NCBI GenBank assembly: GCA_034670305.1
Contig: JAXMNT010000001.1
Coordinates: 306,970-370,969, forward strand
Origin: Deltaproteobacteria bacterium
GTDB taxonomy: Bacteria; Myxococcota_A; Polyangia; Polyangiales; Houyiibacteriaceae
DNA: 64,000 bases
Direction of reading: 5' to 3'
How positions within the stretch are numbered: the stretch's first letter is position 1; each line of letters begins with the position of its first letter. The translations under genes were made by a program, and so were the position numbers. This document shows, in pieces, positions 1 through 64,000 of the stretch. The notes beneath the pieces are model-generated. The model worked only from the letters and a program-made list of their open reading frames with translations, was not told the DNA's origin and ran no database searches.

Positions 1-15
1 GCTTCGGGCTCCTCG

Positions 16-48
16 GGGCACGGGCACGGGCACCGGCAAGGGCAAGGG
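16..48. repeat. Hexamer tandem array (GGGCAC)x3/(GGCAAG)x2, member of the dispersed GCCNNW repeat family
   Basis: Directly visible; same units as the arrays at 1225-1420, 12596-12630 and 63900-63935. Confidence 0.8.
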
Positions 49-99
49 GCCTTGCGGCCAGCCTTTGACGCCTGTGCACCCGTACTCCATATCCTCTCG

Positions 100-1203
100 A
101 TGGCCCTCTCTCTCGAAGAAGCGACCACCCTGATCGGCGAGGTCGTCGACCCCACGTTCGAGCGCACGCTCGCCGCCCTCGGCACGTTGTCCGACGTCGC
201 GATCGACGGCGCGCGCGTGAACTGCACCGTCCAGCTCAGCTCGCCCTCGGAACCGATCCGCGTGAAGGTGAAGGCCGCGATCGAAGCCAAGCTCGCGCCG
301 CACGGAGTGGACTTCGTCGAGGTGGAATGGAGAGTGCGCGTGCCGACGCGCGAGGCCGTGAGCGGCGATCCCATCCCGGACGTGCGCAACGTCATCCTGG
401 TGATGAGTGGCAAGGGCGGCGTCGGCAAGAGCACGGTCGCGACCAACCTCGCGCTCGCGCTGCGGCGCGCGGGCACGCGGGTCGGATTGCTCGACGCGGA
501 TCTCTACGGGCCGTCCCTGCCGACCATGCTCGGCATCCAGGGCCAGCCGAGCAGCCCCGACGGCAAACGCATCACGCCGCTGCAACGGTTCGGCCTGAAG
601 CTGATGAGCATCGGGTTTCTGCTCGAGGATCCGAAGCAGGCCGTCATCTGGCGCGGCCCGATGCTGCACGGTGCACTGCAGCAGTTCATCTCGGACGTGG
701 ACTGGGGCGAACTCGACTACCTCGTGATCGATCTCCCGCCGGGCACCGGCGACGTGGCGCTCACACTTGCGCAGAAGATGCGCGTGACCGGCGTCGTGAT
801 GGTCACCACCCCCCAAGAGGTCGCACTGGCCGACGTCTACAAGGGCGTCTCGATGTGCAAGAAGCTCAACCTACCGATCGTCGGTGTGGTGGAGAACATG
901 AGCTGGTTCGTGGACAGCGCCGGCGTGAAGCACGAGATCTTCGGCGCCGGCGGCGGCGCCAAGATCGCCGAGGCCTGCGACGCGCCTTTGCTCGGCCAAA
1001 TCCCCATGCACACCGATGTGCGCGAATGGGGCGACAAAGGCACGCCCATCGTCCAGGCCGACCCGGGCGGCACCGCCGGCCTCGCCTTCGCGGCCATCGC
1101 GGAAGCCTTGGCGGACCGCATCGCCGCCCTTCACTTCGCCGCCACCGAGAGCGAAAAGGCCCCGCGCGCAGACGGCCGCAAGCGACTGAAGATCCTGCGC
1201 TAG
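100..1203 (+). CDS. mrp: Mrp/NBP35 (ApbC) Fe-S cluster carrier ATPase with N-terminal DUF59-like domain
   Basis: SGKGGVGKST deviant Walker A, LLDADLYGPS, WRGPM, DLPPGTGD, VVENMS; ATG at 100. Confidence 0.93.
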   Translation: MALSLEEATTLIGEVVDPTFERTLAALGTLSDVAIDGARVNCTVQLSSPSEPIRVKVKAAIEAKLAPHGVDFVEVEWRVRVPTREAVSGDPIPDVRNVILVMSGKGGVGKSTVATNLALALRRAGTRVGLLDADLYGPSLPTMLGIQGQPSSPDGKRITPLQRFGLKLMSIGFLLEDPKQAVIWRGPMLHGALQQFISDVDWGELDYLVIDLPPGTGDVALTLAQKMRVTGVVMVTTPQEVALADVYKGVSMCKKLNLPIVGVVENMSWFVDSAGVKHEIFGAGGGAKIAEACDAPLLGQIPMHTDVREWGDKGTPIVQADPGGTAGLAFAAIAEALADRIAALHFAATESEKAPRADGRKRLKILR

Positions 1204-1420
1204 CAGACGGCCGAAGGCCGGCCTGCTCCCTTGCCCCTGCCCTTGCCCCTGCCCTTGCCCTTGGTTCGCTGGGGGGCATCGGCGTCGGCGTCGGCGTCGG
1301 CTTCGGCGTCGGCGTTGGCGTCGGCTCCGGCGTTGGCGTCGGCTTCGGCTCCGGCTTCGGCTTCGGCGTCGGATTCGTGTGATCGGGCACGGGCACGGGC
1401 ACGGGCACGGGCCCTTCGGC
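1200..1420. repeat. Composite intergenic repeat: CTAG + hairpin-like end + (CCCTTG/CCCCTG)n + (GGCGTC/GGCTTC)n + (GGGCAC)x4
   Basis: Directly visible between convergent genes; begins at the mrp TAG stop. Confidence 0.9.
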
Positions 1421-1450
1421 TTCAGCGCCGCCGCTTCGCTGCGTGCCGCC

Positions 1451-2314
1451 CTACTGCATCATCTCGCGCGCCAGCTCTGTCGCGGGGCCCAGCGGGCGGA
1501 CGGCGCGGATGAGGGCTTCGTCGCCGGCGAGGGCGCGCACGTCGAGGAGCGCTTTCTTGGCGTCTTCGTCCTTGCCCTGACTCGCGAAGGCGTGGGCCCG
1601 GACCACGCCGTAGCTGGCGGCGATGGCGGCGTCTTCCGGATCGTCGAACGCGTCGGCGCGGGAGAGGGCTTCTTCGACGTTCCCTTGGATCGCGAAGAGC
1701 AGCGCTTCGGTGGCGTTGAGCCAGCGCTCGACTTCGGCGTCGGCGGGGCGCTTGATCTGTGCGAGTGCGTCCTGCGCCCCTTCGAGGTCGCCGTGTTCGA
1801 GCCGGAGCGTCGCGAGCGCTTGCAGCACCCGCTCCCGCAGAGGCGAGACGAGGGCGTCGATCTCGATGCGCTCCACGTGATCGGCAGCCGCCCGCCACTC
1901 GCCGATCCCAGTGAGGGGGACGCTCGCGAAGAGCGCGACCTGCGCGTAGCCGGCCGGGGTGAGCCGGTCGGTCATCACCTTCAGCCGCGCGTCGAGCACA
2001 CGCATGGCTTCTTCCTGGTTGTCCGGTTGGGTCAGCCGGTAGCAGAGCAGGGCGGTGCCCCGGAGGTAGCGCGATCGCCGCGCTGCGCTGAACGCCAACA
2101 GACCTCCGATCCCCGCGCCGATCGCCGCCGCGATGTGGGGTTCGAACGCGAGCATGCAGAGGGCACCGGCGACGAGCGTGGTCAGTGCGGCGCCGATGAT
2201 CGCGCGCAGGACCATGGCCCACGAAAACATCGTGAGGGGCACCCCCCACGCCGCGCTGCGGGAGACGGGCGCAAGAAGGCCGATCGCGACGGCGGCCAAC
2301 GAGACGATCCACAT
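1451..2314 (-). CDS. Hypothetical membrane protein with C-terminal TPR-like helical region
   Basis: N-terminal hydrophobic helices, then helical repeats (LEHGDLEGAQDAL, IQGNVEEAL, SQGKDEDAKKAL); start uncertain (2314 or 2350). Confidence 0.7.
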   Translation of the reverse strand: MWIVSLAAVAIGLLAPVSRSAAWGVPLTMFSWAMVLRAIIGAALTTLVAGALCMLAFEPHIAAAIGAGIGGLLAFSAARRSRYLRGTALLCYRLTQPDNQEEAMRVLDARLKVMTDRLTPAGYAQVALFASVPLTGIGEWRAAADHVERIEIDALVSPLRERVLQALATLRLEHGDLEGAQDALAQIKRPADAEVERWLNATEALLFAIQGNVEEALSRADAFDDPEDAAIAASYGVVRAHAFASQGKDEDAKKALLDVRALAGDEALIRAVRPLGPATELAREMMQ

Positions 2315-2324
2315 GGACGGCGGT

Positions 2325-2873
2325 CTAGTCTGCGTCGGCGGCGGCCGCACGCGCCTCGCGGCGCTGGCGCACGGCGGCGGCCGTCGTGTCGAGCGCGGAG
2401 ATCGCTTCGAGCGCCCGCTGCATGCCGGCTGAGACTTCGGCCGGGAGCACGGTCGGGTGGGTCTGACTGAACGTCACGAGCGCCGCGACCGCCTCGCGTG
2501 CCTCGCGCCCGTTCGAGTCGATCAGCAGCACCCGTGCGGTGTTGAGCAGACCACGGCCTTCGTGCAGCGGGTCGCCGGCCTGCCGCGCGAGTCGGGCGCA
2601 GGTGCGAAACGACTCGAGCGCCGGCCCGTTCTGCTCCTGACGCAACAGCGCGGTGCCCAGATGGCAGTGGGCCGCTGCGCTGCCCGGGTTCGCCGCTGCG
2701 GCGGTTCGCAACGCCGAGATGGCTCCGTCCACGTCGCCGGCATGAAGCTGCTCCACCGCGGCGCGCACTTGCGTGACGTACTCGGAGGCGCCGGGCGCGG
2801 GTGCTTCGGTTTCGTCGTCCGCGAAGGCGACGGAGGTCAGACAGACGAGAAGACCCACGAGAGAGGCACGCAT
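2325..2873 (-). CDS. Secreted TPR-repeat protein
   Basis: Signal peptide [21 protein letters not shown]-like [24 protein letters not shown]; upstream part of the listed ORF is repeat-derived. Confidence 0.75.
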
Positions 2874-2889
2874 GGGCTCAGCGTACCAG

Positions 2890-3195
2890 GAAGCCGATGC
2901 CAGAGCCGAACCAAAGGCCTCTTGCCCTTGCCCCTGCCCGTGCCCTTGCCTTTGCCCGTGCCCGTGCCCGTGCCCGTGCCCGTGCCCTTGCCCTCCCTTG
3001 CCCTTCTTGGACCCCGAAGCCGATTCCGATTCCGAAGCCGAAGCCGAAGCCGAAGCCGATGCCGAAGCCGAAGCCGAAGCCGATGCCGATGCCGACGCCG
3101 ATGCCGAAGCCGCTGCCGAAGTCGAAGCCGAAGCCGAAGCCGATGCCGAAGCCGATGCCGATGCCGACACCGACGCCGAAGCCGACGCCGAGCCC
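2890..3195. repeat. Composite hexamer array (CTTGCC/CGTGCC)n followed by (GAAGCC/GATGCC)n
   Basis: Directly visible in the divergent intergenic region upstream of nadB. Confidence 0.9.
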
Positions 3196-3246
3196 GCGCC
3201 GAAAAGGCGTGGGACCGGATGGCAGGGGCGGGGTAGATTGCGGGGC

Positions 3247-4863
3247 ATGCGTGTTGAATGCGATCTCCTCGTCATCGGATCCGGTGTGGCCGGGCTCACG
3301 TTTGCGCTCGAAGCGAGCAAACACGCGAAGGTCACGATCCTCACCAAACGGTCGCGCTTCGAGTCCAACACGAACTACGCGCAGGGCGGGATCGCAGCGG
3401 TGCTGGACCCGGAGGACTCGATCGACGCCCATGTGGCGGACACGCTGGCGACCGGCGGCGGGCTCTCGGATCCGGAGGTCGTGAACATCGTCGTCGGGGA
3501 CGGTCCGCTCCGGGTGAAGGAGCTCATCGAGCTCGGCGCGAAGTTCAGCCGGCGGGAGAGCGACGGCGAACTCGATCTCACCCGAGAGGGAGGCCACAGC
3601 GCCCGCCGCGTGATCCACGCGGGCGACATCACGGGCCGAGAGGTACAGCGCGCGCTGCTCGATGCGGTCGCGCAGAACGACCAGATCGAGATCCTCGAAG
3701 ATCACATGGCGATCGATCTCATCGAGCAGAGCCGCTTCGGTGGGCCGTCACGCCGCGTGGTGGGGGCCTACGCGCTGCACGAACCGACCGGCGACGTGCA
3801 CACGTACATTGCGAAGGCGACCATCTTGGCGGCGGGCGGTGCGGGCAAGGTCTACCTCTACACCTCCAACCCAGACGTCGCGACCGGCGACGGGGTGGCG
3901 ATGGCGTACCGGGCCGGCGCGCAGATCGGGAACATGGAGTTCTTCCAGTTCCACCCGACGAGCCTCTACCACCCCGAAGCGAAGAGTTTCCTCATCAGCG
4001 AAGCGCTCCGAGGAGAGGGTGGCGTGCTCCGGCTCGGCGACGGCACCGCCTTCATGGAGAAGCACCACGAGATGAAAGATCTCGCGCCGCGCGATGTCGT
4101 GGCCCGCGCGATCGACTGGGAGATGAAGCGCTCCGGTGAGGATCACGTGTTCCTCGACATGACGCACCTCGAAGACAGCTACGTCGCGGAGCGTTTCCCG
4201 AACATTCACGGGATGTGTCTGCGCTACGGCGTCGACATGACCAAGAAGCCGATCCCCGTGGTGCCGGCGGCGCACTACATGTGCGGCGGCGTGGTGATCG
4301 ACCACGAAGGCCGAACGAGTCTGCCGGGCTTGTGGGCGATCGGCGAGGTGACTTGCTCGGGGCTGCATGGCGCGAACCGACTCGCCAGCAACTCATTGCT
4401 GGAAGGGCTCGTCTACGGGCACCGCGTGGCGCAGACGCTGGCGGCGTGCAACCTGCCCGCGGGTCCCGTCGGCGAGGTGCCGGACTGGGATGTCGGCAGC
4501 GCAGTCCGCAGCGACGAGGCGGTCATCGTCACCCAGAACTGGGACGAGATCCGGCGCTTCATGTGGAACTACGTCGGCATCGTCCGCACGGACAAACGGC
4601 TCAAGCGCGCCGCGCGCCGCATCGCGATGCTCCAAGACGAGATCCGCGAGTACTACTGGGCCCACCTGGTCAACCGCGACATGCTCGAGTTGCGCAACAT
4701 CGCGGACGTCGCCGAACTCATCATCCTCTGCGCGATCGCGCGCAAAGAGAGCCGCGGCCTGCACTACACGCTCGATCACAAAGACGTGGACGACGAGAAC
4801 TTCGGCGACGACACCCTGATCGAACGCGGGCTGCCCGCGTACATCCGCCAGCGCGGCGACTGA
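3247..4863 (+). CDS. nadB: L-aspartate oxidase
   Basis: IGSGVAG FAD motif, [57 protein letters not shown]. Confidence 0.96.
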
Positions 4864-4964
4864 GCGCCGGCCAGCGGCGTCGACTGCGGGCGCCGCGTCT
4901 AAGAAGGCGGGGCTCGTTTGCTGGATAGGGCGGCCGAACTCCGGCTTATGCGAAGCGCACTGAC

Positions 4965-5402
4965 CTACTCCTCGCGCCCGACCGACTTCAGGTACACCGC
5001 GTAGTCGGTGTCGCGCTCGACCGCGACGATCTCGACCACGCGCGCTCCCTGCTCGAGCCGAACGCCGCGCACGAGCTGGCGGTCGGGCGGGCTCCACCAG
5101 GCCAGCGGCTCTTCGGGCAACATCGGGTGGGTGTCGTAACCGCGCTCAAGCGCGCCGTCGGTCGTTCCGCACGACTCGAGCATGCCGGGCAGCTGCTCTT
5201 TCGGGATGACCGTCTTGGCGTGTACGACGAACTGTTCGGCGTCGCCACCGATGTGGTCGTGGACGCGCACAGCACCGGACGGAACGTGGCACCCGGTGAA
5301 CGCGAAGATGCGTGCGCGTGGGCCTCCGCTCGAGTCTTCACCGCCGCACGCACCAAAGAGCAGGGCACACGCGAGCAGGGCCCGCCGCACTCCCATGCTC
5401 AC
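4965..5402 (-). CDS. Hypothetical lipoprotein
   Basis: Lipobox-like LLFGAC after basic N-terminus; overlaps the ACP stop (GTGA). Confidence 0.65.
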   Translation of the reverse strand: MSMGVRRALLACALLFGACGGEDSSGGPRARIFAFTGCHVPSGAVRVHDHIGGDAEQFVVHAKTVIPKEQLPGMLESCGTTDGALERGYDTHPMLPEEPLAWWSPPDRQLVRGVRLEQGARVVEIVAVERDTDYAVYLKSVGREE

Positions 5403-5641
5403 TCGGCCGCTTGGGGCAGGCGCGCTTTCACCTTCTCGTAGACCGCGTTCAGGTTGGTCAGCTCCTGAAGTTCTTCCTCGGGGATCGACAACTTGAACGT
5501 GCGCTCGACGTCCGCGACGATCTCGATCGCCATCATGCTGTCGATGCCGAGGTCGGCGAATGGCGTCGCGTCGGGCACTTCGTCGATCTCCGCGACCTCC
5601 GCGATGATCTCCCGGAGCTGCTGTTTCAGTTCGTCAGACAT
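5399..5641 (-). CDS. Acyl carrier protein
   Basis: 80 aa, acidic, DLGIDSMMAIEI phosphopantetheine site. Confidence 0.93.
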   Translation of the reverse strand: MSDELKQQLREIIAEVAEIDEVPDATPFADLGIDSMMAIEIVADVERTFKLSIPEEELQELTNLNAVYEKVKARLPQAAE

Positions 5642-5701
5642 TCGTTCCCATCCTCATTGGTTCCACGGCTCGTACGCCGGGGTTTCGATCGTGCGGACGC
5701 A

Positions 5702-7426
5702 TCACCCTGCGTCCAGTGTGGGGTCGGGGGCGTGCTCGGCGAGCGCGCCCGCTTCGAAGAGTTGTTTGGTCTTGCGCCGCTGGGCTTTGCCGCTGCTCGT
5801 CTTCGGCAGGGTACCCACGGGGCAGATCGCGACATGGGCGGGAGAGAGACCGAAGTCCTGTTGCACCTTGCGGGCGATCTCGACCCGCAAGCGCTCGGCG
5901 TCGCCGCTCACCGCCTCGGCCGCCATGACCAGCTGCTCGGTTCCGTCCTTCATCACACTGAACGCGAACACGTTGCCTCGGCGCACGCCCTCGATGTCGG
6001 CCACGGACCATTCCAGGTCCTGAGGATAGTGGTTCGCGCCTCGAATGATGATGAGGTCTTTCACGCGTCCACAGATGAAGAGCTGCGGGCTCGGCGGCGC
6101 GTTGGGATCGCCGGCGTCGCTGGCGAAGTAGCCAAGGTCTCCGGTTTGAAGCCATCCCTCGCGCAGCGCCTCGGCCGTGGCATCGGCGGCTTCGAAGTAG
6201 CCCGGCGTGACACTGGGTCCGCGTGCGACGACCTGCCCGACCCGGCGCTCCGGCAACGGCTTGCCCTCGGGGTCCACGACCTGCACGTCGTGGTCGGGGA
6301 ACCCGCGGCCGCAGCCCATCACCTCGAGCGCGTCGTCCGCGTCGCTCGGACGCGCGACGCCATCTTGCATCGCTTTCGGATCCACCCGGTCGACCACCAT
6401 CTCGGTGCCGTGCGGATGAAACGTGATCGCGAGCGTGGACTCCGCCATGCCGTAGCTCGGCAAGAACGCGTTCGAACGGAACCCAACCGGCGCGAACTTG
6501 GTCGCGAACTCTTGCAGTGTGCGGGCGCGGATCGGTTCGGCGCCCGAACCGGCGACCCGGAGCGTGCTCAGATCCAGCGACGCGAGCTGCCGCTCTTTCA
6601 CCCGCTTCGTCACGAGCTGGTACGCGAAGTTCGGTGCGTAGGTGATCGTGCCGCGGTGTTTGGTGATGGTCTCGAGCCAGAGCCCCGGGCTGCGCGCGAA
6701 GGTCTCGGTGGGCAGCACCACCACCGGGATGTCCATCACCAGCGTGCCGAGCACGAAGCCGATGAGGCCCATGTCGTGAAAGAGCGGCAACCAGGAGACG
6801 CCCTTGTCGTCGTCGTTTCGGTCCAGTCCGTGCGGCCCGAGGAACGCCGAGGCATTGGCGACCAGGTTGCCGTGCGTGACCATCACGCCTTTGGGTTTGG
6901 ACGTGCTCCCGCTCGTGAACTGAAGAAAGCAGAGGTCGTCGGGCGTCAGCGCCGGGGCGGTGAACGAAGGCGCGGTGTCGTCGAAGACGGAGACGTCGCA
7001 GATCCGCGCGGTCGATCCGCGTTCGGCGATCCGCGCGACGACCTCGCGGTTGCTCGCCATGCAGAAGACGACCTTGGCCCCGCTCGTGCCGACGATGTGC
7101 GCGAGTGTGTCGACGTAGCCGTCCACGTTCTTGAAACTGGCGCGGGGGTAGATCGGGACCGGGACGACCCCCGCCACCGCGGCGCCGAGGAACGTGAGCA
7201 CGAATTCGTGCGGCTCCGGAATCACGAGCGCGACCCGGTCGCCCTTCGAGAGACCGAGCCCCTGGAGGAAGGCCGCGCGCCGGTGGGCTTCGCGTTCGAG
7301 ATCCCCGTACGCGAAGTACTGCTCTTCGCGTTTCGTGCTGACGAAGGTGAACCCGCGGCCTTCGCCCTGGCGAAGCGACCCCATCGCGGAAACCAAGGTT
7401 GCCTTCGGGTGGGTGCGCAACTCCAT
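5702..7426 (-). CDS. Fatty acyl-AMP ligase (FAAL)
   Basis: FLQFTSGSTSKPKGV, SWLPLFHDMGLIG, YGMAESTL, TGDLG, GRVKDLII, LPKTSSGK; directly upstream of ACP. Confidence 0.92.
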   Translation of the reverse strand: MELRTHPKATLVSAMGSLRQGEGRGFTFVSTKREEQYFAYGDLEREAHRRAAFLQGLGLSKGDRVALVIPEPHEFVLTFLGAAVAGVVPVPIYPRASFKNVDGYVDTLAHIVGTSGAKVVFCMASNREVVARIAERGSTARICDVSVFDDTAPSFTAPALTPDDLCFLQFTSGSTSKPKGVMVTHGNLVANASAFLGPHGLDRNDDDKGVSWLPLFHDMGLIGFVLGTLVMDIPVVVLPTETFARSPGLWLETITKHRGTITYAPNFAYQLVTKRVKERQLASLDLSTLRVAGSGAEPIRARTLQEFATKFAPVGFRSNAFLPSYGMAESTLAITFHPHGTEMVVDRVDPKAMQDGVARPSDADDALEVMGCGRGFPDHDVQVVDPEGKPLPERRVGQVVARGPSVTPGYFEAADATAEALREGWLQTGDLGYFASDAGDPNAPPSPQLFICGRVKDLIIIRGANHYPQDLEWSVADIEGVRRGNVFAFSVMKDGTEQLVMAAEAVSGDAERLRVEIARKVQQDFGLSPAHVAICPVGTLPKTSSGKAQRRKTKQLFEAGALAEHAPDPTLDAG

Positions 7427-7656
7427 CTGGGCCGAAGTACGGCAGCGTCTGGATCGGGTCAAGCAAGTCCTGAGGCGGTCGCCCCGCGTCGGAATCCTGG
7501 TGGACAGCTGTTCGCCGATCGACCTGCGCGCCTTGCTTCGCGTGCGCCTGGGCGCTTCGCAAAACCGGCCGCCTGGCCGAGCCATTTCACGCACACCCGT
7601 CGCCCAACGGTCACATGTGGCAAGGCACGAATGGGGCGTCTGCCGCGTTTTTTGGC

Positions 7657-7672
7657 TGGCTCGGCGATTGCT
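7657..7672 (+). promoter_or_regulatory. Putative sigma54 -24/-12 promoter of the KS-CLF-AOS operon
   Basis: TGGCTCG-GCGA-TTGCT versus consensus TGGCACG-N4-TTGCW (1 mismatch). Confidence 0.6.
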
Positions 7673-7811
7673 CTAGGTGCGGCGTGTTCGGAGGCTTCGC
7701 CTTCGTCTGCCAGGCCGCGGATCCCGAGTCGAAAAGCTGGCCGCGTGGCCTATTTTTGAATGATGTCGCTTAGTTGCGTGGGCCCGGCCGGAATTCTATA
7801 GGGAGACCGCA

Positions 7812-9110
7812 GTGAGTACGGAACAACAGAAAGGCGCGCAGCGCGTCTTCGTCACCGGCGTCGGTGTGGTCAGTCCCATCGGATTCGGTCGGGTCGAGTT
7901 CGGACGCGGTCTCGTCGCAGGCAAGAGCGGCGTCGCGCCGATCCAGCTCTTCGACACCCATGGTCTCGACCGAGACCTCGCGTGTGAGGTGAAGGACTTC
8001 CGCCCGCGCGATTTTCTGACCGCCGCTGAAGCTCGGCGCACCGGTCGCTGTTCGGCGATGGCCGTGGCCGCGGCCCGCATGGCGGTCGAAGACGCGGCCA
8101 TCTCCGCGGCGGATCTCGGGGGACCTCGGACCTCGGTGATCCTCGGCACCACGATGGGCGAAGCCAACGTGCTCGGCGAACTCGAGGCCGCTTGGATCCA
8201 CGACGGCGAAGCGTCGGTGGAACAGAGCGCGCTGCCCCGCTACGGCACGACCCTCCTCCCCATCCACGTGGCGCGCGCGTTCGGTGCGCGCGGCATGGTG
8301 CAGACCCTCCCGGCGGCCTGCGCGGCGGGCAACTACGCGATCGGGTACGCGACCGACCAGATCCGCGCCGGGCGAGCCGACGTGGTCCTCACCGGCGCGA
8401 GCGAAGTGATCGAGAAGCTCCAGTTCGCTGGCTTCTGCCGGCTCGGTGCGATCGCACCCGAGCTGTGTCGTCCCTTCGATCAGGGCCGGCAAGGGCTCAT
8501 GTGCGGCGAAGGCGCCGCGATCCTCGTGCTGGAGAGCGAAGCCTCCGTGGTCCGCCGCGGCGCGACGGTGCTCGCGGAGATCGGTGGCTACGGGCTCGCC
8601 TGCGACGCGCACCACATCACGCGGCCGCACCCCGAAGGGTCGGGCAGCGCGCACGCGATGCGACGGGCGATCGCCACGAGCGGTTTGCGTCCAGACGACA
8701 TCGACTACGTGAACGCGCACGGGACCGGCACGTCCGCCAACGACAAGGTCGAAGCGAAGGTTCTGCGCGACGTGTTCGAGAACCGCCAACCCGCTGTGAC
8801 CAGCGTCAAGAGCATGATCGGTCACTGCATGGGCGCCGCGAGCGCGATCGAAGCGGTGAGCTGTGTGCTCACGCTGCAAGACGGAGTGATCCCTCCGACG
8901 ATGAACTACGTGACGCCCGACCCGGAATGCGAGGTCGACCTGGTCGCGAACCGTCCGCGTTCGGCCAAGGTGCGGATCGCGCTCAACAACGCGCTCGCGT
9001 TTGGCGGCTACGACGCGGTCGTGGCGTTCGCGCAGCCGGGCGTGTTGCCGCCCATCCCGGATCCCAGCCAGATCGACCCCGGTTTCGTTTCCGCACCCGC
9101 GGCGCTTTGA
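7812..9110 (+). CDS. Beta-ketoacyl-ACP synthase (FabF-like / KS-alpha)
   Basis: VFVTGVGVVSPIG, AACAAG catalytic Cys, NAHGTGT, KSMIGHCMGA. Confidence 0.92.
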   Translation: MSTEQQKGAQRVFVTGVGVVSPIGFGRVEFGRGLVAGKSGVAPIQLFDTHGLDRDLACEVKDFRPRDFLTAAEARRTGRCSAMAVAAARMAVEDAAISAADLGGPRTSVILGTTMGEANVLGELEAAWIHDGEASVEQSALPRYGTTLLPIHVARAFGARGMVQTLPAACAAGNYAIGYATDQIRAGRADVVLTGASEVIEKLQFAGFCRLGAIAPELCRPFDQGRQGLMCGEGAAILVLESEASVVRRGATVLAEIGGYGLACDAHHITRPHPEGSGSAHAMRRAIATSGLRPDDIDYVNAHGTGTSANDKVEAKVLRDVFENRQPAVTSVKSMIGHCMGAASAIEAVSCVLTLQDGVIPPTMNYVTPDPECEVDLVANRPRSAKVRIALNNALAFGGYDAVVAFAQPGVLPPIPDPSQIDPGFVSAPAAL

Positions 9111-10267
9111 TGCGTCTCGCGATCACTGGTCTCGGGGTGGTGAGCCCCTTCGGAGTGACGCGTTCGGCGTGGCAAGACGCGTTGAGCGGCTCGGACGATG
9201 CCGCGCGCGCGAACGCCTTCCGAGCGTCCGAAGTCGTCGAGGGCGCGCGGACCGCGGAGGTGTGGGGCTTCGATCCGAACGAAGTCCTCGGTCCGAAGGG
9301 CCACCGGAGTTTCGATCGGCTCACCAAGTACTTGATCGCCGCCGCGAAACACGCGCTCGAAGACGCCGGCCTCAAACACGACGGGGCCTTCGTCGGCCCG
9401 CTCACCTCGGAGCAGCTCGGCATCTGCAGCGCGACCGCGTACGGATCGCTCGACGCGATCACCGAACTCAACCGCGTCGCGGAGCTCGAAGCGCCGCGGT
9501 ACATCAACCCCGCGCGCTTCCCGAACACCGTCATCAACGCGGCCGCGGGCTACGTGAGCATCTGGGAGGATCTGCGCGCGCCCAACACCACCATCGTCGA
9601 TGGCAACTGCGGTGCGCTCGATGCGGTGTTGACCGCGGCGACCCACTTGCACCACCGGCGCGGCGACGGATTCTTGGTCGGCGGCGGAGAGGTCATCAGC
9701 GAACCCCTCTATCGAGCGCTCGCCAAACTCGGCGTGCTCTCGATGGACGGCAAGCCCGGCGTCGAGATGGGCGAGGGCGCGAGCTACGTCGTCGTCGAAC
9801 GACCGGACCAAGCCGCGGCGCGCGGCGCCCGAGTGCTCGGTGAGTTCGTCGGGTACGGGACCGCGTTCGAACCGCCCGAGTCCGAAGCGCTGCTCGTGCA
9901 CGCCTCGCAGGAATCCACCGAGCGCGCGGTTGGCCAAGCGCTCGCAGAAGCGGGCGTGGACGCGTCGGACGTCGACGTGGTGGTCGCGGCGCGCTGTGGG
10001 CTGGCGGAGATGGACCGCGCCGAAGACCAAGGCCTCAAGGCCGCGCTCGGCGAAGACGTCGCGGTGGTGGGCCTCAAGCGCGTGCATGGCGAGACGTTTG
10101 GCGCCGCGGGCGCGTTTGGGATCGCGGCGGCGCTCGCTTGGATGAACGGCGTTCCCGTCGGATCCTTGGTTCGTGGACGCGCGCCCCAAGAGGTGCGCCA
10201 CGTGGTCATCTCGACCGTGGGTTTTTACGGCAACTGCAGTGCCGTCGTCTTGCGACGCGGGGGCTGA
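9110..10267 (+). CDS. Ketosynthase-like chain-length factor (probably non-catalytic)
   Basis: KS fold (ITGLGVVSPFG, FPNTVIN, GEGA); catalytic positions degenerate (DGNCG, AARCG, KRVHGETFGA); TGATG coupling to KS. Confidence 0.82.
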   Translation: MRLAITGLGVVSPFGVTRSAWQDALSGSDDAARANAFRASEVVEGARTAEVWGFDPNEVLGPKGHRSFDRLTKYLIAAAKHALEDAGLKHDGAFVGPLTSEQLGICSATAYGSLDAITELNRVAELEAPRYINPARFPNTVINAAAGYVSIWEDLRAPNTTIVDGNCGALDAVLTAATHLHHRRGDGFLVGGGEVISEPLYRALAKLGVLSMDGKPGVEMGEGASYVVVERPDQAAARGARVLGEFVGYGTAFEPPESEALLVHASQESTERAVGQALAEAGVDASDVDVVVAARCGLAEMDRAEDQGLKAALGEDVAVVGLKRVHGETFGAAGAFGIAAALAWMNGVPVGSLVRGRAPQEVRHVVISTVGFYGNCSAVVLRRGG

Positions 10268-10307
10268 TCGACTTGCGATTGTTTCCGCAATCGGACAGAG
10301 GCGCGCG

Positions 10308-11570
10308 ATGACTTCGACGAAGATTCCGAAGGCGGAGAGCTGGGCGACGGCCAAAGCCCGCGTGGGGCTCGAGCGCATTCGGGAGGCCCAGGACAAGCAG
10401 GTCTACCCGTACTTCAAACAGTTCGAGTCCGGTGGTCTGCACAGCACGATCGACGGCAAACCGGTCCTGAACTTCAGCTCGAACGACTACCTCGGACTGA
10501 CCACCCATCCAAAGGTCAAAGAAGCGTCGATCGAAGCGGTGAAGAAGTTCAGCTGCGGCCTCAGTTCGTCGCGGGTCCAGGCGACGACCACCGCCCACGT
10601 CGAACTCGAGGAACGGCTGGCCGCGTGGTTCGGGTACGAGAGCTGTCTCGTCTTCACCACCGGCTACCAGGCGATGCTCGGCACGTTGATGTCGCTGGCC
10701 GACAAAGACACCACCATCATTCTCGACAACCTCGCGCACGCCTGCATTCTCGACGGCACGTTCCTCGCCGCCGGCGTGCCGCGCAACGGCTGCGAGATCC
10801 GATTCTTCAACCACAACAGTGCACGTTCGCTCCGCCGCTGTTTGAAGACGCGCGAGCGCAAGAACGCGCTCGTCTGCATCGAGGGCATCTACTCGCTCGA
10901 TGGAGACGAAGCGAAGATCCTCGAGCTCGTCGAAGCGTGCGAAGAAGATCCAGGCGCGGTGCTCATCGTCGACGACGCGCACGGCACGGGCACCCTCGGC
11001 CAGGGCGGTCGGGGCATCCACGAGAAGTACGGCCTCGACGACACGCAGATCCCGATCGTGATCAGCACGTTCAGCAAGACCTTCGGCGGCATCGGCGGCA
11101 TCTTGCTCGGCGACCGCGAAGTCGTGGACCACGTCAAACACATGGCCCGCAGCTTTCTGTTCAGCGCCAGCTTGCCGGTGCCGGTCGTAGCGGCGGCGGC
11201 GACCATTTTGGACATGCTCGAAGACCACGGTGAAGAACTCGTCGCCGAGCTGCACGAGAAGGCGGCGTACATGCGCAAGTCGCTCTTGGAGATCGGTTTC
11301 GATCTCGGCATGAGCGACACCCACATCATGCCGGTGATGTGCAACGAGGAACGCAAAGCGCTCTTCACGCACGTGGCGATGCTCGAGAGCGGCGTGATGA
11401 TGGTGCCGATCACGTACCCAGGCGTGAAACTCGGCGAAGAACGGCTGCGCTTGAACGTCACCCGCGGACACTCGCGCGAAGACATGGACCAAGCGCTCGA
11501 ACTCCTGCAGATCTACGGCGAAGCGTTCTTCATTCTGAGCGGCGACGAACTCGACCCCATGGAGAGTTGA
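10308..11570 (+). CDS. PLP-dependent alpha-oxoamine synthase (serine palmitoyltransferase/BioF family)
   Basis: FSSNDYLGL, TTGYQA, HACI, EGIYSLDGD, DDAHG, TFSKTFG (PLP Lys). Confidence 0.88.
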   Translation: MTSTKIPKAESWATAKARVGLERIREAQDKQVYPYFKQFESGGLHSTIDGKPVLNFSSNDYLGLTTHPKVKEASIEAVKKFSCGLSSSRVQATTTAHVELEERLAAWFGYESCLVFTTGYQAMLGTLMSLADKDTTIILDNLAHACILDGTFLAAGVPRNGCEIRFFNHNSARSLRRCLKTRERKNALVCIEGIYSLDGDEAKILELVEACEEDPGAVLIVDDAHGTGTLGQGGRGIHEKYGLDDTQIPIVISTFSKTFGGIGGILLGDREVVDHVKHMARSFLFSASLPVPVVAAAATILDMLEDHGEELVAELHEKAAYMRKSLLEIGFDLGMSDTHIMPVMCNEERKALFTHVAMLESGVMMVPITYPGVKLGEERLRLNVTRGHSREDMDQALELLQIYGEAFFILSGDELDPMES

Positions 11571-11716
11571 GCCGAAGCAAAGCAGAGGCTCCCCTTGCCC
11601 TTGCCCGCGGTCCCCTTGCCCCTGCCCTTGCCCCTGCCCTTGCCCTCGGGTCGGAGTGAAGCCGACGCCGAAGCCGACGCCGAAGCCGAAGCCGAAGCCG
11701 AAGCCGAAGCCGAAGG
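11571..11716. repeat. Composite hexamer array (CCCTTG)n + (GAAGCC/GACGCC)n
   Basis: Directly visible immediately after the AOS stop. Confidence 0.9.
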
Positions 11717-11766
11717 CCGGGCACAACGCGTTGCGGCCTGGGGCGCGTGGTACAGAATGCGTTTCC

Positions 11767-12318
11767 ATGAGCCACCCGTTTTCCGGAGCTACGTTTGAAC
11801 GCGTCATCGCGATGCCCCGTGCAGAGCTCGAGCAGGTGATGCTCGAGGGAGCGACGCCGCAACGCGCGCATCTGGCCGGGTTCGAGTTTCGCGGCTTCAA
11901 CCCGCCGGCGTTCGCGAAGGCGCTTGGGTTTCAGAAGTTCATCAAGGGCTTCTTCGTCGACGCGGGCGATCAGCTGGCCGGATACAACCTCTTCGTCCGC
12001 GACGCGCGCAAAGGCCCTTCGGCGCCATGGGTCGCGAAGAAGGATGGTGGCCCATCCACCCGGCATGGCTTCTACGACGTGGTGCCGGTCAAGTCGGGCG
12101 GGCGCTACAGCGACTTCCCGAACGCGGTGCTGCTGGACTACGGGAGCGGGCGCAACAAACCGCTCGATCCGGAAGGGCGCATCCGCGACTTCCTCGTGCA
12201 GGTGGATCCGGACAACCCGGACCTCTACCTCGGCAAGGCGTTTCTCGACCTCGGGCTGACCCGCGTGTTCGCCAACTTCTTCATCATCGAGCGGCTGCGC
12301 GAAGCACCGCCTGGCTAA
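11767..12318 (+). CDS. Hypothetical protein
   Basis: Normal amino-acid composition after the repeat-derived N-terminus; motifs FRGFN, LLDYG, IRDFLVQV, YLGKA. Confidence 0.7.
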   Translation: MSHPFSGATFERVIAMPRAELEQVMLEGATPQRAHLAGFEFRGFNPPAFAKALGFQKFIKGFFVDAGDQLAGYNLFVRDARKGPSAPWVAKKDGGPSTRHGFYDVVPVKSGGRYSDFPNAVLLDYGSGRNKPLDPEGRIRDFLVQVDPDNPDLYLGKAFLDLGLTRVFANFFIIERLREAPPG

Positions 12319-12319
12319 C

Positions 12320-12657
12320 TGGCAGCCTGCCCCTTGCCCCTGCCCTTGCCTTTGCCCTTGCCCGCGGATCAGCGGTCAGATCCTGATCAGCGCGACGAGC
12401 ATCGCGACGACCTGCTTGAGGTGGGCGAGAGCCCGTTCGATATTTCTTGGTTCGCCGCCTACCTGGCCGGCGCCGCATTACAACCTCCTACGCGTCGCGC
12501 GGCTGCGGAGCTGCGCCGCGTAGCTGCCCGGCGGCTTCGTCCGCTGGGCATCAGGCTCCGATTCGCCGTCGCGAAAACACACGGCGTCCACGACGCGGGC
12601 AAGGGCACGGGCAAGGGCAACGGCAAGGGAGCAGGTCGCTTTTCAGCGACCTGCTAG
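12320..12657. mobile_element. Repeat-bounded element with about 40-bp imperfect inverted hexamer arms, terminal hairpin AGCAGGTCGCT-TTTC-AGCGACCTGCT and CTAG end
   Basis: Left arm 12327-12366 is the imperfect reverse complement of right arm 12594-12635; 12541-12657 recurs inverted at 63874-63996. Confidence 0.6.
12376..12477 (-). pseudogene. Possible C-terminal remnant of a four-helix-bundle (23S rRNA IVP/Avd-like) gene
   Basis: Minus strand reads *CGAGQVGGEPRNIERALAHLKQVVAMLVALIRI*, resembling the 4HB C-terminal helix (..ll.rivAMLt.L); short, judged by eye. Confidence 0.35.
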
Positions 12658-13322
12658 AGGCGAACGGCGTCGAGCTCGACTTCGGCGAAGCTGCCGGTGT
12701 CGCTGATGCGGACGCGGCGTGCGAAGAAGTCGACGTCCACCGCCGGGTCGCCGTCTGAGTCGGTGTGGCTGGTGTCGAGCGCGCGGGTGGGCACGCCGTC
12801 TTCGATCTCGCACGGCGCGTAGCCGGCCGACTGACCTTCGTCGGGGTAGAGCACGACGCCATCGCACATCACGCGCACCAGACAGTTGAACTGGCGGGCA
12901 CGCACCGGCAGCACGCGCACACTGCACATGGCGCCATGCGACGGCCCGATCCCGTTCGCGGTCGTCAAGCGCCCGCGGATGGTGGTGGGTCCGAACGGCG
13001 CGCCGGTCCCCGCGTCCTGGGTACCGTAGCTCCGGCGCATCGCGAACATCTGGGGGTCTTCGGTGGTCTCGTTGGCTGCCGCGTAGTTCGCCGGATCGCC
13101 GTGCATCGGTCGGCCGGTCGCCGAGGACACGCCGCCCGTGGCGCCTTGCCAAGGCACGCCTGCGTCGAGGTCGCCGGTTCGCCACGCGAGCTCGGTGTCG
13201 TCCACTGCCGCACCACGTTCGCTGACCATGTCGGAGCCGAGCACCAACCACAGACTCGATCCGATCCCTGCGAGCACCAGAAGTGCGAAGGCCCAGAGGG
13301 AAGGTCGGATGGAATCATTCAT
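12654..13322 (-). CDS. Membrane-anchored hypothetical protein with Cys-containing C-terminal domain
   Basis: N-terminal TM; CSVRV..FNCLVRVMCDG..LYP..GYAPC; stop overlaps the element CTAG. Confidence 0.7.
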   Translation of the reverse strand: MNDSIRPSLWAFALLVLAGIGSSLWLVLGSDMVSERGAAVDDTELAWRTGDLDAGVPWQGATGGVSSATGRPMHGDPANYAAANETTEDPQMFAMRRSYGTQDAGTGAPFGPTTIRGRLTTANGIGPSHGAMCSVRVLPVRARQFNCLVRVMCDGVVLYPDEGQSAGYAPCEIEDGVPTRALDTSHTDSDGDPAVDVDFFARRVRISDTGSFAEVELDAVRL

Positions 13323-13501
13323 GAGGTGACAGTGAGACAACGCGCAGGTCGAAGAGTTCTTTCACCCAATGGAACGTTTCTTCCCCCACACCTTTGTTCC
13401 CTGCGGCCCGATGCCAAGACCGCATCCCTCTCGAACGCTCGCGCCCGGCGATTTTTGAGATGTGTTCTGGCCTGGCCGACCGTCCACGCTAGCATGCGCC
13501 C

Positions 13502-14314
13502 ATGTCTCTCGTGACCCTTCGAACCAGCGCTTTGTGCGCGCTTCCCCTTCTGCTCGTCAGCTGCCGCTCGGCCGAGCCCCGCGAGACGCCGCGCGTCATC
13601 GAGGATCCGGAAACGGGACAGTCGGGAATCGTCGCGCCGCAGACCCCCGCCCACATGATCGGGGCGCCGCAGCGGCCGACTCCGCCCCCGCGCGCCGATC
13701 AAGCCAACCACTTTCAACCGACCCAACAGCCGGCTCAGGCGGCACCGCATCCGGGGTTGCGCAACCCTTCGCTCGCCACCGAGCAAGCGCCCGCCACCTA
13801 CGCGGTCGAGCTGAACACGACCAAGGGACCAGTCGTCATCGACGTCACCCGGAGCTGGGCGCCGAACGGGGCCGACCGCTTCTACAACCTCGTGCGGGTC
13901 GGGTACTTCACGGACGTCGCGTTCTTCCGGGTCATCGAAGGGTTCATGGCCCAGGGCGGCCTCTCAGGAGACCCGGCGTTGAACCGCGTGTGGCGTGCCG
14001 CCTCCATCCCCGACGATCCCGTTCGTCAGAGCAACCTCCGCGGCATGGTCACCTTCGCGACCAGCGGACCGGACTCGCGCAGCAACCAGTTCTTCATCAA
14101 CTTCGGCAACAACGCGCGACTCGACGACATGGGCTTCTCGCCCTTCGGTCGCGTGCGCGACATGGCGGCGGTCGATGGCTTCTTCAAGGGGTACGGCGAA
14201 GGCGCGCCGCGCGGTCGCGGCCCGAACCAGGCCCTCATCCAAGAGCAGGGCAACACCTACCTGCGCGCCCAGTTCCCGAACCTCGACTACATCCGCAGCG
14301 CCCGCATTCTCTAG
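13502..14314 (+). CDS. Cyclophilin-type peptidyl-prolyl cis-trans isomerase, lipoprotein
   Basis: LLVSC lipobox; WAPNGADRFYNLV, FFRVIEGFMAQGG, RSNQFFIN, FSPFGRV. Confidence 0.93.
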   Translation: MSLVTLRTSALCALPLLLVSCRSAEPRETPRVIEDPETGQSGIVAPQTPAHMIGAPQRPTPPPRADQANHFQPTQQPAQAAPHPGLRNPSLATEQAPATYAVELNTTKGPVVIDVTRSWAPNGADRFYNLVRVGYFTDVAFFRVIEGFMAQGGLSGDPALNRVWRAASIPDDPVRQSNLRGMVTFATSGPDSRSNQFFINFGNNARLDDMGFSPFGRVRDMAAVDGFFKGYGEGAPRGRGPNQALIQEQGNTYLRAQFPNLDYIRSARIL

Positions 14315-14402
14315 GGAGTGTCTTCAAAGCCGGGCGAAGCCGGGCGTACGTAGACGCGCACGTAGGCCGGGCCCTACGGCCCGACCCGTTGAAGACACTC
14401 CC
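14314..14402. mobile_element. 89-bp MITE-like element with perfect 14-bp terminal inverted repeats
   Basis: GGGAGTGTCTTCAA (14314-14327) ... TTGAAGACACTCCC (14389-14402); CTAG on the left, CGAG on the right. Confidence 0.7.
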
Positions 14403-14470
14403 GAGTCGGCGAAGCTCAACGGTGCGGGACAGTCCGCTGGTCGAGCGTCCACCTCTGATACAATCGCGCG

Positions 14471-15481
14471 GTGTTTCCGCGGATCGTCCTGCTCTTGGGG
14501 GCTTCGGTGCTGGCTGCATTCGGCGCAGAGGCACGCGAAGGGGAGGGTGACCAAGGTGTCGACGCTGAAGTAGACGTCGCTGAGTCCGCCGCTGAATCCG
14601 ACGCCGTAGCCGAAGCCGATGCCGATGCCGAATCCGACGCCGATGGCGAAGCCGAAGCCGATGCCGAAGCCGAAGCCGCAGCCGAAGCCGATGCCGATGC
14701 CGATGCCGATGCCGATGCCGATGCCGATGCCGACTCTTTGGAGCGTGCTTGGTTGCCGGAGACGCGAGACTGCCGCCGGCGGGGGCGAAGGCGCTACTGC
14801 GATGGGCCGCGGATCATGCCCGCGCCGCAGGGCGCTGCGGCCGAGCGGGCCCGCACTTGGAACCTGAACACGCGCGACAGCTACTACGAGATCCTGGGCC
14901 ACGCGGCCGATCCCAACCTGCTCGCGAGCGTCCAGGGCACCGCCGAAGAGACGCTGCAGTGGCCGGTGCCGCGCGGGTTTCCTGGTCGCGGTTTCGGGTA
15001 CACGCGGCGGGCGCGCCTCGCCGACCGCATCCACCGGGGACTCGACATTCCGGCGGACGAAGGCGCCGACGTGTTGGCCGCGAACGCCGGCTTGGTGATC
15101 TACGCGGACAACCAGATGCGCGGGTACGGCAACTTGATCGTCCTGCTGCACCCCGACGACACCCGCACGCTCTACGCCCACCTCTTGGACGGGCAGGTGG
15201 CCGCGGGGGAGTTCGTGGAACGCGGTCGGTTGATCGGGCACGTCGGGGAGACCGGGCTCGCGCGCGCACCGCATCTGCACTTCGAGTATCGAAAGCGCGC
15301 GGTGCCCCGCAATCCGATTCGCCGGTTCGCGGACCGGCCCGATGCCGAGACCGTCGATGTGCTGCAACGTGAACAGGCGGCGCGCCGTCGCGAGAGCGAA
15401 GCCCGACTCGCGGAAGCCCGCGCCCGAGCGGAACGGAACGCTGCCCGCCGCGCCGCCCGAGCCGCTTCCCCAGGCAGCTGA
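14471..15481 (+). CDS. M23 family metallopeptidase with acidic Ala-Asp/Glu linker
   Basis: HRGLDI (HxxxD), GYGN, LYAHL, PHLHFE (HxH); signal peptide. Confidence 0.9.
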   Translation: MFPRIVLLLGASVLAAFGAEAREGEGDQGVDAEVDVAESAAESDAVAEADADAESDADGEAEADAEAEAAAEADADADADADADADADSLERAWLPETRDCRRRGRRRYCDGPRIMPAPQGAAAERARTWNLNTRDSYYEILGHAADPNLLASVQGTAEETLQWPVPRGFPGRGFGYTRRARLADRIHRGLDIPADEGADVLAANAGLVIYADNQMRGYGNLIVLLHPDDTRTLYAHLLDGQVAAGEFVERGRLIGHVGETGLARAPHLHFEYRKRAVPRNPIRRFADRPDAETVDVLQREQAARRRESEARLAEARARAERNAARRAARAASPGS

Positions 15482-15665
15482 CCGGCAGCTGACCAGGCAC
15501 CTGACCCGCGCAGCCACGCAGCGCCACGCAGCGTCACGCAGCGCAGCGGATCCACGCGGCGGTCGACCCTGCCGGCTCGACGGTCCGGTGTCGTATGCTA
15601 TCCCACACGCTTGGCCGCCAAGGCGGCCGGCTGCCCGAGGTTTGGGAGCCATTCGAGGTCATTTC

Positions 15666-17423
15666 ATGCGTTCCCTGTTCCGCTACTGCCTTTCCTTCGC
15701 TCTTCTTGCGGGCTGCGTCGCCGATGCGGCGCCCGAAGAAGCGGGGTCCATCGTGCCGCTGGTCGACGGCGGGAGCCCGGAGGAAGCCGGCATCGTCGCG
15801 TTCCTCAACGATGCGGCGACCACGCAGGTCCTGCTCGACGACGACGTGGGGCTCGACCGCCGCGCGGCTTCGAACCTCATCCGCCGCCGCGACGACGCAC
15901 CCTTCGAGAACATCGAGCAGGTGGACGCGGTCGCGTACGTCGGCCCGACCGCCCTGCAGAAGCTGCTCGACTGGGCCCGCAACGAAGGCTGGATCGAGAC
16001 CGAGACGACCGACCGCGACGCGGCCATCCTCGCGCTCGTCAACGACGCCGACACCGATCTGGTGTTGCTCGACGACGACGTGGGGCTCGATGCCCGGGCG
16101 GCGCGGAACATCATCGACGCGCGTGCCGGCGCCGACCTGACCCTCGGCACCGCGGACGACGAGACCATCGCCAGCATCGCGGCGCTCGACGCGATCTCCT
16201 ACGTCGGGCCAAGTGCGCTCGACAAACTCGCGACCTACGCGCTCGCGAACGGCTACGGCGAAGGGGAACCGCCGCCGCCCACCGGAACGGGCTGCGCGAT
16301 CATCAGCGAGTACCTCGAGGGCTCCGGCAACAACAACAAGGCCGTCGAGGTCTTCAACTGCGGCACCGACGCGCTCGATCTCTCGACCCTCTCGCTCTGC
16401 CTCGTGCGCAACGCGGACACCACCTGCGGCGCGACCAGCGCACTCGGCAGCGGCATGCTCGCGCCGGGGGCGGTGTGGACCGTCTGCCGCACCTTGGAGG
16501 GCACCCTCAACGATCCGTACACGTCGCTCACCAACCGCTGCGACCAGCCGGTCGGCAGCGCGGTCTACTTCAACGGCGACGACCGCTTGGTGCTCTTCGA
16601 CGACCTCGACACCGACGGCGCGCTCGGTGGTGAAGACACCGTCTACGACGTCTTCGGCGACACGATGGTGCGACCGAGCGACACGATCTGGGCGGAGCGC
16701 AGCCTGCGCCGATGCCGCCTCGAGCCGCACGCGGACGGTCCCTTCGACATGGACGACTACTTCACCCAGCACGGCTCGAGCGACTCGACCCACTTCGGTC
16801 TGCCGCCGAACGACGACTGCGGCGAGCGGCACGTCGGCGCGGAAGGCGACGACTGCCTCGCGCACGAGGGCTGCGCCGAAGGACTGCGCTGCTACGGCCG
16901 GCCGAACGACGGTTCGACGCCGTACGGCAAGTGCATCGACACCACGCCCATTCCGGGCGAAGGCGCGACGTGCGACCAGTACACCCCGTGCGCCGAGGGA
17001 CTCATCTGCGCTGGCTGGACGCTCTGGGGCGAAGGCAACTGCAACCCCGGCTGGATGGCGGGCCGGTACCGCTCCGAAGGTCCGGCGCCGATCCACGATC
17101 CGCCCTCCGGTGGCATCGCCCCGTCGGTGACGGTCTACGGACTCGCGTCGGTGCCCGTCGACATCGAGGTGATGCTGCACATCGACCACCCGCGGCCGCA
17201 GGATCTGCGTGTGACGCTCTTGGATCCTTCGGGGACCGACGCGGTGCTCTGGGACCAGACGACCGAGCTCGAGGAGTGGAGCCGCAGCTTCGTCACGACG
17301 GGCAACATCTCCCGCGACGACGAGGTCAATGGACGTTGGCACCTGCGCATCGAAGACCTGGTCGCGGGTCAGACCGGCGTCTGGCACGAGTGGTCGCTCT
17401 TCGTCGTCTCGCGCTGGGACTGA
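15666..17423 (+). CDS. Lipoprotein with 2 HhH-like repeats, lamin-tail-like domain, Cys-rich region and proprotein convertase P-domain
   Basis: LLAGC lipobox; duplicated LLDDDVGLD.RAA.N..YVGP.AL.KL; IISEYLEGSGNNNKAVEVFN; IDHPRPQDLRVTL..NGRWHLRIED. Confidence 0.78.
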   Translation: MRSLFRYCLSFALLAGCVADAAPEEAGSIVPLVDGGSPEEAGIVAFLNDAATTQVLLDDDVGLDRRAASNLIRRRDDAPFENIEQVDAVAYVGPTALQKLLDWARNEGWIETETTDRDAAILALVNDADTDLVLLDDDVGLDARAARNIIDARAGADLTLGTADDETIASIAALDAISYVGPSALDKLATYALANGYGEGEPPPPTGTGCAIISEYLEGSGNNNKAVEVFNCGTDALDLSTLSLCLVRNADTTCGATSALGSGMLAPGAVWTVCRTLEGTLNDPYTSLTNRCDQPVGSAVYFNGDDRLVLFDDLDTDGALGGEDTVYDVFGDTMVRPSDTIWAERSLRRCRLEPHADGPFDMDDYFTQHGSSDSTHFGLPPNDDCGERHVGAEGDDCLAHEGCAEGLRCYGRPNDGSTPYGKCIDTTPIPGEGATCDQYTPCAEGLICAGWTLWGEGNCNPGWMAGRYRSEGPAPIHDPPSGGIAPSVTVYGLASVPVDIEVMLHIDHPRPQDLRVTLLDPSGTDAVLWDQTTELEEWSRSFVTTGNISRDDEVNGRWHLRIEDLVAGQTGVWHEWSLFVVSRWD

Positions 17424-17445
17424 TGCGGAGCGAGGCAACCGTTCG

Positions 17446-18315
17446 ATGAGGTACGAAGGCCGCATCTACCGTCCGCCCTCGGAGGCGGACGCGTTCATCC
17501 TCCAGGCGACGATCGGGTGCAGCCACAACCTCTGCACCTACTGCGACATGTACCGGGCGAAGTCGTTCCGGGTGCGCGACCTGCAAGAGACCTTGGCCGA
17601 CATCGACGCGGTCGCGGCGGAGGTCGGGGACCGGGTCGAGAAGGTCTTCGTCGCGGACGGGGACGCGCTCGTACTTCCGATGGACCACTGGGTCCCCATC
17701 CTCGAGCGCTGCCGCACGTCGTTCCCGCGCCTGCGCCGGGTGAGCTGCTACGCGATGGCCCGCAACGTCGCCGGCAAGACCGACGCTGAGCTCTCGCAGC
17801 TCCGGCAGCTCGGGCTCACCACGCTCTACATCGGTCCGGAGAGCGGCGACGACCGGACCCTGAAACGCATCGTGAAGGGCGACACCTTCGACGGTCACGT
17901 GGAAGCAGCGCGCCGGGCCCACGAGGCGGGTTTGAAGCTCAGTGTGATCGCCCTGCTCGGCATCGGCATGGACCGCTCCGACGAACACGCGCGCGCGACC
18001 GCGAAGCTGGTCACCGAGATGGACCCGGCGTACTTCGCCGCGTTGACGGTCACTGTGGTCCCGGGCACGCCGCTCGCGAAGTTGAGCCAGAAGGGCCGCT
18101 TCGAAGTGCCCCCGATCGAAGGCCTGCTCGGCGAGCTGCGGACCATGGTCGATCTGGCCCGCCCGACGGACGCGATCTTCCGAACCAACCACGCCAGCAA
18201 CTACCTCCCGCTCGGCGGCCGGCTCCCTCGCGACCGGGCGCGCATCGTCGAAGTCATCGACGCGGCCCTCGCCGGCACCATCCCGCTGAGACCCGAACGC
18301 CACCGCGGGTTGTAG
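17446..18315 (+). CDS. Radical SAM protein
   Basis: YRPPSEA..GCSHNLCTYCDMY (CxxxCxxC), YIGPESG, NHASNY. Confidence 0.9.
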   Translation: MRYEGRIYRPPSEADAFILQATIGCSHNLCTYCDMYRAKSFRVRDLQETLADIDAVAAEVGDRVEKVFVADGDALVLPMDHWVPILERCRTSFPRLRRVSCYAMARNVAGKTDAELSQLRQLGLTTLYIGPESGDDRTLKRIVKGDTFDGHVEAARRAHEAGLKLSVIALLGIGMDRSDEHARATAKLVTEMDPAYFAALTVTVVPGTPLAKLSQKGRFEVPPIEGLLGELRTMVDLARPTDAIFRTNHASNYLPLGGRLPRDRARIVEVIDAALAGTIPLRPERHRGL

Positions 18316-18324
18316 CCCCGCCAC

Positions 18325-18470
18325 GGGGTCGGCTTCGGGGTCGTCGGGTTCTGGTTCGGCTTCGGCGTCTGCTTCGGCTTCGGCTTCGGCATCGGGGTCG
18401 GCATCGGCATCGGCATCGCGGTCGGCATCGGCCTCGGCATCAGCATCGGCATCGCGGTCGGCCTCGGCGC
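18325..18470. repeat. Hexamer array (GGCTTC/GGCATC)n
   Basis: Directly visible after the radical SAM stop. Confidence 0.88.
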
Positions 18471-18634
18471 CCCTTTCCGCACCGAATCCTGTTCTGACGT
18501 AGGCTCCCGGCTGGGCTGACCGCTCTCTGAAAGGGCGGCGGGGAAGGGCTCAGACCTCCTTGGGAGGCTGGGCCGAGACGCGGATCGAGAAAATCCGGTC
18601 ACGAAGTTCGGACACGTGGCCACGTGGGGGTGTG

Positions 18635-19207
18635 ATGGCAATCGAATCAGGATCCGCGTCCAGCGGAGTCGAGGCGGACCCGATCGCGGTCCTCATCCAC
18701 GCGGGGCGGCATCGCGAAGCCATCTCCGAGTGCGTGAGGCACCACGGGGCACCGGTGGGTCGGATGTGCATGGCGCTCTTGGGGGATCAGGCGGAAGCCG
18801 AAGAGACCCTCCAGGAAGCCATGCTCGCGGCCTATCAATCCATGGCGACCTGGCGCGCCGAAGGCAGCGTGCGGGCGTGGCTCTACGGCATCGCCCGCCG
18901 CATGTGTGCGCGGCGACTTGCCAAACGGGTCCGCCGAGAACGCCGCCTTCGGCTCGTGCACGACGCCGGCACCACCGCCGCCCTTCCGGACGCGGTGGTC
19001 GAGACGCGTCGGCGTGCCGCAGCGCTGAGAGAAGCGCTCGAGGAACTCAAACCCTCTGACCGCGAAGCACTCCTGCTTCGCTACGAGAGTGGTTTGAGCT
19101 TCCGGGAGATCGCCGCGGTCTGCGGCATCGATGAACCCGCGGCCCGCAAACGCGCCAGCCGTGCCCTCGTGCGCCTCCGCACCCTCCTTCCCCAAACCGA
19201 ACTGTGA
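18635..19207 (+). CDS. ECF RNA polymerase sigma factor
   Basis: Region 2 AEETLQEAML..RAWLYGIAR; region 4 LKPSDREALLLRY..GLSFREIA. Confidence 0.9.
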   Translation: MAIESGSASSGVEADPIAVLIHAGRHREAISECVRHHGAPVGRMCMALLGDQAEAEETLQEAMLAAYQSMATWRAEGSVRAWLYGIARRMCARRLAKRVRRERRLRLVHDAGTTAALPDAVVETRRRAAALREALEELKPSDREALLLRYESGLSFREIAAVCGIDEPAARKRASRALVRLRTLLPQTEL

Positions 19208-22200
19208 GCCGCGCCATGAGTGACCTGGAAACCTTCAAAGACGAGCTCGCCGCCGTCGTCGACGGAGACGCCGCGGCCCTCGAACGTTTTGCCGACCTGC
19301 TCGCCGACTCGGACGAAGCCCGCGATCTGCGCCACGAAGCCAGCCGCGCCGCTGAGAAGGTGCGTGAGGCCGGGGCCGACTTCGAGATGCCCGCCGATCT
19401 CGAAGCGCGGGTGCTCGCGGCGATCGACGCCGTCGCCCATCCCGAAGCCACGCCGGCAGAGCCGGCCGCCGGGCAGACCGAAGTCTCGGGATTTGCGCCC
19501 ACCGGTGCGATGCCGGTGACCGAATCCCCGCACGTCGCCGAGCCCGTGGCGGCCGCGAAGTCGCCCTCCATTCCGGAAGCCGACGCCCGCTGGGCCGGCG
19601 GCAAGACCGCGCCCCCCGCGGAATCACAGGCGCCCCAGACTGCGTCGTCGTCGGCCGACACGCAGGTGGACGCGGCGCCGACGCCCATCACCAAGAAGCG
19701 CCCGCGTGCGCCGATGATCTTCGGCGGGGTCGTGCTCGCTGCCGCCGCATCGGTCGGTCTGTACTTCGGCATCGACGCGATGAATGGAGACACCTCCGAG
19801 ACGGTCGCGGCTGGCGACGGACTCACCGGCACCCTCGCTCGGGTCGCGCGCTCCGCCGACGACCAGGTGAGTGGCGTGAGCCTCGACGGCGCGCCGATGG
19901 GTGAAGGCCAGGCCATCGCGGCTGGCAGCACCATCGTCACCGACGCCCGCTCCCGGGCGCGCATCGATCTCAGCGACGGTTCGCAGATCGTGGTCGACCA
20001 GGACAGCGCGGTCGTCATCGGCGCGAACGGACGCAGCGTGAATCTGCAGCGTGGGCAGTTGCTCGCCGAGGTCGCGCACCTCGAAAACGGCCCGCTGGCC
20101 ACCTACGAGACGCCCTCCGGCGTCGTGCAGGTGCTCGGCACGAAGTTCCTGCTGACCGCGAGCGACGACCGCGCGTCGGTGCGCGTGACCCGCGGCGCGG
20201 TGCGGGTGCACGCGAACGGCGAGAGCGTCGAAGTGAAGACCGGCCAGGAAGGCCTGATGCGCGCGGGCGGCAACCCCCACGTCGTACCGGCGGTCGACCT
20301 CGCCGGCAGCGTGGCTTGGTCCGAACTCGACCCGAACCAAGCAGACGATGTGCCGGTGCCGGGCATCGGCGAACTCCGCGCCCACAAGCCGGGCGAGCGC
20401 GAGGACTCGGAGCGACCGCTCACGCTCGCGCACCACCGGGTGAGCGTGCGCATCGTTGGCAACGTCGCGCGCACGGAGATCGAAGAGACCTTCCGCAACG
20501 ACAGCACCGACGAACTCGAAGGCGTGTACCGCTTCCCGCTCCCGCCGGATGCGCGCATCGCCTCGCTCGGCCTCGAAGTCGACGGCCGCTGGGAACAGGG
20601 CGCCTTCGTCGCGAAGGACCGCGCCCAGCAGATCTGGCGCGGCGTGATCCGCAACGCGACGCCGGAGAGCCAGCGTCAGCAAGAAGAGTTCATCTGGGTC
20701 CCCGGTCCCTGGCACGACCCGGCGCTGCTCGAGTGGCAGCAGGGCGGACGTTTCGAACTCCGCATCTTCCCGATCGGTGCGCAGAGCGAACGCCGCGTGC
20801 GCATCTCCTACGAGCAGACGATCGCACCCCACGGCGAGGGCCGCCGCTACGTGTACCCGCTCGCGCACGCCGAAGACGAGTCGACCCGCGTGGGTCACTT
20901 CGAAGTCGACATGCGCATCGCCGGCGACGCGCAGCCGAAGGCGCGCGGCTACGAGATGACCCGCGAAACCGAACGCACCGGCAGCGCCACCGCCGAACGG
21001 ATGCGGTTCAGCGCTCAGAACTTCCGCCCTTCGGGCGACCTCGTGGTCGACTACCAGACCCCGGGCGACGACGCGGAGATGCAGTACTGGACCTATCGGG
21101 GCCAGGCGACCGCGGCTCCGGTCGAGCAGAGCCGCGAAGGCGACGAAGCGGTCATCCGCGAACAGCGCCGCCTCCACGAAGACGGCCGCGGGTACGCGGT
21201 GTTCGCGCTGCGTCCCGAGCTTCCGGGCTGGGCCGCCGCCGAGTCGCGCGACTACATGATTCTGGTCGATGCGTCTCAGAGCATGATCGGCGAACGCTAC
21301 GCCCGGGCGCAGCGCCTGGTCGAAGGCATGATCGGCGAGATGGATCGGCGCGACCGCGTCACGGTCCTGGCCTGCGACGTGGACTGCCGCGCGCCGGACG
21401 GCCCGCTTGCGGTGCCGAGCTCGGCGACCGCCGCCGCGATGCGCGAGTTCCTCGAGAAAGAAGACCCGGCCGGCGCGTCGGATCTCGTCGCGTCGCTTCG
21501 AAGCGCGCTCGAACACGCCAGCCGCATTCGCGGCCAGGGCAACGATCGCGAGCTGCACGTGGTGTACGTCGGTGACGGCATGGCATCGGTGGGTCCGCGC
21601 CACGCGGGTTCGCTCGGTGCCGAGTCCGAAGCGATGATGGCCGGTCGGGGCAGCTTGACCACCGTCGGCATCGGCCAGGACGCGGACACGAACGTGCTCC
21701 GCGAGATGGCCCGCGGCGGTGCCGGACACTACGTGCCCTTTGTGCCCGGACAGCGCACCCGTGCGGCGGCGCTCGCCGTGCTCGAGACGACCTACGGCGT
21801 CGCACTCGAACGGGCGACCATCGAGATGCCATCGGGCGTCGCCGAGATCTCGCCGGCTCAGCTGCCGACGATTCGCTCGGGCCAAGAAGTGCTCGTGGCG
21901 GCCCGACTCGACCGCAACGACGTCGAGGGCGAAGTGGTCCTCCGCGGCAAGGTCGGCGGCCGGCCCTTCGAGCAGCGCTACCCGGTGAACCTCACCGCGA
22001 GCACCGCCGCGGGCAACGCGTTCGTGCCGCGCCTCTGGGCCGCGGCCACCATCGAAGCGCTCGACCTGAAGGGTCAGAGCGAAGACACGTCCCGCATCGT
22101 GGCGCTCTCCAAGGGGTTCGGCGTGATGTCGCGCCACACCTCGCTGCTCGTCCTCGAGAGCGAAGCGATGTTCCGCGCCTTTGGCGTCGACCGCGCGCGC

Positions 22201-23490
22201 CCGACGCTGCAGTGGACCGGCGAAGAAGACATGGAGTTCGGAAGCACGCAGGGGCAACTCAACGCCTTGGGGTACACCGGGTCGGGCGCAGGCGGTGGAG
22301 GGGTGGGCTCCGGACGCGGCTCACTGGGTGGGCTCGCGACTGGCGCCTCGGCTCGGCCAGCGCGCGCGCCCGGGCGTACTCGGACCGCGAGCGCGCGGGC
22401 CGCGGGCAACCTGGACGACATGCTCGCGGGCGCGCTCGGTGGGGCCGACGAAGAGGCGCCGCGCGAACAGGAGCGACGCGACAACGTCGGTGTTCGTCAG
22501 GGCGTCGCGGAATCCGCCGTGCCGGATGCCACCGTGGCGCCGGTCACGCGCAGCAGCAGGCGCCGTGGCCCCGGTCAGTGGATGCGCAAGATCTGGTACC
22601 GCGAAGGACGGATCAACACGGGCGGCCGCTCGACCGAACGGGACATGGAAGCGGTGCGCGAAGCAGAGACCCTGCTGCGCGCCCAGCCGGACAGCCGCGA
22701 CCGCCATCGGTCGCTCGTGCGGGCCCTGTCCCGAGCGGGTGAACTCGAGCGGGCCGAAGAGGTCGCCCGCGACTGGATCGAACGCGACCGCCTCGACCCC
22801 GAAGCGCTCACCTACCTGAGCGACGTCGTTGGACGTCAGGGCAAGCGGGACCTCGCGCTGCGGCTGCTCAGCGGCATCGTGGATCTCGAGCCGGACAACG
22901 TGACCCTGCAAGAGCGCATGGCGAATGCGTTCGAGCGGGCGGGCAAAGCGGAGCGGGCCTGTGCCCACCGCGTGGCCCTGGCAGAGATTCGTCCCGGCGA
23001 CGAGGATCTGGTCGCCGACGCGATGCGCTGTGAACGCGCGCTGGGGCGGAGTCCCGCTGCGGAGCGACTGCTCGGCCGCGTGGACGGTGACGACCGAGAC
23101 GATGTGCGCTCGGCATCCGAACGCGCACCGACGCCGGAACGGGTCCGGGGCGATTTGCTCCTCACCGCGAACTGGACCGGAAGCAGCGATGTGGACCTCA
23201 CGCTCGTGACCCCGCAAGGCACGCGCTTGAGCTGGATGGGTGGTCGCACCAACGTCGTCGGCGACGACGCGGAGCGCATCGGCCGCGAGCGCCTCGGGCT
23301 GCGCCGGGCAGGCGTCGGCACCTACTACATCGAGGTCAACCGGGTGGACCCGACCGACCGCACGCCCATCCGCGGACAGATCGAAATCCGCGCGCTGGAC
23401 GAACGCCGCACCATCGACTTCGACCTGCAAGGCCTGAACACGACGGCGGGCAGCGTGCGGGTGGTGAGGCGTTGGAGAATGGGCCGCTAG
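19204..23490 (+). CDS. Large membrane protein: anti-sigma-like N-terminus, TM, FecR, VIT, vWA, TPR and C-terminal beta domain
   Basis: TM IFGGVVLAAAASVGLYF; FecR ETPSGVVQVLGTKF..VRVTRGAV; VIT ARTEIEETFRN..LEGVYRFPLP; MIDAS LVDASQSM; ANWTGSSDVDL; GTGA overlap with the sigma gene. Confidence 0.85.
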   Translation: MSRAMSDLETFKDELAAVVDGDAAALERFADLLADSDEARDLRHEASRAAEKVREAGADFEMPADLEARVLAAIDAVAHPEATPAEPAAGQTEVSGFAPTGAMPVTESPHVAEPVAAAKSPSIPEADARWAGGKTAPPAESQAPQTASSSADTQVDAAPTPITKKRPRAPMIFGGVVLAAAASVGLYFGIDAMNGDTSETVAAGDGLTGTLARVARSADDQVSGVSLDGAPMGEGQAIAAGSTIVTDARSRARIDLSDGSQIVVDQDSAVVIGANGRSVNLQRGQLLAEVAHLENGPLATYETPSGVVQVLGTKFLLTASDDRASVRVTRGAVRVHANGESVEVKTGQEGLMRAGGNPHVVPAVDLAGSVAWSELDPNQADDVPVPGIGELRAHKPGEREDSERPLTLAHHRVSVRIVGNVARTEIEETFRNDSTDELEGVYRFPLPPDARIASLGLEVDGRWEQGAFVAKDRAQQIWRGVIRNATPESQRQQEEFIWVPGPWHDPALLEWQQGGRFELRIFPIGAQSERRVRISYEQTIAPHGEGRRYVYPLAHAEDESTRVGHFEVDMRIAGDAQPKARGYEMTRETERTGSATAERMRFSAQNFRPSGDLVVDYQTPGDDAEMQYWTYRGQATAAPVEQSREGDEAVIREQRRLHEDGRGYAVFALRPELPGWAAAESRDYMILVDASQSMIGERYARAQRLVEGMIGEMDRRDRVTVLACDVDCRAPDGPLAVPSSATAAAMREFLEKEDPAGASDLVASLRSALEHASRIRGQGNDRELHVVYVGDGMASVGPRHAGSLGAESEAMMAGRGSLTTVGIGQDADTNVLREMARGGAGHYVPFVPGQRTRAAALAVLETTYGVALERATIEMPSGVAEISPAQLPTIRSGQEVLVAARLDRNDVEGEVVLRGKVGGRPFEQRYPVNLTASTAAGNAFVPRLWAAATIEALDLKGQSEDTSRIVALSKGFGVMSRHTSLLVLESEAMFRAFGVDRARPTLQWTGEEDMEFGSTQGQLNALGYTGSGAGGGGVGSGRGSLGGLATGASARPARAPGRTRTASARAAGNLDDMLAGALGGADEEAPREQERRDNVGVRQGVAESAVPDATVAPVTRSSRRRGPGQWMRKIWYREGRINTGGRSTERDMEAVREAETLLRAQPDSRDRHRSLVRALSRAGELERAEEVARDWIERDRLDPEALTYLSDVVGRQGKRDLALRLLSGIVDLEPDNVTLQERMANAFERAGKAERACAHRVALAEIRPGDEDLVADAMRCERALGRSPAAERLLGRVDGDDRDDVRSASERAPTPERVRGDLLLTANWTGSSDVDLTLVTPQGTRLSWMGGRTNVVGDDAERIGRERLGLRRAGVGTYYIEVNRVDPTDRTPIRGQIEIRALDERRTIDFDLQGLNTTAGSVRVVRRWRMGR

Positions 23491-23510
23491 CGCTAGAAGC
23501 GAACTGTGAG

Positions 23511-23548
23511 GAAGGGGGGATGCGCCGAGACTGGTGCGTCCCCCTTTC
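23511..23548 (+). terminator. Intrinsic terminator-like hairpin
   Basis: GAAGGGGGGATGCGCC...GGTGCGTCCCCCTTTC downstream of the VIT gene. Confidence 0.65.
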
Positions 23549-23559
23549 TGCGTCAGCGT

Positions 23560-23830
23560 TGGCGGTCGCTGCTGTTGCGGTTGCGGTTGCTGTTGCTGTT
23601 GCTGCCACTGCCACTGCCACTGCCACTGCCACTGCCACTGCCACTGCCACTGCCACTGCCACTGCCACTGCCTCCGATCCGACACCGAAGCCGAAGCCGA
23701 AGCCGAAGCCGAAGCCGAAGCCGAAGCCGAAACCGAAACCGAAACCGAAGCCGACACGGACACCGACACCGACACCGACGACACCGACACGGACGACACC
23801 GACACCGACGACACCGACGCTGCCGAGGCC
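23560..23830. repeat. Composite hexamer array (GTTGCT/G)n, (GCCACT)n, (GCCGAA/ACCGAA)n, (ACCGAC)n
   Basis: Directly visible, intergenic. Confidence 0.92.
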
Positions 23831-23897
23831 CAATCCGACCTGACGTGCGATCGAAGCCTAAGGCTCGCCTGTCCCGGTTTGGGGTAGGCTCGCGGGG

Positions 23898-25307
23898 ATG
23901 ACTCGAACGCTCTGCAGGTGTGCTGCTCTCTCCCTCCTCCTCGCGCTCGCCGCCTGCGGCGACGACGACACGTCGGCCGCCGATGCCGGGACGCGCGATG
24001 CGCCTGGCCTGGACGCGCCTGGCGTGGACGCGCCTGGCACCGACGCGCCCGGCGTGGACGCGCCCGCTGTCGACGCACCTGGTGTCGACGCGTTCGTACC
24101 GCCCACGTTTGGGTGCGGGGTGCTTCCGCCTTCGACCGGCACGGAGATGCGCATCGGGCCGGACCGCGCCGACGAACTTCCGCAGATCGTGCGCGACGCG
24201 CCGACCGGCACCGTGATCCTGCTCGAAGACGGCACGTACCGCATCGGGCCCGATGGCGAAGGCAACCGGCGGCTTCAGTTCCACACCCCAGGCGTGACGC
24301 TTCGGTCCGTTTCCAACGACGCGACCACCGTGATCCTCGACGGCGAGTACCGGACCAACGAGACGATCTTCATCGACGCGGACGACGTGACCATCGCGCA
24401 CATCACGGTCACGCACGCGATCGATCACGGCATCCACGTCACCGGCGCGGCGCCCGGCAACACCGAACGCACCATCCTTCATGGATTGCGGATGATCGAC
24501 CACGGCGAACAGTTCGTGAAGGTGAACGCCAACGGAGAGCGCACGGCGTTTGCGGACGACGGCGTGCTCGCGTGTTCTCACTTCGAACTCACCGATGCGG
24601 GCCGACCGAACATCGAGCGCTCCCCGGGAGGCTGCTACACCGGCGGCATCGACACCCACGGTGGGCGGGGCTGGCACATCTACGGCAACCGGTTCGAGGA
24701 CATCTACTGCGCGGGCGAAGGGCTCGCCGAACACGCGATTCACTTCTGGAGCGCGAGCCGAGACACGCTCGTCGAGCACAACGTCATCGTGAACTGCGCG
24801 CGCGGGATCGGGTTCGGTCTGGTCGAGAACGGAGGGGAGCGCGACTACGCGGACAACCCGTACCCCGATGTCTCGACGTACATCGGCCACTACGACGGCA
24901 TCATCCGCGGCAACTCGATCTTCGCCGACATCGACTTCTACGACACCGGCATCGAGCTCGCTCAAGCGCGGGGCGCGCGGGTGCTTCACAACACGGTGGT
25001 CTCGAGCGCCGACGCGTCCGGGTTCTTCAGTTCGATCGACTACCGGTTCCCGAGCACCGACGTCGAGATCCGAAACAACCTCGTGCGGCGCATCACGCGG
25101 CGCGGCGACGCGAACGGCACGGTCGAGAACAACCTCGAAGCGGCGCCGCTCGATCTCTTCGTGGACCCCGCCGCGGGAGATCTGCATCTGCAGGCCAGCG
25201 CGGCCGCGGCGATCGACCAAGGCGTCGCCACCCCAGGGGCCGGCCTGGATCTCGACGGCGAGACCCGCGACGATGGCGCACCGGACCTCGGGGCGGACGA
25301 GCACTGA
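23898..25307 (+). CDS. Lipoprotein with DAPGV repeats and right-handed beta-helix domain
   Basis: LAAC lipobox; (DAPG[VT]) pentapeptide repeats; PbH1-type strands; DLHL..AIDQG..DLDG..PDLGADE C-terminus. Confidence 0.85.
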   Translation: MTRTLCRCAALSLLLALAACGDDDTSAADAGTRDAPGLDAPGVDAPGTDAPGVDAPAVDAPGVDAFVPPTFGCGVLPPSTGTEMRIGPDRADELPQIVRDAPTGTVILLEDGTYRIGPDGEGNRRLQFHTPGVTLRSVSNDATTVILDGEYRTNETIFIDADDVTIAHITVTHAIDHGIHVTGAAPGNTERTILHGLRMIDHGEQFVKVNANGERTAFADDGVLACSHFELTDAGRPNIERSPGGCYTGGIDTHGGRGWHIYGNRFEDIYCAGEGLAEHAIHFWSASRDTLVEHNVIVNCARGIGFGLVENGGERDYADNPYPDVSTYIGHYDGIIRGNSIFADIDFYDTGIELAQARGARVLHNTVVSSADASGFFSSIDYRFPSTDVEIRNNLVRRITRRGDANGTVENNLEAAPLDLFVDPAAGDLHLQASAAAAIDQGVATPGAGLDLDGETRDDGAPDLGADEH

Positions 25308-25443
25308 CGGCGGTTCTTGGGCACGGACCACGAACGAGTTCGCACCGGCGGCCTACGGTCGACCGACATGGCGGGACCGCCGGCTGAGCCCGCGAGACGG
25401 GGTCGGCGAGATCACAATGGACCGAGCGCCGGCGTGACCGGAC

Positions 25444-25459
25444 TGGCACGGAGGATGCT
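25444..25459 (+). promoter_or_regulatory. Putative sigma54 -24/-12 promoter
   Basis: TGGCACG-GAGG-ATGCT just upstream of ATG 25473. Confidence 0.6.
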
Positions 25460-25472
25460 CTGTGGTGTGGCC

Positions 25473-26192
25473 ATGCGTCGTTGGCACATTCTGACCCTGC
25501 TCGTTCTGCTCGGCTCGGCCTCCGCGGCCTACGCCTGTTCCCTCGCGCCGGAAGCGAGCCCAGGTGAAGTGCTCGGCTACGCGCAGTACGTGCCGGCCGA
25601 CTCCGCGGGTGGGGTGCTGCCGGCGAACGTCGCTGGGCGCGTGGATGTTGGCGAGTCGTTCGTCAGCGAAGGCATCGAGTTCTTCCGCTACCCGGAAGGC
25701 ACCCGAACCGTGGACGTGGGCGGCACCTCGATCGAGGTAGGCACCACCGCAGACACCACGCCGCCCAGCACACCCATCGTGCGCGACGCGAACCTGAGCG
25801 CGAGCGGTTCCGGCTGCGGGGCCTACACCTGCGGCCGCATCCAGACCTTCCACTTCGACATCGAAGCGACCGACGACGTCGCGCCAAACGAGCGGCTGAC
25901 CTACGCGATCTACCTGGCCGATGCGCCCGGCCGTTTCGTGCCGGAGCCGGACCATCTTCTGGTGCGCGACAACGGCGACATCTGGGCGTTCGGCAACGAC
26001 GACGACGAAGGCGCCACCACCTACGTCCAGGTCCGTGCGATCGACCAGGCGGGCAACGTCAGTGCGTTGAGCGAGCCGTTCCTCGTCGACACGGGGGAGG
26101 GTGGCTGCAGCGCGGCCGCGAGGCCGCGGGCCGGGTTGGGGATCCCGGTGCTGTTCGCGCTCCTTTGGCTGCGGCGGCGACGCACCAGGTAG
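25473..26192 (+). CDS. Secreted protein with MYXO-CTERM-like sorting tail
   Basis: Signal peptide; DTTPPSTP..VRAIDQAGNVS; C-terminal GGCSAA..LFALLWLRRRR. Confidence 0.8.
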   Translation: MRRWHILTLLVLLGSASAAYACSLAPEASPGEVLGYAQYVPADSAGGVLPANVAGRVDVGESFVSEGIEFFRYPEGTRTVDVGGTSIEVGTTADTTPPSTPIVRDANLSASGSGCGAYTCGRIQTFHFDIEATDDVAPNERLTYAIYLADAPGRFVPEPDHLLVRDNGDIWAFGNDDDEGATTYVQVRAIDQAGNVSALSEPFLVDTGEGGCSAAARPRAGLGIPVLFALLWLRRRRTR

Positions 26193-26194
26193 GC

Positions 26195-26385
26195 GCGGGC
26201 TGCCGTGGTCTCTGCCGGTCGCTGCCACTGCCTCTGCCGCTGACTCTGCCGCTGCCGCTGCCGCTGCCCGCTGCCGCTGCCGCTGCCACTGCCCGCTGCC
26301 GCTGCCGCTGCCGCTGCCACTGCCACTGCCACTGCCACTGTCACTGCCTGCTGCCGCTGCCGCCGCCACTGCCGCTGCCGGGAAC
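26195..26385. repeat. Hexamer array (GCCGCT/GCCACT)n
   Basis: Directly visible after the stop at 26192. Confidence 0.9.
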
Positions 26386-26461
26386 CGGCGGCAGTCGCAT
26401 TCGCCCGCCGGCATGACGCGGTGCGTTGAATGGGGTTCGGGTCGGTGGTAAGTCCATCGGC

Positions 26462-27649
26462 ATGAGCCTTCCCCTCTCTCAGCGGCTGGGGCGCATCCAG
26501 CCCTCCGCCACGGTTGCCATCACGCAAAAGGGTCGCGAGCTGAAGGCGAAGGGCATCGACGTGCTCTCGTTCAGCCTTGGCGAACCGGACTTCGACACGC
26601 CCGCACACATCCGCGAAGCGGCGAAGAAGGCGATCGACCAGGGCGCGACTCGGTACACCGCGGCGCGCGGGACCGACGAGCTCCGTCTGGCGATCGCGGC
26701 GCGTTCGGCGAAGCGGCGCGGCATCGAACACACCGCGAACGAAGTCGTCGTCTCGGTCGGCGCGAAGCACACCCTCTTCAACCTGGCGCTCGCACTCTAC
26801 GATCCGGGCGACGAGGTCGTCATTCCGGCGCCGTACTGGGTGAGCTACCCGGAGCAGGTGAACTTCACCGGCGCGACGTCGGTGATCGTCGAGACGACGG
26901 CGGACAGTGGCTACCGCATGAGCGCGGCGCAGCTGGAAGCCGCGCTCACCCCGAAGACCAAAGCGGTCATTCTCTGCAGCCCGAGCAACCCGACCGGCGC
27001 CGCCTACACCGAGGCGCAGCTCAAAGCGCTGGCCGACGTGCTCGAGCCGCACGACTGCTGGATCTTGGTCGACGAGATCTACGGTGAGCTCGTCTACGGC
27101 GACTTTCAGCAGCGCTCCATCCTCGAGGTCGCGCCCCAATTGCGCGACCGGGTCGTGATCGTCGACGGCGTCAGCAAGACCTACGCGATGACCGGATGGC
27201 GCATCGGCTGGATGCTCGCGCCTGAGCACCTCGCCAACGCGTGCAACAAAGTCCAGGGACAGTCGACGACCAACCCGACTTCGAACGCGCAGGTCGCTGC
27301 GATCGCAGCGCTCGAGGGCCCGCAGGAATGCGTCTCCGACTTTCGCGCGGCGTTCGAAGCGCGGCGGGGTCGCCTCGTTGCGGGCGTCAACGCGATCGAA
27401 GGGCTGAGTTGCCCGACGCCGGACGGGGCGTTCTACGTGTTCGTGAACGTCGAGCCGCTGCTTGGACGCGGGCCGCTCGCGACCGACGTGGACGTGTGCA
27501 GCTACCTGCTCGAGAAAGCGCACTGTGCGCTTGTGCCGGGCAGCGCGTTCGGTGCGCCTGGCCACTTCCGCATGAGCTACGCCTGCAGCGAGGCCCAGAT
27601 CGACGACGGCCTCGGCCGCATCCAGCGCGCGCTGGCGTCGCTCGCATGA
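26462..27649 (+). CDS. Class I/II PLP aminotransferase (aspartate aminotransferase-like)
   Basis: GEPDFDTP, PYWVSY, SPSNPTG, DEIY, SKTYAMTGWRIG. Confidence 0.93.
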   Translation: MSLPLSQRLGRIQPSATVAITQKGRELKAKGIDVLSFSLGEPDFDTPAHIREAAKKAIDQGATRYTAARGTDELRLAIAARSAKRRGIEHTANEVVVSVGAKHTLFNLALALYDPGDEVVIPAPYWVSYPEQVNFTGATSVIVETTADSGYRMSAAQLEAALTPKTKAVILCSPSNPTGAAYTEAQLKALADVLEPHDCWILVDEIYGELVYGDFQQRSILEVAPQLRDRVVIVDGVSKTYAMTGWRIGWMLAPEHLANACNKVQGQSTTNPTSNAQVAAIAALEGPQECVSDFRAAFEARRGRLVAGVNAIEGLSCPTPDGAFYVFVNVEPLLGRGPLATDVDVCSYLLEKAHCALVPGSAFGAPGHFRMSYACSEAQIDDGLGRIQRALASLA

Positions 27650-28920
27650 AGATCTACGAACGCGGCGACGCAGCCTACGCGAAGACCCTTGCGCAGCTCT
27701 CCCGCCGCGGTGACGCGGACCTGGCGCGGGTGGAGACCGCCGTGCGCGCGATCCTCAACGAGGTGAAGAGCGACGGCGACGACGGTGTGCGGGCTGCGAC
27801 CGAGCGCTTCGAGTCCCGCCTTCAGACCGACGTGCGCTTGGACGAGGCCGATTGGCGGGCCCGCGCCGAAGAGACACCCGACGCCGCGAAAGCAGCGCTG
27901 CGCGAAGCGGCCGATCGGATCCGGCGCTACCACGAACACCAGGTGGATCACGGCTTCCGCTACACCGAGGACGGCATCGAACTCGGTCAGCGGGTGCGGC
28001 CCATCGGCGCGGTCGGGGTCTACGCACCCGGCGGCAAAGCGCGCTACCCGAGCACGGTGCTGATGACGGCGGTCGTCGCGCAAGTGGCGGGTGTGCCGCG
28101 CATCGTACTCGCGACGCCGAACCCGACGCCGGAGCTGCTCTACGCGGCGCTCGTCTCCGGCGTGACCGAGGTCGTGGACGCGGGCGGTGCGCAAGCGATT
28201 GGCGCCTTGGCGTACGGGACCGAGACGGTCACCCGCGTCGACAAGATCGTCGGGCCCGGCAACCTCTACGTCGCATGCGCCAAGCGACTCGTGTTCGGCA
28301 TCGTCGACATCGACTCGATCGCCGGGCCCAGCGAGATCCTGGTCGTCGCGGACGACGACGCGAAGCCGAACGTGGTCGCCGCGGATCTGTTGAGCCAAGC
28401 CGAACACGACGAAGACGCGTACCCACTGCTCGTCACGCTCAGCCGCAGCCACGCCGACGCGATCGCCGCCGAGGTCGAACGGCAGCTGGCGTCGTTGCCG
28501 CGCCGGGCCATCGCCGAGGCGAGCGTGCGCGACAACGGTCACTGCTTCGTGGCGGGGTCGCTGGAAGAAGCGGCGCGCGTGGCCGACGCACTGGCGGCCG
28601 AACACCTCGCGCTCGCGGTCGCGGATCCGGACGCCCTCTTGGCCAACATCGGCGCGGTGGGCGCGGCGTTCCTCGGGTACCACACCCCCGAAGCCGCGGG
28701 CGACTACGCCGCCGGCCCAAGCCACGTGTTGCCCACCGGCGGTGCGGCGCGGTTCGCGAGCCCGCTCGGGGTCTACGACTTCATCGTGCGCACCAGCCTC
28801 ATCCGCTACGACGCGGCCTCGATCAACGCGCAGGCCGATCTGCTGGAGGGCCTCGCCCGTCTCGAGGGGCTCGAAGCCCACGCCCGGGCGGTGGCGGCCC
28901 GGCGATCGTCACCAAAGTGA
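27646..28920 (+). CDS. hisD: Histidinol dehydrogenase
   Basis: YAPGGKARYPSTVLM, GGAQAI, GPGNLYV, AGPSE, QAEHD, GDYAAGPSHVLPT, EGLEAH. Confidence 0.96.
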   Translation: MKIYERGDAAYAKTLAQLSRRGDADLARVETAVRAILNEVKSDGDDGVRAATERFESRLQTDVRLDEADWRARAEETPDAAKAALREAADRIRRYHEHQVDHGFRYTEDGIELGQRVRPIGAVGVYAPGGKARYPSTVLMTAVVAQVAGVPRIVLATPNPTPELLYAALVSGVTEVVDAGGAQAIGALAYGTETVTRVDKIVGPGNLYVACAKRLVFGIVDIDSIAGPSEILVVADDDAKPNVVAADLLSQAEHDEDAYPLLVTLSRSHADAIAAEVERQLASLPRRAIAEASVRDNGHCFVAGSLEEAARVADALAAEHLALAVADPDALLANIGAVGAAFLGYHTPEAAGDYAAGPSHVLPTGGAARFASPLGVYDFIVRTSLIRYDAASINAQADLLEGLARLEGLEAHARAVAARRSSPK

Positions 28921-29006
28921 CGTCAGCCATCTGACACCGCGCCCTTCTGCGCCCGAAGATGGGCGCAGCATTGGGAAAAACGTGGTGTTTCCTGGGAACA
29001 CCGCCA

Positions 29007-29022
29007 AGGCTCGGCGCGTGCA
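29007..29022 (+). promoter_or_regulatory. Possible sigma54 promoter for the candidate sRNA
   Basis: AGGCTCG-GCGC-GTGCA (GG-N10-GC); imperfect palindrome GGTGTTTCCTGGGAACACC just upstream. Confidence 0.4.
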
Positions 29023-29033
29023 CGCTTCTTGCT

Positions 29034-29152
29034 CTGTCCTTGGCCAGTGTGTGACTGGGCGCGCTCGTCGCGTCCGATTCTCTCTCTCATAGACAAACCC
29101 AACCCAACCCTGAGCGGGCCTGCTTCGTGTGGAGGCAGGCCTGCTCTTAATT
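29034..29152 (+). ncRNA. Candidate small regulatory RNA
   Basis: Two short stems, an unpaired C/U/A-rich tract (TTCTCTCTCTCATAGACAAACCCAACCCAACCC), then a long hairpin GAGCGGGCCTGCTTC..GAGGCAGGCCTGCTC followed by TTAATT. Confidence 0.45.
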
Positions 29153-29222
29153 CTGGGGCCGGACGCTGGCGCCACGCACGGCGTTGACTCGCTCAAATGG
29201 GTCACCTACATGTGGCCGCCTG

Positions 29223-30722
29223 ATGAGCAGCCTACGTTTGTACGACACGCTGAGCGGTGAGAAGAAGCCGTTCGAGACCGAGGAGCCCGGCAAGGCGAAG
29301 GTCTACGTGTGTGGACCGACCGTCTACGACTTCGCGCACCTCGGGCACGCCCGCTGCTACATCGTGTACGACGTGCTGGTCCGGCACCTGCGCGCGACCG
29401 GCGTCGAGGTGAACTACGTCCGCAACATCACGGACATCGACGACAAGATCATCAAGCGGGCCGCCGAGAACGGCGAGGAACCGGACGTCTTGGCGCAGCG
29501 GTTCACGCATGCGTTCCAAGCCGACATGCGCACGCTCGGCAACGTGGACCCGGACATCGAGCCGAAGGTGAGCGAACACCTGCCGCAGATCCACACCATG
29601 GTGCAGGCCCTCATCGACAAGGGGCACGCCTACGAGTCGGACGGTGACGTCTACTTCTCGGTCGAGTCGTACGCCGACTACGGCAAACTCTCCCACCGCA
29701 AACTCGACGCGATGGAGGCCGGTGCGTCCGGTCGACTCGACGAGGCGCAGGCCCAACGAAAGCGCCACCCAGCCGACTTCGCGCTCTGGAAGAAGTCGGC
29801 CGAGGGCGAAAAGGGCTGGGACAGTCCCTGGGGAGCGGGCCGACCGGGCTGGCACATCGAGTGCTCTGTGATGTCGACCGAACACCTCGGCCACACGCTC
29901 GACCTTCACGGCGGTGGTCTCGATCTGGTGTTCCCGCACCACGAGAACGAACTCGCGCAGGCCGAATGCGCGACGGGGCATACGTTCGCGCGCCACTGGA
30001 TGCACAACGGGTTCGTCGAGGTCGACAAGACCAAGATGAGCAAGAGCCTCGGCAACTTCTTCACGGCGCGCGAACTCTTCGAGCGCATGGAACCGGAGGC
30101 GATCCGCTACTTCATGATGACGGTGCACTTCCGCGCGCCGCTCAACTTGGACTGGACGATCGACGACGAAGGCAACGTCACCGGCTTCCCGCAGTTCGAA
30201 GAAGCGGAGCGCCGGGTGGAGTACCTCTACGCCACGCGCCGCCGCCTCGACACGTTGCCCAAGAAGCGTGTCGTGCCGCGCTCGGACATCGCCGCCCCGG
30301 AGATCCAGAACTTCCCAGCCGCGCTCCGAGAGGCGCTCGACGACGACCTCAACATGCCGGTCGCGCTCGCGCATCTGGCCGAGTTTCTCAAAGCGGTGAA
30401 CGAACTCTGCGACGCCGCGCTTCGCAAGAAGGGCGTCATCGGTCTCAACGTCGTCGAAGCCACACTCGAGGGGTTCACGGCATTGCACGCAGAGCTCGGA
30501 CTCGGTGGCCAGAAGGCGCTTCATTTGCTCGAGCGGATCCGCGACCGGCGCGCTGCGGCCGCGGGCATCACCCCCGAGTTCGTCGAGGGCCAGATCGTGG
30601 CGCGCGCGGACGCACGGGACGCGAAAGACTTCGAACAAGCGGACGCGATTCGCACCGAGCTCTCGGCCCGGGGCGTGGAGCTGCACGACAGCCCCGACGG
30701 CACCACCTGGTCGATGAGCTAG
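29223..30722 (+). CDS. cysS: Cysteine--tRNA ligase
   Basis: [50 protein letters not shown]. Confidence 0.97.
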
Positions 30723-30728
30723 GCGCAC

Positions 30729-31376
30729 ATGCCGAGCTACCGCTACGCGTACTTCCATGGGTTCGGATCGAGCCCGAAGGCACACAAGGGCCTGGAGCTG
30801 CGGACGCGGTACAAATCGCGCGACGTCGACCTCTGGTTGCCCGATCTCAACCGTCCTTCGTTTGGCCGGTTGAGCCAGCGGGCGATGCTCCGGTACCTGG
30901 AAGAGGTCGACGGCGGCAAAGGCCCGACGTGGCGCATCATCGGCTCTTCTCTTGGCGGGTGGCTCGCGGCGGCGTTCGCCGAGAAGCACCCCGACCGGGT
31001 GGATGCGCTGGTGCTCCTGTGTCCAGGCTTCGGCCTCGCCAAACGGTGGGGCACGATCATGGGACCGGAGGCGATGAAGGAGTGGGGTGAGAAGGGAGAG
31101 CTGCCGATCCCGAACGGCGCCGGCGAGCTCATTCCCGTGCACTTCGGCTTCTTCCTCGAAGCGCAAGAGATGCCGCCCGCGCCGCGGGTCTCGTGCCCAA
31201 CCCTCATCATTCATGGCAGCCGCGACGAGACGGTGCCGGCCGAGTCCTCGCGCCGATACGCGGGCCCGCGCGCCCACATCCGTCTGATCGAAGTGGACGA
31301 CGACCACAGCCTCCACGCCTCGATCGACGTGATCGACATGGAGTCCTGGCGGCATTTCGAGCGCACCTCTTCCTAA
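30729..31376 (+). CDS. YqiA/YcfP family alpha/beta hydrolase
   Basis: YFHGFGSSP, GSSLGG, IIHGSRDETV, DDDH. Confidence 0.88.
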   Translation: MPSYRYAYFHGFGSSPKAHKGLELRTRYKSRDVDLWLPDLNRPSFGRLSQRAMLRYLEEVDGGKGPTWRIIGSSLGGWLAAAFAEKHPDRVDALVLLCPGFGLAKRWGTIMGPEAMKEWGEKGELPIPNGAGELIPVHFGFFLEAQEMPPAPRVSCPTLIIHGSRDETVPAESSRRYAGPRAHIRLIEVDDDHSLHASIDVIDMESWRHFERTSS

Positions 31377-31453
31377 GAAGCATGTCGAACGCAGCCCAGT
31401 CCTTCTTCTGAGACTGGACGAGTGCACCACCGGTGAGAGACCATGTGCTCCGG

Positions 31454-33079
31454 ATGACCGCGCCTCAGGCGATCGCTCAGGGGAGCCTTCAGAAAACACC
31501 GCTCGCGCACGTCCTGTTGAGCGTGGAAGCGAAAGCGCTCACCGGAACGCTGGTGGTGTGGCGCGACGACGGTGGCGCCGGTCAGGATCGGGTCCGCATC
31601 GAGTCCGGACATCCAGTCGCGGCTCGGCTGCTCGAACCGGCGCAGACCCTCGAGCGCGGTCTGCTGCCTCTCTTCTCCCGCACCTCCGCGTACGCGTTCT
31701 ACGAAGCGGACCTGGTCGGCGAGGTCGGACTTCGTGGCGAAGTGGATGCGTGGGCCCTCATCCTCGCGTCGCTGCGGGGCGGCGCCCGCAAAGACGCGAT
31801 GGAGGCCGTGCTCACGGCGCACGGGGAGGCGCGGCTTCGTCTCCGCTCCGGCATCTCGCTCGCGCGCTTCGGCCTCATCGGCAAGGAACGTGCGTTCCTC
31901 GACGTACTTCGCGCGGAGCCTGCGCGCGTGGACGATCTCGTGCGACAAGCGGCCGACCCACGGGTGCCGCGTCGCATGCTCTACCTGCTGACCATCACCC
32001 AGTGTCTCGAGACCTTCGAAGGAGAGTTCAGCCGCACGTCGATCACGGAAGTGGCCCGCGGGGTCGGGGAGCGGTTCAGCGAGGTCACGCGCGAGATGGC
32101 CTCGGAAGCACGGCGGCGGAAGATCAGGCGCACGGGCGAGGACTTCGATCTGCCGGGGCTCCCCTCCGACATGCCGCCGCCGCCCAGTTCGGCGTCGGTT
32201 CCCGCGTCCGCATCCGCTCCGCGCGCCGCGACCCCGACCCCGGTCGCATCGGGTACTCGGGCCGATGGCCCCGAGTTGCCGCCGCCCCCGCCGGCCGGAC
32301 TGAGCGACGACGACCGGACCCGCTGGGAAGAAGTGAGCGCATTCTGCGCGCGCATGGACGACCAGAACTACTTCGAGATGCTGGGCATTCAGCAGAGCGC
32401 CAGTCAGAGCGCGGTGCAGGACGCGTACTTCAAGCTCATCAAGAAGTACCACCCCGATCGCCTGGGGCCGGACGTGCAGGCGCTGCGCCCATTCGCGGAT
32501 AGGATCTTCCAGCACCTCACCGAAGCCAACGAGACCCTCTCCGACGAGGAGAGCCGGGGCGCGTATCTCAAGACGGTGCAAGGCGGCGGCGGCACGCCGA
32601 AGGCCGAGCGCGCGATGAACGCGGTGCTCAGTGCCGCGATGGAGTTCCAGAAGGTCGAAGTGCTCGTCCGCCGCAAGGACTACGAAGGCGCGCTGCGCAT
32701 CCTCTCGCCCATCCTCCTCGAGCAGCCCGACGAGCCGGACTACCACGCGATGAAAGGGCTGATCCTGTTCCGGCTCTACGGAACCGAGAAGAAGGGCCAA
32801 GTCGACGCCGCGCTCGCATGTCTCGACGAAGCGCTGAAGCTCTACCCGAAAAGCGAACGCGCGCTGCTGACCAAAGCGCAGATCCTCCAACGGACCGGCA
32901 AAGCCGAAGAGGCCGTGGCGCTCTTCCGCGCGGTCATCGAAGTGAACCCGAAGAACGTCGACGCGCAGCGGCAGGTGCGTCTCGCGGACATGCGCTCTGG
33001 CGACGGTCCCGCGAAGAAGAAGTCGAAGTCGAAGTCCGAGGACGGGCTCTTCTCGAAGTTCTTCGGCAAGAAGAAGTAA
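31454..33079 (+). CDS. J-domain (DnaJ) and TPR protein
   Basis: NYFEMLGI..KKYHPDR (HPD); C-terminal TPRs; N-terminal DUF4388-like segment. Confidence 0.85.
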   Translation: MTAPQAIAQGSLQKTPLAHVLLSVEAKALTGTLVVWRDDGGAGQDRVRIESGHPVAARLLEPAQTLERGLLPLFSRTSAYAFYEADLVGEVGLRGEVDAWALILASLRGGARKDAMEAVLTAHGEARLRLRSGISLARFGLIGKERAFLDVLRAEPARVDDLVRQAADPRVPRRMLYLLTITQCLETFEGEFSRTSITEVARGVGERFSEVTREMASEARRRKIRRTGEDFDLPGLPSDMPPPPSSASVPASASAPRAATPTPVASGTRADGPELPPPPPAGLSDDDRTRWEEVSAFCARMDDQNYFEMLGIQQSASQSAVQDAYFKLIKKYHPDRLGPDVQALRPFADRIFQHLTEANETLSDEESRGAYLKTVQGGGGTPKAERAMNAVLSAAMEFQKVEVLVRRKDYEGALRILSPILLEQPDEPDYHAMKGLILFRLYGTEKKGQVDAALACLDEALKLYPKSERALLTKAQILQRTGKAEEAVALFRAVIEVNPKNVDAQRQVRLADMRSGDGPAKKKSKSKSEDGLFSKFFGKKK

Positions 33080-33091
33080 GCTGGCGCCCGC

Positions 33092-34330
33092 CTACTCGGC
33101 GGTGACGATGGCGTGCACGTGCCGGTCGTCGCTTCCGATGAGCAGCGTGCCGTCTCCGATGATCACCGGGTTGGCGTCCACGTCGCCGCCGACTTCGTGG
33201 ACCCAGCGAAGTTCGCCGGTCGGCGCGAGCGAGTAGAGGTAATCGTCGTGCGCGCCGAAGTAGATGTTGCCCTCGCGGTCGACCGCCGCGCCCGAGGCGA
33301 TGCCGAGTTCGCGGGTGCCGCTCAGGGTCACCGGGAAGTACCAGCGGAGCGCGCCGTCGTCGGCGTTGAGGGCGACGAGCCTCGGCCGCGGTCCGAACAC
33401 GCCGACGAGCACGCCGCCGTCGAGCGTCAACGCGACTGGTGCGCGCACCATGCCTTCGAGGTCGACGGACCATCGCAGGTCGCCGTCGCGGGTCAGCGCG
33501 TAGACGTGGTCGTCGTCGGACCCGAAGTAGATCGTGCCATCGTCGCCGAGCACCGCGCTGCCGTCGTTGTCGCCACCGGTGCGGTAGGACCAACGCTGCT
33601 CTCCGTCGGCCGCGATCGCGTAGAACTGGTCGTCCTGCGAACCGACGTAGACGGTGCCGTCGTCGTCGACCACGGGGGTCGTGAAGATCTTGCCGCCGGA
33701 GCGGAAACGCCAGAGCACGGTTCCGTCGGGCTGCACCGACCAGAGATCGGAGCCCGCGCCGAAGTGGATGTTGCCGGACGGTGCGATCGTCACGCCGGTG
33801 TCGGCGTCGCCTTCCGTCTCGAGTCGCCACCGCAGGGTGCCGCCCCGGTCGTAGGAGTCGAAGACCTTCGCGTCCGAGCCGACGTAGACGTTGCCCGCGT
33901 CGTCGATGGCCGGCGTGGAGTAGATGGCGCCGCCCAGGTTCTTCTGCCAACGCGGCCGGCCCGAGGCGGTCAGCGCGTACAGGATGCCGTCGTGGCTTCC
34001 GACGTACACGTTGCCGGCCCGGTCGGCGACCGGCTGCGCCGTGATGCGTCCCGCGGTCTCGTGGGTCCACGCCGTGGCCGGTCGGGCGGGGCCGACGAAT
34101 GGGCTGCGGCCGGTGTGTCGGCGGTCGGCCTGGAACGTGGTGGGTGGGCCCTCTTCGGGCGGTGCCACCGGTAGGTCGGCGCGGCGTTCGGCGGCGCGGG
34201 TACCCGGTTCGGCGCGGATCGGAACGCCGGGGGCGGGCTGCGCTGGTGCGAGGCTGGCTTGCTCGTCGCGGGCCATCCAGAGGTAGACCATCGCCGCGCC
34301 CGCACCGAGCCACATCGCGATCAAGATCAT
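33092..34330 (-). CDS. PQQ-like beta-propeller (BamB-type repeat) protein
   Basis: Repeated G.VYVGS.D..LYA...G..RW blades; N-terminal TM; alternative TTG start at 34345. Confidence 0.88.
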   Translation of the reverse strand: MILIAMWLGAGAAMVYLWMARDEQASLAPAQPAPGVPIRAEPGTRAAERRADLPVAPPEEGPPTTFQADRRHTGRSPFVGPARPATAWTHETAGRITAQPVADRAGNVYVGSHDGILYALTASGRPRWQKNLGGAIYSTPAIDDAGNVYVGSDAKVFDSYDRGGTLRWRLETEGDADTGVTIAPSGNIHFGAGSDLWSVQPDGTVLWRFRSGGKIFTTPVVDDDGTVYVGSQDDQFYAIAADGEQRWSYRTGGDNDGSAVLGDDGTIYFGSDDDHVYALTRDGDLRWSVDLEGMVRAPVALTLDGGVLVGVFGPRPRLVALNADDGALRWYFPVTLSGTRELGIASGAAVDREGNIYFGAHDDYLYSLAPTGELRWVHEVGGDVDANPVIIGDGTLLIGSDDRHVHAIVTAE

Positions 34331-34531
34331 CGTGCGCCGAGTCAAGGGCCCCTGATAGCCCCGTTGCGCATTCGAAGCCAATGGAAGGCCGGAACGCCCG
34401 GGCTGGCGGGCTGGCGGGCGGGCGGTCTGGCGGACCGGCACCCGCGCGCCGCCACTCCGCCACCACTGCGTCGCCAAGTACCCGAAACCACGGCTCGGGA
34501 TGGCGGCACGCCCAGTGCGAGGCACCCCTTC

Positions 34532-35257
34532 ATGTCGCAACCCCGTGAACGCCTCATTGACCGTGGCCCCTCCGCCCTCGAAGACGCCGAACTGCTCTCG
34601 GTCCTGCTCGGTACCGGGATCGTGGGCGCGGATGTGCACCGGGTGGCCGCGCTGCTCTTGCAACGCGTGGGCAGCCTCGAAGAACTCGCGCGGGCCGATG
34701 TCCGGCAGCTCGCGCGGCTCCCCGGGATTGGACAGAGCAAGGCCGCACGGGTCGTGGCAGCACTCGAACTCGGTCGGCGCGCGCTCACGCGGCCTTTGCT
34801 CCGTGGCCGACCCATCCGTTCGAGCTTCGATGTCGACGCGGCGCTGAGGCCCAAGCTGGCTCGGGCGTCGGTCGAGCATTTCCTGGCGATCCCACTCGAC
34901 GCCAAACACCGGCCCACCGGCGAACTCGAGCTGGCTCGAGGTTCTCTCACGGCATGCCCGGTGGATTCGGCCGAGGTGTTCCGGGCGCTCCTGCGCGCGG
35001 CCGCGGCGGCGGTTGTCTTCGTGCACAACCACCCCAGTGGGGTGCCCGACCCTAGCTCGGAGGACATCGCGTTGACCCACCGACTGCGGCGGGGAGCGGC
35101 GCTGCTCGGAATCGATGTGGTGGATCACGTGATCATCGGGGCGGAGGGCTATTTCTCCTTTCTGGACGCGGGTCTGTTCGAGGAACATCCAGTGTCGGCT
35201 TCGGAAACCGCGGTGCTGGCTTCGGAAACCTCGGGCACCGCAGTCGAGGGCGCGTAG
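34532..35257 (+). CDS. radC: RadC family JAB-domain protein
   Basis: [16 protein letters not shown], Hh[27 protein letters not shown]. Confidence 0.93.
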
Positions 35258-35484
35258 ATGGATCCGCCAGCATTCGCCGGGTCGATAGCGGACGGTCCAG
35301 CCGTTCGCGGCGGTCACTCGGGGCCGCCGACCTTCACCAGGCGATTCGAAGGCCCCTCGACCGCTTGACTCGTCCAGAGGTGCGTGCTTACTTCCGCGCT
35401 CCTTTTCGGAGGGGATTCCCTCACGGCGCACCCCATCGCGCCTCGCCCCGGGACGAATTCCCGAACGAACGCCGGACAGTCATC

Positions 35485-35634
35485 GTGAAGCGCACCTACC
35501 AGCCCAGTCGTACCCGTCGCCGTCGTAAGCATGGCTTCCGCGCCCGTCTCAAGACGAAGTCGGGCCGAAAGGTCCTCGCGCGTCGTCGTGCGAAGGGCCG
35601 CGCCCGTCTCGCCGCGGCTTCGTACCAGAAGTAA
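35485..35634 (+). CDS. rpmH: 50S ribosomal protein L34
   Basis: [33 protein letters not shown]. Confidence 0.97.
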
Positions 35635-35674
35635 GCGCTCCGCTGACTGACCCGCTGAGCGGGTCGGACACACC

Positions 35675-36106
35675 GTGGAGACCTACGCTGCAGCCGACCG
35701 CGTCAAACGGCGCGGTGAGTTCCGACGCATCCAATCGGGTGGCGTGCGCGTCCACACGCGTCGCTTCATCCTGATGATCCACCCGACTCTGGTGGACGGT
35801 GCCCACGTTGCGTCGGCGCCCAGCCGGCTTGGCATCACCGTCACCAAGAAAGTCGGCAACGCGGTCGCCCGCAACCGCATCAAGCGGGTTCTGCGGGAGG
35901 TGTTCCGGCTCGAACGGCGACTTTTCCCGCCCGGCTTCGACTACGTCGTCGTCGCGAAACGCGGGCTCGATCCGGTTCACCTGGACGATGTGCGGCAGGA
36001 GCTTCGAGGCACGCGCACCGCGATCGAGCGCGCCACACGAAAAGCTCTGCAACGATTCCGGGACTCCGAGGCGCGCCGAGCGGCTTCCGTTTCCTCCTCA
36101 CCTTAG
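35675..36106 (+). CDS. rnpA: Ribonuclease P protein component
   Basis: RLGITVTKKVGNAVARNRIKRVLRE; directly follows rpmH. Confidence 0.95.
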   Translation: METYAAADRVKRRGEFRRIQSGGVRVHTRRFILMIHPTLVDGAHVASAPSRLGITVTKKVGNAVARNRIKRVLREVFRLERRLFPPGFDYVVVAKRGLDPVHLDDVRQELRGTRTAIERATRKALQRFRDSEARRAASVSSSP

Positions 36107-36190
36107 ACAAACACACGGGAGAAACGGTCCCAACACCAGTCGTCCACTTGCGCACACGGCGCTCTGGATGCAAACGGGACCTTCGGCCTC

Positions 36191-38023
36191 ATGGACGATC
36201 CGAAGCGGCAATTCATCATCTTGGGCGTCATCGGCGCAGTCGTCGCGGGTGTCTACCTCGCTGGTGAGCTGGCGCGCGACGACGAACCCGCCGCCGAGAC
36301 GGCTCAGACCGCCGGTGCCGATGGCACCGAGCCGGCCGAAGACGCACCCGAAGCGGATTCGGACGAGGGGTCCGACGCGCCGGAAGTCACGGCGGCCGAT
36401 CCCGCGGCCCAGCCGGCGCTCACCGCGGCCGACCGGGCCGCCCGGCTCGAACAGCAGCAGCTCTTCAGCGTGGAGACCGATCGGTTTCGCGCCGAGTTCA
36501 GCAACCTGAACACCGGACTCGTCCAGTTCATCCTCCGCGACGAGCGGTTCGTGAACGACGGGGAAGAGATGCAGCTGGTCACGACCGACCAGGAAGCGTA
36601 CTTCCCGCACCAGCTCGAAGTGCGCGGGGTCGCGATCCCGGCCGACGCGATCTGGACGGGCGAACAAGTCTCCGAGCGTTCGGTTCGTTTTCGATGGGAG
36701 GGCGATGGCTTCGTCGTCACCCGCAACATTCGAGCGGGCGAAGGCCCCTTCCAGCTCTGGTCGACCATCGACATCGAGAGCCGCAGCGACGTGACGCGTC
36801 CGGTGCGTGTCGTCATGCACACCTCGCACTACGTGAGCCGCGAAGAAGAGGACGCCGGGTTCATCGGCCGCCCCTCGACCGCGATGAGCTTCGGTCTGTG
36901 CCGATGGGGTGAAGAAGACGACGTCGAGCGCGAGGACGGCAAGGAACTGCTCGATGCCCGCGGCTACGGCGGCAACGTCACCTGGACCGGGCTCGTCGAC
37001 TCGTACTTCTCGAACATGGTCGTCGCGGACTCGGTCGCGGGAGACCGGTGCGTTCTGAGCGCGGAGCTCCGAGGCGGCACGCTCGAAGAACCACACGGCA
37101 CGCTCTACCACGCGACCCTGCAGCTGCCGCGGGTGGAGCTCGGGCCCGGTGAGTCGAACCGCAGCCGCATTCTCTCCTACGTCGGGCCGAGCGATCGCGA
37201 AGCGCTCCGGACGGCCGGACACGCGCTGCCGCAGGTGATCGATCTCGGCTGGTTCAGCTTCATCGCCGATGGGCTGACCGAAGTGCTCAGTGCGATCCAG
37301 GGCGTCGTGGGCAACTGGGGATTCGCGATCATCCTCCTGACCCTGCTCGTGAAGCTCATCTTCTACCCGCTGACCGCGAAGAGCTTCGCGTCGATGGCGG
37401 CGATGCGCCGCCTCAAACCGAAGATCGATGCGATCACGGAGAAGTACGGGGACGACCGGGAGAAGCGCGGCCAGGCCACCATGGCCTTGTACAAGAAAGA
37501 GAAGATCAACCCAGCTGCGGGTTGTCTTCCGATGCTGCTGCAGATGCCGGTGTGGTTCGCCCTCTACCGCTCGCTCTCGACGAACATCGAGCTGTACCAC
37601 GCGCCCTTCATCCTCTGGTGGACGGACCTGTCCGCGCCGGACCCCTACTTCGTTCTGCCCGTGATCGTGGCCGGCTTGATGTTCCTGCAACAGCAGCTGA
37701 CGCCCAACACGATGGATCCGACGCAGGCCAAGATGATGAAGTTCGGCATGCCGCTCGTCTTTGGTGCGTTCATGCTCTTCCTTCCGGCTGGATTGTGTGT
37801 CTACATCGTCACCAACTCCACACTCAGCATCACGCAGCAACGATTGCTGTACGCCCGCCTCGATCGCGAGGCGGCCGCCCGCGAAGAAGCCCCCACTCCG
37901 GTCGACGGAGAAGATTCAGACGACGACGACTCCACCAGTGGAGATCTTGAACCAGCAGCCGTTGCGGCTGGGGGCAGTGGCTCCCGGCGCCGGCTCAAGA
38001 AGAAAAAGCGAACGCGCCGATAG
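36191..38023 (+). CDS. yidC: Membrane protein insertase YidC
   Basis: NWGFAIILLT, NPAAGCLPMLLQMPV, DLSAPDPYF, PAGL; synteny. Confidence 0.96.
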   Translation: MDDPKRQFIILGVIGAVVAGVYLAGELARDDEPAAETAQTAGADGTEPAEDAPEADSDEGSDAPEVTAADPAAQPALTAADRAARLEQQQLFSVETDRFRAEFSNLNTGLVQFILRDERFVNDGEEMQLVTTDQEAYFPHQLEVRGVAIPADAIWTGEQVSERSVRFRWEGDGFVVTRNIRAGEGPFQLWSTIDIESRSDVTRPVRVVMHTSHYVSREEEDAGFIGRPSTAMSFGLCRWGEEDDVEREDGKELLDARGYGGNVTWTGLVDSYFSNMVVADSVAGDRCVLSAELRGGTLEEPHGTLYHATLQLPRVELGPGESNRSRILSYVGPSDREALRTAGHALPQVIDLGWFSFIADGLTEVLSAIQGVVGNWGFAIILLTLLVKLIFYPLTAKSFASMAAMRRLKPKIDAITEKYGDDREKRGQATMALYKKEKINPAAGCLPMLLQMPVWFALYRSLSTNIELYHAPFILWWTDLSAPDPYFVLPVIVAGLMFLQQQLTPNTMDPTQAKMMKFGMPLVFGAFMLFLPAGLCVYIVTNSTLSITQQRLLYARLDREAAAREEAPTPVDGEDSDDDDSTSGDLEPAAVAAGGSGSRRRLKKKKRTRR

Positions 38024-38086
38024 GTGGTTCGCCCAGGTCGCCAGACGCTGCAAAGCGCAGCGTCACGACCAGGAGACGAGGTAGTG

Positions 38087-38641
38087 ATGAGCAATGAAGA
38101 TGCGCCCCGTGGGGCCAAGACGGATTCCGAAGGCAAGCTGGCGGACGGCGCTCTCCTGGTCGAGGGTGGGGACAAGCGGGCAGCGACGGGCGGCGACGGC
38201 AAGGCCGAAGAGGCGCTCGACCTGCTCGACGAGATGTTCGACCTGATGGATCTGGACGTCGAGATCGACATTCGCGAAGACGACGAGCGGATCGTGCTCG
38301 ACGTGAGCGGGCGCGACGCAGGCCGGGTCATCGGCAAGAAGGGACAGACGCTCGATGCGCTTCAGTTCCTGCTGAACAAGATCCTCAACCGCTTCCCCGA
38401 AGGACGCCGACACATCGTCGTGGATTCTGGCGACTACCGGGACCGCCACGACAAGGGCCTCGAGACCCTGGCGCAGCGGGAAGCCGAGCGGGCGCTCGAA
38501 GAGGGCAAGACCGTGACACTGCAGCCGATGACACCGCGCGACCGCCGCGTGATCCACCTCTCGCTGGCCAAGTTCGAGGGGGTCACGACCGCCTCGCAGG
38601 GCCAGGGCGCCAAGCGCCGCATCCAGATCATCCCGAACTAG
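38087..38641 (+). CDS. jag: Jag/KhpB (EloR) KH-R3H RNA-binding protein
   Basis: IGKKGQTLDALQ (KH), PM..RDRRVIH (R3H); follows yidC. Confidence 0.92.
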   Translation: MSNEDAPRGAKTDSEGKLADGALLVEGGDKRAATGGDGKAEEALDLLDEMFDLMDLDVEIDIREDDERIVLDVSGRDAGRVIGKKGQTLDALQFLLNKILNRFPEGRRHIVVDSGDYRDRHDKGLETLAQREAERALEEGKTVTLQPMTPRDRRVIHLSLAKFEGVTTASQGQGAKRRIQIIPN

Positions 38642-38705
38642 CCAGCAGGGAGCGGAAAGCGACCTGCTCCCTTGCCCGTGCCCTTGCCCGTGCCCTTGCC
38701 CTTGG
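38638..38705. repeat. CTAG-anchored degenerate element end + (CCCTTG/CCCGTG)n
   Basis: CTAG..GAAAGCGACCTGCTCCCTTGCCCGTG matches the ends at 12657 and 63874. Confidence 0.8.
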
Positions 38706-38908
38706 GTTCAAGGGGCCTCTGGAGGGCGCCGGATATATCCAGACGCGTGCAGCCGACCGCTGCGGCCCTCGGTTCGTCGCTGATCAGCAACCGCAGCCGT
38801 GCATGTTCTCGATGCGACACTTCGCCGCTGCGGCAGAAGGCCGTGCAGACGAACGCCCGGGCGCACCGAACTCGGACCCGTGCGCGCGACTGCGTTACCA
38901 TCCGCCCG

Positions 38909-40201
38909 GTGTTCGAGCCGGGGCAACGCGTCGGAGAGTATGAGCTCGTCCGTGGTGTCGCCGCGGGCGGCATGGCGCACGTCTTCGTGGCGCGGCGGGA
39001 CGGCGACGATCGTCCTTTCGCGATGAAGGTGATCCACGAGCATCTGTCGACCGACTGGCAGGCGATGCGCTGGTTCGTGGACGAGGCGCTCATCTCGATC
39101 CGCATCCGGCACCCCAACGTGGTTCGGGTGGACGAGCTGGGGGAGCAGGATGGGCTCTACTACCTCGCGATGGAGTACGTGCACGGCTGCAGTCTGGCCG
39201 AGCTGATGGTGGTGCTCGGCCGACGTGGCCGTCGCATCGACCCGTGGATCTCCGCCTGGATCGCGGCGCGTGTCGCCGAGGGGCTGCACGCCGCGCACGA
39301 ACTGCGCGGAGACGATGGCGAACTGCTGAACGTGATCCACCGCGACGTGAGTCCGCAGAACATTCTGCTCAGCTCGATGGGTGAGGTGAAGCTGACCGAC
39401 TTCGGCATCGCGAAAGCGAAAGGGCGCGCGAGCCGCACGATGGCGGGCGAGCTGCGTGGCAAGTTCCGTTACATGGCGCCCGAACAGATCGTCGACCGGG
39501 ACGCACAGGACCGGCGCGTCGACATCTTCACGCTCGGTGTGGTGCTCTGGGAGCTGCTGACCCAGACCCGGCTGCACGCGAAGATGGACCACGTCGATCT
39601 GCTGGAGCGGTTGAAGAAGCCGGAAGTGGAGCGCCCGTCGTTGGTGCGCCCGGACGTGCCGCCCGCGCTCGACGGGGTCGTGCTCAACGCGGTCGCCGCG
39701 AGCCCGGCGGAGCGTCCAGAGACCGCTCAGGTGTTCCAGCGCGAACTCGACGAAGCCCTTTCGCTCGCCCGCATCGATCCGCAGGAAGCGCTGCGCGAGC
39801 TCATGCTCGAGGTGCTCGGCCAGCGGCTCCTCGAGAGCGCGCAGGCGCTGCCGGCGGATCTCGCCCATGCGATCGGGATCGAACACTTCGAACCGACCGA
39901 TCCGCGCGGGTTGGACTCGGGCGCTGCAGCGGCGGCGGCGGCCGCACAGATCGAGCGCGACGATCCGAGCGCCCCGTTCGTGTTCGAGGAGCCGCTGGTC
40001 GTCGAGTCTCCACCGGAGACCGCGGCGGCGCCCATGCCATCCACGCGCCCGGTCCAGCCGCTGCGAAGCGAACCCAGCCAGCGGGTGCGCACGAGCGTCG
40101 CGCCGCCGAGCACGAGCGCGGCGTGGCTCAGCGTGGCGCTTCTGCTCGGCGGCTTCTTTGTGATCGCTGTGCTCGCCGCGTGGCTCGTCCTCTCGGAGTA
40201 G
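38909..40201 (+). CDS. Hanks-type Ser/Thr kinase with C-terminal TM
   Basis: GGMAHV, AMK, HRDVSPQN, DFG, YMAPE. Confidence 0.93.
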   Translation: MFEPGQRVGEYELVRGVAAGGMAHVFVARRDGDDRPFAMKVIHEHLSTDWQAMRWFVDEALISIRIRHPNVVRVDELGEQDGLYYLAMEYVHGCSLAELMVVLGRRGRRIDPWISAWIAARVAEGLHAAHELRGDDGELLNVIHRDVSPQNILLSSMGEVKLTDFGIAKAKGRASRTMAGELRGKFRYMAPEQIVDRDAQDRRVDIFTLGVVLWELLTQTRLHAKMDHVDLLERLKKPEVERPSLVRPDVPPALDGVVLNAVAASPAERPETAQVFQRELDEALSLARIDPQEALRELMLEVLGQRLLESAQALPADLAHAIGIEHFEPTDPRGLDSGAAAAAAAAQIERDDPSAPFVFEEPLVVESPPETAAAPMPSTRPVQPLRSEPSQRVRTSVAPPSTSAAWLSVALLLGGFFVIAVLAAWLVLSE

Positions 40202-40204
40202 ACG

Positions 40205-40553
40205 GCCGAAGAAGCGGCAGGCGGAAGCGGAAGCGGAAGCGGAAGGCGGAAGCGGAAGGCGAAGCCGATGCCGAAGCCGAATCTGAAGCAGAAGCCGACT
40301 CCGACGGCGAATCCGAAGCAGAAGCCGAAGCAGAAGCAGAAGCAGAAGCCGAAGCCGAAGCCGAATCCGAAGGCGAATCCGAAGGCGAATCCGAATCCGA
40401 AGCCGACTCCGAATCCGACTCCGACGCAGAAGCCGAATCCGAATCCGAAGGCGAATCCGAATCCGAAGCCGACTCCGAAGCCGATGCACTCGAAGGCAGG
40501 GCAAGGGCAGGGGCAAGGGCAGGGGCAAGGGTAGCAGGGCTTGCGCCCTGCTA
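40205..40553. repeat. Composite hexamer array (GCGGAA/GCCGAA/TCCGAA)n + (GGCAAG/GGCAGG)n + hairpin TAGCAGGGC-TTGC-GCCCTGCTA
   Basis: Fills the gap between convergent genes; the hairpin includes the receiver gene stop. Confidence 0.9.
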
Positions 40554-41036
40554 ACGGATGTCGCGGAGGTGCCATTCGGTGATGGCCATGGTCACCCGCG
40601 CGATGTCGACTGGTTTTGCGAGCAGGCGGTCTCCGCCGTAGCGGCGCAACTCCGTCTCTGCGTACTGCTCGGCCCGCTGACTCACGAGCAGGATCGGAAC
40701 ATCCAGGGCGGGCAGGCTGCGCGCGAACGGTGGCAATGCTTTGTCGGGGACCCGCTGCCGCAGGATCCGCGTGAGGAGGATTCCGTCGAGCACCGATCCA
40801 GGCAAGTCGATGTCGAGAAGCACCGCCACCAGATCGGCGCCGTAGGTACGGATCAACTCGCAGGCTTCCCGATCGTGGTCCGCGCGCAGCAAGCGGTACG
40901 CGCGTCGCAGGTTGTCCCCTGCGACCTGCCAGCTCTGGTCGTCGACATCCACGTAGAGCACGAGCGCACGCCCATCCACTTCGGTGGCGGGCGGTGCGGT
41001 CCAGCCGGGCGCCGGCGATCGAACGTCAGTCGTCAT
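40551..41036 (-). CDS. Single-domain response regulator receiver
   Basis: VLYVDVDD, LLDIDLPG..DG, ILLVS, LLAKP. Confidence 0.8.
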   Translation of the reverse strand: MTTDVRSPAPGWTAPPATEVDGRALVLYVDVDDQSWQVAGDNLRRAYRLLRADHDREACELIRTYGADLVAVLLDIDLPGSVLDGILLTRILRQRVPDKALPPFARSLPALDVPILLVSQRAEQYAETELRRYGGDRLLAKPVDIARVTMAITEWHLRDIR

Positions 41037-42621
41037 GGTCGATGCCGATCGGGCGAATCGTCAGGAGCCGAACGGTCGCGGTACCGGCCTCTTCGTCGGG
41101 TTCGTCCATCTTGGTGCGGTCGTCTTCGTCCCAAAGCGGAAGCTCGACGCTCTCGGACATGGGCGCGTCGTCCGCGGCCTCCACGGGTTCTTCCGCGGGC
41201 GAGGGTCCGGAACTCATCCGGAGGGTCGGGGTGCCGGCTGGGATCCGAGACGAAGGCGGAAGGCCGTCTTCGATCAGCTTCTGGATCGACTTCGGCATGA
41301 CGATGTCCGGCATCGTCGCGTCCACCGGCAGGTCGACCACGGCGGTGACCTCGTCGTTGAATGCGGCCAAGGGCAATTCGGAAGAGGGCACCGGTTTGGT
41401 CACCTCCTCGAACGAGCCGACACGGGCGGCGGCGGCCCGCTCGAGCGCCTCGACGTCAACCGGTTTCGGCGGGACCGGGGTCTGCGGTCGGCTCGCCTCG
41501 CGCAAGGCCTCCGAGATGTCGACCGATTTGGTCTCGTCTTCGAAGACGCGCATGGGATCTGCCATGCGGGTCACCTCGTCGGTGACCGCGGGTCCGGGCG
41601 GGACCATGTCCTTCTTGAGGCCCTCCGATCCCAGCCGACCGATGGCCGTCTTGGACGCGAACACCGGCAAGCCGATCGCTTTGTCCAGGTCGGCTCGGCT
41701 TTCCGTGGCAGCTCCGGGCGGCGGCTCCATCGGGGGCGGCGGAAAACTTCGATCGACGACGGGCAACCCTTCGAGGACCCGCATCACGCCGCGCACCGCG
41801 TCCAGCAGGTCGTGCGTCTCCGATTCACCCGGACGCTGTTGCAGGAGTTTGGTGTAGATGCTGCGCGCGCCTTTGAGGTTGAGCATGCGCAACTGCATCG
41901 CGGCCGCCGGACGTCCGAACACCGGGATCGTTTTGGCCGACATCACATCGAGCCCCACGCCGCTGTCGCGTTCTTCGATCAAACGGGCCAGGAACTCGGC
42001 CACCGCCGGCGCATCGACATCGGTCGGGTGGGTTTCGGCGAACTCGAGCGCGCCGGCCCGCATCTTCTCGAGGCTCCGCTCACTGACGCCCCGTTGGAGT
42101 ACCGTGGCGAGCTCGGAGGAGCTCGCTTCGACCGGTTCTTCGGGCGCGCTCTGCGCATTGTCGAGAAGCATCCAGCGCAAGAGCGCGAGCCGCCGCTCGG
42201 CCCATATCGGAAGCGCGGACTCGCGGCGTCGATCTTCCAGGGTGGTCAACGCGACGGACGCCGCACCCCGAAGCAGGTGCCGGTGCGCCAACACGAACGG
42301 CTCTTCCGCGTGGGCGGGCACCGGCGCCAACAGTTCCCCCAGGACGGTGGCCCACTCGGCGGCGGGTCCACCGAAGTCGAGGCCGGCGAGGAGCGCGAGC
42401 GCTTCGACCAACATGCCTTCCCGGATCCACGCGTCGACGATTGGGAGCTCGAGTGCCGGGCCGGTGGCGGGCACCGATCCCTGCTCGAGCTCACGCAGGA
42501 GGGCGCGCGCCGGTCCGTGCGCTGGGTCCCGGGCGAGCGTGCCACGCAACACCAACTCCGCTTCGCGAACCGATCCGCGGGCGGCCAAGGTTCGGGCTGC
42601 ATCTACGGGCTCAACGGTCAT
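41026..42621 (-). CDS. Hypothetical helical/TPR-like protein with Pro/acidic low-complexity tail
   Basis: Long ORF in operon; TPR-like segments. Confidence 0.65.
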   Translation of the reverse strand: MTVEPVDAARTLAARGSVREAELVLRGTLARDPAHGPARALLRELEQGSVPATGPALELPIVDAWIREGMLVEALALLAGLDFGGPAAEWATVLGELLAPVPAHAEEPFVLAHRHLLRGAASVALTTLEDRRRESALPIWAERRLALLRWMLLDNAQSAPEEPVEASSSELATVLQRGVSERSLEKMRAGALEFAETHPTDVDAPAVAEFLARLIEERDSGVGLDVMSAKTIPVFGRPAAAMQLRMLNLKGARSIYTKLLQQRPGESETHDLLDAVRGVMRVLEGLPVVDRSFPPPPMEPPPGAATESRADLDKAIGLPVFASKTAIGRLGSEGLKKDMVPPGPAVTDEVTRMADPMRVFEDETKSVDISEALREASRPQTPVPPKPVDVEALERAAAARVGSFEEVTKPVPSSELPLAAFNDEVTAVVDLPVDATMPDIVMPKSIQKLIEDGLPPSSRIPAGTPTLRMSSGPSPAEEPVEAADDAPMSESVELPLWDEDDRTKMDEPDEEAGTATVRLLTIRPIGIDHDD

Positions 42622-42669
42622 CGTGTGCGTGCCGAAGGGTCGAACACCCCCCCGGGCGCGTCGAGCGTA

Positions 42670-43302
42670 TCAGCGTGCTCCGTACTGCACCAATCTCCGG
42701 GGACTTCCACTGGGCAGGGCGTACGCGAGTTGCCGCTGCAACGTCCAGCGTTCATCGCTCGGCGCCTCGTTCTGACCGAGCAGCACGAGGCAGACATCCG
42801 ACATGCCCACCGCGCGGTCGAGCCACTCGGCAGGCGCGAAGGTGGCGCGGGACAACGCCACATCGAACGTCGCGGCGTCTTCCGCCGGTGGTTCCTCGAC
42901 CCTCACCCGCGTGGCCAGCCCCAGCGCGCCCGCGGCGTGACGCATGAACGCGAGCCGTTTTCGACGCAGTTCGCGCAGCACGAACGTGCGGGATGGACTC
43001 AGCAGCGCGAGCGGGATGGACGGTGCGCCGGCACCGGCGCCCACGTCCACCCAGCGCTCCTTGCGCGCGTCGGGGGTCCCCCCGTCTTCCATGAAGAGGT
43101 GCAGGTGAAAGGCGTCGACGAACAGCACTTCGAGGAGCTGGTCGACCGACGCGCCGGCCACCAGATCGGTCTTTCGGCCCCACTGGCTCACGAGCTCCGC
43201 GAACCGAAGCAACCCCTCGCGCTGCTCGGCGGTCAACCGGAGCGCGGAGGGAATCATCGGGTCGAGGGCGGCGCCATGGCGTTTGGCGTCGAAGACGATC
43301 AC
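42670..43302 (-). CDS. rsmG: 16S rRNA m7G527 methyltransferase (RsmG/GidB family)
   Basis: W..KTDLV, VDVGAGAGAPSIPL, E.RRKRLAF, SRA. Confidence 0.82.
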   Translation of the reverse strand: MIVFDAKRHGAALDPMIPSALRLTAEQREGLLRFAELVSQWGRKTDLVAGASVDQLLEVLFVDAFHLHLFMEDGGTPDARKERWVDVGAGAGAPSIPLALLSPSRTFVLRELRRKRLAFMRHAAGALGLATRVRVEEPPAEDAATFDVALSRATFAPAEWLDRAVGMSDVCLVLLGQNEAPSDERWTLQRQLAYALPSGSPRRLVQYGAR

Positions 43303-44018
43303 TCCCGGATCACCTCGACCGTGGTGCCGCCGTCGCCGGGCTCGGCGTTCTGGGCAGGGAGGTTGGCGCGGCGGTCCTCACAGAACCCCGACCAGGTGCG
43401 CAGGCCGGCGCGGCGCCGTCCGTTGAGGTGGCACGCGCGGTACGCGCGATTGGCATGGTCCAGGTAAGGCGTGGCCTGCGACTGCACGATCTCGCGGTAG
43501 ATGGTCGCGATGTCCGGCTCGTTCGCGAGCTCGCGAGGCACCGGCACGTTGAGCAGGATGCGCGCGAGGTCTTCGTACATCAGGCCGACGAGCGCCCCGG
43601 CCCAGACCCGCTGGCGGTGGTTCTCTTCCGCCGCGACGTTCAACTCCGAGCGGGCGGCTTCGACCAGCGCGTTCTTCTGTTCCAGCCAGCGACGCAGCTC
43701 GGACTCCGACCATTGTTCGACTTCGCGGTGCGACCCGCCGGCCGGCGGTGGATGCGGGGGCGCGAGCTGGAAACTCTGCTCGGTGAGCAGCCACGCGAAC
43801 TCCATCTTCTCCGTGAAGCGCCCCGGGTCGTGGTCGGGAAGCGCTTCCATGCTCGGCGGCGCGAACGCGTCTCCGGGACCGGTCGGGCCCGGGGTCTGCG
43901 TCCCCGCACACGCGGTCAGGGCGACCATCGCCGCCCCGACGAGCAAGGCGGATCCGAACCCGCAGACCGATCCAAGCCAGTGAACCGACGAGCGCACAGG
44001 CTGAGCATACACCGTCAT
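43299..44018 (-). CDS. Hypothetical lipoprotein
   Basis: LTAC lipobox; helical body; stop/start overlaps with neighbours. Confidence 0.7.
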   Translation of the reverse strand: MTVYAQPVRSSVHWLGSVCGFGSALLVGAAMVALTACAGTQTPGPTGPGDAFAPPSMEALPDHDPGRFTEKMEFAWLLTEQSFQLAPPHPPPAGGSHREVEQWSESELRRWLEQKNALVEAARSELNVAAEENHRQRVWAGALVGLMYEDLARILLNVPVPRELANEPDIATIYREIVQSQATPYLDHANRAYRACHLNGRRRAGLRTWSGFCEDRRANLPAQNAEPGDGGTTVEVIRE

Positions 44019-44860
44019 GCGCAGGCCGAGGTGAAGGCCGCCGCCGCTTGCTCCACGCCCCCGTACCGTTCGGCCCGTTTGGCCGCCATCGCTTGGTGGA
44101 CGACCTGTGCGACCGCCAGCGGTACGTCCGGACAGAGGCTCTCGAGGGCGATGCCCTGCCCGAGTACGATCTGGTAGAGCAGCTTGCCAGGGTTGCGCTC
44201 CGAAAACGGGATGTCGCCGGCCAGCGCCTGGAACATCAGCACACCGAGCGCGTAGATGTCGATGCTGTCGCTGACCTCTTCACTGCCGGTCAGAAGCTCC
44301 GGGGCCATGTAGATCGGGGTGCCGATGACTTCGCCGGTTCGGGTCAGTCGATCGAGCCCGAGCACCTTGGAGGTGCCGAAGTCGACGAGCTTGGCCCGGA
44401 CCGCATCCCCCTCGGCGATGAGGAACACGTTGCCAGGCTTGAGGTCGCCGTGGATCACGCCGTGGGCGTGGGCGGCAGCGAGACCGGCGCCGATGTCCTC
44501 GACGATCGGCTGGAGTTGCGCCGGGGTGAGCCTTCCCAGGCGTTCGATGTGGGCTTCCAGGGTCTCGCCTTCGAGCAGCTCCATCACCGTGAACGACCGA
44601 CCGAGCGCATCGGTCCCGACGTCGAAGACCCGGACGACGGAAGGATGGCTCAGCGCTTGGAGAATCGAGCCTTCCCGCTTGAATCGGCGGTGCATCTCCT
44701 TCTCGTGGGCGAGCTCCGGGTGAAGAAACTTCACCGCCACTGGCCGCTGCATCTTCTCGTCGATGGCGTGGAAGACCGCGCCCATCCCGCCGGCCGCGAG
44801 CTTGCCCACGACGCGGTAACGCTCCGCGAAGAGCTCTCCAGGCTCGGGGAGGGGGGTCAC
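44015..44860 (-). CDS. Stand-alone Ser/Thr kinase domain
   Basis: GGMGAV, VAVK, HGDLKPGN, DFG, GTPIYMAPE. Confidence 0.92.
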   Translation of the reverse strand: MTPLPEPGELFAERYRVVGKLAAGGMGAVFHAIDEKMQRPVAVKFLHPELAHEKEMHRRFKREGSILQALSHPSVVRVFDVGTDALGRSFTVMELLEGETLEAHIERLGRLTPAQLQPIVEDIGAGLAAAHAHGVIHGDLKPGNVFLIAEGDAVRAKLVDFGTSKVLGLDRLTRTGEVIGTPIYMAPELLTGSEEVSDSIDIYALGVLMFQALAGDIPFSERNPGKLLYQIVLGQGIALESLCPDVPLAVAQVVHQAMAAKRAERYGGVEQAAAAFTSACA

Positions 44861-45208
44861 TGGCCCACCATACTGCCCCAGCCCTTCCCAGCAAAAGTTC
44901 CCCGCGTCGCGCAGCCACCACGGGCACCGGTACTGCCAGCAGGCGCTTTTCAGCGCCGACTGGAAGAAAAGTGGGAATGGGTCCGGCAGCCAGCCGTTGA
45001 ACCACTGAACCTCGCGGGCGTGAGCGACCCCCTCTCCCACCCTCATCCGTGCCACCCACACGGAGTTGCTCCGCCCGCGGCGGTTCGAACCTATCGGGAT
45101 CCCGTGAACGCGTTCGATGCCCCAGTCCGAGTGCGCAACCCAGGCGCGCGGAGGTTCGCGGCCTGCGGCTTGCCCTCCTCACATCGGGCTGTATGCTCCC
45201 GGGGTTCG

Positions 45209-45721
45209 ATGGCTTCTCGCCTCCTCTACACGTTCGCGCTCCTCTCGTTCGGCACCTCGGTGGCCGCAGCGGATGCCGACGTGAGCGACGCGGAGGCTCA
45301 GAGCGTCGAAGCGTGCACCTGTCTCGTTGGCCTCTTGCCGGCCACCAACGAGAGCATCGCGCCGGAGGCGGAGAGCTTCTCTGCTGCCCTCGCCCGCGCG
45401 TCGTTCGATCCCGAAGTCGGCGCCGTCACCTTTGGGGACGCCGCGCTCTCGCTTCCGGTCGACGCGATCACCAGCTTCGTGCCGGACGCCGTTCCGACCA
45501 CGCCCGAGCGGGTGCTCTGGTGTGAGGACAGCGACGACCCACGCTGCTCTCAGGATGCGGGCCAGCCCGACGCGAGCCAGCTCGCTTTCCCTGGACCGGC
45601 CATGGGTTCGAGCGAGACCCAAGACGACCCGCGCCTCGGTGCGGTGACGAACGGCCAGCGCGCCCACCTCGGTGGTGCCGCAGGCGTTCTTCGAACCCTG
45701 GACCGCCCGCCTCGCGGCTGA
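45209..45721 (+). CDS. Hypothetical secreted protein
   Basis: Signal peptide; WCEDSDDPRC; C-terminal LDRPPR. Confidence 0.6.
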   Translation: MASRLLYTFALLSFGTSVAAADADVSDAEAQSVEACTCLVGLLPATNESIAPEAESFSAALARASFDPEVGAVTFGDAALSLPVDAITSFVPDAVPTTPERVLWCEDSDDPRCSQDAGQPDASQLAFPGPAMGSSETQDDPRLGAVTNGQRAHLGGAAGVLRTLDRPPRG

Positions 45722-45966
45722 CGCACACGCTCGAACAGGTCCGAATGCATTGGTGCGTTTCGGAGGTGGTCGGGCGCGTGCTGCGCGATGGCAACGTGCG
45801 CTGGCATCCGGTTCGACCGGATGCGGTGATCTGCGCCATCCGCCGGTTCCACCGAACGGGATGTCTCTCTCCACGCCTCGCAACCGCGAGGGACGAGGGG
45901 GCGGCCTCGTTCACACATTTCGAGTCAACCCGCGCGGAACAGGTCCGTGCGTTTAGGAGAACAATC

Positions 45967-48024
45967 ATGAGTCGAGGCTCAGCAATTATCGCGATCATGG
46001 TCGCGTTCGTGGGTGGGTTTGCCATTGGGCAGGTCACTTCGGACGGCGGCGGTGATGAAGAAGTCGCAAACGTCGAAGTCACCGGAGACGGAGAACGCGC
46101 TGGCGCCCTTGGGGCCGCCGGTCCCGCGCCCTCCGAAGCCGGCGACGTCGAACGCTTTCGCGTGCCCGTCACCAACCAGCCGAGCAAAGGCCCGGCCGAT
46201 GCGCTCGTGACCATCGTCGAATGGTCCGAGTTCCAGTGCCCCTTCTGCTCCCGAGTGCTCCCGACCCAGTCGCGGATCATGAACGAGTACGAAGGCCGCG
46301 TCCGCTTCGTCTGGCGCAACAACCCGCTCCCCTTCCACCAGGAAGCCACCCCCGCCGCGATCGCGGCGATGGAGGCCTACGAACAGGGCGGCAACGACAA
46401 GTTCTGGCAGATGCACGACTTGCTCTTCGAGAACCAGCGCGCCCTCACGCGGGCCGATCTCGAGCGCTACGCGACCCAGGTCGGTCTCGACATGGGTCAG
46501 TTCCGCGCAGCCCTCGACAACGAGGAGCACAAGGACGCCATCCAAGAGGACCAGGCCCTCGCGGCGCGCCTCGGCGCACGCGGCACCCCCGGCTTCTTCA
46601 TCAACGGTCGTCAGCTCATGGGCGCCCAGCCCTACGAGCGCTTCAAAGAAGTGATCGACGACGAGATCCGCCGCGCCCAGCAGCTGGTCGAAGGCGGCAC
46701 GCCGGCGGCGCAGGTCTACGCGGCGATCACCCGCGGTGGCCGCACCTCGGCCGCTCCTCCGGCCGCAGCGGCGGACGCCCCGGCGCAACCCGCGCGTCGG
46801 CAGCCGGACCCGGCCGCCATCTACAAGGTCGAAGTCCAGGGTGAGAACCCGCAGCGTGGACCGAACGACGCCCTCGTGACGATCGTCGAGTTCAGTGACT
46901 TCGAGTGCCCCTTCTGTGGTCGCGTCGAACCGACTGTGAACTCGATCCTCGAGGAGTACGGCCGCGACGTCCGCGTCATCTGGCAGAACAACCCGCTTCC
47001 CTTCCACCAGAACGCCGGTCCGGCCGCCATGGCCATGCTCGAAGCGTTCGACCAGGGTGGGTCGGAGAAGGCGTGGCAGATGCACGCCATCCTCTTCGAG
47101 AACCAGCGCGCCTTGTCGCGTTCGGACCTCGAAGGCTACGCGCAGCGGATCGGCCTCAACATGGCCCAGTTCCGTTCGGCGCTCGACAACAACGAGCACC
47201 AAGCGGCGATCGACCGCCAGCAGCAACTCGCCCGTGGCCTCGGCGCCACCGGCACCCCCGCGTTCTTCATCAACGGCCGCAACCTTCGTGGTGCGCAGCC
47301 GCTCGATCGCTTCAAGGCGGTCATCGACGAAGAGCTCACCCGCGCCCGCGCGCTCGTCGCCGCGGGCACGCCCCGCAGCCGCGTGTACGCCGCCGCCATC
47401 GCGGACGGACACACCGAGCAGCAGTTCCTCCCGGGTGGCCCGGCGCCCGCCGCTGCGCCCACCCCGGCCGCACCGCCGCCCGATCAGGTCTACGAGATCC
47501 CCGTGCCGCGGAACGCGCCTGGCAAGGGCGCCCGCAACGCGCGCGTCGTCATCCAGGAGTTCAGCGACTACCAGTGCCCCTTCTGCAGCCGTGTGAACCC
47601 GACCATCGCGCAGGTGATGGAAGAGTACGGCACCCAGGTCCGCATCATCTGGCGCGACTACCCGCTCCCCTTCCACCAGCAGGCCGGCCCCGCCGCGCAG
47701 GCTGCGCGTGAAGTGTTCCGTCAGCGCGGCGACGAAGGGTTCTGGGCCTACCACGACCTCCTCTTCGCCAACCAGCGGGCCCTCGAGCGCGCCAACCTCG
47801 AGGCGTACGCCCAGCAGGTCGGTGGTGTGAACATGGCGCAGTTCCGCGCCGCCCTCGACAACGAGACCCACAAGGCCGCTGTGGAAGCCGACATGGAAGC
47901 CGTGCGTTCCGCCGGTGCCCGCATCGGCACGCCCAGCTTCTTCATCAACGGTCGCCTCCTCCAGGGTGCCCAGCCGTTCGAGGCGTTCAAGACCGCCATC
48001 GACCGCGCGCTCGAAGAGCTCTAG
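45967..48024 (+). CDS. Membrane-anchored protein with three tandem DsbA/thioredoxin domains
   Basis: Three CPFC motifs, each followed by PLPFH and GTP.FFING..GAQP; AGGAG RBS. Confidence 0.93.
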   Translation: MSRGSAIIAIMVAFVGGFAIGQVTSDGGGDEEVANVEVTGDGERAGALGAAGPAPSEAGDVERFRVPVTNQPSKGPADALVTIVEWSEFQCPFCSRVLPTQSRIMNEYEGRVRFVWRNNPLPFHQEATPAAIAAMEAYEQGGNDKFWQMHDLLFENQRALTRADLERYATQVGLDMGQFRAALDNEEHKDAIQEDQALAARLGARGTPGFFINGRQLMGAQPYERFKEVIDDEIRRAQQLVEGGTPAAQVYAAITRGGRTSAAPPAAAADAPAQPARRQPDPAAIYKVEVQGENPQRGPNDALVTIVEFSDFECPFCGRVEPTVNSILEEYGRDVRVIWQNNPLPFHQNAGPAAMAMLEAFDQGGSEKAWQMHAILFENQRALSRSDLEGYAQRIGLNMAQFRSALDNNEHQAAIDRQQQLARGLGATGTPAFFINGRNLRGAQPLDRFKAVIDEELTRARALVAAGTPRSRVYAAAIADGHTEQQFLPGGPAPAAAPTPAAPPPDQVYEIPVPRNAPGKGARNARVVIQEFSDYQCPFCSRVNPTIAQVMEEYGTQVRIIWRDYPLPFHQQAGPAAQAAREVFRQRGDEGFWAYHDLLFANQRALERANLEAYAQQVGGVNMAQFRAALDNETHKAAVEADMEAVRSAGARIGTPSFFINGRLLQGAQPFEAFKTAIDRALEEL

Positions 48025-48069
48025 CCACCCGCGAACCCTTCGGGGTTCAAGAACCCTCGGGTTCCACCA

Positions 48070-48105
48070 GAAAGGGCTCCGCCAACGCGGGGCCCTTTCC
48101 TAATT
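48070..48105 (+). terminator. Terminator-like hairpin (two small hairpins at 48033-48064 precede it)
   Basis: GAAAGGGCTCCGC-CAAC-GCGGGGCCCTTTC. Confidence 0.65.
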
Positions 48106-48132
48106 GTGCGCAGGCCCCCGGAGCCACTTCGG

Positions 48133-48813
48133 TCAGTAACCTTCGGGGACTTCCAAAGGTGCGTCGGGTTCGGGCACCGGGGGCAGCGCGTCGACATCTT
48201 CTTCGTCCAGTACGTCTTCGTCCGGCGCGTTGTCTGCGTCGGGCGGCGGCATGATGCGGCAGAGTCCGAAGTGGCAGCGAACCTCCCCGGTGCAGGACGC
48301 CCGCTCTGGGGCATCGCCACCCGCCGTCCCGGTGACGCATTCGCCACCGGTGGCGCACAGCCGCGCAGACACCGCATCGGCTTCGTCGATGTGGACCGCG
48401 ACCGCGACTCCGCCCGCCGCGCAGCTGCAACAGTCCGCCGCGACACGGACACACTCGCGATCCGCTTCGCAGCTGATCTCGCCCGGATCCAGTTCGACGC
48501 CCTCGGCCATCGGAAGGGGCTCCCCCCGCCGGCCGGTCATCATCGCCAGTTCGCTCGCTTCGAAGTTGCCGTCCGTTTCGAGACGACCCGGTTCTTCGAC
48601 CCACTCGCCGGTGTCGTTGCGCCGCCGGCCGCGCCGCCGCTGCACCCGCTTCTCGACCGCAGACGCGACGACCGCGGCCGCGACCCCCGCCGCCGCGCGC
48701 AACGCGAGCTCCCCCAACCCTCGGCCGCCGCCCCCACATCCGGGCGCCACGAGCGAGAGCACGACTGCGGAGACGACCGCTGCATTCCGAAGTGGCGCTC
48801 GCGAGGGAGACAT
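48133..48813 (-). CDS. Hypothetical Cys-rich lipoprotein
   Basis: VAPGC lipobox; C..D.EC..CCSC..C domain. Confidence 0.6.
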   Translation of the reverse strand: MSPSRAPLRNAAVVSAVVLSLVAPGCGGGGRGLGELALRAAAGVAAAVVASAVEKRVQRRRGRRRNDTGEWVEEPGRLETDGNFEASELAMMTGRRGEPLPMAEGVELDPGEISCEADRECVRVAADCCSCAAGGVAVAVHIDEADAVSARLCATGGECVTGTAGGDAPERASCTGEVRCHFGLCRIMPPPDADNAPDEDVLDEEDVDALPPVPEPDAPLEVPEGY

Positions 48814-48814
48814 C

Positions 48815-49657
48815 TCAGCGCCAGATCCCGTCGTCGATCGCCGTTCCGTCCGCACCACGATACACATACGTCCAAGCCGGCCGGCTGCTTCCGCCGAGCG
48901 ACGCCGTTGCGATGGTTCGTACGTACATCGAGCCCTCCAGGTCCTCCCAGCCGAGAAAGTCTTCGACCTCGTCGACCTCTTGCAAGAGTGCGTCGAGCTC
49001 CGCGAACGACCAGAGTTCTCCCACCACCGCGCTCGATCCACCCTGAACGAGGCCTGGGTACGCGCCCAGATCCACGAGCCGTCCCTGTACCGACGCAGGC
49101 TCGATCTGGAGCGGCTGGTACGCCTCGAGGATCGGCGCCCGGCAGAAGCCAGCCTTGAGCGTTCCGTAGACGAACAGCGCGCCGGGCCTGGATCGCGCCG
49201 CGACCCCAAGCGCAGCGGCCTCCGCCACCGAGTCGTCGATGCCCCACGCTCGACACCCTGCGCGCACCGTCTCCACATACGCCCGAGACGGCGCCACGAA
49301 CCGCGCCTGCCGATGCGCCGACGTCACCCGGTAGGTCGTGGCGTGACACCAAGCGCCGTCCTGCAACGCGACACACTCAAACCGCTCGTAGCGGGAAGGC
49401 GCGCCCTCCTTGGCGTCGAGCAAGTCGAAGTCGGGGACCTCGAAGAGCCCGCCTGGAACACTGGCACCACGGTGCGGGATCACATCGAGCGCGCCGCCGT
49501 CCCGCGCGGCCGAGTGGTAGTGGTACGTCAGGGTGTGGTCCGGGAGTTCGGCCGGGCCGACCCAGCGCCAGCTCGGCCGTTCTCGGTTTCGTGCGGCGCA
49601 CCACCGAGCCACGTCTTCGGTCGCGAGGTTCGATCCGTACGCGAAGTAGAGCGGCAC
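48815..49657 (-). CDS. Tandem gamma-glutamylcyclotransferase (GGCT/AIG2-like) domains
   Basis: YFAYGSNL..LDAKEG and LFVYGTLK..YPGL..DEVE. Confidence 0.87.
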   Translation of the reverse strand: MPLYFAYGSNLATEDVARWCAARNRERPSWRWVGPAELPDHTLTYHYHSAARDGGALDVIPHRGASVPGGLFEVPDFDLLDAKEGAPSRYERFECVALQDGAWCHATTYRVTSAHRQARFVAPSRAYVETVRAGCRAWGIDDSVAEAAALGVAARSRPGALFVYGTLKAGFCRAPILEAYQPLQIEPASVQGRLVDLGAYPGLVQGGSSAVVGELWSFAELDALLQEVDEVEDFLGWEDLEGSMYVRTIATASLGGSSRPAWTYVYRGADGTAIDDGIWR

Positions 49658-49660
49658 CGC

Positions 49661-51259
49661 TCAGATTTCGTCGGCGGCCAGGCCCGGTTCGCCATCGTCG
49701 GCGTTGCCGGTTCCCGCACCGCCTGCGCCTCCGGTCCCGCGGGTGCACGCGAAGCCGAGCAGGGTGCTCGTGGCGCCCGGACCCTGAACGACGCACACCG
49801 AAGGTCCGCCGCCACCGCCGCCGCCGCCGCCGCCGTTGCGTCCGGCCGCACCGTCGCCTCCGCTGCCGCCAGCGCTGCCGCCACCGGACTCACCGCCGGC
49901 CGCCCCGGCCGTCCCATCGACGCCCTGTCCCGGTTCCCCGGCGTCGCCGCCCGCGGCCCCGTTGCGGGTCAAGATCTCGATCTCCATCGCGGTGACGTCC
50001 GCGCGCACGAGCACCAGTCCGAGCGAGCCGCCACCACCGGGCCCGCCGGGTCCGGCTTCGCCGCCGCATCCGCCGGCGCCGCCGCCGCCGCCGCCTGCGC
50101 CGCTGCCCCCGGGATCGGCGCCACCGCCGCCACCGCCGCCACCACTGCCGCCGGCCGAGCCATCGGTACCGGACGTGCCATCGGCGGGCAGGTAGCCGAG
50201 CTCACTGACGGAACCGAATTCGACACCGCCCACTCCGGGGGTGGGCTCGGGCCCTTGGACGCCGTCTCCACCGTCTTCGCCAGGGTCGGCGCTGCCGAAC
50301 GAGTTCATGCCCGCCGGGCCGCCGGTCGCACCAGCCGAACCCGGTTCGCCCGCCCTCGGCGCCGTGAAGTTGAAGCCGCCCCCACCGCCGCTGCCACCAG
50401 CGGCGTCGCAGGGGCTCGCACCTCCGCTGCCACCCGGCGCGGCGCTCGTCCGGAATCCCCCCCCATTGGTGCCCGGATCCGGGTCGCCGCCGGGTTCGCC
50501 GTCGGCGCCATTTGCGGCATCCGCGCCGGCACGCCCTGCCTGCGCCCGCAGGTCGACGTCGGTGATCACGACATCGGCGGCATCGTGCACGAGCATCGCG
50601 ATGCTGGTCGCGCCGGCTGTGCCGCTGCGTCCCGCGTCGATGCGGAACTTGTCGACCGTCGCTCCGTCGACGTGGATCGTCATGCCGATGGCTTCGGTGC
50701 CGTCGATGAACGACTGACACCCAGCGAAGTCCTGCATGCCGAAGCCGTCGCAGAAGCTCCCGCGCAGATGCACGCGGACGGCCACGTCGACCGATTCGGC
50801 GTAGGTGCCCTCCAGCACACACACACCGTCGCCCGGCGAGGCGACTTCGAGCGCTCGGGTGACCGAGCCGGCGGGGTCCCCCATCGTGCCGAGGCCGGCG
50901 TCGCGTCCGTCGGGCGTGACGTAGATCTGACACGGGCCGCTGTCCGGCATGAACGCGTCGGTTCCCGCGTCCGCCGGCGCGTCGGTGCCGCCGTCCATCG
51001 GCCCCGCGTCCTGCCCTGCGTCGAAGGGCGCGTCGAACGGCGCGTCGAACGGCGTGTCCGGCAGGAAAGCATCCCGCGACGCGTCCAGCGGGTCGACCGC
51101 GTCCACGTTGGCGTCGACCAGCAACACATCGGCCCTGGAGGCGTCCGAGGCGCCGACGTTGAGCCCCGTGCGATCCACCGCGCACCCGGTGCCGATTCCA
51201 GAGCCCGCTGCCATCGCGAAACAGCAGAGGACCCGCGTCCATCGTGTCACTCCCAACAC
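49661..51259 (-). CDS. Gly-rich (PGRS-like) surface lipoprotein with DUF1565-like domain
   Basis: GTGC lipobox; DA repeats; IYVTPDG.D...GT..P; long GGxGG tracts; start GTG 51259 or 51250. Confidence 0.75.
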   Translation of the reverse strand: MLGVTRWTRVLCCFAMAAGSGIGTGCAVDRTGLNVGASDASRADVLLVDANVDAVDPLDASRDAFLPDTPFDAPFDAPFDAGQDAGPMDGGTDAPADAGTDAFMPDSGPCQIYVTPDGRDAGLGTMGDPAGSVTRALEVASPGDGVCVLEGTYAESVDVAVRVHLRGSFCDGFGMQDFAGCQSFIDGTEAIGMTIHVDGATVDKFRIDAGRSGTAGATSIAMLVHDAADVVITDVDLRAQAGRAGADAANGADGEPGGDPDPGTNGGGFRTSAAPGGSGGASPCDAAGGSGGGGGFNFTAPRAGEPGSAGATGGPAGMNSFGSADPGEDGGDGVQGPEPTPGVGGVEFGSVSELGYLPADGTSGTDGSAGGSGGGGGGGGADPGGSGAGGGGGGAGGCGGEAGPGGPGGGGSLGLVLVRADVTAMEIEILTRNGAAGGDAGEPGQGVDGTAGAAGGESGGGSAGGSGGDGAAGRNGGGGGGGGGGPSVCVVQGPGATSTLLGFACTRGTGGAGGAGTGNADDGEPGLAADEI

Positions 51260-51297
51260 CTCTCCATGGTAGCAGCGCGGCCGGCCGAGCGGTTCTT

Positions 51298-52770
51298 TCA
51301 TCGAGGTGGCACCCGACGTTCGCAGGCCCTGAGCGCCTCGAAGGTCGACCAACCACTCGGATCGGCGGCCCGCAGCGCCCGCGCGACGGCCACCGCGTCG
51401 TGCGCTTCGATGAGCCGACGCAGCCGCGCCGTGCGTACGCGGGTCCGATCGAACTGCGCTCCTGCTTCGTTCAGGTCGTCGAGTGCGCGTCGGTGTGCTT
51501 GCGCCGGAAGCGAGTGTTCGAGCACCGCTTCGATGGCCGCCCCGTCTCGCCCGATCGTGGCTTCGAACTCGGGGTGGAAGGGATCGTCCAGCATGGGCCA
51601 GGACGTGAGCAGTTGGATGCGCAGCGTGTACCAAGCTTCGTCGACGGCTTCTTCGAGGGTTTCGATCGCGCCCTCTTCGTCCGCCAGCGCGATCTGCGCT
51701 TCAGCGTGGGTTCGGTGGGCTTCTTCTTCGGAACGGAGCGCCAGCTCCTGTTGCAACGCCTCGATGACCGCCGTCTCTTCGGGGAGCGCGGGTGTGTCGG
51801 ATTCGGCGAACGCTTCGATCTCGAGATCGAGCGCGACGTGTGCGAGCCAGCGTTCGGACGTCGTTGTCGGGACGTCGATGGAGCGACCCATGATGCGCGC
51901 GTAGGTGTGTGCATCGAGCAAGCCCACCTCGCCGTTGCGGTCGTAGTCGATCTCGAAGTGCCCGCTCTCGTCCGCCTCGAAGGCGTGGCCCCCGCGATCC
52001 TTGCCTCGCAACGCGGAAAGGAAATGGATCGAGTAGCTCTCCTGGGTCGCACGCTCGGGATTCGGATCGCACCCGGACGAGAGTTCGTCCCAGCTCGTCG
52101 CGAACACGCCGCAGCGAGGCACGTGGGTGGGGCCTCGTCGTGGGTCGCCCTCGAGGAACGCGAGTTCGGCGAACCCACCGCCGAAACACGACGTGACCAC
52201 GACCTGCGTCGGCCGCTCGTAGGCGTCCAACACCCGCGCCAGATCACGCACGCCGAGCAACGCGCCGCCCCACAACGTCAGCACGCTGTCTTCCGGGACC
52301 TCGCCCCCGTCGCCATGACCGCCAAAGTAGAGAAGCAGGGGATCGGTACCGCCGCCGATGCCGTCGAGCGCGCGAAGCGCCTCGTCCAGACTCGCAGGCG
52401 CCAGCGCGCGCGGGCCCGGCACGTAGGTGACCTCGCGATCGCGCGGATCGAAGAACCAGCCGAGCTTCGCGCGCAGCGTCTCGGGCCGCAACTGGGTGCG
52501 CTGCAAGAGCGCGCGGTCCCCGCCACCAAAGAGCAGGCCACCGCGGTGCCCGAGTGCTTCGCGCAACAGATCCGAGTCCTGCGCCAGTGAGATCGGCATC
52601 GCGCTCGGCTCGGTGCCACCGAAGATCGCGAGCCACGGCGCATCCGCATCCACGTCTTGGGGATCGGAGGGTTCGGGGAGTTCGGTCTGTGAGACTCCGG
52701 CCGCGACGATCCATACGAAGATCGGGACAGCGCCCAGGAAGAACGCAGCTAGCGGATACGACGCACGCAC
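51298..52770 (-). CDS. Caspase-like/C13 (clan CD) peptidase-domain protein
   Basis: LLLYFGGHG (His) and VVVTSCFGGG (Cys); EF-hand-like DYDRNGEV; N-terminal TM. Confidence 0.7.
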   Translation of the reverse strand: MRASYPLAAFFLGAVPIFVWIVAAGVSQTELPEPSDPQDVDADAPWLAIFGGTEPSAMPISLAQDSDLLREALGHRGGLLFGGGDRALLQRTQLRPETLRAKLGWFFDPRDREVTYVPGPRALAPASLDEALRALDGIGGGTDPLLLYFGGHGDGGEVPEDSVLTLWGGALLGVRDLARVLDAYERPTQVVVTSCFGGGFAELAFLEGDPRRGPTHVPRCGVFATSWDELSSGCDPNPERATQESYSIHFLSALRGKDRGGHAFEADESGHFEIDYDRNGEVGLLDAHTYARIMGRSIDVPTTTSERWLAHVALDLEIEAFAESDTPALPEETAVIEALQQELALRSEEEAHRTHAEAQIALADEEGAIETLEEAVDEAWYTLRIQLLTSWPMLDDPFHPEFEATIGRDGAAIEAVLEHSLPAQAHRRALDDLNEAGAQFDRTRVRTARLRRLIEAHDAVAVARALRAADPSGWSTFEALRACERRVPPR

Positions 52771-52782
52771 GGAGGCGTAGGG

Positions 52783-53523
52783 CTACTTCTTGCCGGAGGA
52801 CTTGTCGAGGTCGCCCGCGGCGCGGCTGCCTTCGGCCATGCGCAGGTACATCTGCGCGCTCTTGTGACCGGGGTCGTCTTCGAGCGCCTTCTTCCATTCG
52901 GCGATCGCTTTGTCGCTGTCGCCGCGCGCCAGCAGCACGACGCCGAGCGCCACGCGGGCGGGCACATATTGCGGCCGGTGAATGAGGGCTTCGGCGAGTT
53001 CGAACTTGGCCGCGTCGAGGTCGCCCTGCTGGCGGTACAGGTTGGCCAGGCGCATCCGCAGGTCCGCAAAGTGCGGGCACAGGAGCACCGCTTTGCGGAG
53101 CTCGTGCTGCGCTTCGCTCAAGAGGCCGCAGTCCGAATAGGCCTGCGCCGTCTCCGCGTGCAAGTTGGCGATCTTGCCCTTGGCGAACGGGTCGAGATCC
53201 CCCGGCTCGCCTTCCGGCCCGCCAATCGCTTGTGCGTAGATCGACTTCGCTTCGTCGTAGAGACCGAGGTCGTTGTACGTGACCGCCAGGTTCAGCGCGG
53301 CCTCGGTGTACTTCGGGTTGATCTCCAGCGCCTTCTCGAACGCCGTCCGAGCTTCCTCGAAGTTGCCGTGGTCGTGGTGAATGACCCCGAGCATGTTGTA
53401 GACGTCGGCGAAGGGCAGGCCGCGTTCCGCGATCTGTTCGAGGTAGTGCTCGGCCTTGTCGAACTCCCGCTTCTCGTAGTGCTCGCGTCCGAGGGCGAGG
53501 AGCTGCTTGGTTCGGTCATCCAT
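52783..53523 (-). CDS. TPR repeat protein
   Basis: Multiple canonical TPRs (FADVYNMLG, ALEINPKYTEA). Confidence 0.9.
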   Translation of the reverse strand: MDDRTKQLLALGREHYEKREFDKAEHYLEQIAERGLPFADVYNMLGVIHHDHGNFEEARTAFEKALEINPKYTEAALNLAVTYNDLGLYDEAKSIYAQAIGGPEGEPGDLDPFAKGKIANLHAETAQAYSDCGLLSEAQHELRKAVLLCPHFADLRMRLANLYRQQGDLDAAKFELAEALIHRPQYVPARVALGVVLLARGDSDKAIAEWKKALEDDPGHKSAQMYLRMAEGSRAAGDLDKSSGKK

Positions 53524-53618
53524 GGAAGACGTCGAGCATAGGCCGCGCGCCCCAAGACCAGCAAGAAGCCGGACCCCTCGGGTTGAAGGAACCTAAGTGT
53601 TTGAGATACACTAAGTGC

Positions 53619-54083
53619 ATGCAGGTCCTCTGTCCGCCCCACGCTTTCGCTGATCTCCCGCGCCCATGGGTGTTCCTCGCCGGGAGCATCGATCAGGGCC
53701 AGGCGGTCGACTGGCAGTCCGAGGTCGCGTCCGCACTCGAGGACCGGCCCGGTACCCTGCTCAACCCTCGGCGCCCCGACTGGGATGCATCGTGGAAGCA
53801 GTCTGCCGACGACCCGCAGTTCAGAGCGCAGGTGGCGTGGGAGCTGGACGCACTGGAGCAGGCCGACCTGATCGCAATGTACTTCGCGCCGACGTCGAAG
53901 GCCCCGATCTCACTGCTCGAGCTCGGCCTGTTCGCGCGGCCGGGCGACCGCCGCGGGGCGATCGTGGTGGCATGCCCAGAGGGCTACTGGCGCAAGGGCA
54001 ACGTCGACATCGTCTGCGAGCGCTACAGCGCCCAACGAGTCGACGACCTGGCGGGCCTCATCGCAGCGCTTCGCAATCGGTAG
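53619..54083 (+). CDS. Nucleoside 2-deoxyribosyltransferase-like protein
   Basis: VFLAGSI, WQ, NPRR, QV.WE, PISLLELG, RKGNV. Confidence 0.85.
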   Translation: MQVLCPPHAFADLPRPWVFLAGSIDQGQAVDWQSEVASALEDRPGTLLNPRRPDWDASWKQSADDPQFRAQVAWELDALEQADLIAMYFAPTSKAPISLLELGLFARPGDRRGAIVVACPEGYWRKGNVDIVCERYSAQRVDDLAGLIAALRNR

Positions 54084-54194
54084 CTCACCCGCCACGAACG
54101 CGAACGCTACGCCCCGGCGGACCTGTCCCCGCTGCGGATCCTCGAGCCGCTCGAAGCCGACGGGGTCGAGATCTACCTGTTCCGGTAGTGGCAG

Positions 54195-55658
54195 CTACGA
54201 AACACACTGGAGCGCGGTGAGCATCCAGTCGGCCAGCACAGTCGGTGACGGCAGCTTTGGGAGCGTCACCGAGAGCGAGATCGACTCACCGGCCCGGGCG
54301 AAGCGCACGTCCCGCGCACTTTCCGTCTCGCGCGCCGCCGCGACGAGCGCATCGTCTTCGGTCCGGGCATCGCGCCGCCGCAGCCAGCGCGCGAGCCGCA
54401 CCATCGTCGACGCGGGGATCGGTACCCCACCGCCCCCGCGGGTCCCGACCAGACCGACACGCCAGCGCCGGCCGTCGTGGTTGAGGCGCAGTCTCACTTC
54501 GACTTCGCCGCGCACCAGACTCAGCTCGGTCCCCGATCCATGCATCTCGAGGATCTCGTTCTGCTCTCGGTAACCGCGGTCGCGCCCATGTCGAAGTCGG
54601 CGAGCGACCCGGTCGAGCCACGCCCTGGCTTCTTCCCCACGGTGGAGTGCGGTCGGTTCGGCTTTGTCCTCTGCACCTGCCGTCACGTCGCTGACGGTCG
54701 TGAACTGGATCGGTTCGGGCGGACGCACGTCGGGTTCGGCGATTGAGAACGCAGCGGAGCCAAGCGCGTGGCGCAGCGTGTAGCGGACCAGAGAGGGCGC
54801 ATCGTCCGAGGCAGACGCAGGTCGCGTGGAGGGCCGCGCCTGGAGCTTGGGACCCTCGGGCCGCGAGACCGGATGCAGTTCGGCGCCTCCATCGATGCGG
54901 GCCCAGACCGAACCATCCACCGAGACGAGGTCGTCGATGCGGCCGTGGCTGCGGTCTTCGTGGATCGGGTGTCCATTGTCGCGTCGGTACACGCGCACCT
55001 TCCACGGGTTGGCGGCCCACACCGTCTCGTCGTGCAAGCACAACGCAAGGACCGCTTCGGACTGCTCCCAGACCCTGCCGTCCCCTGCGACCGCGAACCC
55101 GAACGTCGCGCTGGTCGCGTAGACGACGCCCTCGGGGTCACCGACGATTCGGTCTGCCCCGACCGCGTTGAGCGCGGGGCCGATCACGATCGAGTGCGGA
55201 CCATCGTCGTCGCGCGGATCCTTCACCCGATGGAGTTTGCCGTCGCGACACATCCAGCCACCGGTGGCGTCGAGCGTGGCGCAGCGAACGTCCGCATCCT
55301 GCGCACCACCGATGGGCGGCAGGTCCAACTGCCAGGCGACGTACGCACCATCGTCGGTGACCAGTCGAAGGCTGTCTTCGGAGTCGAACGACAGCGCCCG
55401 AACGATGCGGTCGTCGGTGGCGAGTTCGTGGGTCTGCCGACCCGTCTCGAGCGACCACACCCGCAGCGAACCTTCCGCGCCCGCGGTGGCCAGCTGGTCC
55501 CCCGATGGCGAAAAGCCGCCTGCGGTGAGATCGCCCCAGTGCCCGACCAGCCGGAACCGCAACTCGCCGCGGACGAGATCCCAGACGTGCACGTCGTGGT
55601 CGACGTACGCGCTGGCAAGCCATCGCGTGTGTCCGAACAGTCGCCGCCGCCCCCGCAT
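54195..55658 (-). CDS. WD40 repeat-containing protein
   Basis: VHVWD, LVGH..FSPSGDQLATAG..LRVWS. Confidence 0.75.
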   Translation of the reverse strand: MRGRRRLFGHTRWLASAYVDHDVHVWDLVRGELRFRLVGHWGDLTAGGFSPSGDQLATAGAEGSLRVWSLETGRQTHELATDDRIVRALSFDSEDSLRLVTDDGAYVAWQLDLPPIGGAQDADVRCATLDATGGWMCRDGKLHRVKDPRDDDGPHSIVIGPALNAVGADRIVGDPEGVVYATSATFGFAVAGDGRVWEQSEAVLALCLHDETVWAANPWKVRVYRRDNGHPIHEDRSHGRIDDLVSVDGSVWARIDGGAELHPVSRPEGPKLQARPSTRPASASDDAPSLVRYTLRHALGSAAFSIAEPDVRPPEPIQFTTVSDVTAGAEDKAEPTALHRGEEARAWLDRVARRLRHGRDRGYREQNEILEMHGSGTELSLVRGEVEVRLRLNHDGRRWRVGLVGTRGGGGVPIPASTMVRLARWLRRRDARTEDDALVAAARETESARDVRFARAGESISLSVTLPKLPSPTVLADWMLTALQCVS

Positions 55659-55740
55659 CGTCCGCAGGGTACGTCGACCCGCGCAGCGGGTGTATGGGGT
55701 CTCGTCCCCAGAGTGGGACCGACTGACGTATCCTTCAGCC

Positions 55741-58281
55741 GTGCACCGCGACTCCAAGCGCCGCTTTCCGCTCACTCGAATCGCTGGCCCGATCCTGGTC
55801 CTGCTCGCGGTCGGCGGCTGCCAGGGGGAGATCTCTGACGGCGACGGCACCGACGCCGGCCCGCGTCCCGACACCGGCATGGTGATGCGCGACGCGGAGC
55901 TGCCGCCGACCTGCGGAGAAGCCGGCGTCGCGATCCTCTTCTTCGAACGCACCTGCGCGGGCTGTCATCAGGGCAGCCGGGCGTTCCCCGATCTGACCCG
56001 CACCGGCTTGCCGCTGCTCGAGTCGCTCGAGAGCCGCAGATTGCCCGGCGAGCCTTTGCTGGTGGCGGGCGACCCCGAAGCGAGTTTTCTCTACCGCAAG
56101 ATGGCGCACATGCAGGGCGCCGAGGGGGGCGCCGGCATGCCGCTCGGGCGTGCGTCGCCGGTGGACGAGCTCTCGATGATCGCAGACTGGATCCGAGACG
56201 GTGCGCCGACGACGTGCGACGACCTGCGTCCGCCGGACGTGCCCTACGATCCGAACGCGCTCGATCCGGAGCTGCTCTTCTCGTGTCCTGATCCGGACGC
56301 CGCCCGCAGCTCGATCTCGAGACTGCGCCGCGTCGAACGCGCCGAGTTCACGCAGATCGCGATGAACGGCTACAACCTCAACGCGCGGGTCCAGAACAAC
56401 CCGCTCGCTGCGCCCGAAGGCCTCGCGTACTCGACCTACACCTCCGGTGTGGGCATGGATCCGGCGACCCTGAGTCTGCTCATGCTCCACTTGCCGGAGG
56501 CGACGATCGCGTGGAGCACCGGTGACCCAGCCGGCGTCGGTGGCGCGCGCATGAACGGCATCTACCGGACGAGCACGGTCGCGTGTCTTTCGGACACCGA
56601 GCCCACCGACGAGTGCATCGACGGCTACGTCGACGTGCTGCTGACCCGCGGCGTGCTGTTCCGAACGCCGCGCACCGACGAACGCGCGCGGGTGCGCCAG
56701 TACCTCGTCGACCGGCTGGCCGACGAAGAAGCCGGTGGCCGAACCCGGCAAGAGACCGTGCACGAGGTCGCGCAGGCCGCGATGTTGATGGCCGGCGCGC
56801 TCTTCCGTTCCGAGATGGGCGCGTTCGATCCGGACCCCACCGCGCCGCGCCCGCTCTCCGCGGAAGAGCTCGCGTTGGCGCTCGGCAGCGTGCTCTCCAC
56901 CACCCCACCACAACTTCCGATCCGTGCCGACCACGGCTTCGAGCTCGCGCCCGAAGATCCCGACATCGACGCGCCCGAACTCGGCCGGCTGCATGGTCTC
57001 GCAGAGGCCGCGGCGGACGGAACCATCCTCGACCCCGCGGTGCGCGTCGCGCTCTTCCGCCGATACGCCGGCGGCATCTCCACCGGTCGCCCGGACTTGC
57101 GGCTCGATCGGAGGCCGCCCGACTCGATCGACAACCGCGGCGAGTTCTGGCTTGCCCCGAGGCTGATGGGTTTCTTCCGGGAATGGTTCGACTACGCGGA
57201 GGCGGCGACGCTCTTCAAAGATCATCCGGCCGAGACGAGCGCGTTCCCGAGCGACGGCGGCCAGTACGACACGGCCGTCATCGGCTACAGCAACCTGCAG
57301 ACCAGCGGCAACGGCAGCGAGTCGACCTTCATCGATCAGCTCGACGATCTGATCGCGCGCGTCGTGTGGGAGTCCGATGCGTCCGGCGAGGACGTCTTCG
57401 AGAACCTCTTCACGACGCGCATGTACCGCGTGCCGTCCAACGTCGCGCTCATCACCGACACGCCCTGCACCGATCGCGCCGAGTGCAGCGGTACCGAAGT
57501 CTGCGCGGACCCGCCGGGCCGCTGCGCGAGCAACATCTACCGCAGCTCCTACGGCATGGCCTGGCCGTACGGCATCGCCGAAGAAGTGCGCGACACCCCC
57601 GAAGCGCGCTGGCGTGTGATGCCGGACAACGAACGACGCGGCGTGCTCACCCACCCCGCGTGGCTCGCCGCGCACGCGGGCAACTTCGAAGACGACGCGA
57701 ACCCAATCCTGCGCGGCAAGTGGCTTCGCACCGAGGTCTTTTGTCAAAGCTTCGGCGACCTCGCCGACGTGCAAGGGTTGCAAGCCATGCTGGTCGAGAG
57801 CGCGCCCGAACTCTCCGCACGCGACCGGGTGTCGATGAGCACCGAGCCGGGCGAAGGGCACTCCGAGAACGCGGGCACGTGCTTCGGGTGCCACCAGTAC
57901 ATGAACTCGCTCGGCTACCCGTTCGAGCTGTTCAACCACGCTGGCTACCTGCGCGCCGAAGACCACGGCGGCGCGCCGGATGGCAGCACCGTCGTCGACA
58001 ACCTGCCGGACCCGACGCTCAACCGCGCGTACGCGAACCCGTTCGAGTTCCTCGAAGCGGTCGGTCGATCGAGCTACGCACGCCGCGGCATGATCCGCCA
58101 CGCGTTCCGCTACTTCATGGGACGCGACGAACAACTCGAAGACCAGTGCACGCTCGCGGAGATGGAAGCCGCGCTCGAGTCGACCGGTTCGTTCCTCTCC
58201 ATGGTCGAAGCGCTCATCGTGAGCGACACGTTCAGCCACCGCCGCGTGCAAGACGCCGCAGAAGGGGAGGGCGGATCGTGA
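55741..58281 (+). CDS. DUF1592/DUF1588-family lipoprotein with N-terminal c-type cytochrome domain
   Basis: VGGC lipobox; CAGCH..GDPEAS.L..K..MP..WI.DGA; RRGVLTHPAWL, PILRG, CFGCH, FRYFMGR. Confidence 0.83.
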   Translation: MHRDSKRRFPLTRIAGPILVLLAVGGCQGEISDGDGTDAGPRPDTGMVMRDAELPPTCGEAGVAILFFERTCAGCHQGSRAFPDLTRTGLPLLESLESRRLPGEPLLVAGDPEASFLYRKMAHMQGAEGGAGMPLGRASPVDELSMIADWIRDGAPTTCDDLRPPDVPYDPNALDPELLFSCPDPDAARSSISRLRRVERAEFTQIAMNGYNLNARVQNNPLAAPEGLAYSTYTSGVGMDPATLSLLMLHLPEATIAWSTGDPAGVGGARMNGIYRTSTVACLSDTEPTDECIDGYVDVLLTRGVLFRTPRTDERARVRQYLVDRLADEEAGGRTRQETVHEVAQAAMLMAGALFRSEMGAFDPDPTAPRPLSAEELALALGSVLSTTPPQLPIRADHGFELAPEDPDIDAPELGRLHGLAEAAADGTILDPAVRVALFRRYAGGISTGRPDLRLDRRPPDSIDNRGEFWLAPRLMGFFREWFDYAEAATLFKDHPAETSAFPSDGGQYDTAVIGYSNLQTSGNGSESTFIDQLDDLIARVVWESDASGEDVFENLFTTRMYRVPSNVALITDTPCTDRAECSGTEVCADPPGRCASNIYRSSYGMAWPYGIAEEVRDTPEARWRVMPDNERRGVLTHPAWLAAHAGNFEDDANPILRGKWLRTEVFCQSFGDLADVQGLQAMLVESAPELSARDRVSMSTEPGEGHSENAGTCFGCHQYMNSLGYPFELFNHAGYLRAEDHGGAPDGSTVVDNLPDPTLNRAYANPFEFLEAVGRSSYARRGMIRHAFRYFMGRDEQLEDQCTLAEMEAALESTGSFLSMVEALIVSDTFSHRRVQDAAEGEGGS

Positions 58282-59681
58282 GCCGCTCGAGACGCAACCT
58301 ATCGAGACGCAACTTCGTCCGCGGCGCGCTGCTCGGCGGCGGGGCCGCGCTCGTGATGCCGTGGGGCAAACAGGTCGCGCGCGCCGGCGAGGGCAGCTGC
58401 CGTTTCCTCTTCATCGTGGAAGGCAACTGCTACGAGCCCATCACCGTGCTCAGCGACATGGCACGCGCCGCCTTGAACGACACGCTCGACTCACCGCTGA
58501 CCACCGAACGCTGGTGGCACAACCGCTACCGCCACGACGCGCCCATCGTCCTGCCGACCCCGGACCTCGCGTCGGCCCGTTCGCTCGGTGCGCTCGCCGA
58601 CCACGGCCTCGTCGATCAGACGACCGTGCTGCTCGGTCTCTCTTCTCGCATCATCGGCGGTGGACACTCCGGCTACCACGGCGCGTTGAGTTCCACCCGG
58701 ACCATCGGCGGCCTCCCGGCCGGTGTGACCATCGACGCGCACCTCGCGGCGCTCGACTCCGTGCGTGGCGAGACCCCGTTCGATGCGGTGCGGCTGGGGG
58801 TGGGCAGCCGACCGCTCGACTTCGGCACGTGCGCGTACGCCCGCGGTCGCTCGGCACCGATGATTCTGGATCCCGTCGCGGCCTACAACTTCATCTACGG
58901 CGCGTTCGGCGGACCGGAGGCGCGTGCGTCGTTCGAAGCCCGTGACCGCATGCTCCGGTTCGCGCAGGCCGACGTACGCGCCGCCCGCGAGACGCTGTTT
59001 CTGGGCGCCGAAGAAGCCGGCAAACTCGGCACCCACGACAGCTCGATCGCGGCGTTGCTCGAGACCCAGGACCGCCTGCTCTCCATGGACGTCACCGCGC
59101 CGCCGCCACCGGCCGGCGGACTCGATTCGATCGCCTGGTTCGGCGCGCAACTCGACCTCGCCGCAGGTGCCTTGATGGACGGGCTCACCAACGTCGCGGT
59201 GGTCGGCTCAGGCACGGGGGGGGCGTTTGGTCTGACCTACTCGACGGTCTCGTCGACCGACCGACACAACATGCATCACGAGTCGGGTGGCAGCGCCGCG
59301 ATGCGGGACGCCGTGCACGATGTGACCGCGGCCCAGGTCGGAGAAATCGGGCGCGTCGTGCGCCGCCTCGCCGACACCCCGGACCCGAGCGGCGGCACCA
59401 TGCTCGACCACACCGTCGTCGTCTGGATCGGAGACAACGGCGAGCAGCACCACTCCACCGCGAGCGATTTCCCAGTGGTGATGTTTGGCGGCACTTCGCT
59501 CGGACTTCAGGGCGGGGGCCGGACGATCCTCTACCCCGGCACCAGTGGCGCGGCTCACCGGCAGGTGAGCAACCTGTGGAACACGATGGGCTACCTCGCG
59601 GGTCAGACGCTGGATGACTTCGGCGCCGAAGAAGGCGACCTGCGCACAGCCTTCGGTCCGCTCCCCGAACTGCTGGGCTGA
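58278..59681 (+). CDS. DUF1552 (HXXSHH) family protein, Tat-exported
   Basis: SRRNFVRG Tat motif; HNMHH; GTMLDHTVVVW..GEQHH; GTGA overlap. Confidence 0.83.
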   Translation: MSRSRRNLSRRNFVRGALLGGGAALVMPWGKQVARAGEGSCRFLFIVEGNCYEPITVLSDMARAALNDTLDSPLTTERWWHNRYRHDAPIVLPTPDLASARSLGALADHGLVDQTTVLLGLSSRIIGGGHSGYHGALSSTRTIGGLPAGVTIDAHLAALDSVRGETPFDAVRLGVGSRPLDFGTCAYARGRSAPMILDPVAAYNFIYGAFGGPEARASFEARDRMLRFAQADVRAARETLFLGAEEAGKLGTHDSSIAALLETQDRLLSMDVTAPPPPAGGLDSIAWFGAQLDLAAGALMDGLTNVAVVGSGTGGAFGLTYSTVSSTDRHNMHHESGGSAAMRDAVHDVTAAQVGEIGRVVRRLADTPDPSGGTMLDHTVVVWIGDNGEQHHSTASDFPVVMFGGTSLGLQGGGRTILYPGTSGAAHRQVSNLWNTMGYLAGQTLDDFGAEEGDLRTAFGPLPELLG

Positions 59682-59701
59682 CGCCCGGTGATCTCCGCCG
59701 G

Positions 59702-60691
59702 CTAAGCGTCGGGCCGAAGCGCCTGCGCGGCCCGCGACATGGCGCGGGCGCTGGAGAAGCGACCGGAGGGGTACTTGGCGAGCGCCTTGGCCACGAACTC
59801 GTCGAGCGCGGCCGGCAGCTCCGAAACGATGCTCGAAGGCGGCGGGACGGGGCGGGTGAGGATCGCTTCGAACACCGACTGGACGGCGTCGCTGTACGGA
59901 ACCGCCCGTTGGCCGGTCACCATCTCGTAGAAGAGCACGCCCGCGCCATACACATCCGTGCGGGCATCGACCTGCTCGGCGAGCACTTGCTCTGGCGCCA
60001 TGTACGAGGGCGTCCCGAGCGTCTCGCCCGGGCCGGTGAGTGTCTTCTGGTGGGTCGCAATATCTTTGCTCAGCCCGAAGTCGATCACCTTCACGAATCC
60101 GTCGCGCGCACCGTCGAGCCGGAGCACGTTCGACGGCTTCAGGTCCCGGTGGATGACGCCTCGGGCATGCGCTGCCTCGATGCCCGCCAACACCTGTCGG
60201 AGGATGTGTACCGCTTGGGCGAGCGGAAGCCGGCCCTCCTTCACGAGCAGGTCCCGAACCGTCTCGCCTTCGAGCCGCTCCATCACGATGAACGGGGTCT
60301 CGTCGCACAACACACCGGCGTCGATCGTCGAGACCACATTGGGGTGCACGACCTGTGCAGCCAGCCGCGCTTCGCGGAGGAACCGCTGATGGAGCACCCG
60401 CGTCCGGAGTTGTCCCGGCAATACCTTGACCGCCAGCACCCGACCGTTGGTTTCGTCGACCACGTCGTAGACGACCGACATGCCCCCTTTGCGCAGCAGT
60501 CTTACGACCCGATACCGATCGAGCAGGGTGTACCCGCTGGGCAGCAGATCGGGGAGCTGTTCTTGGATCGCACTCACCTGGGGTCCACAGTGTGCCGCAA
60601 CTACCGTGCTCACGGAATGGTGTACGCGAGTTCCCACCCACCTGTCCCACAGATGGGGGGTACTCTGCGGCGGGTGGTGAACTGTGTTCAC
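59702..60691 (-). CDS. Ser/Thr protein kinase
   Basis: GGMSVV, AVK, HRDLKPSN, DFG, GTPSYMAPE; start uncertain. Confidence 0.9.
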   Translation of the reverse strand: MNTVHHPPQSTPHLWDRWVGTRVHHSVSTVVAAHCGPQVSAIQEQLPDLLPSGYTLLDRYRVVRLLRKGGMSVVYDVVDETNGRVLAVKVLPGQLRTRVLHQRFLREARLAAQVVHPNVVSTIDAGVLCDETPFIVMERLEGETVRDLLVKEGRLPLAQAVHILRQVLAGIEAAHARGVIHRDLKPSNVLRLDGARDGFVKVIDFGLSKDIATHQKTLTGPGETLGTPSYMAPEQVLAEQVDARTDVYGAGVLFYEMVTGQRAVPYSDAVQSVFEAILTRPVPPPSSIVSELPAALDEFVAKALAKYPSGRFSSARAMSRAAQALRPDA

Positions 60692-60701
60692 CCGCCTGAG
60701 T

Positions 60702-62267
60702 TCAAGGATCCGGCACGAGCGTGTCGAGCACGCGCGCGGTCGAGAGGACCCCCGGAAGCCCCGCGCCCGGGTGGGTTCCGGCCCCCACGAGGAACAGGTG
60801 CTCCACGTCTTCGGACCGGTTGTGCGGCCGGAAGAACGCGCTCTGCGCCAGGGTGGGTTCGAACGAGAACGCGGCCCCTTTGAGGGAGAGATAATCTTCT
60901 CGAAATCCGACCGGCGTCAGCGTGCGACTGACCTCGATCGCGTCCGAGAGGCCGGGCAAGAGCGCTTGTTCGAGCGTGCGCTCGATGGCTGCGCGGTAGC
61001 TCTCGACCCGCTCGCTCCAGTCCACCTCCGCGTCCAGGTGGGGGACGGGCGAGAGCACGTAGAACGCATCGCAGCCCTCCGGCGCGAGGGATGGATCGGT
61101 CGCGGTCGGTCGGTGCAGGTAGAGACTGAAGTCGTCCGCGAGCACCTTGTGTTCGAAGATGTCCTCGAGCAGGCCTCGGTAGCGCGGCCCGAGCACGAGC
61201 GTGTGGTGCGCGACGTCGGGGTACTGCTTCTTGGTGCCGAAGTACCAGACGAAGAGGCTCATCGAGTAGTCGGCGCGTTCGAGCCGCGCGTCGGTCCAGT
61301 GGGTGCGGTGTTCCGGCGCGACGAGCTTCTTGTAGGTCCACGCGGCGTCGGCGTTCGAGACCACCAAGTCCGCGTCGATGCGCTCGCCGCCTTTCAGTCG
61401 AACGCCCTTCGCGGCCCCCTTCGAGCCGCCACTCGCCCCGCGCTCGACCACGATCTCTTCGACCTCGGCACCGAGCCGAAGCACGCCGCCAAGCGACTCG
61501 ACCAACTTCACCAACCCGCGCACCAACACGCCGGTGCCGCCCATCGGAAACCAAACGCCCCAGTGACGCTCGAGGTGCGCGACCAGCGCGTAGATGCTCG
61601 TCGTGCGGTACGGCGAACCTCCGACCAGTAGCGGATGGAAGGTCAGCACTTGCCGCAGCTTCTCGCTCCGGATGTGCCGCGACACCAGGCCGTGCACCGT
61701 GCGCCAAGACTCGAGCTCGATCATCGTCGGCGCAACGCGCGCCATGGTGGACGCATCTTCGAACCCAAGGTGTCCGAGCCGTTCGAAGCCCACCTCGAAG
61801 ATGCGTTTGCTCTTCTTCAAGAGCGCTGCGTAGCCCTCGACGTCTTCGGGTGAGACCCGCGCGACCTCGGCCCGCATCGCGTCCGCGTCGCCGGTGTAAT
61901 CGAACCAAGTTCCGTCGTCGAAACGCACCCGGTAGAAGGGCGACACCGCTCTCAGATCGATGTCGGTCGCGAAGTTCCGCCCCGCCATCGTCCACAGCTC
62001 TTCGAGAAGGAATGGCGCGGTCACGATCGTCGGCCCGGCGTCGAACGTGTAGCCCTTCATCGAGTGCACCCGCGCCCGCCCGCCCGCCTGTTCCAAACGG
62101 TCGACCACGGTCACCCGGTAGCCCCGCGCAAGGAGCCGCACCGCCGCCGCCAGGCCACCGAACCCAGCGCCGATGACGACCACGTGCGGCGCGTTTGGAC
62201 GAACCGGCCGGGGAGGTCCGGTGAAGAGCGCGGGGGTGTTGGGCAGCAGGCGATCGAAGAAGGTCAT
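60702..62267 (-). CDS. crtI: Phytoene desaturase
   Basis: IGAGFGGLAAA, FDAGPTIVT, LVGAGTHPGAGLPGV. Confidence 0.92.
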   Translation of the reverse strand: MTFFDRLLPNTPALFTGPPRPVRPNAPHVVVIGAGFGGLAAAVRLLARGYRVTVVDRLEQAGGRARVHSMKGYTFDAGPTIVTAPFLLEELWTMAGRNFATDIDLRAVSPFYRVRFDDGTWFDYTGDADAMRAEVARVSPEDVEGYAALLKKSKRIFEVGFERLGHLGFEDASTMARVAPTMIELESWRTVHGLVSRHIRSEKLRQVLTFHPLLVGGSPYRTTSIYALVAHLERHWGVWFPMGGTGVLVRGLVKLVESLGGVLRLGAEVEEIVVERGASGGSKGAAKGVRLKGGERIDADLVVSNADAAWTYKKLVAPEHRTHWTDARLERADYSMSLFVWYFGTKKQYPDVAHHTLVLGPRYRGLLEDIFEHKVLADDFSLYLHRPTATDPSLAPEGCDAFYVLSPVPHLDAEVDWSERVESYRAAIERTLEQALLPGLSDAIEVSRTLTPVGFREDYLSLKGAAFSFEPTLAQSAFFRPHNRSEDVEHLFLVGAGTHPGAGLPGVLSTARVLDTLVPDP

Positions 62268-62287
62268 CTGCGCGTGGGTGTAGCAGG

Positions 62288-63826
62288 CTAGCGCGGGCGG
62301 CGGCGCCACAGGAGCATGAGGCCGAGGGCGCCGAGGCTCATGGCCAACGGAGACGGTTGGTCGTCGGCTTCGATGCGGCAGCCGCAGCCGCCGGTGTCTC
62401 CGGTGCCGACCGTGAAGCCGCCTGAGTCGCCGCCTGCGTCGCCGCCCAGGCCGCCGCCGTCGCTGCCGGGGCCGCCGTCGCTGCCGGGGCCGCCGTCGAT
62501 TCCGGTGCCCGGTCCACCGTCGCTGCCCGGTCCGCCGTCCACGCCGCCGCCCGGTCCGGCGTCGCGCATCGGGCCGCCGGGGCCTTCGTGTTCGAACGCG
62601 CCGCAGTCGGCCCGCGCGCCGGAGGGGCGCGGGTTGAAGTTGAAGTCTTCGAAGGGCACCGGTCCCGCGCTCACCGCGTCGACGCAGGGTGCGCTCGTCA
62701 TCAGCTCGTACTCTTCGTCGTCGGGGCGGGTGAACTGGGCTTCGGCCGAGGTGCCCGACCAGTTGTCCTCTTCGGTGAACGAGCCGGCGATCGCGACCGG
62801 CGCGCCGCCGGCGCTCGCGATCAAGTTGCCGTAGACCCGTCCGGTGCCGACCGTCGCGGTCACGCCGCCGCCGGTCGGTTCCACGATGGTGTTGAACCGG
62901 ACTTGGCCGTCCGAGGCGATGTTCACGCCCACCGAGGCGCCGACGACGACGTTGGTGTGCACGTCGGTCGAGAACGTCAGGTCGGCGTGTGCGGCGCCTG
63001 CGCCCGAACCCACATCGATGCCGGGGCCGGTGGTGTCGCGCATGCCGTTGATGAACAGGGCGCCGTTGAACGACCGGGCCATGATGCCGGGGCCGGTGCA
63101 GTCGGCGAACAAGTTCTCGTGTACCGAGTTCATGCCTTCGGTCAGCGTCCGCACGCGTACGCAAGGGCCGCCCGCGCCCTGGATGATGGTGAAGCTGATC
63201 TCGATGTTGCGAATGGTCGCCTGGTCGACGTCGGGGTCGGCCTGTCCGGCGTCCACGCCCACGCCGCCCATGTTGGCCATGCGCAGATCGAAGATGCTGA
63301 CCCGGTCGATCGTGTCCGTGCCATCGGGCTCGCGCACCTGGATGCCGTCGCCGGAGCTCGGCGACCCGGTGCCGTCGAACTCGAGTCCGACCACCGCGAT
63401 CGAGCTGCTCGATCCCGAGATGCGCAGGTACGCATCGACGCCATCCGCCGACGACTCGAAGCGCAGCGCGGGGGCGACGGTCGGTTCTTTGCCGTCGATG
63501 AACACGAAGCTCGAGTCCCGCAGGGTGAGTCCCACCGGCGTGCCGGCGCAGCCGCCAAGGCACGGGTCGATGATGGTGCTGCTGCCTTCTCCAGCCGCGC
63601 TTCGAATCACGATGGGCGAGGCCATCGAGCCCACGATGTCGTGCACGACGAGTGGACCGCGGCGCCCGGCCGCCAGTACGAGCGCGTCGCCCGCCGCGAC
63701 CCCTCCGCTGAAGCCCGGTCCGACATCCGCGACGTCGGCCGCGACCGCGATGTCGCGCGCCGAAGCGAACGAGGGGATCAGGAGAAAAGAGCTACAGACC
63801 AGGGCCCATCCAAAAGCGCGTTGCAT
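62288..63826 (-). CDS. Secreted beta-helix protein with DGG repeats and MYXO-CTERM-like tail
   Basis: Signal peptide; PbH1 strands; GPGSDG repeats; GGCGC..LLWRRR. Confidence 0.82.
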   Translation of the reverse strand: MQRAFGWALVCSSFLLIPSFASARDIAVAADVADVGPGFSGGVAAGDALVLAAGRRGPLVVHDIVGSMASPIVIRSAAGEGSSTIIDPCLGGCAGTPVGLTLRDSSFVFIDGKEPTVAPALRFESSADGVDAYLRISGSSSSIAVVGLEFDGTGSPSSGDGIQVREPDGTDTIDRVSIFDLRMANMGGVGVDAGQADPDVDQATIRNIEISFTIIQGAGGPCVRVRTLTEGMNSVHENLFADCTGPGIMARSFNGALFINGMRDTTGPGIDVGSGAGAAHADLTFSTDVHTNVVVGASVGVNIASDGQVRFNTIVEPTGGGVTATVGTGRVYGNLIASAGGAPVAIAGSFTEEDNWSGTSAEAQFTRPDDEEYELMTSAPCVDAVSAGPVPFEDFNFNPRPSGARADCGAFEHEGPGGPMRDAGPGGGVDGGPGSDGGPGTGIDGGPGSDGGPGSDGGGLGGDAGGDSGGFTVGTGDTGGCGCRIEADDQPSPLAMSLGALGLMLLWRRRPR

Positions 63827-63873
63827 GCGGCGAGTCTACACCGCCGCGCAGCCCGCTCGCCGAGGAAGTTCCC

Positions 63874-64000
63874 CTAGCAGGTCGCTGAAAAGCGACCTGC
63901 TCCCTTGCCGTTGCCCTTGCCCGTGCCCTTGCCCGCGTCGTGGACGCCGTGTGTTTCGCGACGGCGAGGCGCGAATCGGAGCGCGATGCCCAGCGGGCGA
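63874..64000. mobile_element. Second, inverted copy of the end of the 12541-12657 element; may extend past the window edge
   Basis: CTAGCAGGTCGCTGAAAAGCGACCTGCTCCCTTGCCGTTGCCCTTGCCCGTGCCCTTGCCCGCGTCGTGGACGCCGTGTGTTT is the exact reverse complement of the right end at 12657. Confidence 0.75.

Follow-up and report, generated by a model that had tools for sequence, protein, structure and literature searches.

Repeat arrays in the window

The window, that is, the whole 64-kb stretch of DNA analysed here, comes from a GC-rich bacterium and is interspersed with runs of 6-base units. Using Tandem Repeats Finder, we located a period-6 array at every coordinate of the initial annotation, which had listed about 12 arrays, so that all 12 loci are present. 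Four consecutive copies of CCCNTG with at most one mismatch were matched 31 times in the window and 0 times in each of 100 dinucleotide shuffles, and four copies of CCGANN followed by CCGA, again with at most one mismatch, were matched 94 times compared to 0 in 100 shuffles. These intergenic repeat runs are real and belong to one genome-wide system. The arrays in the window are imperfect, with mixed units and 73–100% matches; array lengths range from 4 to ~60 units, and higher-order patterns of 12 and 18 nt are present. Eleven of the 12 loci are intergenic, in agreement with the annotation, judging by our own rough gene calls, on which all counts of gene context rest. Every array in the window is gene-less, none keeping the gene of the cassettes described below.

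At the left edge, a CCCTTG-class arm on the minus strand (16–48; GGGCAC/GGGCAA, 5.5 units on the plus strand) terminates a GGCTTC-type array that enters from upstream, where further arrays lie from C1:306722–306821 onward. The TAG stop (1201–1203) of a gene for an Mrp/NUBPL-type ATPase (PF10609) opens a plus-strand GC hairpin (1201–1227; −15.3 kcal/mol, z −3.1), followed by a gene-less repeat hairpin (1228–1412, plus strand) that fills the gap between two convergent genes and consists of a (CCCYTG)6 arm (1228–1263), a (GGCKTC)16 core (1275–1372) and an inverted (GGGCAC)5 arm (1384–1412). When 1201–1415 was folded as a single strand, the arms paired around the core, with an overall z of only −1.1. 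Two plus-strand composites follow. The first, at 2921–3191, joins 14.5 CCCTTG-class units (2921–3005) to 30 GCCGAA-class units (3014–3191) in the divergent gap upstream of an L-aspartate oxidase-like gene, arranged and oriented as in the region that precedes a subfamily-c cassette of contig C67. The second, at 11592–11715, begins 22 nt past the stop of an aminotransferase gene and joins nine CCCTTG-class units (11592–11646) to ten GAAGCC units (11658–11715).

The locus at 12303–12657 (plus strand) was recognized by blastn, sequence and profile matches as an internally deleted, MITE-like copy of an IS5-like element. It consists of a cut left hairpin and (CCCTTG)6 (12326–12363); an interior with the 3′-terminal ~22 codons of a four-helix-bundle gene (a PF05635 remnant) on the minus strand and a DDE transposase C-terminus remnant (PF01609/PF13751) on the plus strand; and (GGGCAA)5.5 (12597–12629) with the right hairpin (12630–12655). 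Its hairpin fold has a z of −8, and the stops of the convergent neighbors (TAA 12316–12318 and CTA 12654–12656) abut or fall within its termini. The one array that is not intergenic (14598–14733, plus strand; 23 GCCGAT/GCCGAA units) is read in frame as GCC GAT within ORF 14471–15481, where it encodes an acidic (Ala-Asp/Glu)n linker between the signal peptide and an M23 peptidase domain (PF01551, residues 187–282).

Three minus-strand loci come next: a solo GCCGAW-class array (18356–18469; TCGGCA/TCGGCT on the plus strand) that separates a radical-SAM gene from an ECF sigma factor gene; a composite of four adjoining arrays (23570–23839) in the minus-strand order TGTCGG-type, (CTTCGG)12, (CAGTGG)12, (CAGCAA)6, which is the [GGCTTC][CAGCGG-type] layout seen upstream of subfamily-b cassettes, here with neither leader nor gene; and a solo CAGCGG-class array (26220–26380; CGCTGC, 26 units on the plus strand) in a tandem gap. 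The plus-strand module at 38639–38704 comprises the TAG stop of a KhpB/Jag-like gene (38639–38641), a hairpin (38644–38668, z −3.75) and (CCCKTG)6 (38669–38704), with no long array following. On the minus strand, the composite at 40211–40556 (arrays 40211–40484 and 40495–40531) runs from the TAG stop of a response-regulator gene through a hairpin (40553–40532, z −5.2), (CCCYTG)6 and 43 GGCTTC-type units to (GCTTCC)7, ending 10 nt from the TAG stop of a convergent kinase gene; its [GGCTTC][GCTTCC] order recurs ahead of a subfamily-a cassette of contig C86. Finally, the right end of an IS5-like element in reverse orientation (63875–64000, plus strand) begins with TAG, a hairpin (63876–63901, z −7.5) and (CCCTTG)5.5 (63902–63934), and its interior runs to the contig end, which is also the window end.

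CCCTTG arms and an IS5-like element

A genome-wide scan identified 1,539 period-6 arrays (194 per Mb) covering 157 kb, or 2% of the DNA and ~13% of intergenic DNA. The proposed single GCC register accounts for most units in the window and for 1,239 of the 1,539 arrays, but not for TGCTGT and CCGACA. Array loci number 331 for 729 convergent gaps (~45%), 387 for 2,577 tandem gaps (15%) and 88 for 974 divergent gaps (9%). They fall into two classes, a CCCTTG type with a fixed 5–6 units and a variable-length class of GCCGAA and related types. The annotated junction of CCCTTG with GAAGCC/GGCTTC blocks is present at four window loci (1228–1412, 2921–3191, 11592–11715 and 40211–40531) and, genome-wide, in 178 of 829 non-CCCTTG blocks. 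Likewise, the claim that many arrays begin right after a stop codon fits stops at 1201–1203, 38639–38641, 40199–40201 and 40551–40553, and extends genome-wide to 201 of the 829 blocks, whose first unit lies no more than 15 nt from a called stop.

The CCCTTG-type arrays form the inverted arms of an IS5-like element and of short derivatives of it. Exactly six units are present in 341 of 634 CCCTTG-class arrays, and the order of unit variants is identical across ~130 left and ~120 right element ends. Searching with blastn, we found 14 matches of at least 280 bp, 130 left ends and 120 right ends, including 35 end pairs that span 214–716 bp and one of 1,563 bp. The assembly holds neither a full-length transposase nor a full-length copy; many of its contigs stop inside the element, and the IS5-type DDE C-terminus (PF01609/PF13751) occurs only at contig starts and in 31 remnants. 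The element interior holds these DDE C-termini together with PF05635 remnants. Both termini read (C)TAG, and a co-oriented gene stop lies upstream of 53 of 66 A-type ends, being TAG in 51 of the 53. Among 154 further hairpin-array modules, 107 have a co-oriented upstream stop, TAG in 77, compared to a 29% share of TAG among stops genome-wide. The hairpins preceding CCCTTG arrays outside the IS vary in sequence between loci, which is not accounted for by plain copying of a single element.

IS5-group elements use a CTAG-type target, which the (C)TAG termini fit, and the dispersed copies, matching inverted ends, 214–716-bp deleted derivatives and PF01609/PF13751 C-terminus all resemble IS5-family insertion sequences and their MITEs. 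Unlike these, the element carries six tandem hexamers plus a palindromic hairpin at each end and a four-helix-bundle passenger gene, and a 363-aa transposase homologue in genome G027 has no such hexamer arms. Hundreds of short GC-rich palindromes directly behind stops, in mosaic with short motifs, also recall REP/BIME sequences and their RAYT enzymes. REPs, however, start with GTAG, whereas the hairpins here start with TAG and differ by locus, and hairpin-array modules do not border the 11 Y1_Tnp genes; a non-CCCTTG array lies within 1.5 kb of only one of these 11 genes, and a CCCTTG array within 1.5 kb of three.

Host function offers a different explanation, in which hairpin-(CCCUUG)n modules are putative terminators or roadblocks and long arrays are putative binding sites of the four-helix-bundle protein, for example insulators. 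Consistent with this, the modules are polar (107 co-oriented with the upstream gene versus 23 opposite), their hairpins are stable (z −3 to −8), the opposite strand (GGGCAA)n fits a G3N3 quadruplex motif, CCCTTG arrays keep to 5–6 units even outside the IS, and nearly half of the convergent gaps are occupied, as given above. Each protein subfamily also has its own unit, and the solved relatives 2GSC and 2RLD contain five chains per entry. Yet the genome also has ordinary hairpin-plus-T-run terminators, the arrays around yidC show no conservation at the orthologous positions of other genera, and the excess of TAG and the shared unit order are better explained by copying than by selection at each locus. 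We consider a host function unlikely.

Four-helix-bundle cassettes and their arrays

The genome contains 47 PF05635 matches above the cut-off and 38 cassette loci; 32 of the loci are intact and lie outside the window. Each cassette spans ~0.6 kb and comprises an array, a conserved, folded leader of ~220 nt, a gene for a four-helix-bundle protein of ~104 aa, a GC hairpin and an array; it encodes no recognizable mobility enzyme of its own, and the arrays around it are mostly direct rather than inverted. Three subfamilies have specific units in fixed orientation: GCTTCC in a, CAGCGG upstream and GGCTTC downstream in b, and GAAGCC in c. An array ends 150–400 bp upstream of 26 of the 32 intact genes versus 154 of 5,930 other called genes, and 31 of the 32 have an array on either side versus 12% of other genes, although these statistics, like those linking units to clades, overstate the association, since paralogous copies are not independent events.

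Similar arrays are present in 14 of the 18 genera of the family and in G012, a genome of another genus assembled as a single contig, so they cannot be put down to misassembly of the present genome alone. In G012, arrays are present at 18 of 20 cassette loci versus 1 of 20 controls placed at a distance of 50 kb; the unit tracks the gene subfamily in all 21 array-bearing genes (24 genes read), and the TCAGTC group forms one clade (7/7). Four copies of TCAGTC are matched 391 times in G012, which has that subfamily, versus 0 in G000, 0 in G013 and 15 in G017. Short-unit arrays flank all of the 10 additional cassette loci inspected in G017, G013, G008, G002 and G151. The suggested comparison of filled and empty sites yielded one such site among congeners: in G012, convergent genes are separated by ~1.1 kb that includes an array and a cassette, and in G138 the distance between these genes is ~10 bp, with no hexamer array.

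Our literature search found no paper on such hexamer-armed cassettes. A passage of one source (PMC4990558) calls a 428-nt intervening sequence (IVS) of Coxiella 23S rRNA, with an S23p/PF05635 gene, a selfish element. The cassettes share with ORF-bearing IVSs the protein family, a size of a few hundred bases, bracketing pairable repeats and the lack of a recognizable mobility enzyme, but lie between protein-coding genes rather than in rRNA, are multi-copy (38), have the conserved leader and long, mostly direct hexamer arrays, and are accompanied by hundreds of gene-less arrays.

The four-helix-bundle model matches 2GSC and 2RLD with TM 0.83–0.85, and resembles Avd in diversity-generating retroelement (DGR) ribonucleoprotein structures (8UB7, 4DWL) with TM 0.71–0.73 and an identity of only 8–12%. 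This fold, the three RVT_1 genes in the genome and the conserved folded leader beside the array might suggest templated addition, in which a reverse transcriptase or telomerase-like activity adds units from RNA with the Avd-like protein as partner, as in DGRs. However, three RVT_1 genes face 38 cassettes and none adjoins one (by coordinates, the closest approach is 5.2 kb, on contig C67), neither a template nor a variable repeat pair was observed, and the imperfect, mixed units are unlike copies of one template. This mechanism, also raised in the initial annotation, is unsupported and highly improbable. Of the four gene types that it proposed to seek in longer copies, the IS5-type transposase and the four-helix-bundle/Avd-like gene were found there; HUH/RAYT and reverse transcriptase genes are not linked to the arrays.

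Gene-less arrays and their possible origin

Gene-less blocks far outnumber cassettes (~829 non-CCCTTG blocks versus 38). The gene-less composite [CCCTTG][GAAGCC] occurs 112 times with cassette order and orientation kept, 21 of 24 pairings of CAGCGG arrays with GGCTTC have the relative orientation seen in the cassette, and the window composites repeat the 5′ flank layouts of all three cassette subfamilies. Clustering the flanks of 680 oriented long arrays, a check proposed in the initial annotation, revealed no common sequence beyond neighboring arrays, and leader or gene fragments (15–34 copies) are no more numerous than the genes themselves; hence most arrays, including all in the window, cannot be demonstrated to be copies of one element. 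No relic of the core was found at any solo array, so we infer, rather than observe, their descent from cassettes. At the sites compared in two empty-site comparisons of solo arrays, there was no synteny.

These features invite comparison with bacterial SSRs/VNTRs, whose 5–9-nt units are used for MLVA typing of Xanthomonas and others. The arrays are likewise head-to-tail, mostly intergenic and variable in copy number by locus, and could be ordinary hexanucleotide microsatellites that arise where a replication or repair bias of this lineage expands 6-nt seeds in dispensable DNA, with cassettes and IS merely bearing seeds or sharing the same gaps. The missing common flanks agree with this, as do the range of lengths and the higher-order periods of 12 and 18 nt, which slippage and unequal exchange typically leave; the orientation in tandem gaps, which is untied to gene direction (50 versus 84, 64 versus 62); the placement of arrays closer to the upstream stop (median distance 36 nt) than to the downstream start (115 nt), as sparing of promoters would predict; the many different period-6 units across the 14 genera; and the array tolerated in frame at 14598–14733. 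Against it, nearly all arrays draw on the few unit types of resident cassettes, the units differ by genome in line with the gene subfamilies present, the array precedes the leader at a fixed place and in fixed orientation in two genera, CCCTTG arrays stay at 5–6 units with a unit order shared between copies, and TAG is enriched at module starts. Unlike SSRs, moreover, the arrays reach the density given above with restricted units, a fixed composite order and orientation, and a link to a gene family. We regard this explanation as rather unlikely; as the initial annotation proposed, these are not independent microsatellites of random make-up but a structured family tied to mobile DNA. Its suggestion of a common origin is borne out insofar as unit type tracks gene subfamily, and falls short for the long gene-less arrays without common flanks.

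We favor, with a probability of about 0.5, the interpretation that two related kinds of selfish DNA have these arrays as their repeat arms, and that most of the arrays no longer flank a gene-bearing core. The first has the form hairpin-(CCCTTG)5–6 ... (GGGCAA)5–6-hairpin, its long copies bearing a four-helix-bundle gene (PF05635, 23S-rRNA-IVS protein/Avd-like) along with the IS5-type DDE transposase, its short copies being MITE-like and some, such as 1201–1412, having a long GCCGAA-type array as core. Landing on (C)TAG would place this element right behind TAG stop codons. The second kind comprises the ~0.6-kb cassettes. The core may be gained and lost through recombination between arrays of the same unit, and its loss would leave clean solo arrays like those that may have descended from such elements in the window. 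These could later grow, shrink and diverge via slippage and unequal exchange, and would persist where they are harmless, mostly behind stop codons and between convergent genes.

Hexamer arrays in the window and across the genome

The window forms the final 64 kb of a contig in an assembly (G000) of 7.9 Mb, 105 contigs and 69% G+C. The initial annotation described here a dispersed family of GCCNNW hexamer arrays and took it for the footprint of an undescribed repeat-generating or mobile system. Tandem Repeats Finder (TRF) and direct reading of the sequence recovered period-6 arrays at all of the places it had listed. Four tandem copies of CCCNTG matched the window 31 times and the CCGANN pattern 94 times, each against 0 matches in 100 dinucleotide-preserving shuffles, so that by TRF and shuffles alike head-to-tail copies of a 1–9-nt unit occur beyond chance, as in SSRs or VNTRs. 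Eleven of the twelve loci lie between genes, as had been said of nearly all of them, and the neighboring genes are ordinary housekeeping genes (rnpA-yidC-jag, gidB, hisD, cysS, and those for a NadB-like oxidase, fatty-acid synthesis and kinases). The exception, at 14598–14733, is a GCCGAT/GCCGAA array that is translated in frame and has been absorbed into a peptidase (ORF 14471–15481), where it encodes the Ala-Asp/Glu linker that joins the signal peptide to the M23 domain. No Rfam family matched the window at gathering scores, and no rRNA was found in it.

Several other features were recorded in the window. The rnpA-yidC-jag cluster, with gidB nearby, spans 35675–43302, a gene set typical of the neighborhood of a replication origin. 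Imperfect long CCG/CGC triplet runs at 49806–49886 (27 copies) and 50059–50153 (32 copies) lie in overlapping long open frames within a region of strong negative GC skew. Tandem repeats of 15/45 nt (23996–24092) and of 42 nt (62437–62579) fall within ORFs 23898–25307 (+) and 62288–63826 (−), respectively, both without a Pfam match and both probably encoding repeat-containing proteins.

Genome-wide, TRF identified 1,539 period-6 arrays with four or more copies each, 157 kb in all, and the shared GCC register noted in the window holds for 1,239 of them. Reversing a hexamer pattern only shifts its register within the same array, so that the reversed pattern has no value as a control. Two main classes were distinguished, the short CCCTTG/CCCGTG arrays (n=546) and the long arrays of GCCGAA and its one-letter variants (n=582), along with the lesser GGAAGC/GCTTCC (n=89) and CAGCGG (n~80) groups. 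Gene context was taken from our own rough codon-usage gene caller, which called 5,947 genes; by these calls, the arrays make up 12.7% of the intergenic DNA and form 1,186 loci, 1,001 of them intergenic, with 331 loci in convergent gaps (729 such gaps), 387 in tandem gaps (2,577) and 88 in divergent gaps (974). Blocks of other units adjoin a CCCTTG arm in only 178 of 829 cases.

The CCCTTG-armed IS5-like element

The interval 12303–12657 is one copy of a dispersed, CCCTTG-armed element for which blastn located 130 left ends, 120 right ends, 35 pairs of 214–716 bp and one pair of 1,563 bp. As in an IS or MITE, the element is dispersed in many copies whose inverted termini (CAGGYYGCTGAA... in both orientations) are conserved. 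The parts follow in the order (C)TAG, palindromic hairpin, (CCCTTG)6, core, (GGGCAA)5.5, hairpin and CTAG, with (C)TAG at both termini of the copies read. Longer copies carry a PF05635 four-helix-bundle gene on one strand and the C-terminus of a DDE transposase (PF01609, PF13751) on the other. What G000 retains of this transposase is its last 45–53 residues, found where contigs start, a single frame of 165 aa, and 31 remnants; its body is absent from the assembly, in which many contigs, that of the window included, terminate inside the element. Within the family, the transposase was found only in G000 (31 remnants), and a genome of another family (G027) encodes a 363-aa homologue, 60% identical to the transposase fragment, without such arms. 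A second small repeat family, with the palindromic unit TTCTTGGGGGCACAGCCCCCAAGAA and its relatives, accompanied by ~130-nt GC-rich modules, was also observed; the palindrome is nested once or twice in longer CCCTTG-armed copies (contig positions C9:103770–104170 and C1:298600–298900, and on C38).

Intergenic short tandem repeats of bacteria are usually regarded as slippage noise or as typing markers, and slippage alone is the first-ranked alternative origin for the arrays. The length of the CCCTTG arrays is constrained, being exactly six units in 341 of 634, and the arms of the element copies repeat one order of variant units; this recurrence implies copying, and not local slippage, as the means by which the CCCTTG arrays spread. 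These arrays have IS ends in common and the cassette arrays described below share a leader, and for the long gene-less arrays no common flanks were found genome-wide. For the arrays as a whole, we regard pure slippage as a rather unlikely origin.

The modules are placed with respect to stop codons. At A-type element ends, a co-oriented gene stops just upstream in 53 of 66 cases, with TAG as the stop codon in 51 of these 53. A further 154 CCCTTG arrays sit behind a hairpin of locus-specific sequence, and 107 of these modules lie no more than 120 nt (median 23 nt) behind a co-oriented stop codon, which is TAG in 77; only 23 of the 154 show the opposite sense. Genome-wide, TAG accounts for 29% of the stop codons in G000. 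Window hairpins at 1201, 12630, 38644, 40532 and 63876 have fold z-scores of −3 to −8, and at 1201–1415 a (GGCKTC)16 core is enclosed by inverted arms that pair with each other, giving a gene-less repeat hairpin. Judged by its sequence, the (GGGCAA/GGGCAC)5–6 strand opposite CCCTTG fits a G-quadruplex motif (at least 4 GGG runs, 1–7 nt apart) and might adopt that fold. A function for the host, with the arrays serving as terminators, roadblocks or protein binding sites, is the alternative second in rank and seems to us improbable.

A link to HUH/RAYT transposases, raised by the initial annotation, fell away. Within 1.5 kb of the 11 PF01797 genes, a CCCTTG array occurs in 3 cases and a long array in 1, and the REP/BIME arrangement, a RAYT gene flanked by the repeats that it mobilizes, was not found. 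These Y1_Tnp copies (frames of 233–249 aa, at C1:179700–180720 and 10 other loci) belong to an IS200-like family of their own that has no connection with the arrays; the one copy read has its own inverted ends of ~50 nt (TTGCCAATGCAGCATGCTGCTGCACC...).

Array-flanked PF05635 cassettes in several genera

Four-helix-bundle genes, which the initial annotation had suggested looking for in longer copies, did prove to be array-linked. G000 contains 47 PF05635 hits, 39 above the cut-off; by tblastn, the genes occupy 38 loci (32 with an intact copy) and fall into three near-identical subfamilies, named a, b and c. An array ends 150–400 bp upstream of the start in 26 of the 32 intact genes, compared with 154 of 5,930 other called genes, and for 31 of the 32 an array lies either upstream or no more than 100 nt downstream, as it does for 12% of other genes, the PF05635 copies so counted being paralogues and not independent events. 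The cassette runs in the order array, conserved leader of ~220 nt, gene of ~104 codons, GC hairpin and array, and those examined sit between protein-coding genes, unlike 23S rRNA intervening sequences, which are placed in helix 25 or 45 of a 23S rRNA gene and excised by RNase III. Units keep a fixed orientation matched to the gene subfamily: GCTTCC-type arrays flank subfamily a (upstream in 7/8, downstream in 4/8), subfamily b has CAGCGG-type arrays upstream (10/12) and GGCTTC downstream (8/12), and subfamily c has GAAGCC-type arrays upstream (10/12).

The encoded protein is predicted to form four helices (pLDDT 94), and the model most closely resembles the structures 2GSC and 2RLD, followed by the DGR protein Avd; 2GSC matches with E = 9e-12 by sequence profile and with a TM score of 0.83. 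The leader, searched at three cassette loci, gave no Rfam match at E up to 1. Among 21 leader copies from two genera, the closing stem is intact in all and three of its pairs are changed on both sides; RNAalifold, run on the MAFFT alignment, returned just 12 pairs of the leader, the inner hairpins being misaligned. Right after the covarying stem, TTGAC is invariant in 21/21 leaders (alignment A1, columns 118–122/188–196) and may serve as a −35 box or as a recognition site.

The window was found to hold no intact cassette, and its only PF05635 trace is a gene remnant of ~22 codons at 12372–12440 (−). Gene-less composites in the window have the layouts seen upstream of cassettes: hairpin, CCCTTG arm, GGCTTC array and GCTTCC array at 40211–40556 (−), as upstream of an a cassette; a GGCTTC array followed by CAGTGG/CAGCAA arrays at 23570–23839 (−), as upstream of b cassettes; and a CCCTTG arm followed by a GAAGCC array at 2921–3191 and 11592–11715, as upstream of a c cassette. 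The [CCCTTG][GAAGCC] composite occurs 112 times genome-wide, and where CAGCGG adjoins GGCTTC, the relative orientation is that of the cassette in 21 of 24 cases genome-wide. Gene-less long arrays are ~20 times as numerous as cassettes. That they are decayed cassettes retaining leader relics was considered and rejected: coverage by leader and gene is flat, at 15–34 copies, and no leader relics were found at long gene-less arrays genome-wide.

The association extends to other genera. CCGANN arrays are present in 14 of the 18 genera of the family (9,647 matches in G000, 1,094 in G012 and 623 in G017). In G012, a one-contig genome of another genus, a period-6 array accompanies 18 of 20 PF05635 loci, mostly 220–330 bp upstream of the gene; of 20 control loci at a distance of 50 kb, a single one has such an array. 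When 24 PF05635 genes of this genome were read, 21 had an upstream array, whose unit follows the subfamily in 21/21; the remaining three comprise two without an array (L158, and L169, which was omitted from the tree) and one misread frame. In a quick tree of 52 rows, the genes with TCAGTC arrays form one clade (7/7, SH-aLRT 100). TCAGTC arrays give 391 matches in G012 and 0 in G000 and G013, and are rare in G017; at least 13 of the 19 G012 loci listed lie away from known cassettes. Flanking short-unit arrays were found at 10 of 10 further PF05635 loci (in G017, G013, G008, G002 and G151), so that PF05635 genes bracketed by such arrays are known from G000, G012 and five more genomes. An apparent lack of arrays at the four-helix-bundle genes of a small-genome genus was ruled out, the CCGANN pattern missing their units. 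Four-helix-bundle genes often form convergent pairs separated by ~50–100 bp, in which both partners have upstream arrays of their own (L151, L152 and L156 in G012, L234 in G013, L236 in G002, L238 in G151); the G012 pairs combine a TCAGTC-type gene with a GCCGAW-type gene.

A filled and an empty site were identified: an insert of ~1.1 kb, comprising cassette and array, separates two convergent genes in G012, and in the congeneric G138 ~10 bp, with no hexamer array, lies between these genes. For gene-less arrays of G012, comparison with G138 and G144 identified no empty site, synteny being lost or a flanking gene being multi-copy. For comparison of the window loci, no genome of the same genus as G000 was found in the GTDB set; around yidC, five relatives from other genera carry hexamer arrays with other units at other positions, and a YidC-based search for related loci returned only distant gammaproteobacterial ones. 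Four sequencing runs of one study contain the window stretch and two others (X5, X6) a ~93–94% identical relative. All give short contigs; those of X1, X3, X5 and X6 end at each array without spanning any, and yielded neither array lengths nor empty sites.

Templated addition of units, another proposal of the initial annotation, would call for an enzyme such as a reverse transcriptase. Three RVT_1 genes are present, the nearest 5.2 kb from a cassette (contig C67), and the link was ruled out on this distance only; by the same measure, the DGR arrangement, Avd adjoining a reverse transcriptase with template and variable repeats, is lacking. We rank templated addition third among the alternatives and consider it very improbable.

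Origin and significance of the arrays

The reading that we prefer is that cores, such as the cassette genes, would be gained and lost through recombination between like arrays, and that the arrays left behind would then drift by slippage. Argued from correlation, this explanation has, in our estimate, a probability of about one half. More tentatively, each PF05635 subfamily might recognize its own hexamer, with a pentameric ring reading tandem units of DNA or RNA five or six at a time. The gene, its leader and the array matched to it might in that case make up a selfish element of a new class, one that lacks its own transposase yet can move between arrays, seed them and maintain them.

In the openly accessible literature that was searched, passages of PMC12699852 and PMC8700078 among it, neither these arrays nor four-helix-bundle cassettes flanked by arrays were found described. 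The nearest described system is the ORF-bearing 23S rRNA intervening sequence (PMC4990558). In G000, ~2% of the DNA consists of hexamer arrays, and unit type, order and orientation track the resident PF05635 subfamilies, a link that also holds in several genera. The PF05635 '23S rRNA intervening-sequence protein' family is represented by two crystal structures, and we know of no function for it. The pairing of protein and repeat is testable and offers a handle both on this family and on repeats otherwise set aside as noise, providing a candidate route of origin for whole classes of intergenic repeats, which are here placed exactly at stop codons and even turned into protein linkers. If true, recognition of a hexamer by each subfamily would assign a function to the orphan PF05635/IVS-protein family and account for a large part of the so far unexplained short tandem repeats in bacterial intergenic DNA.
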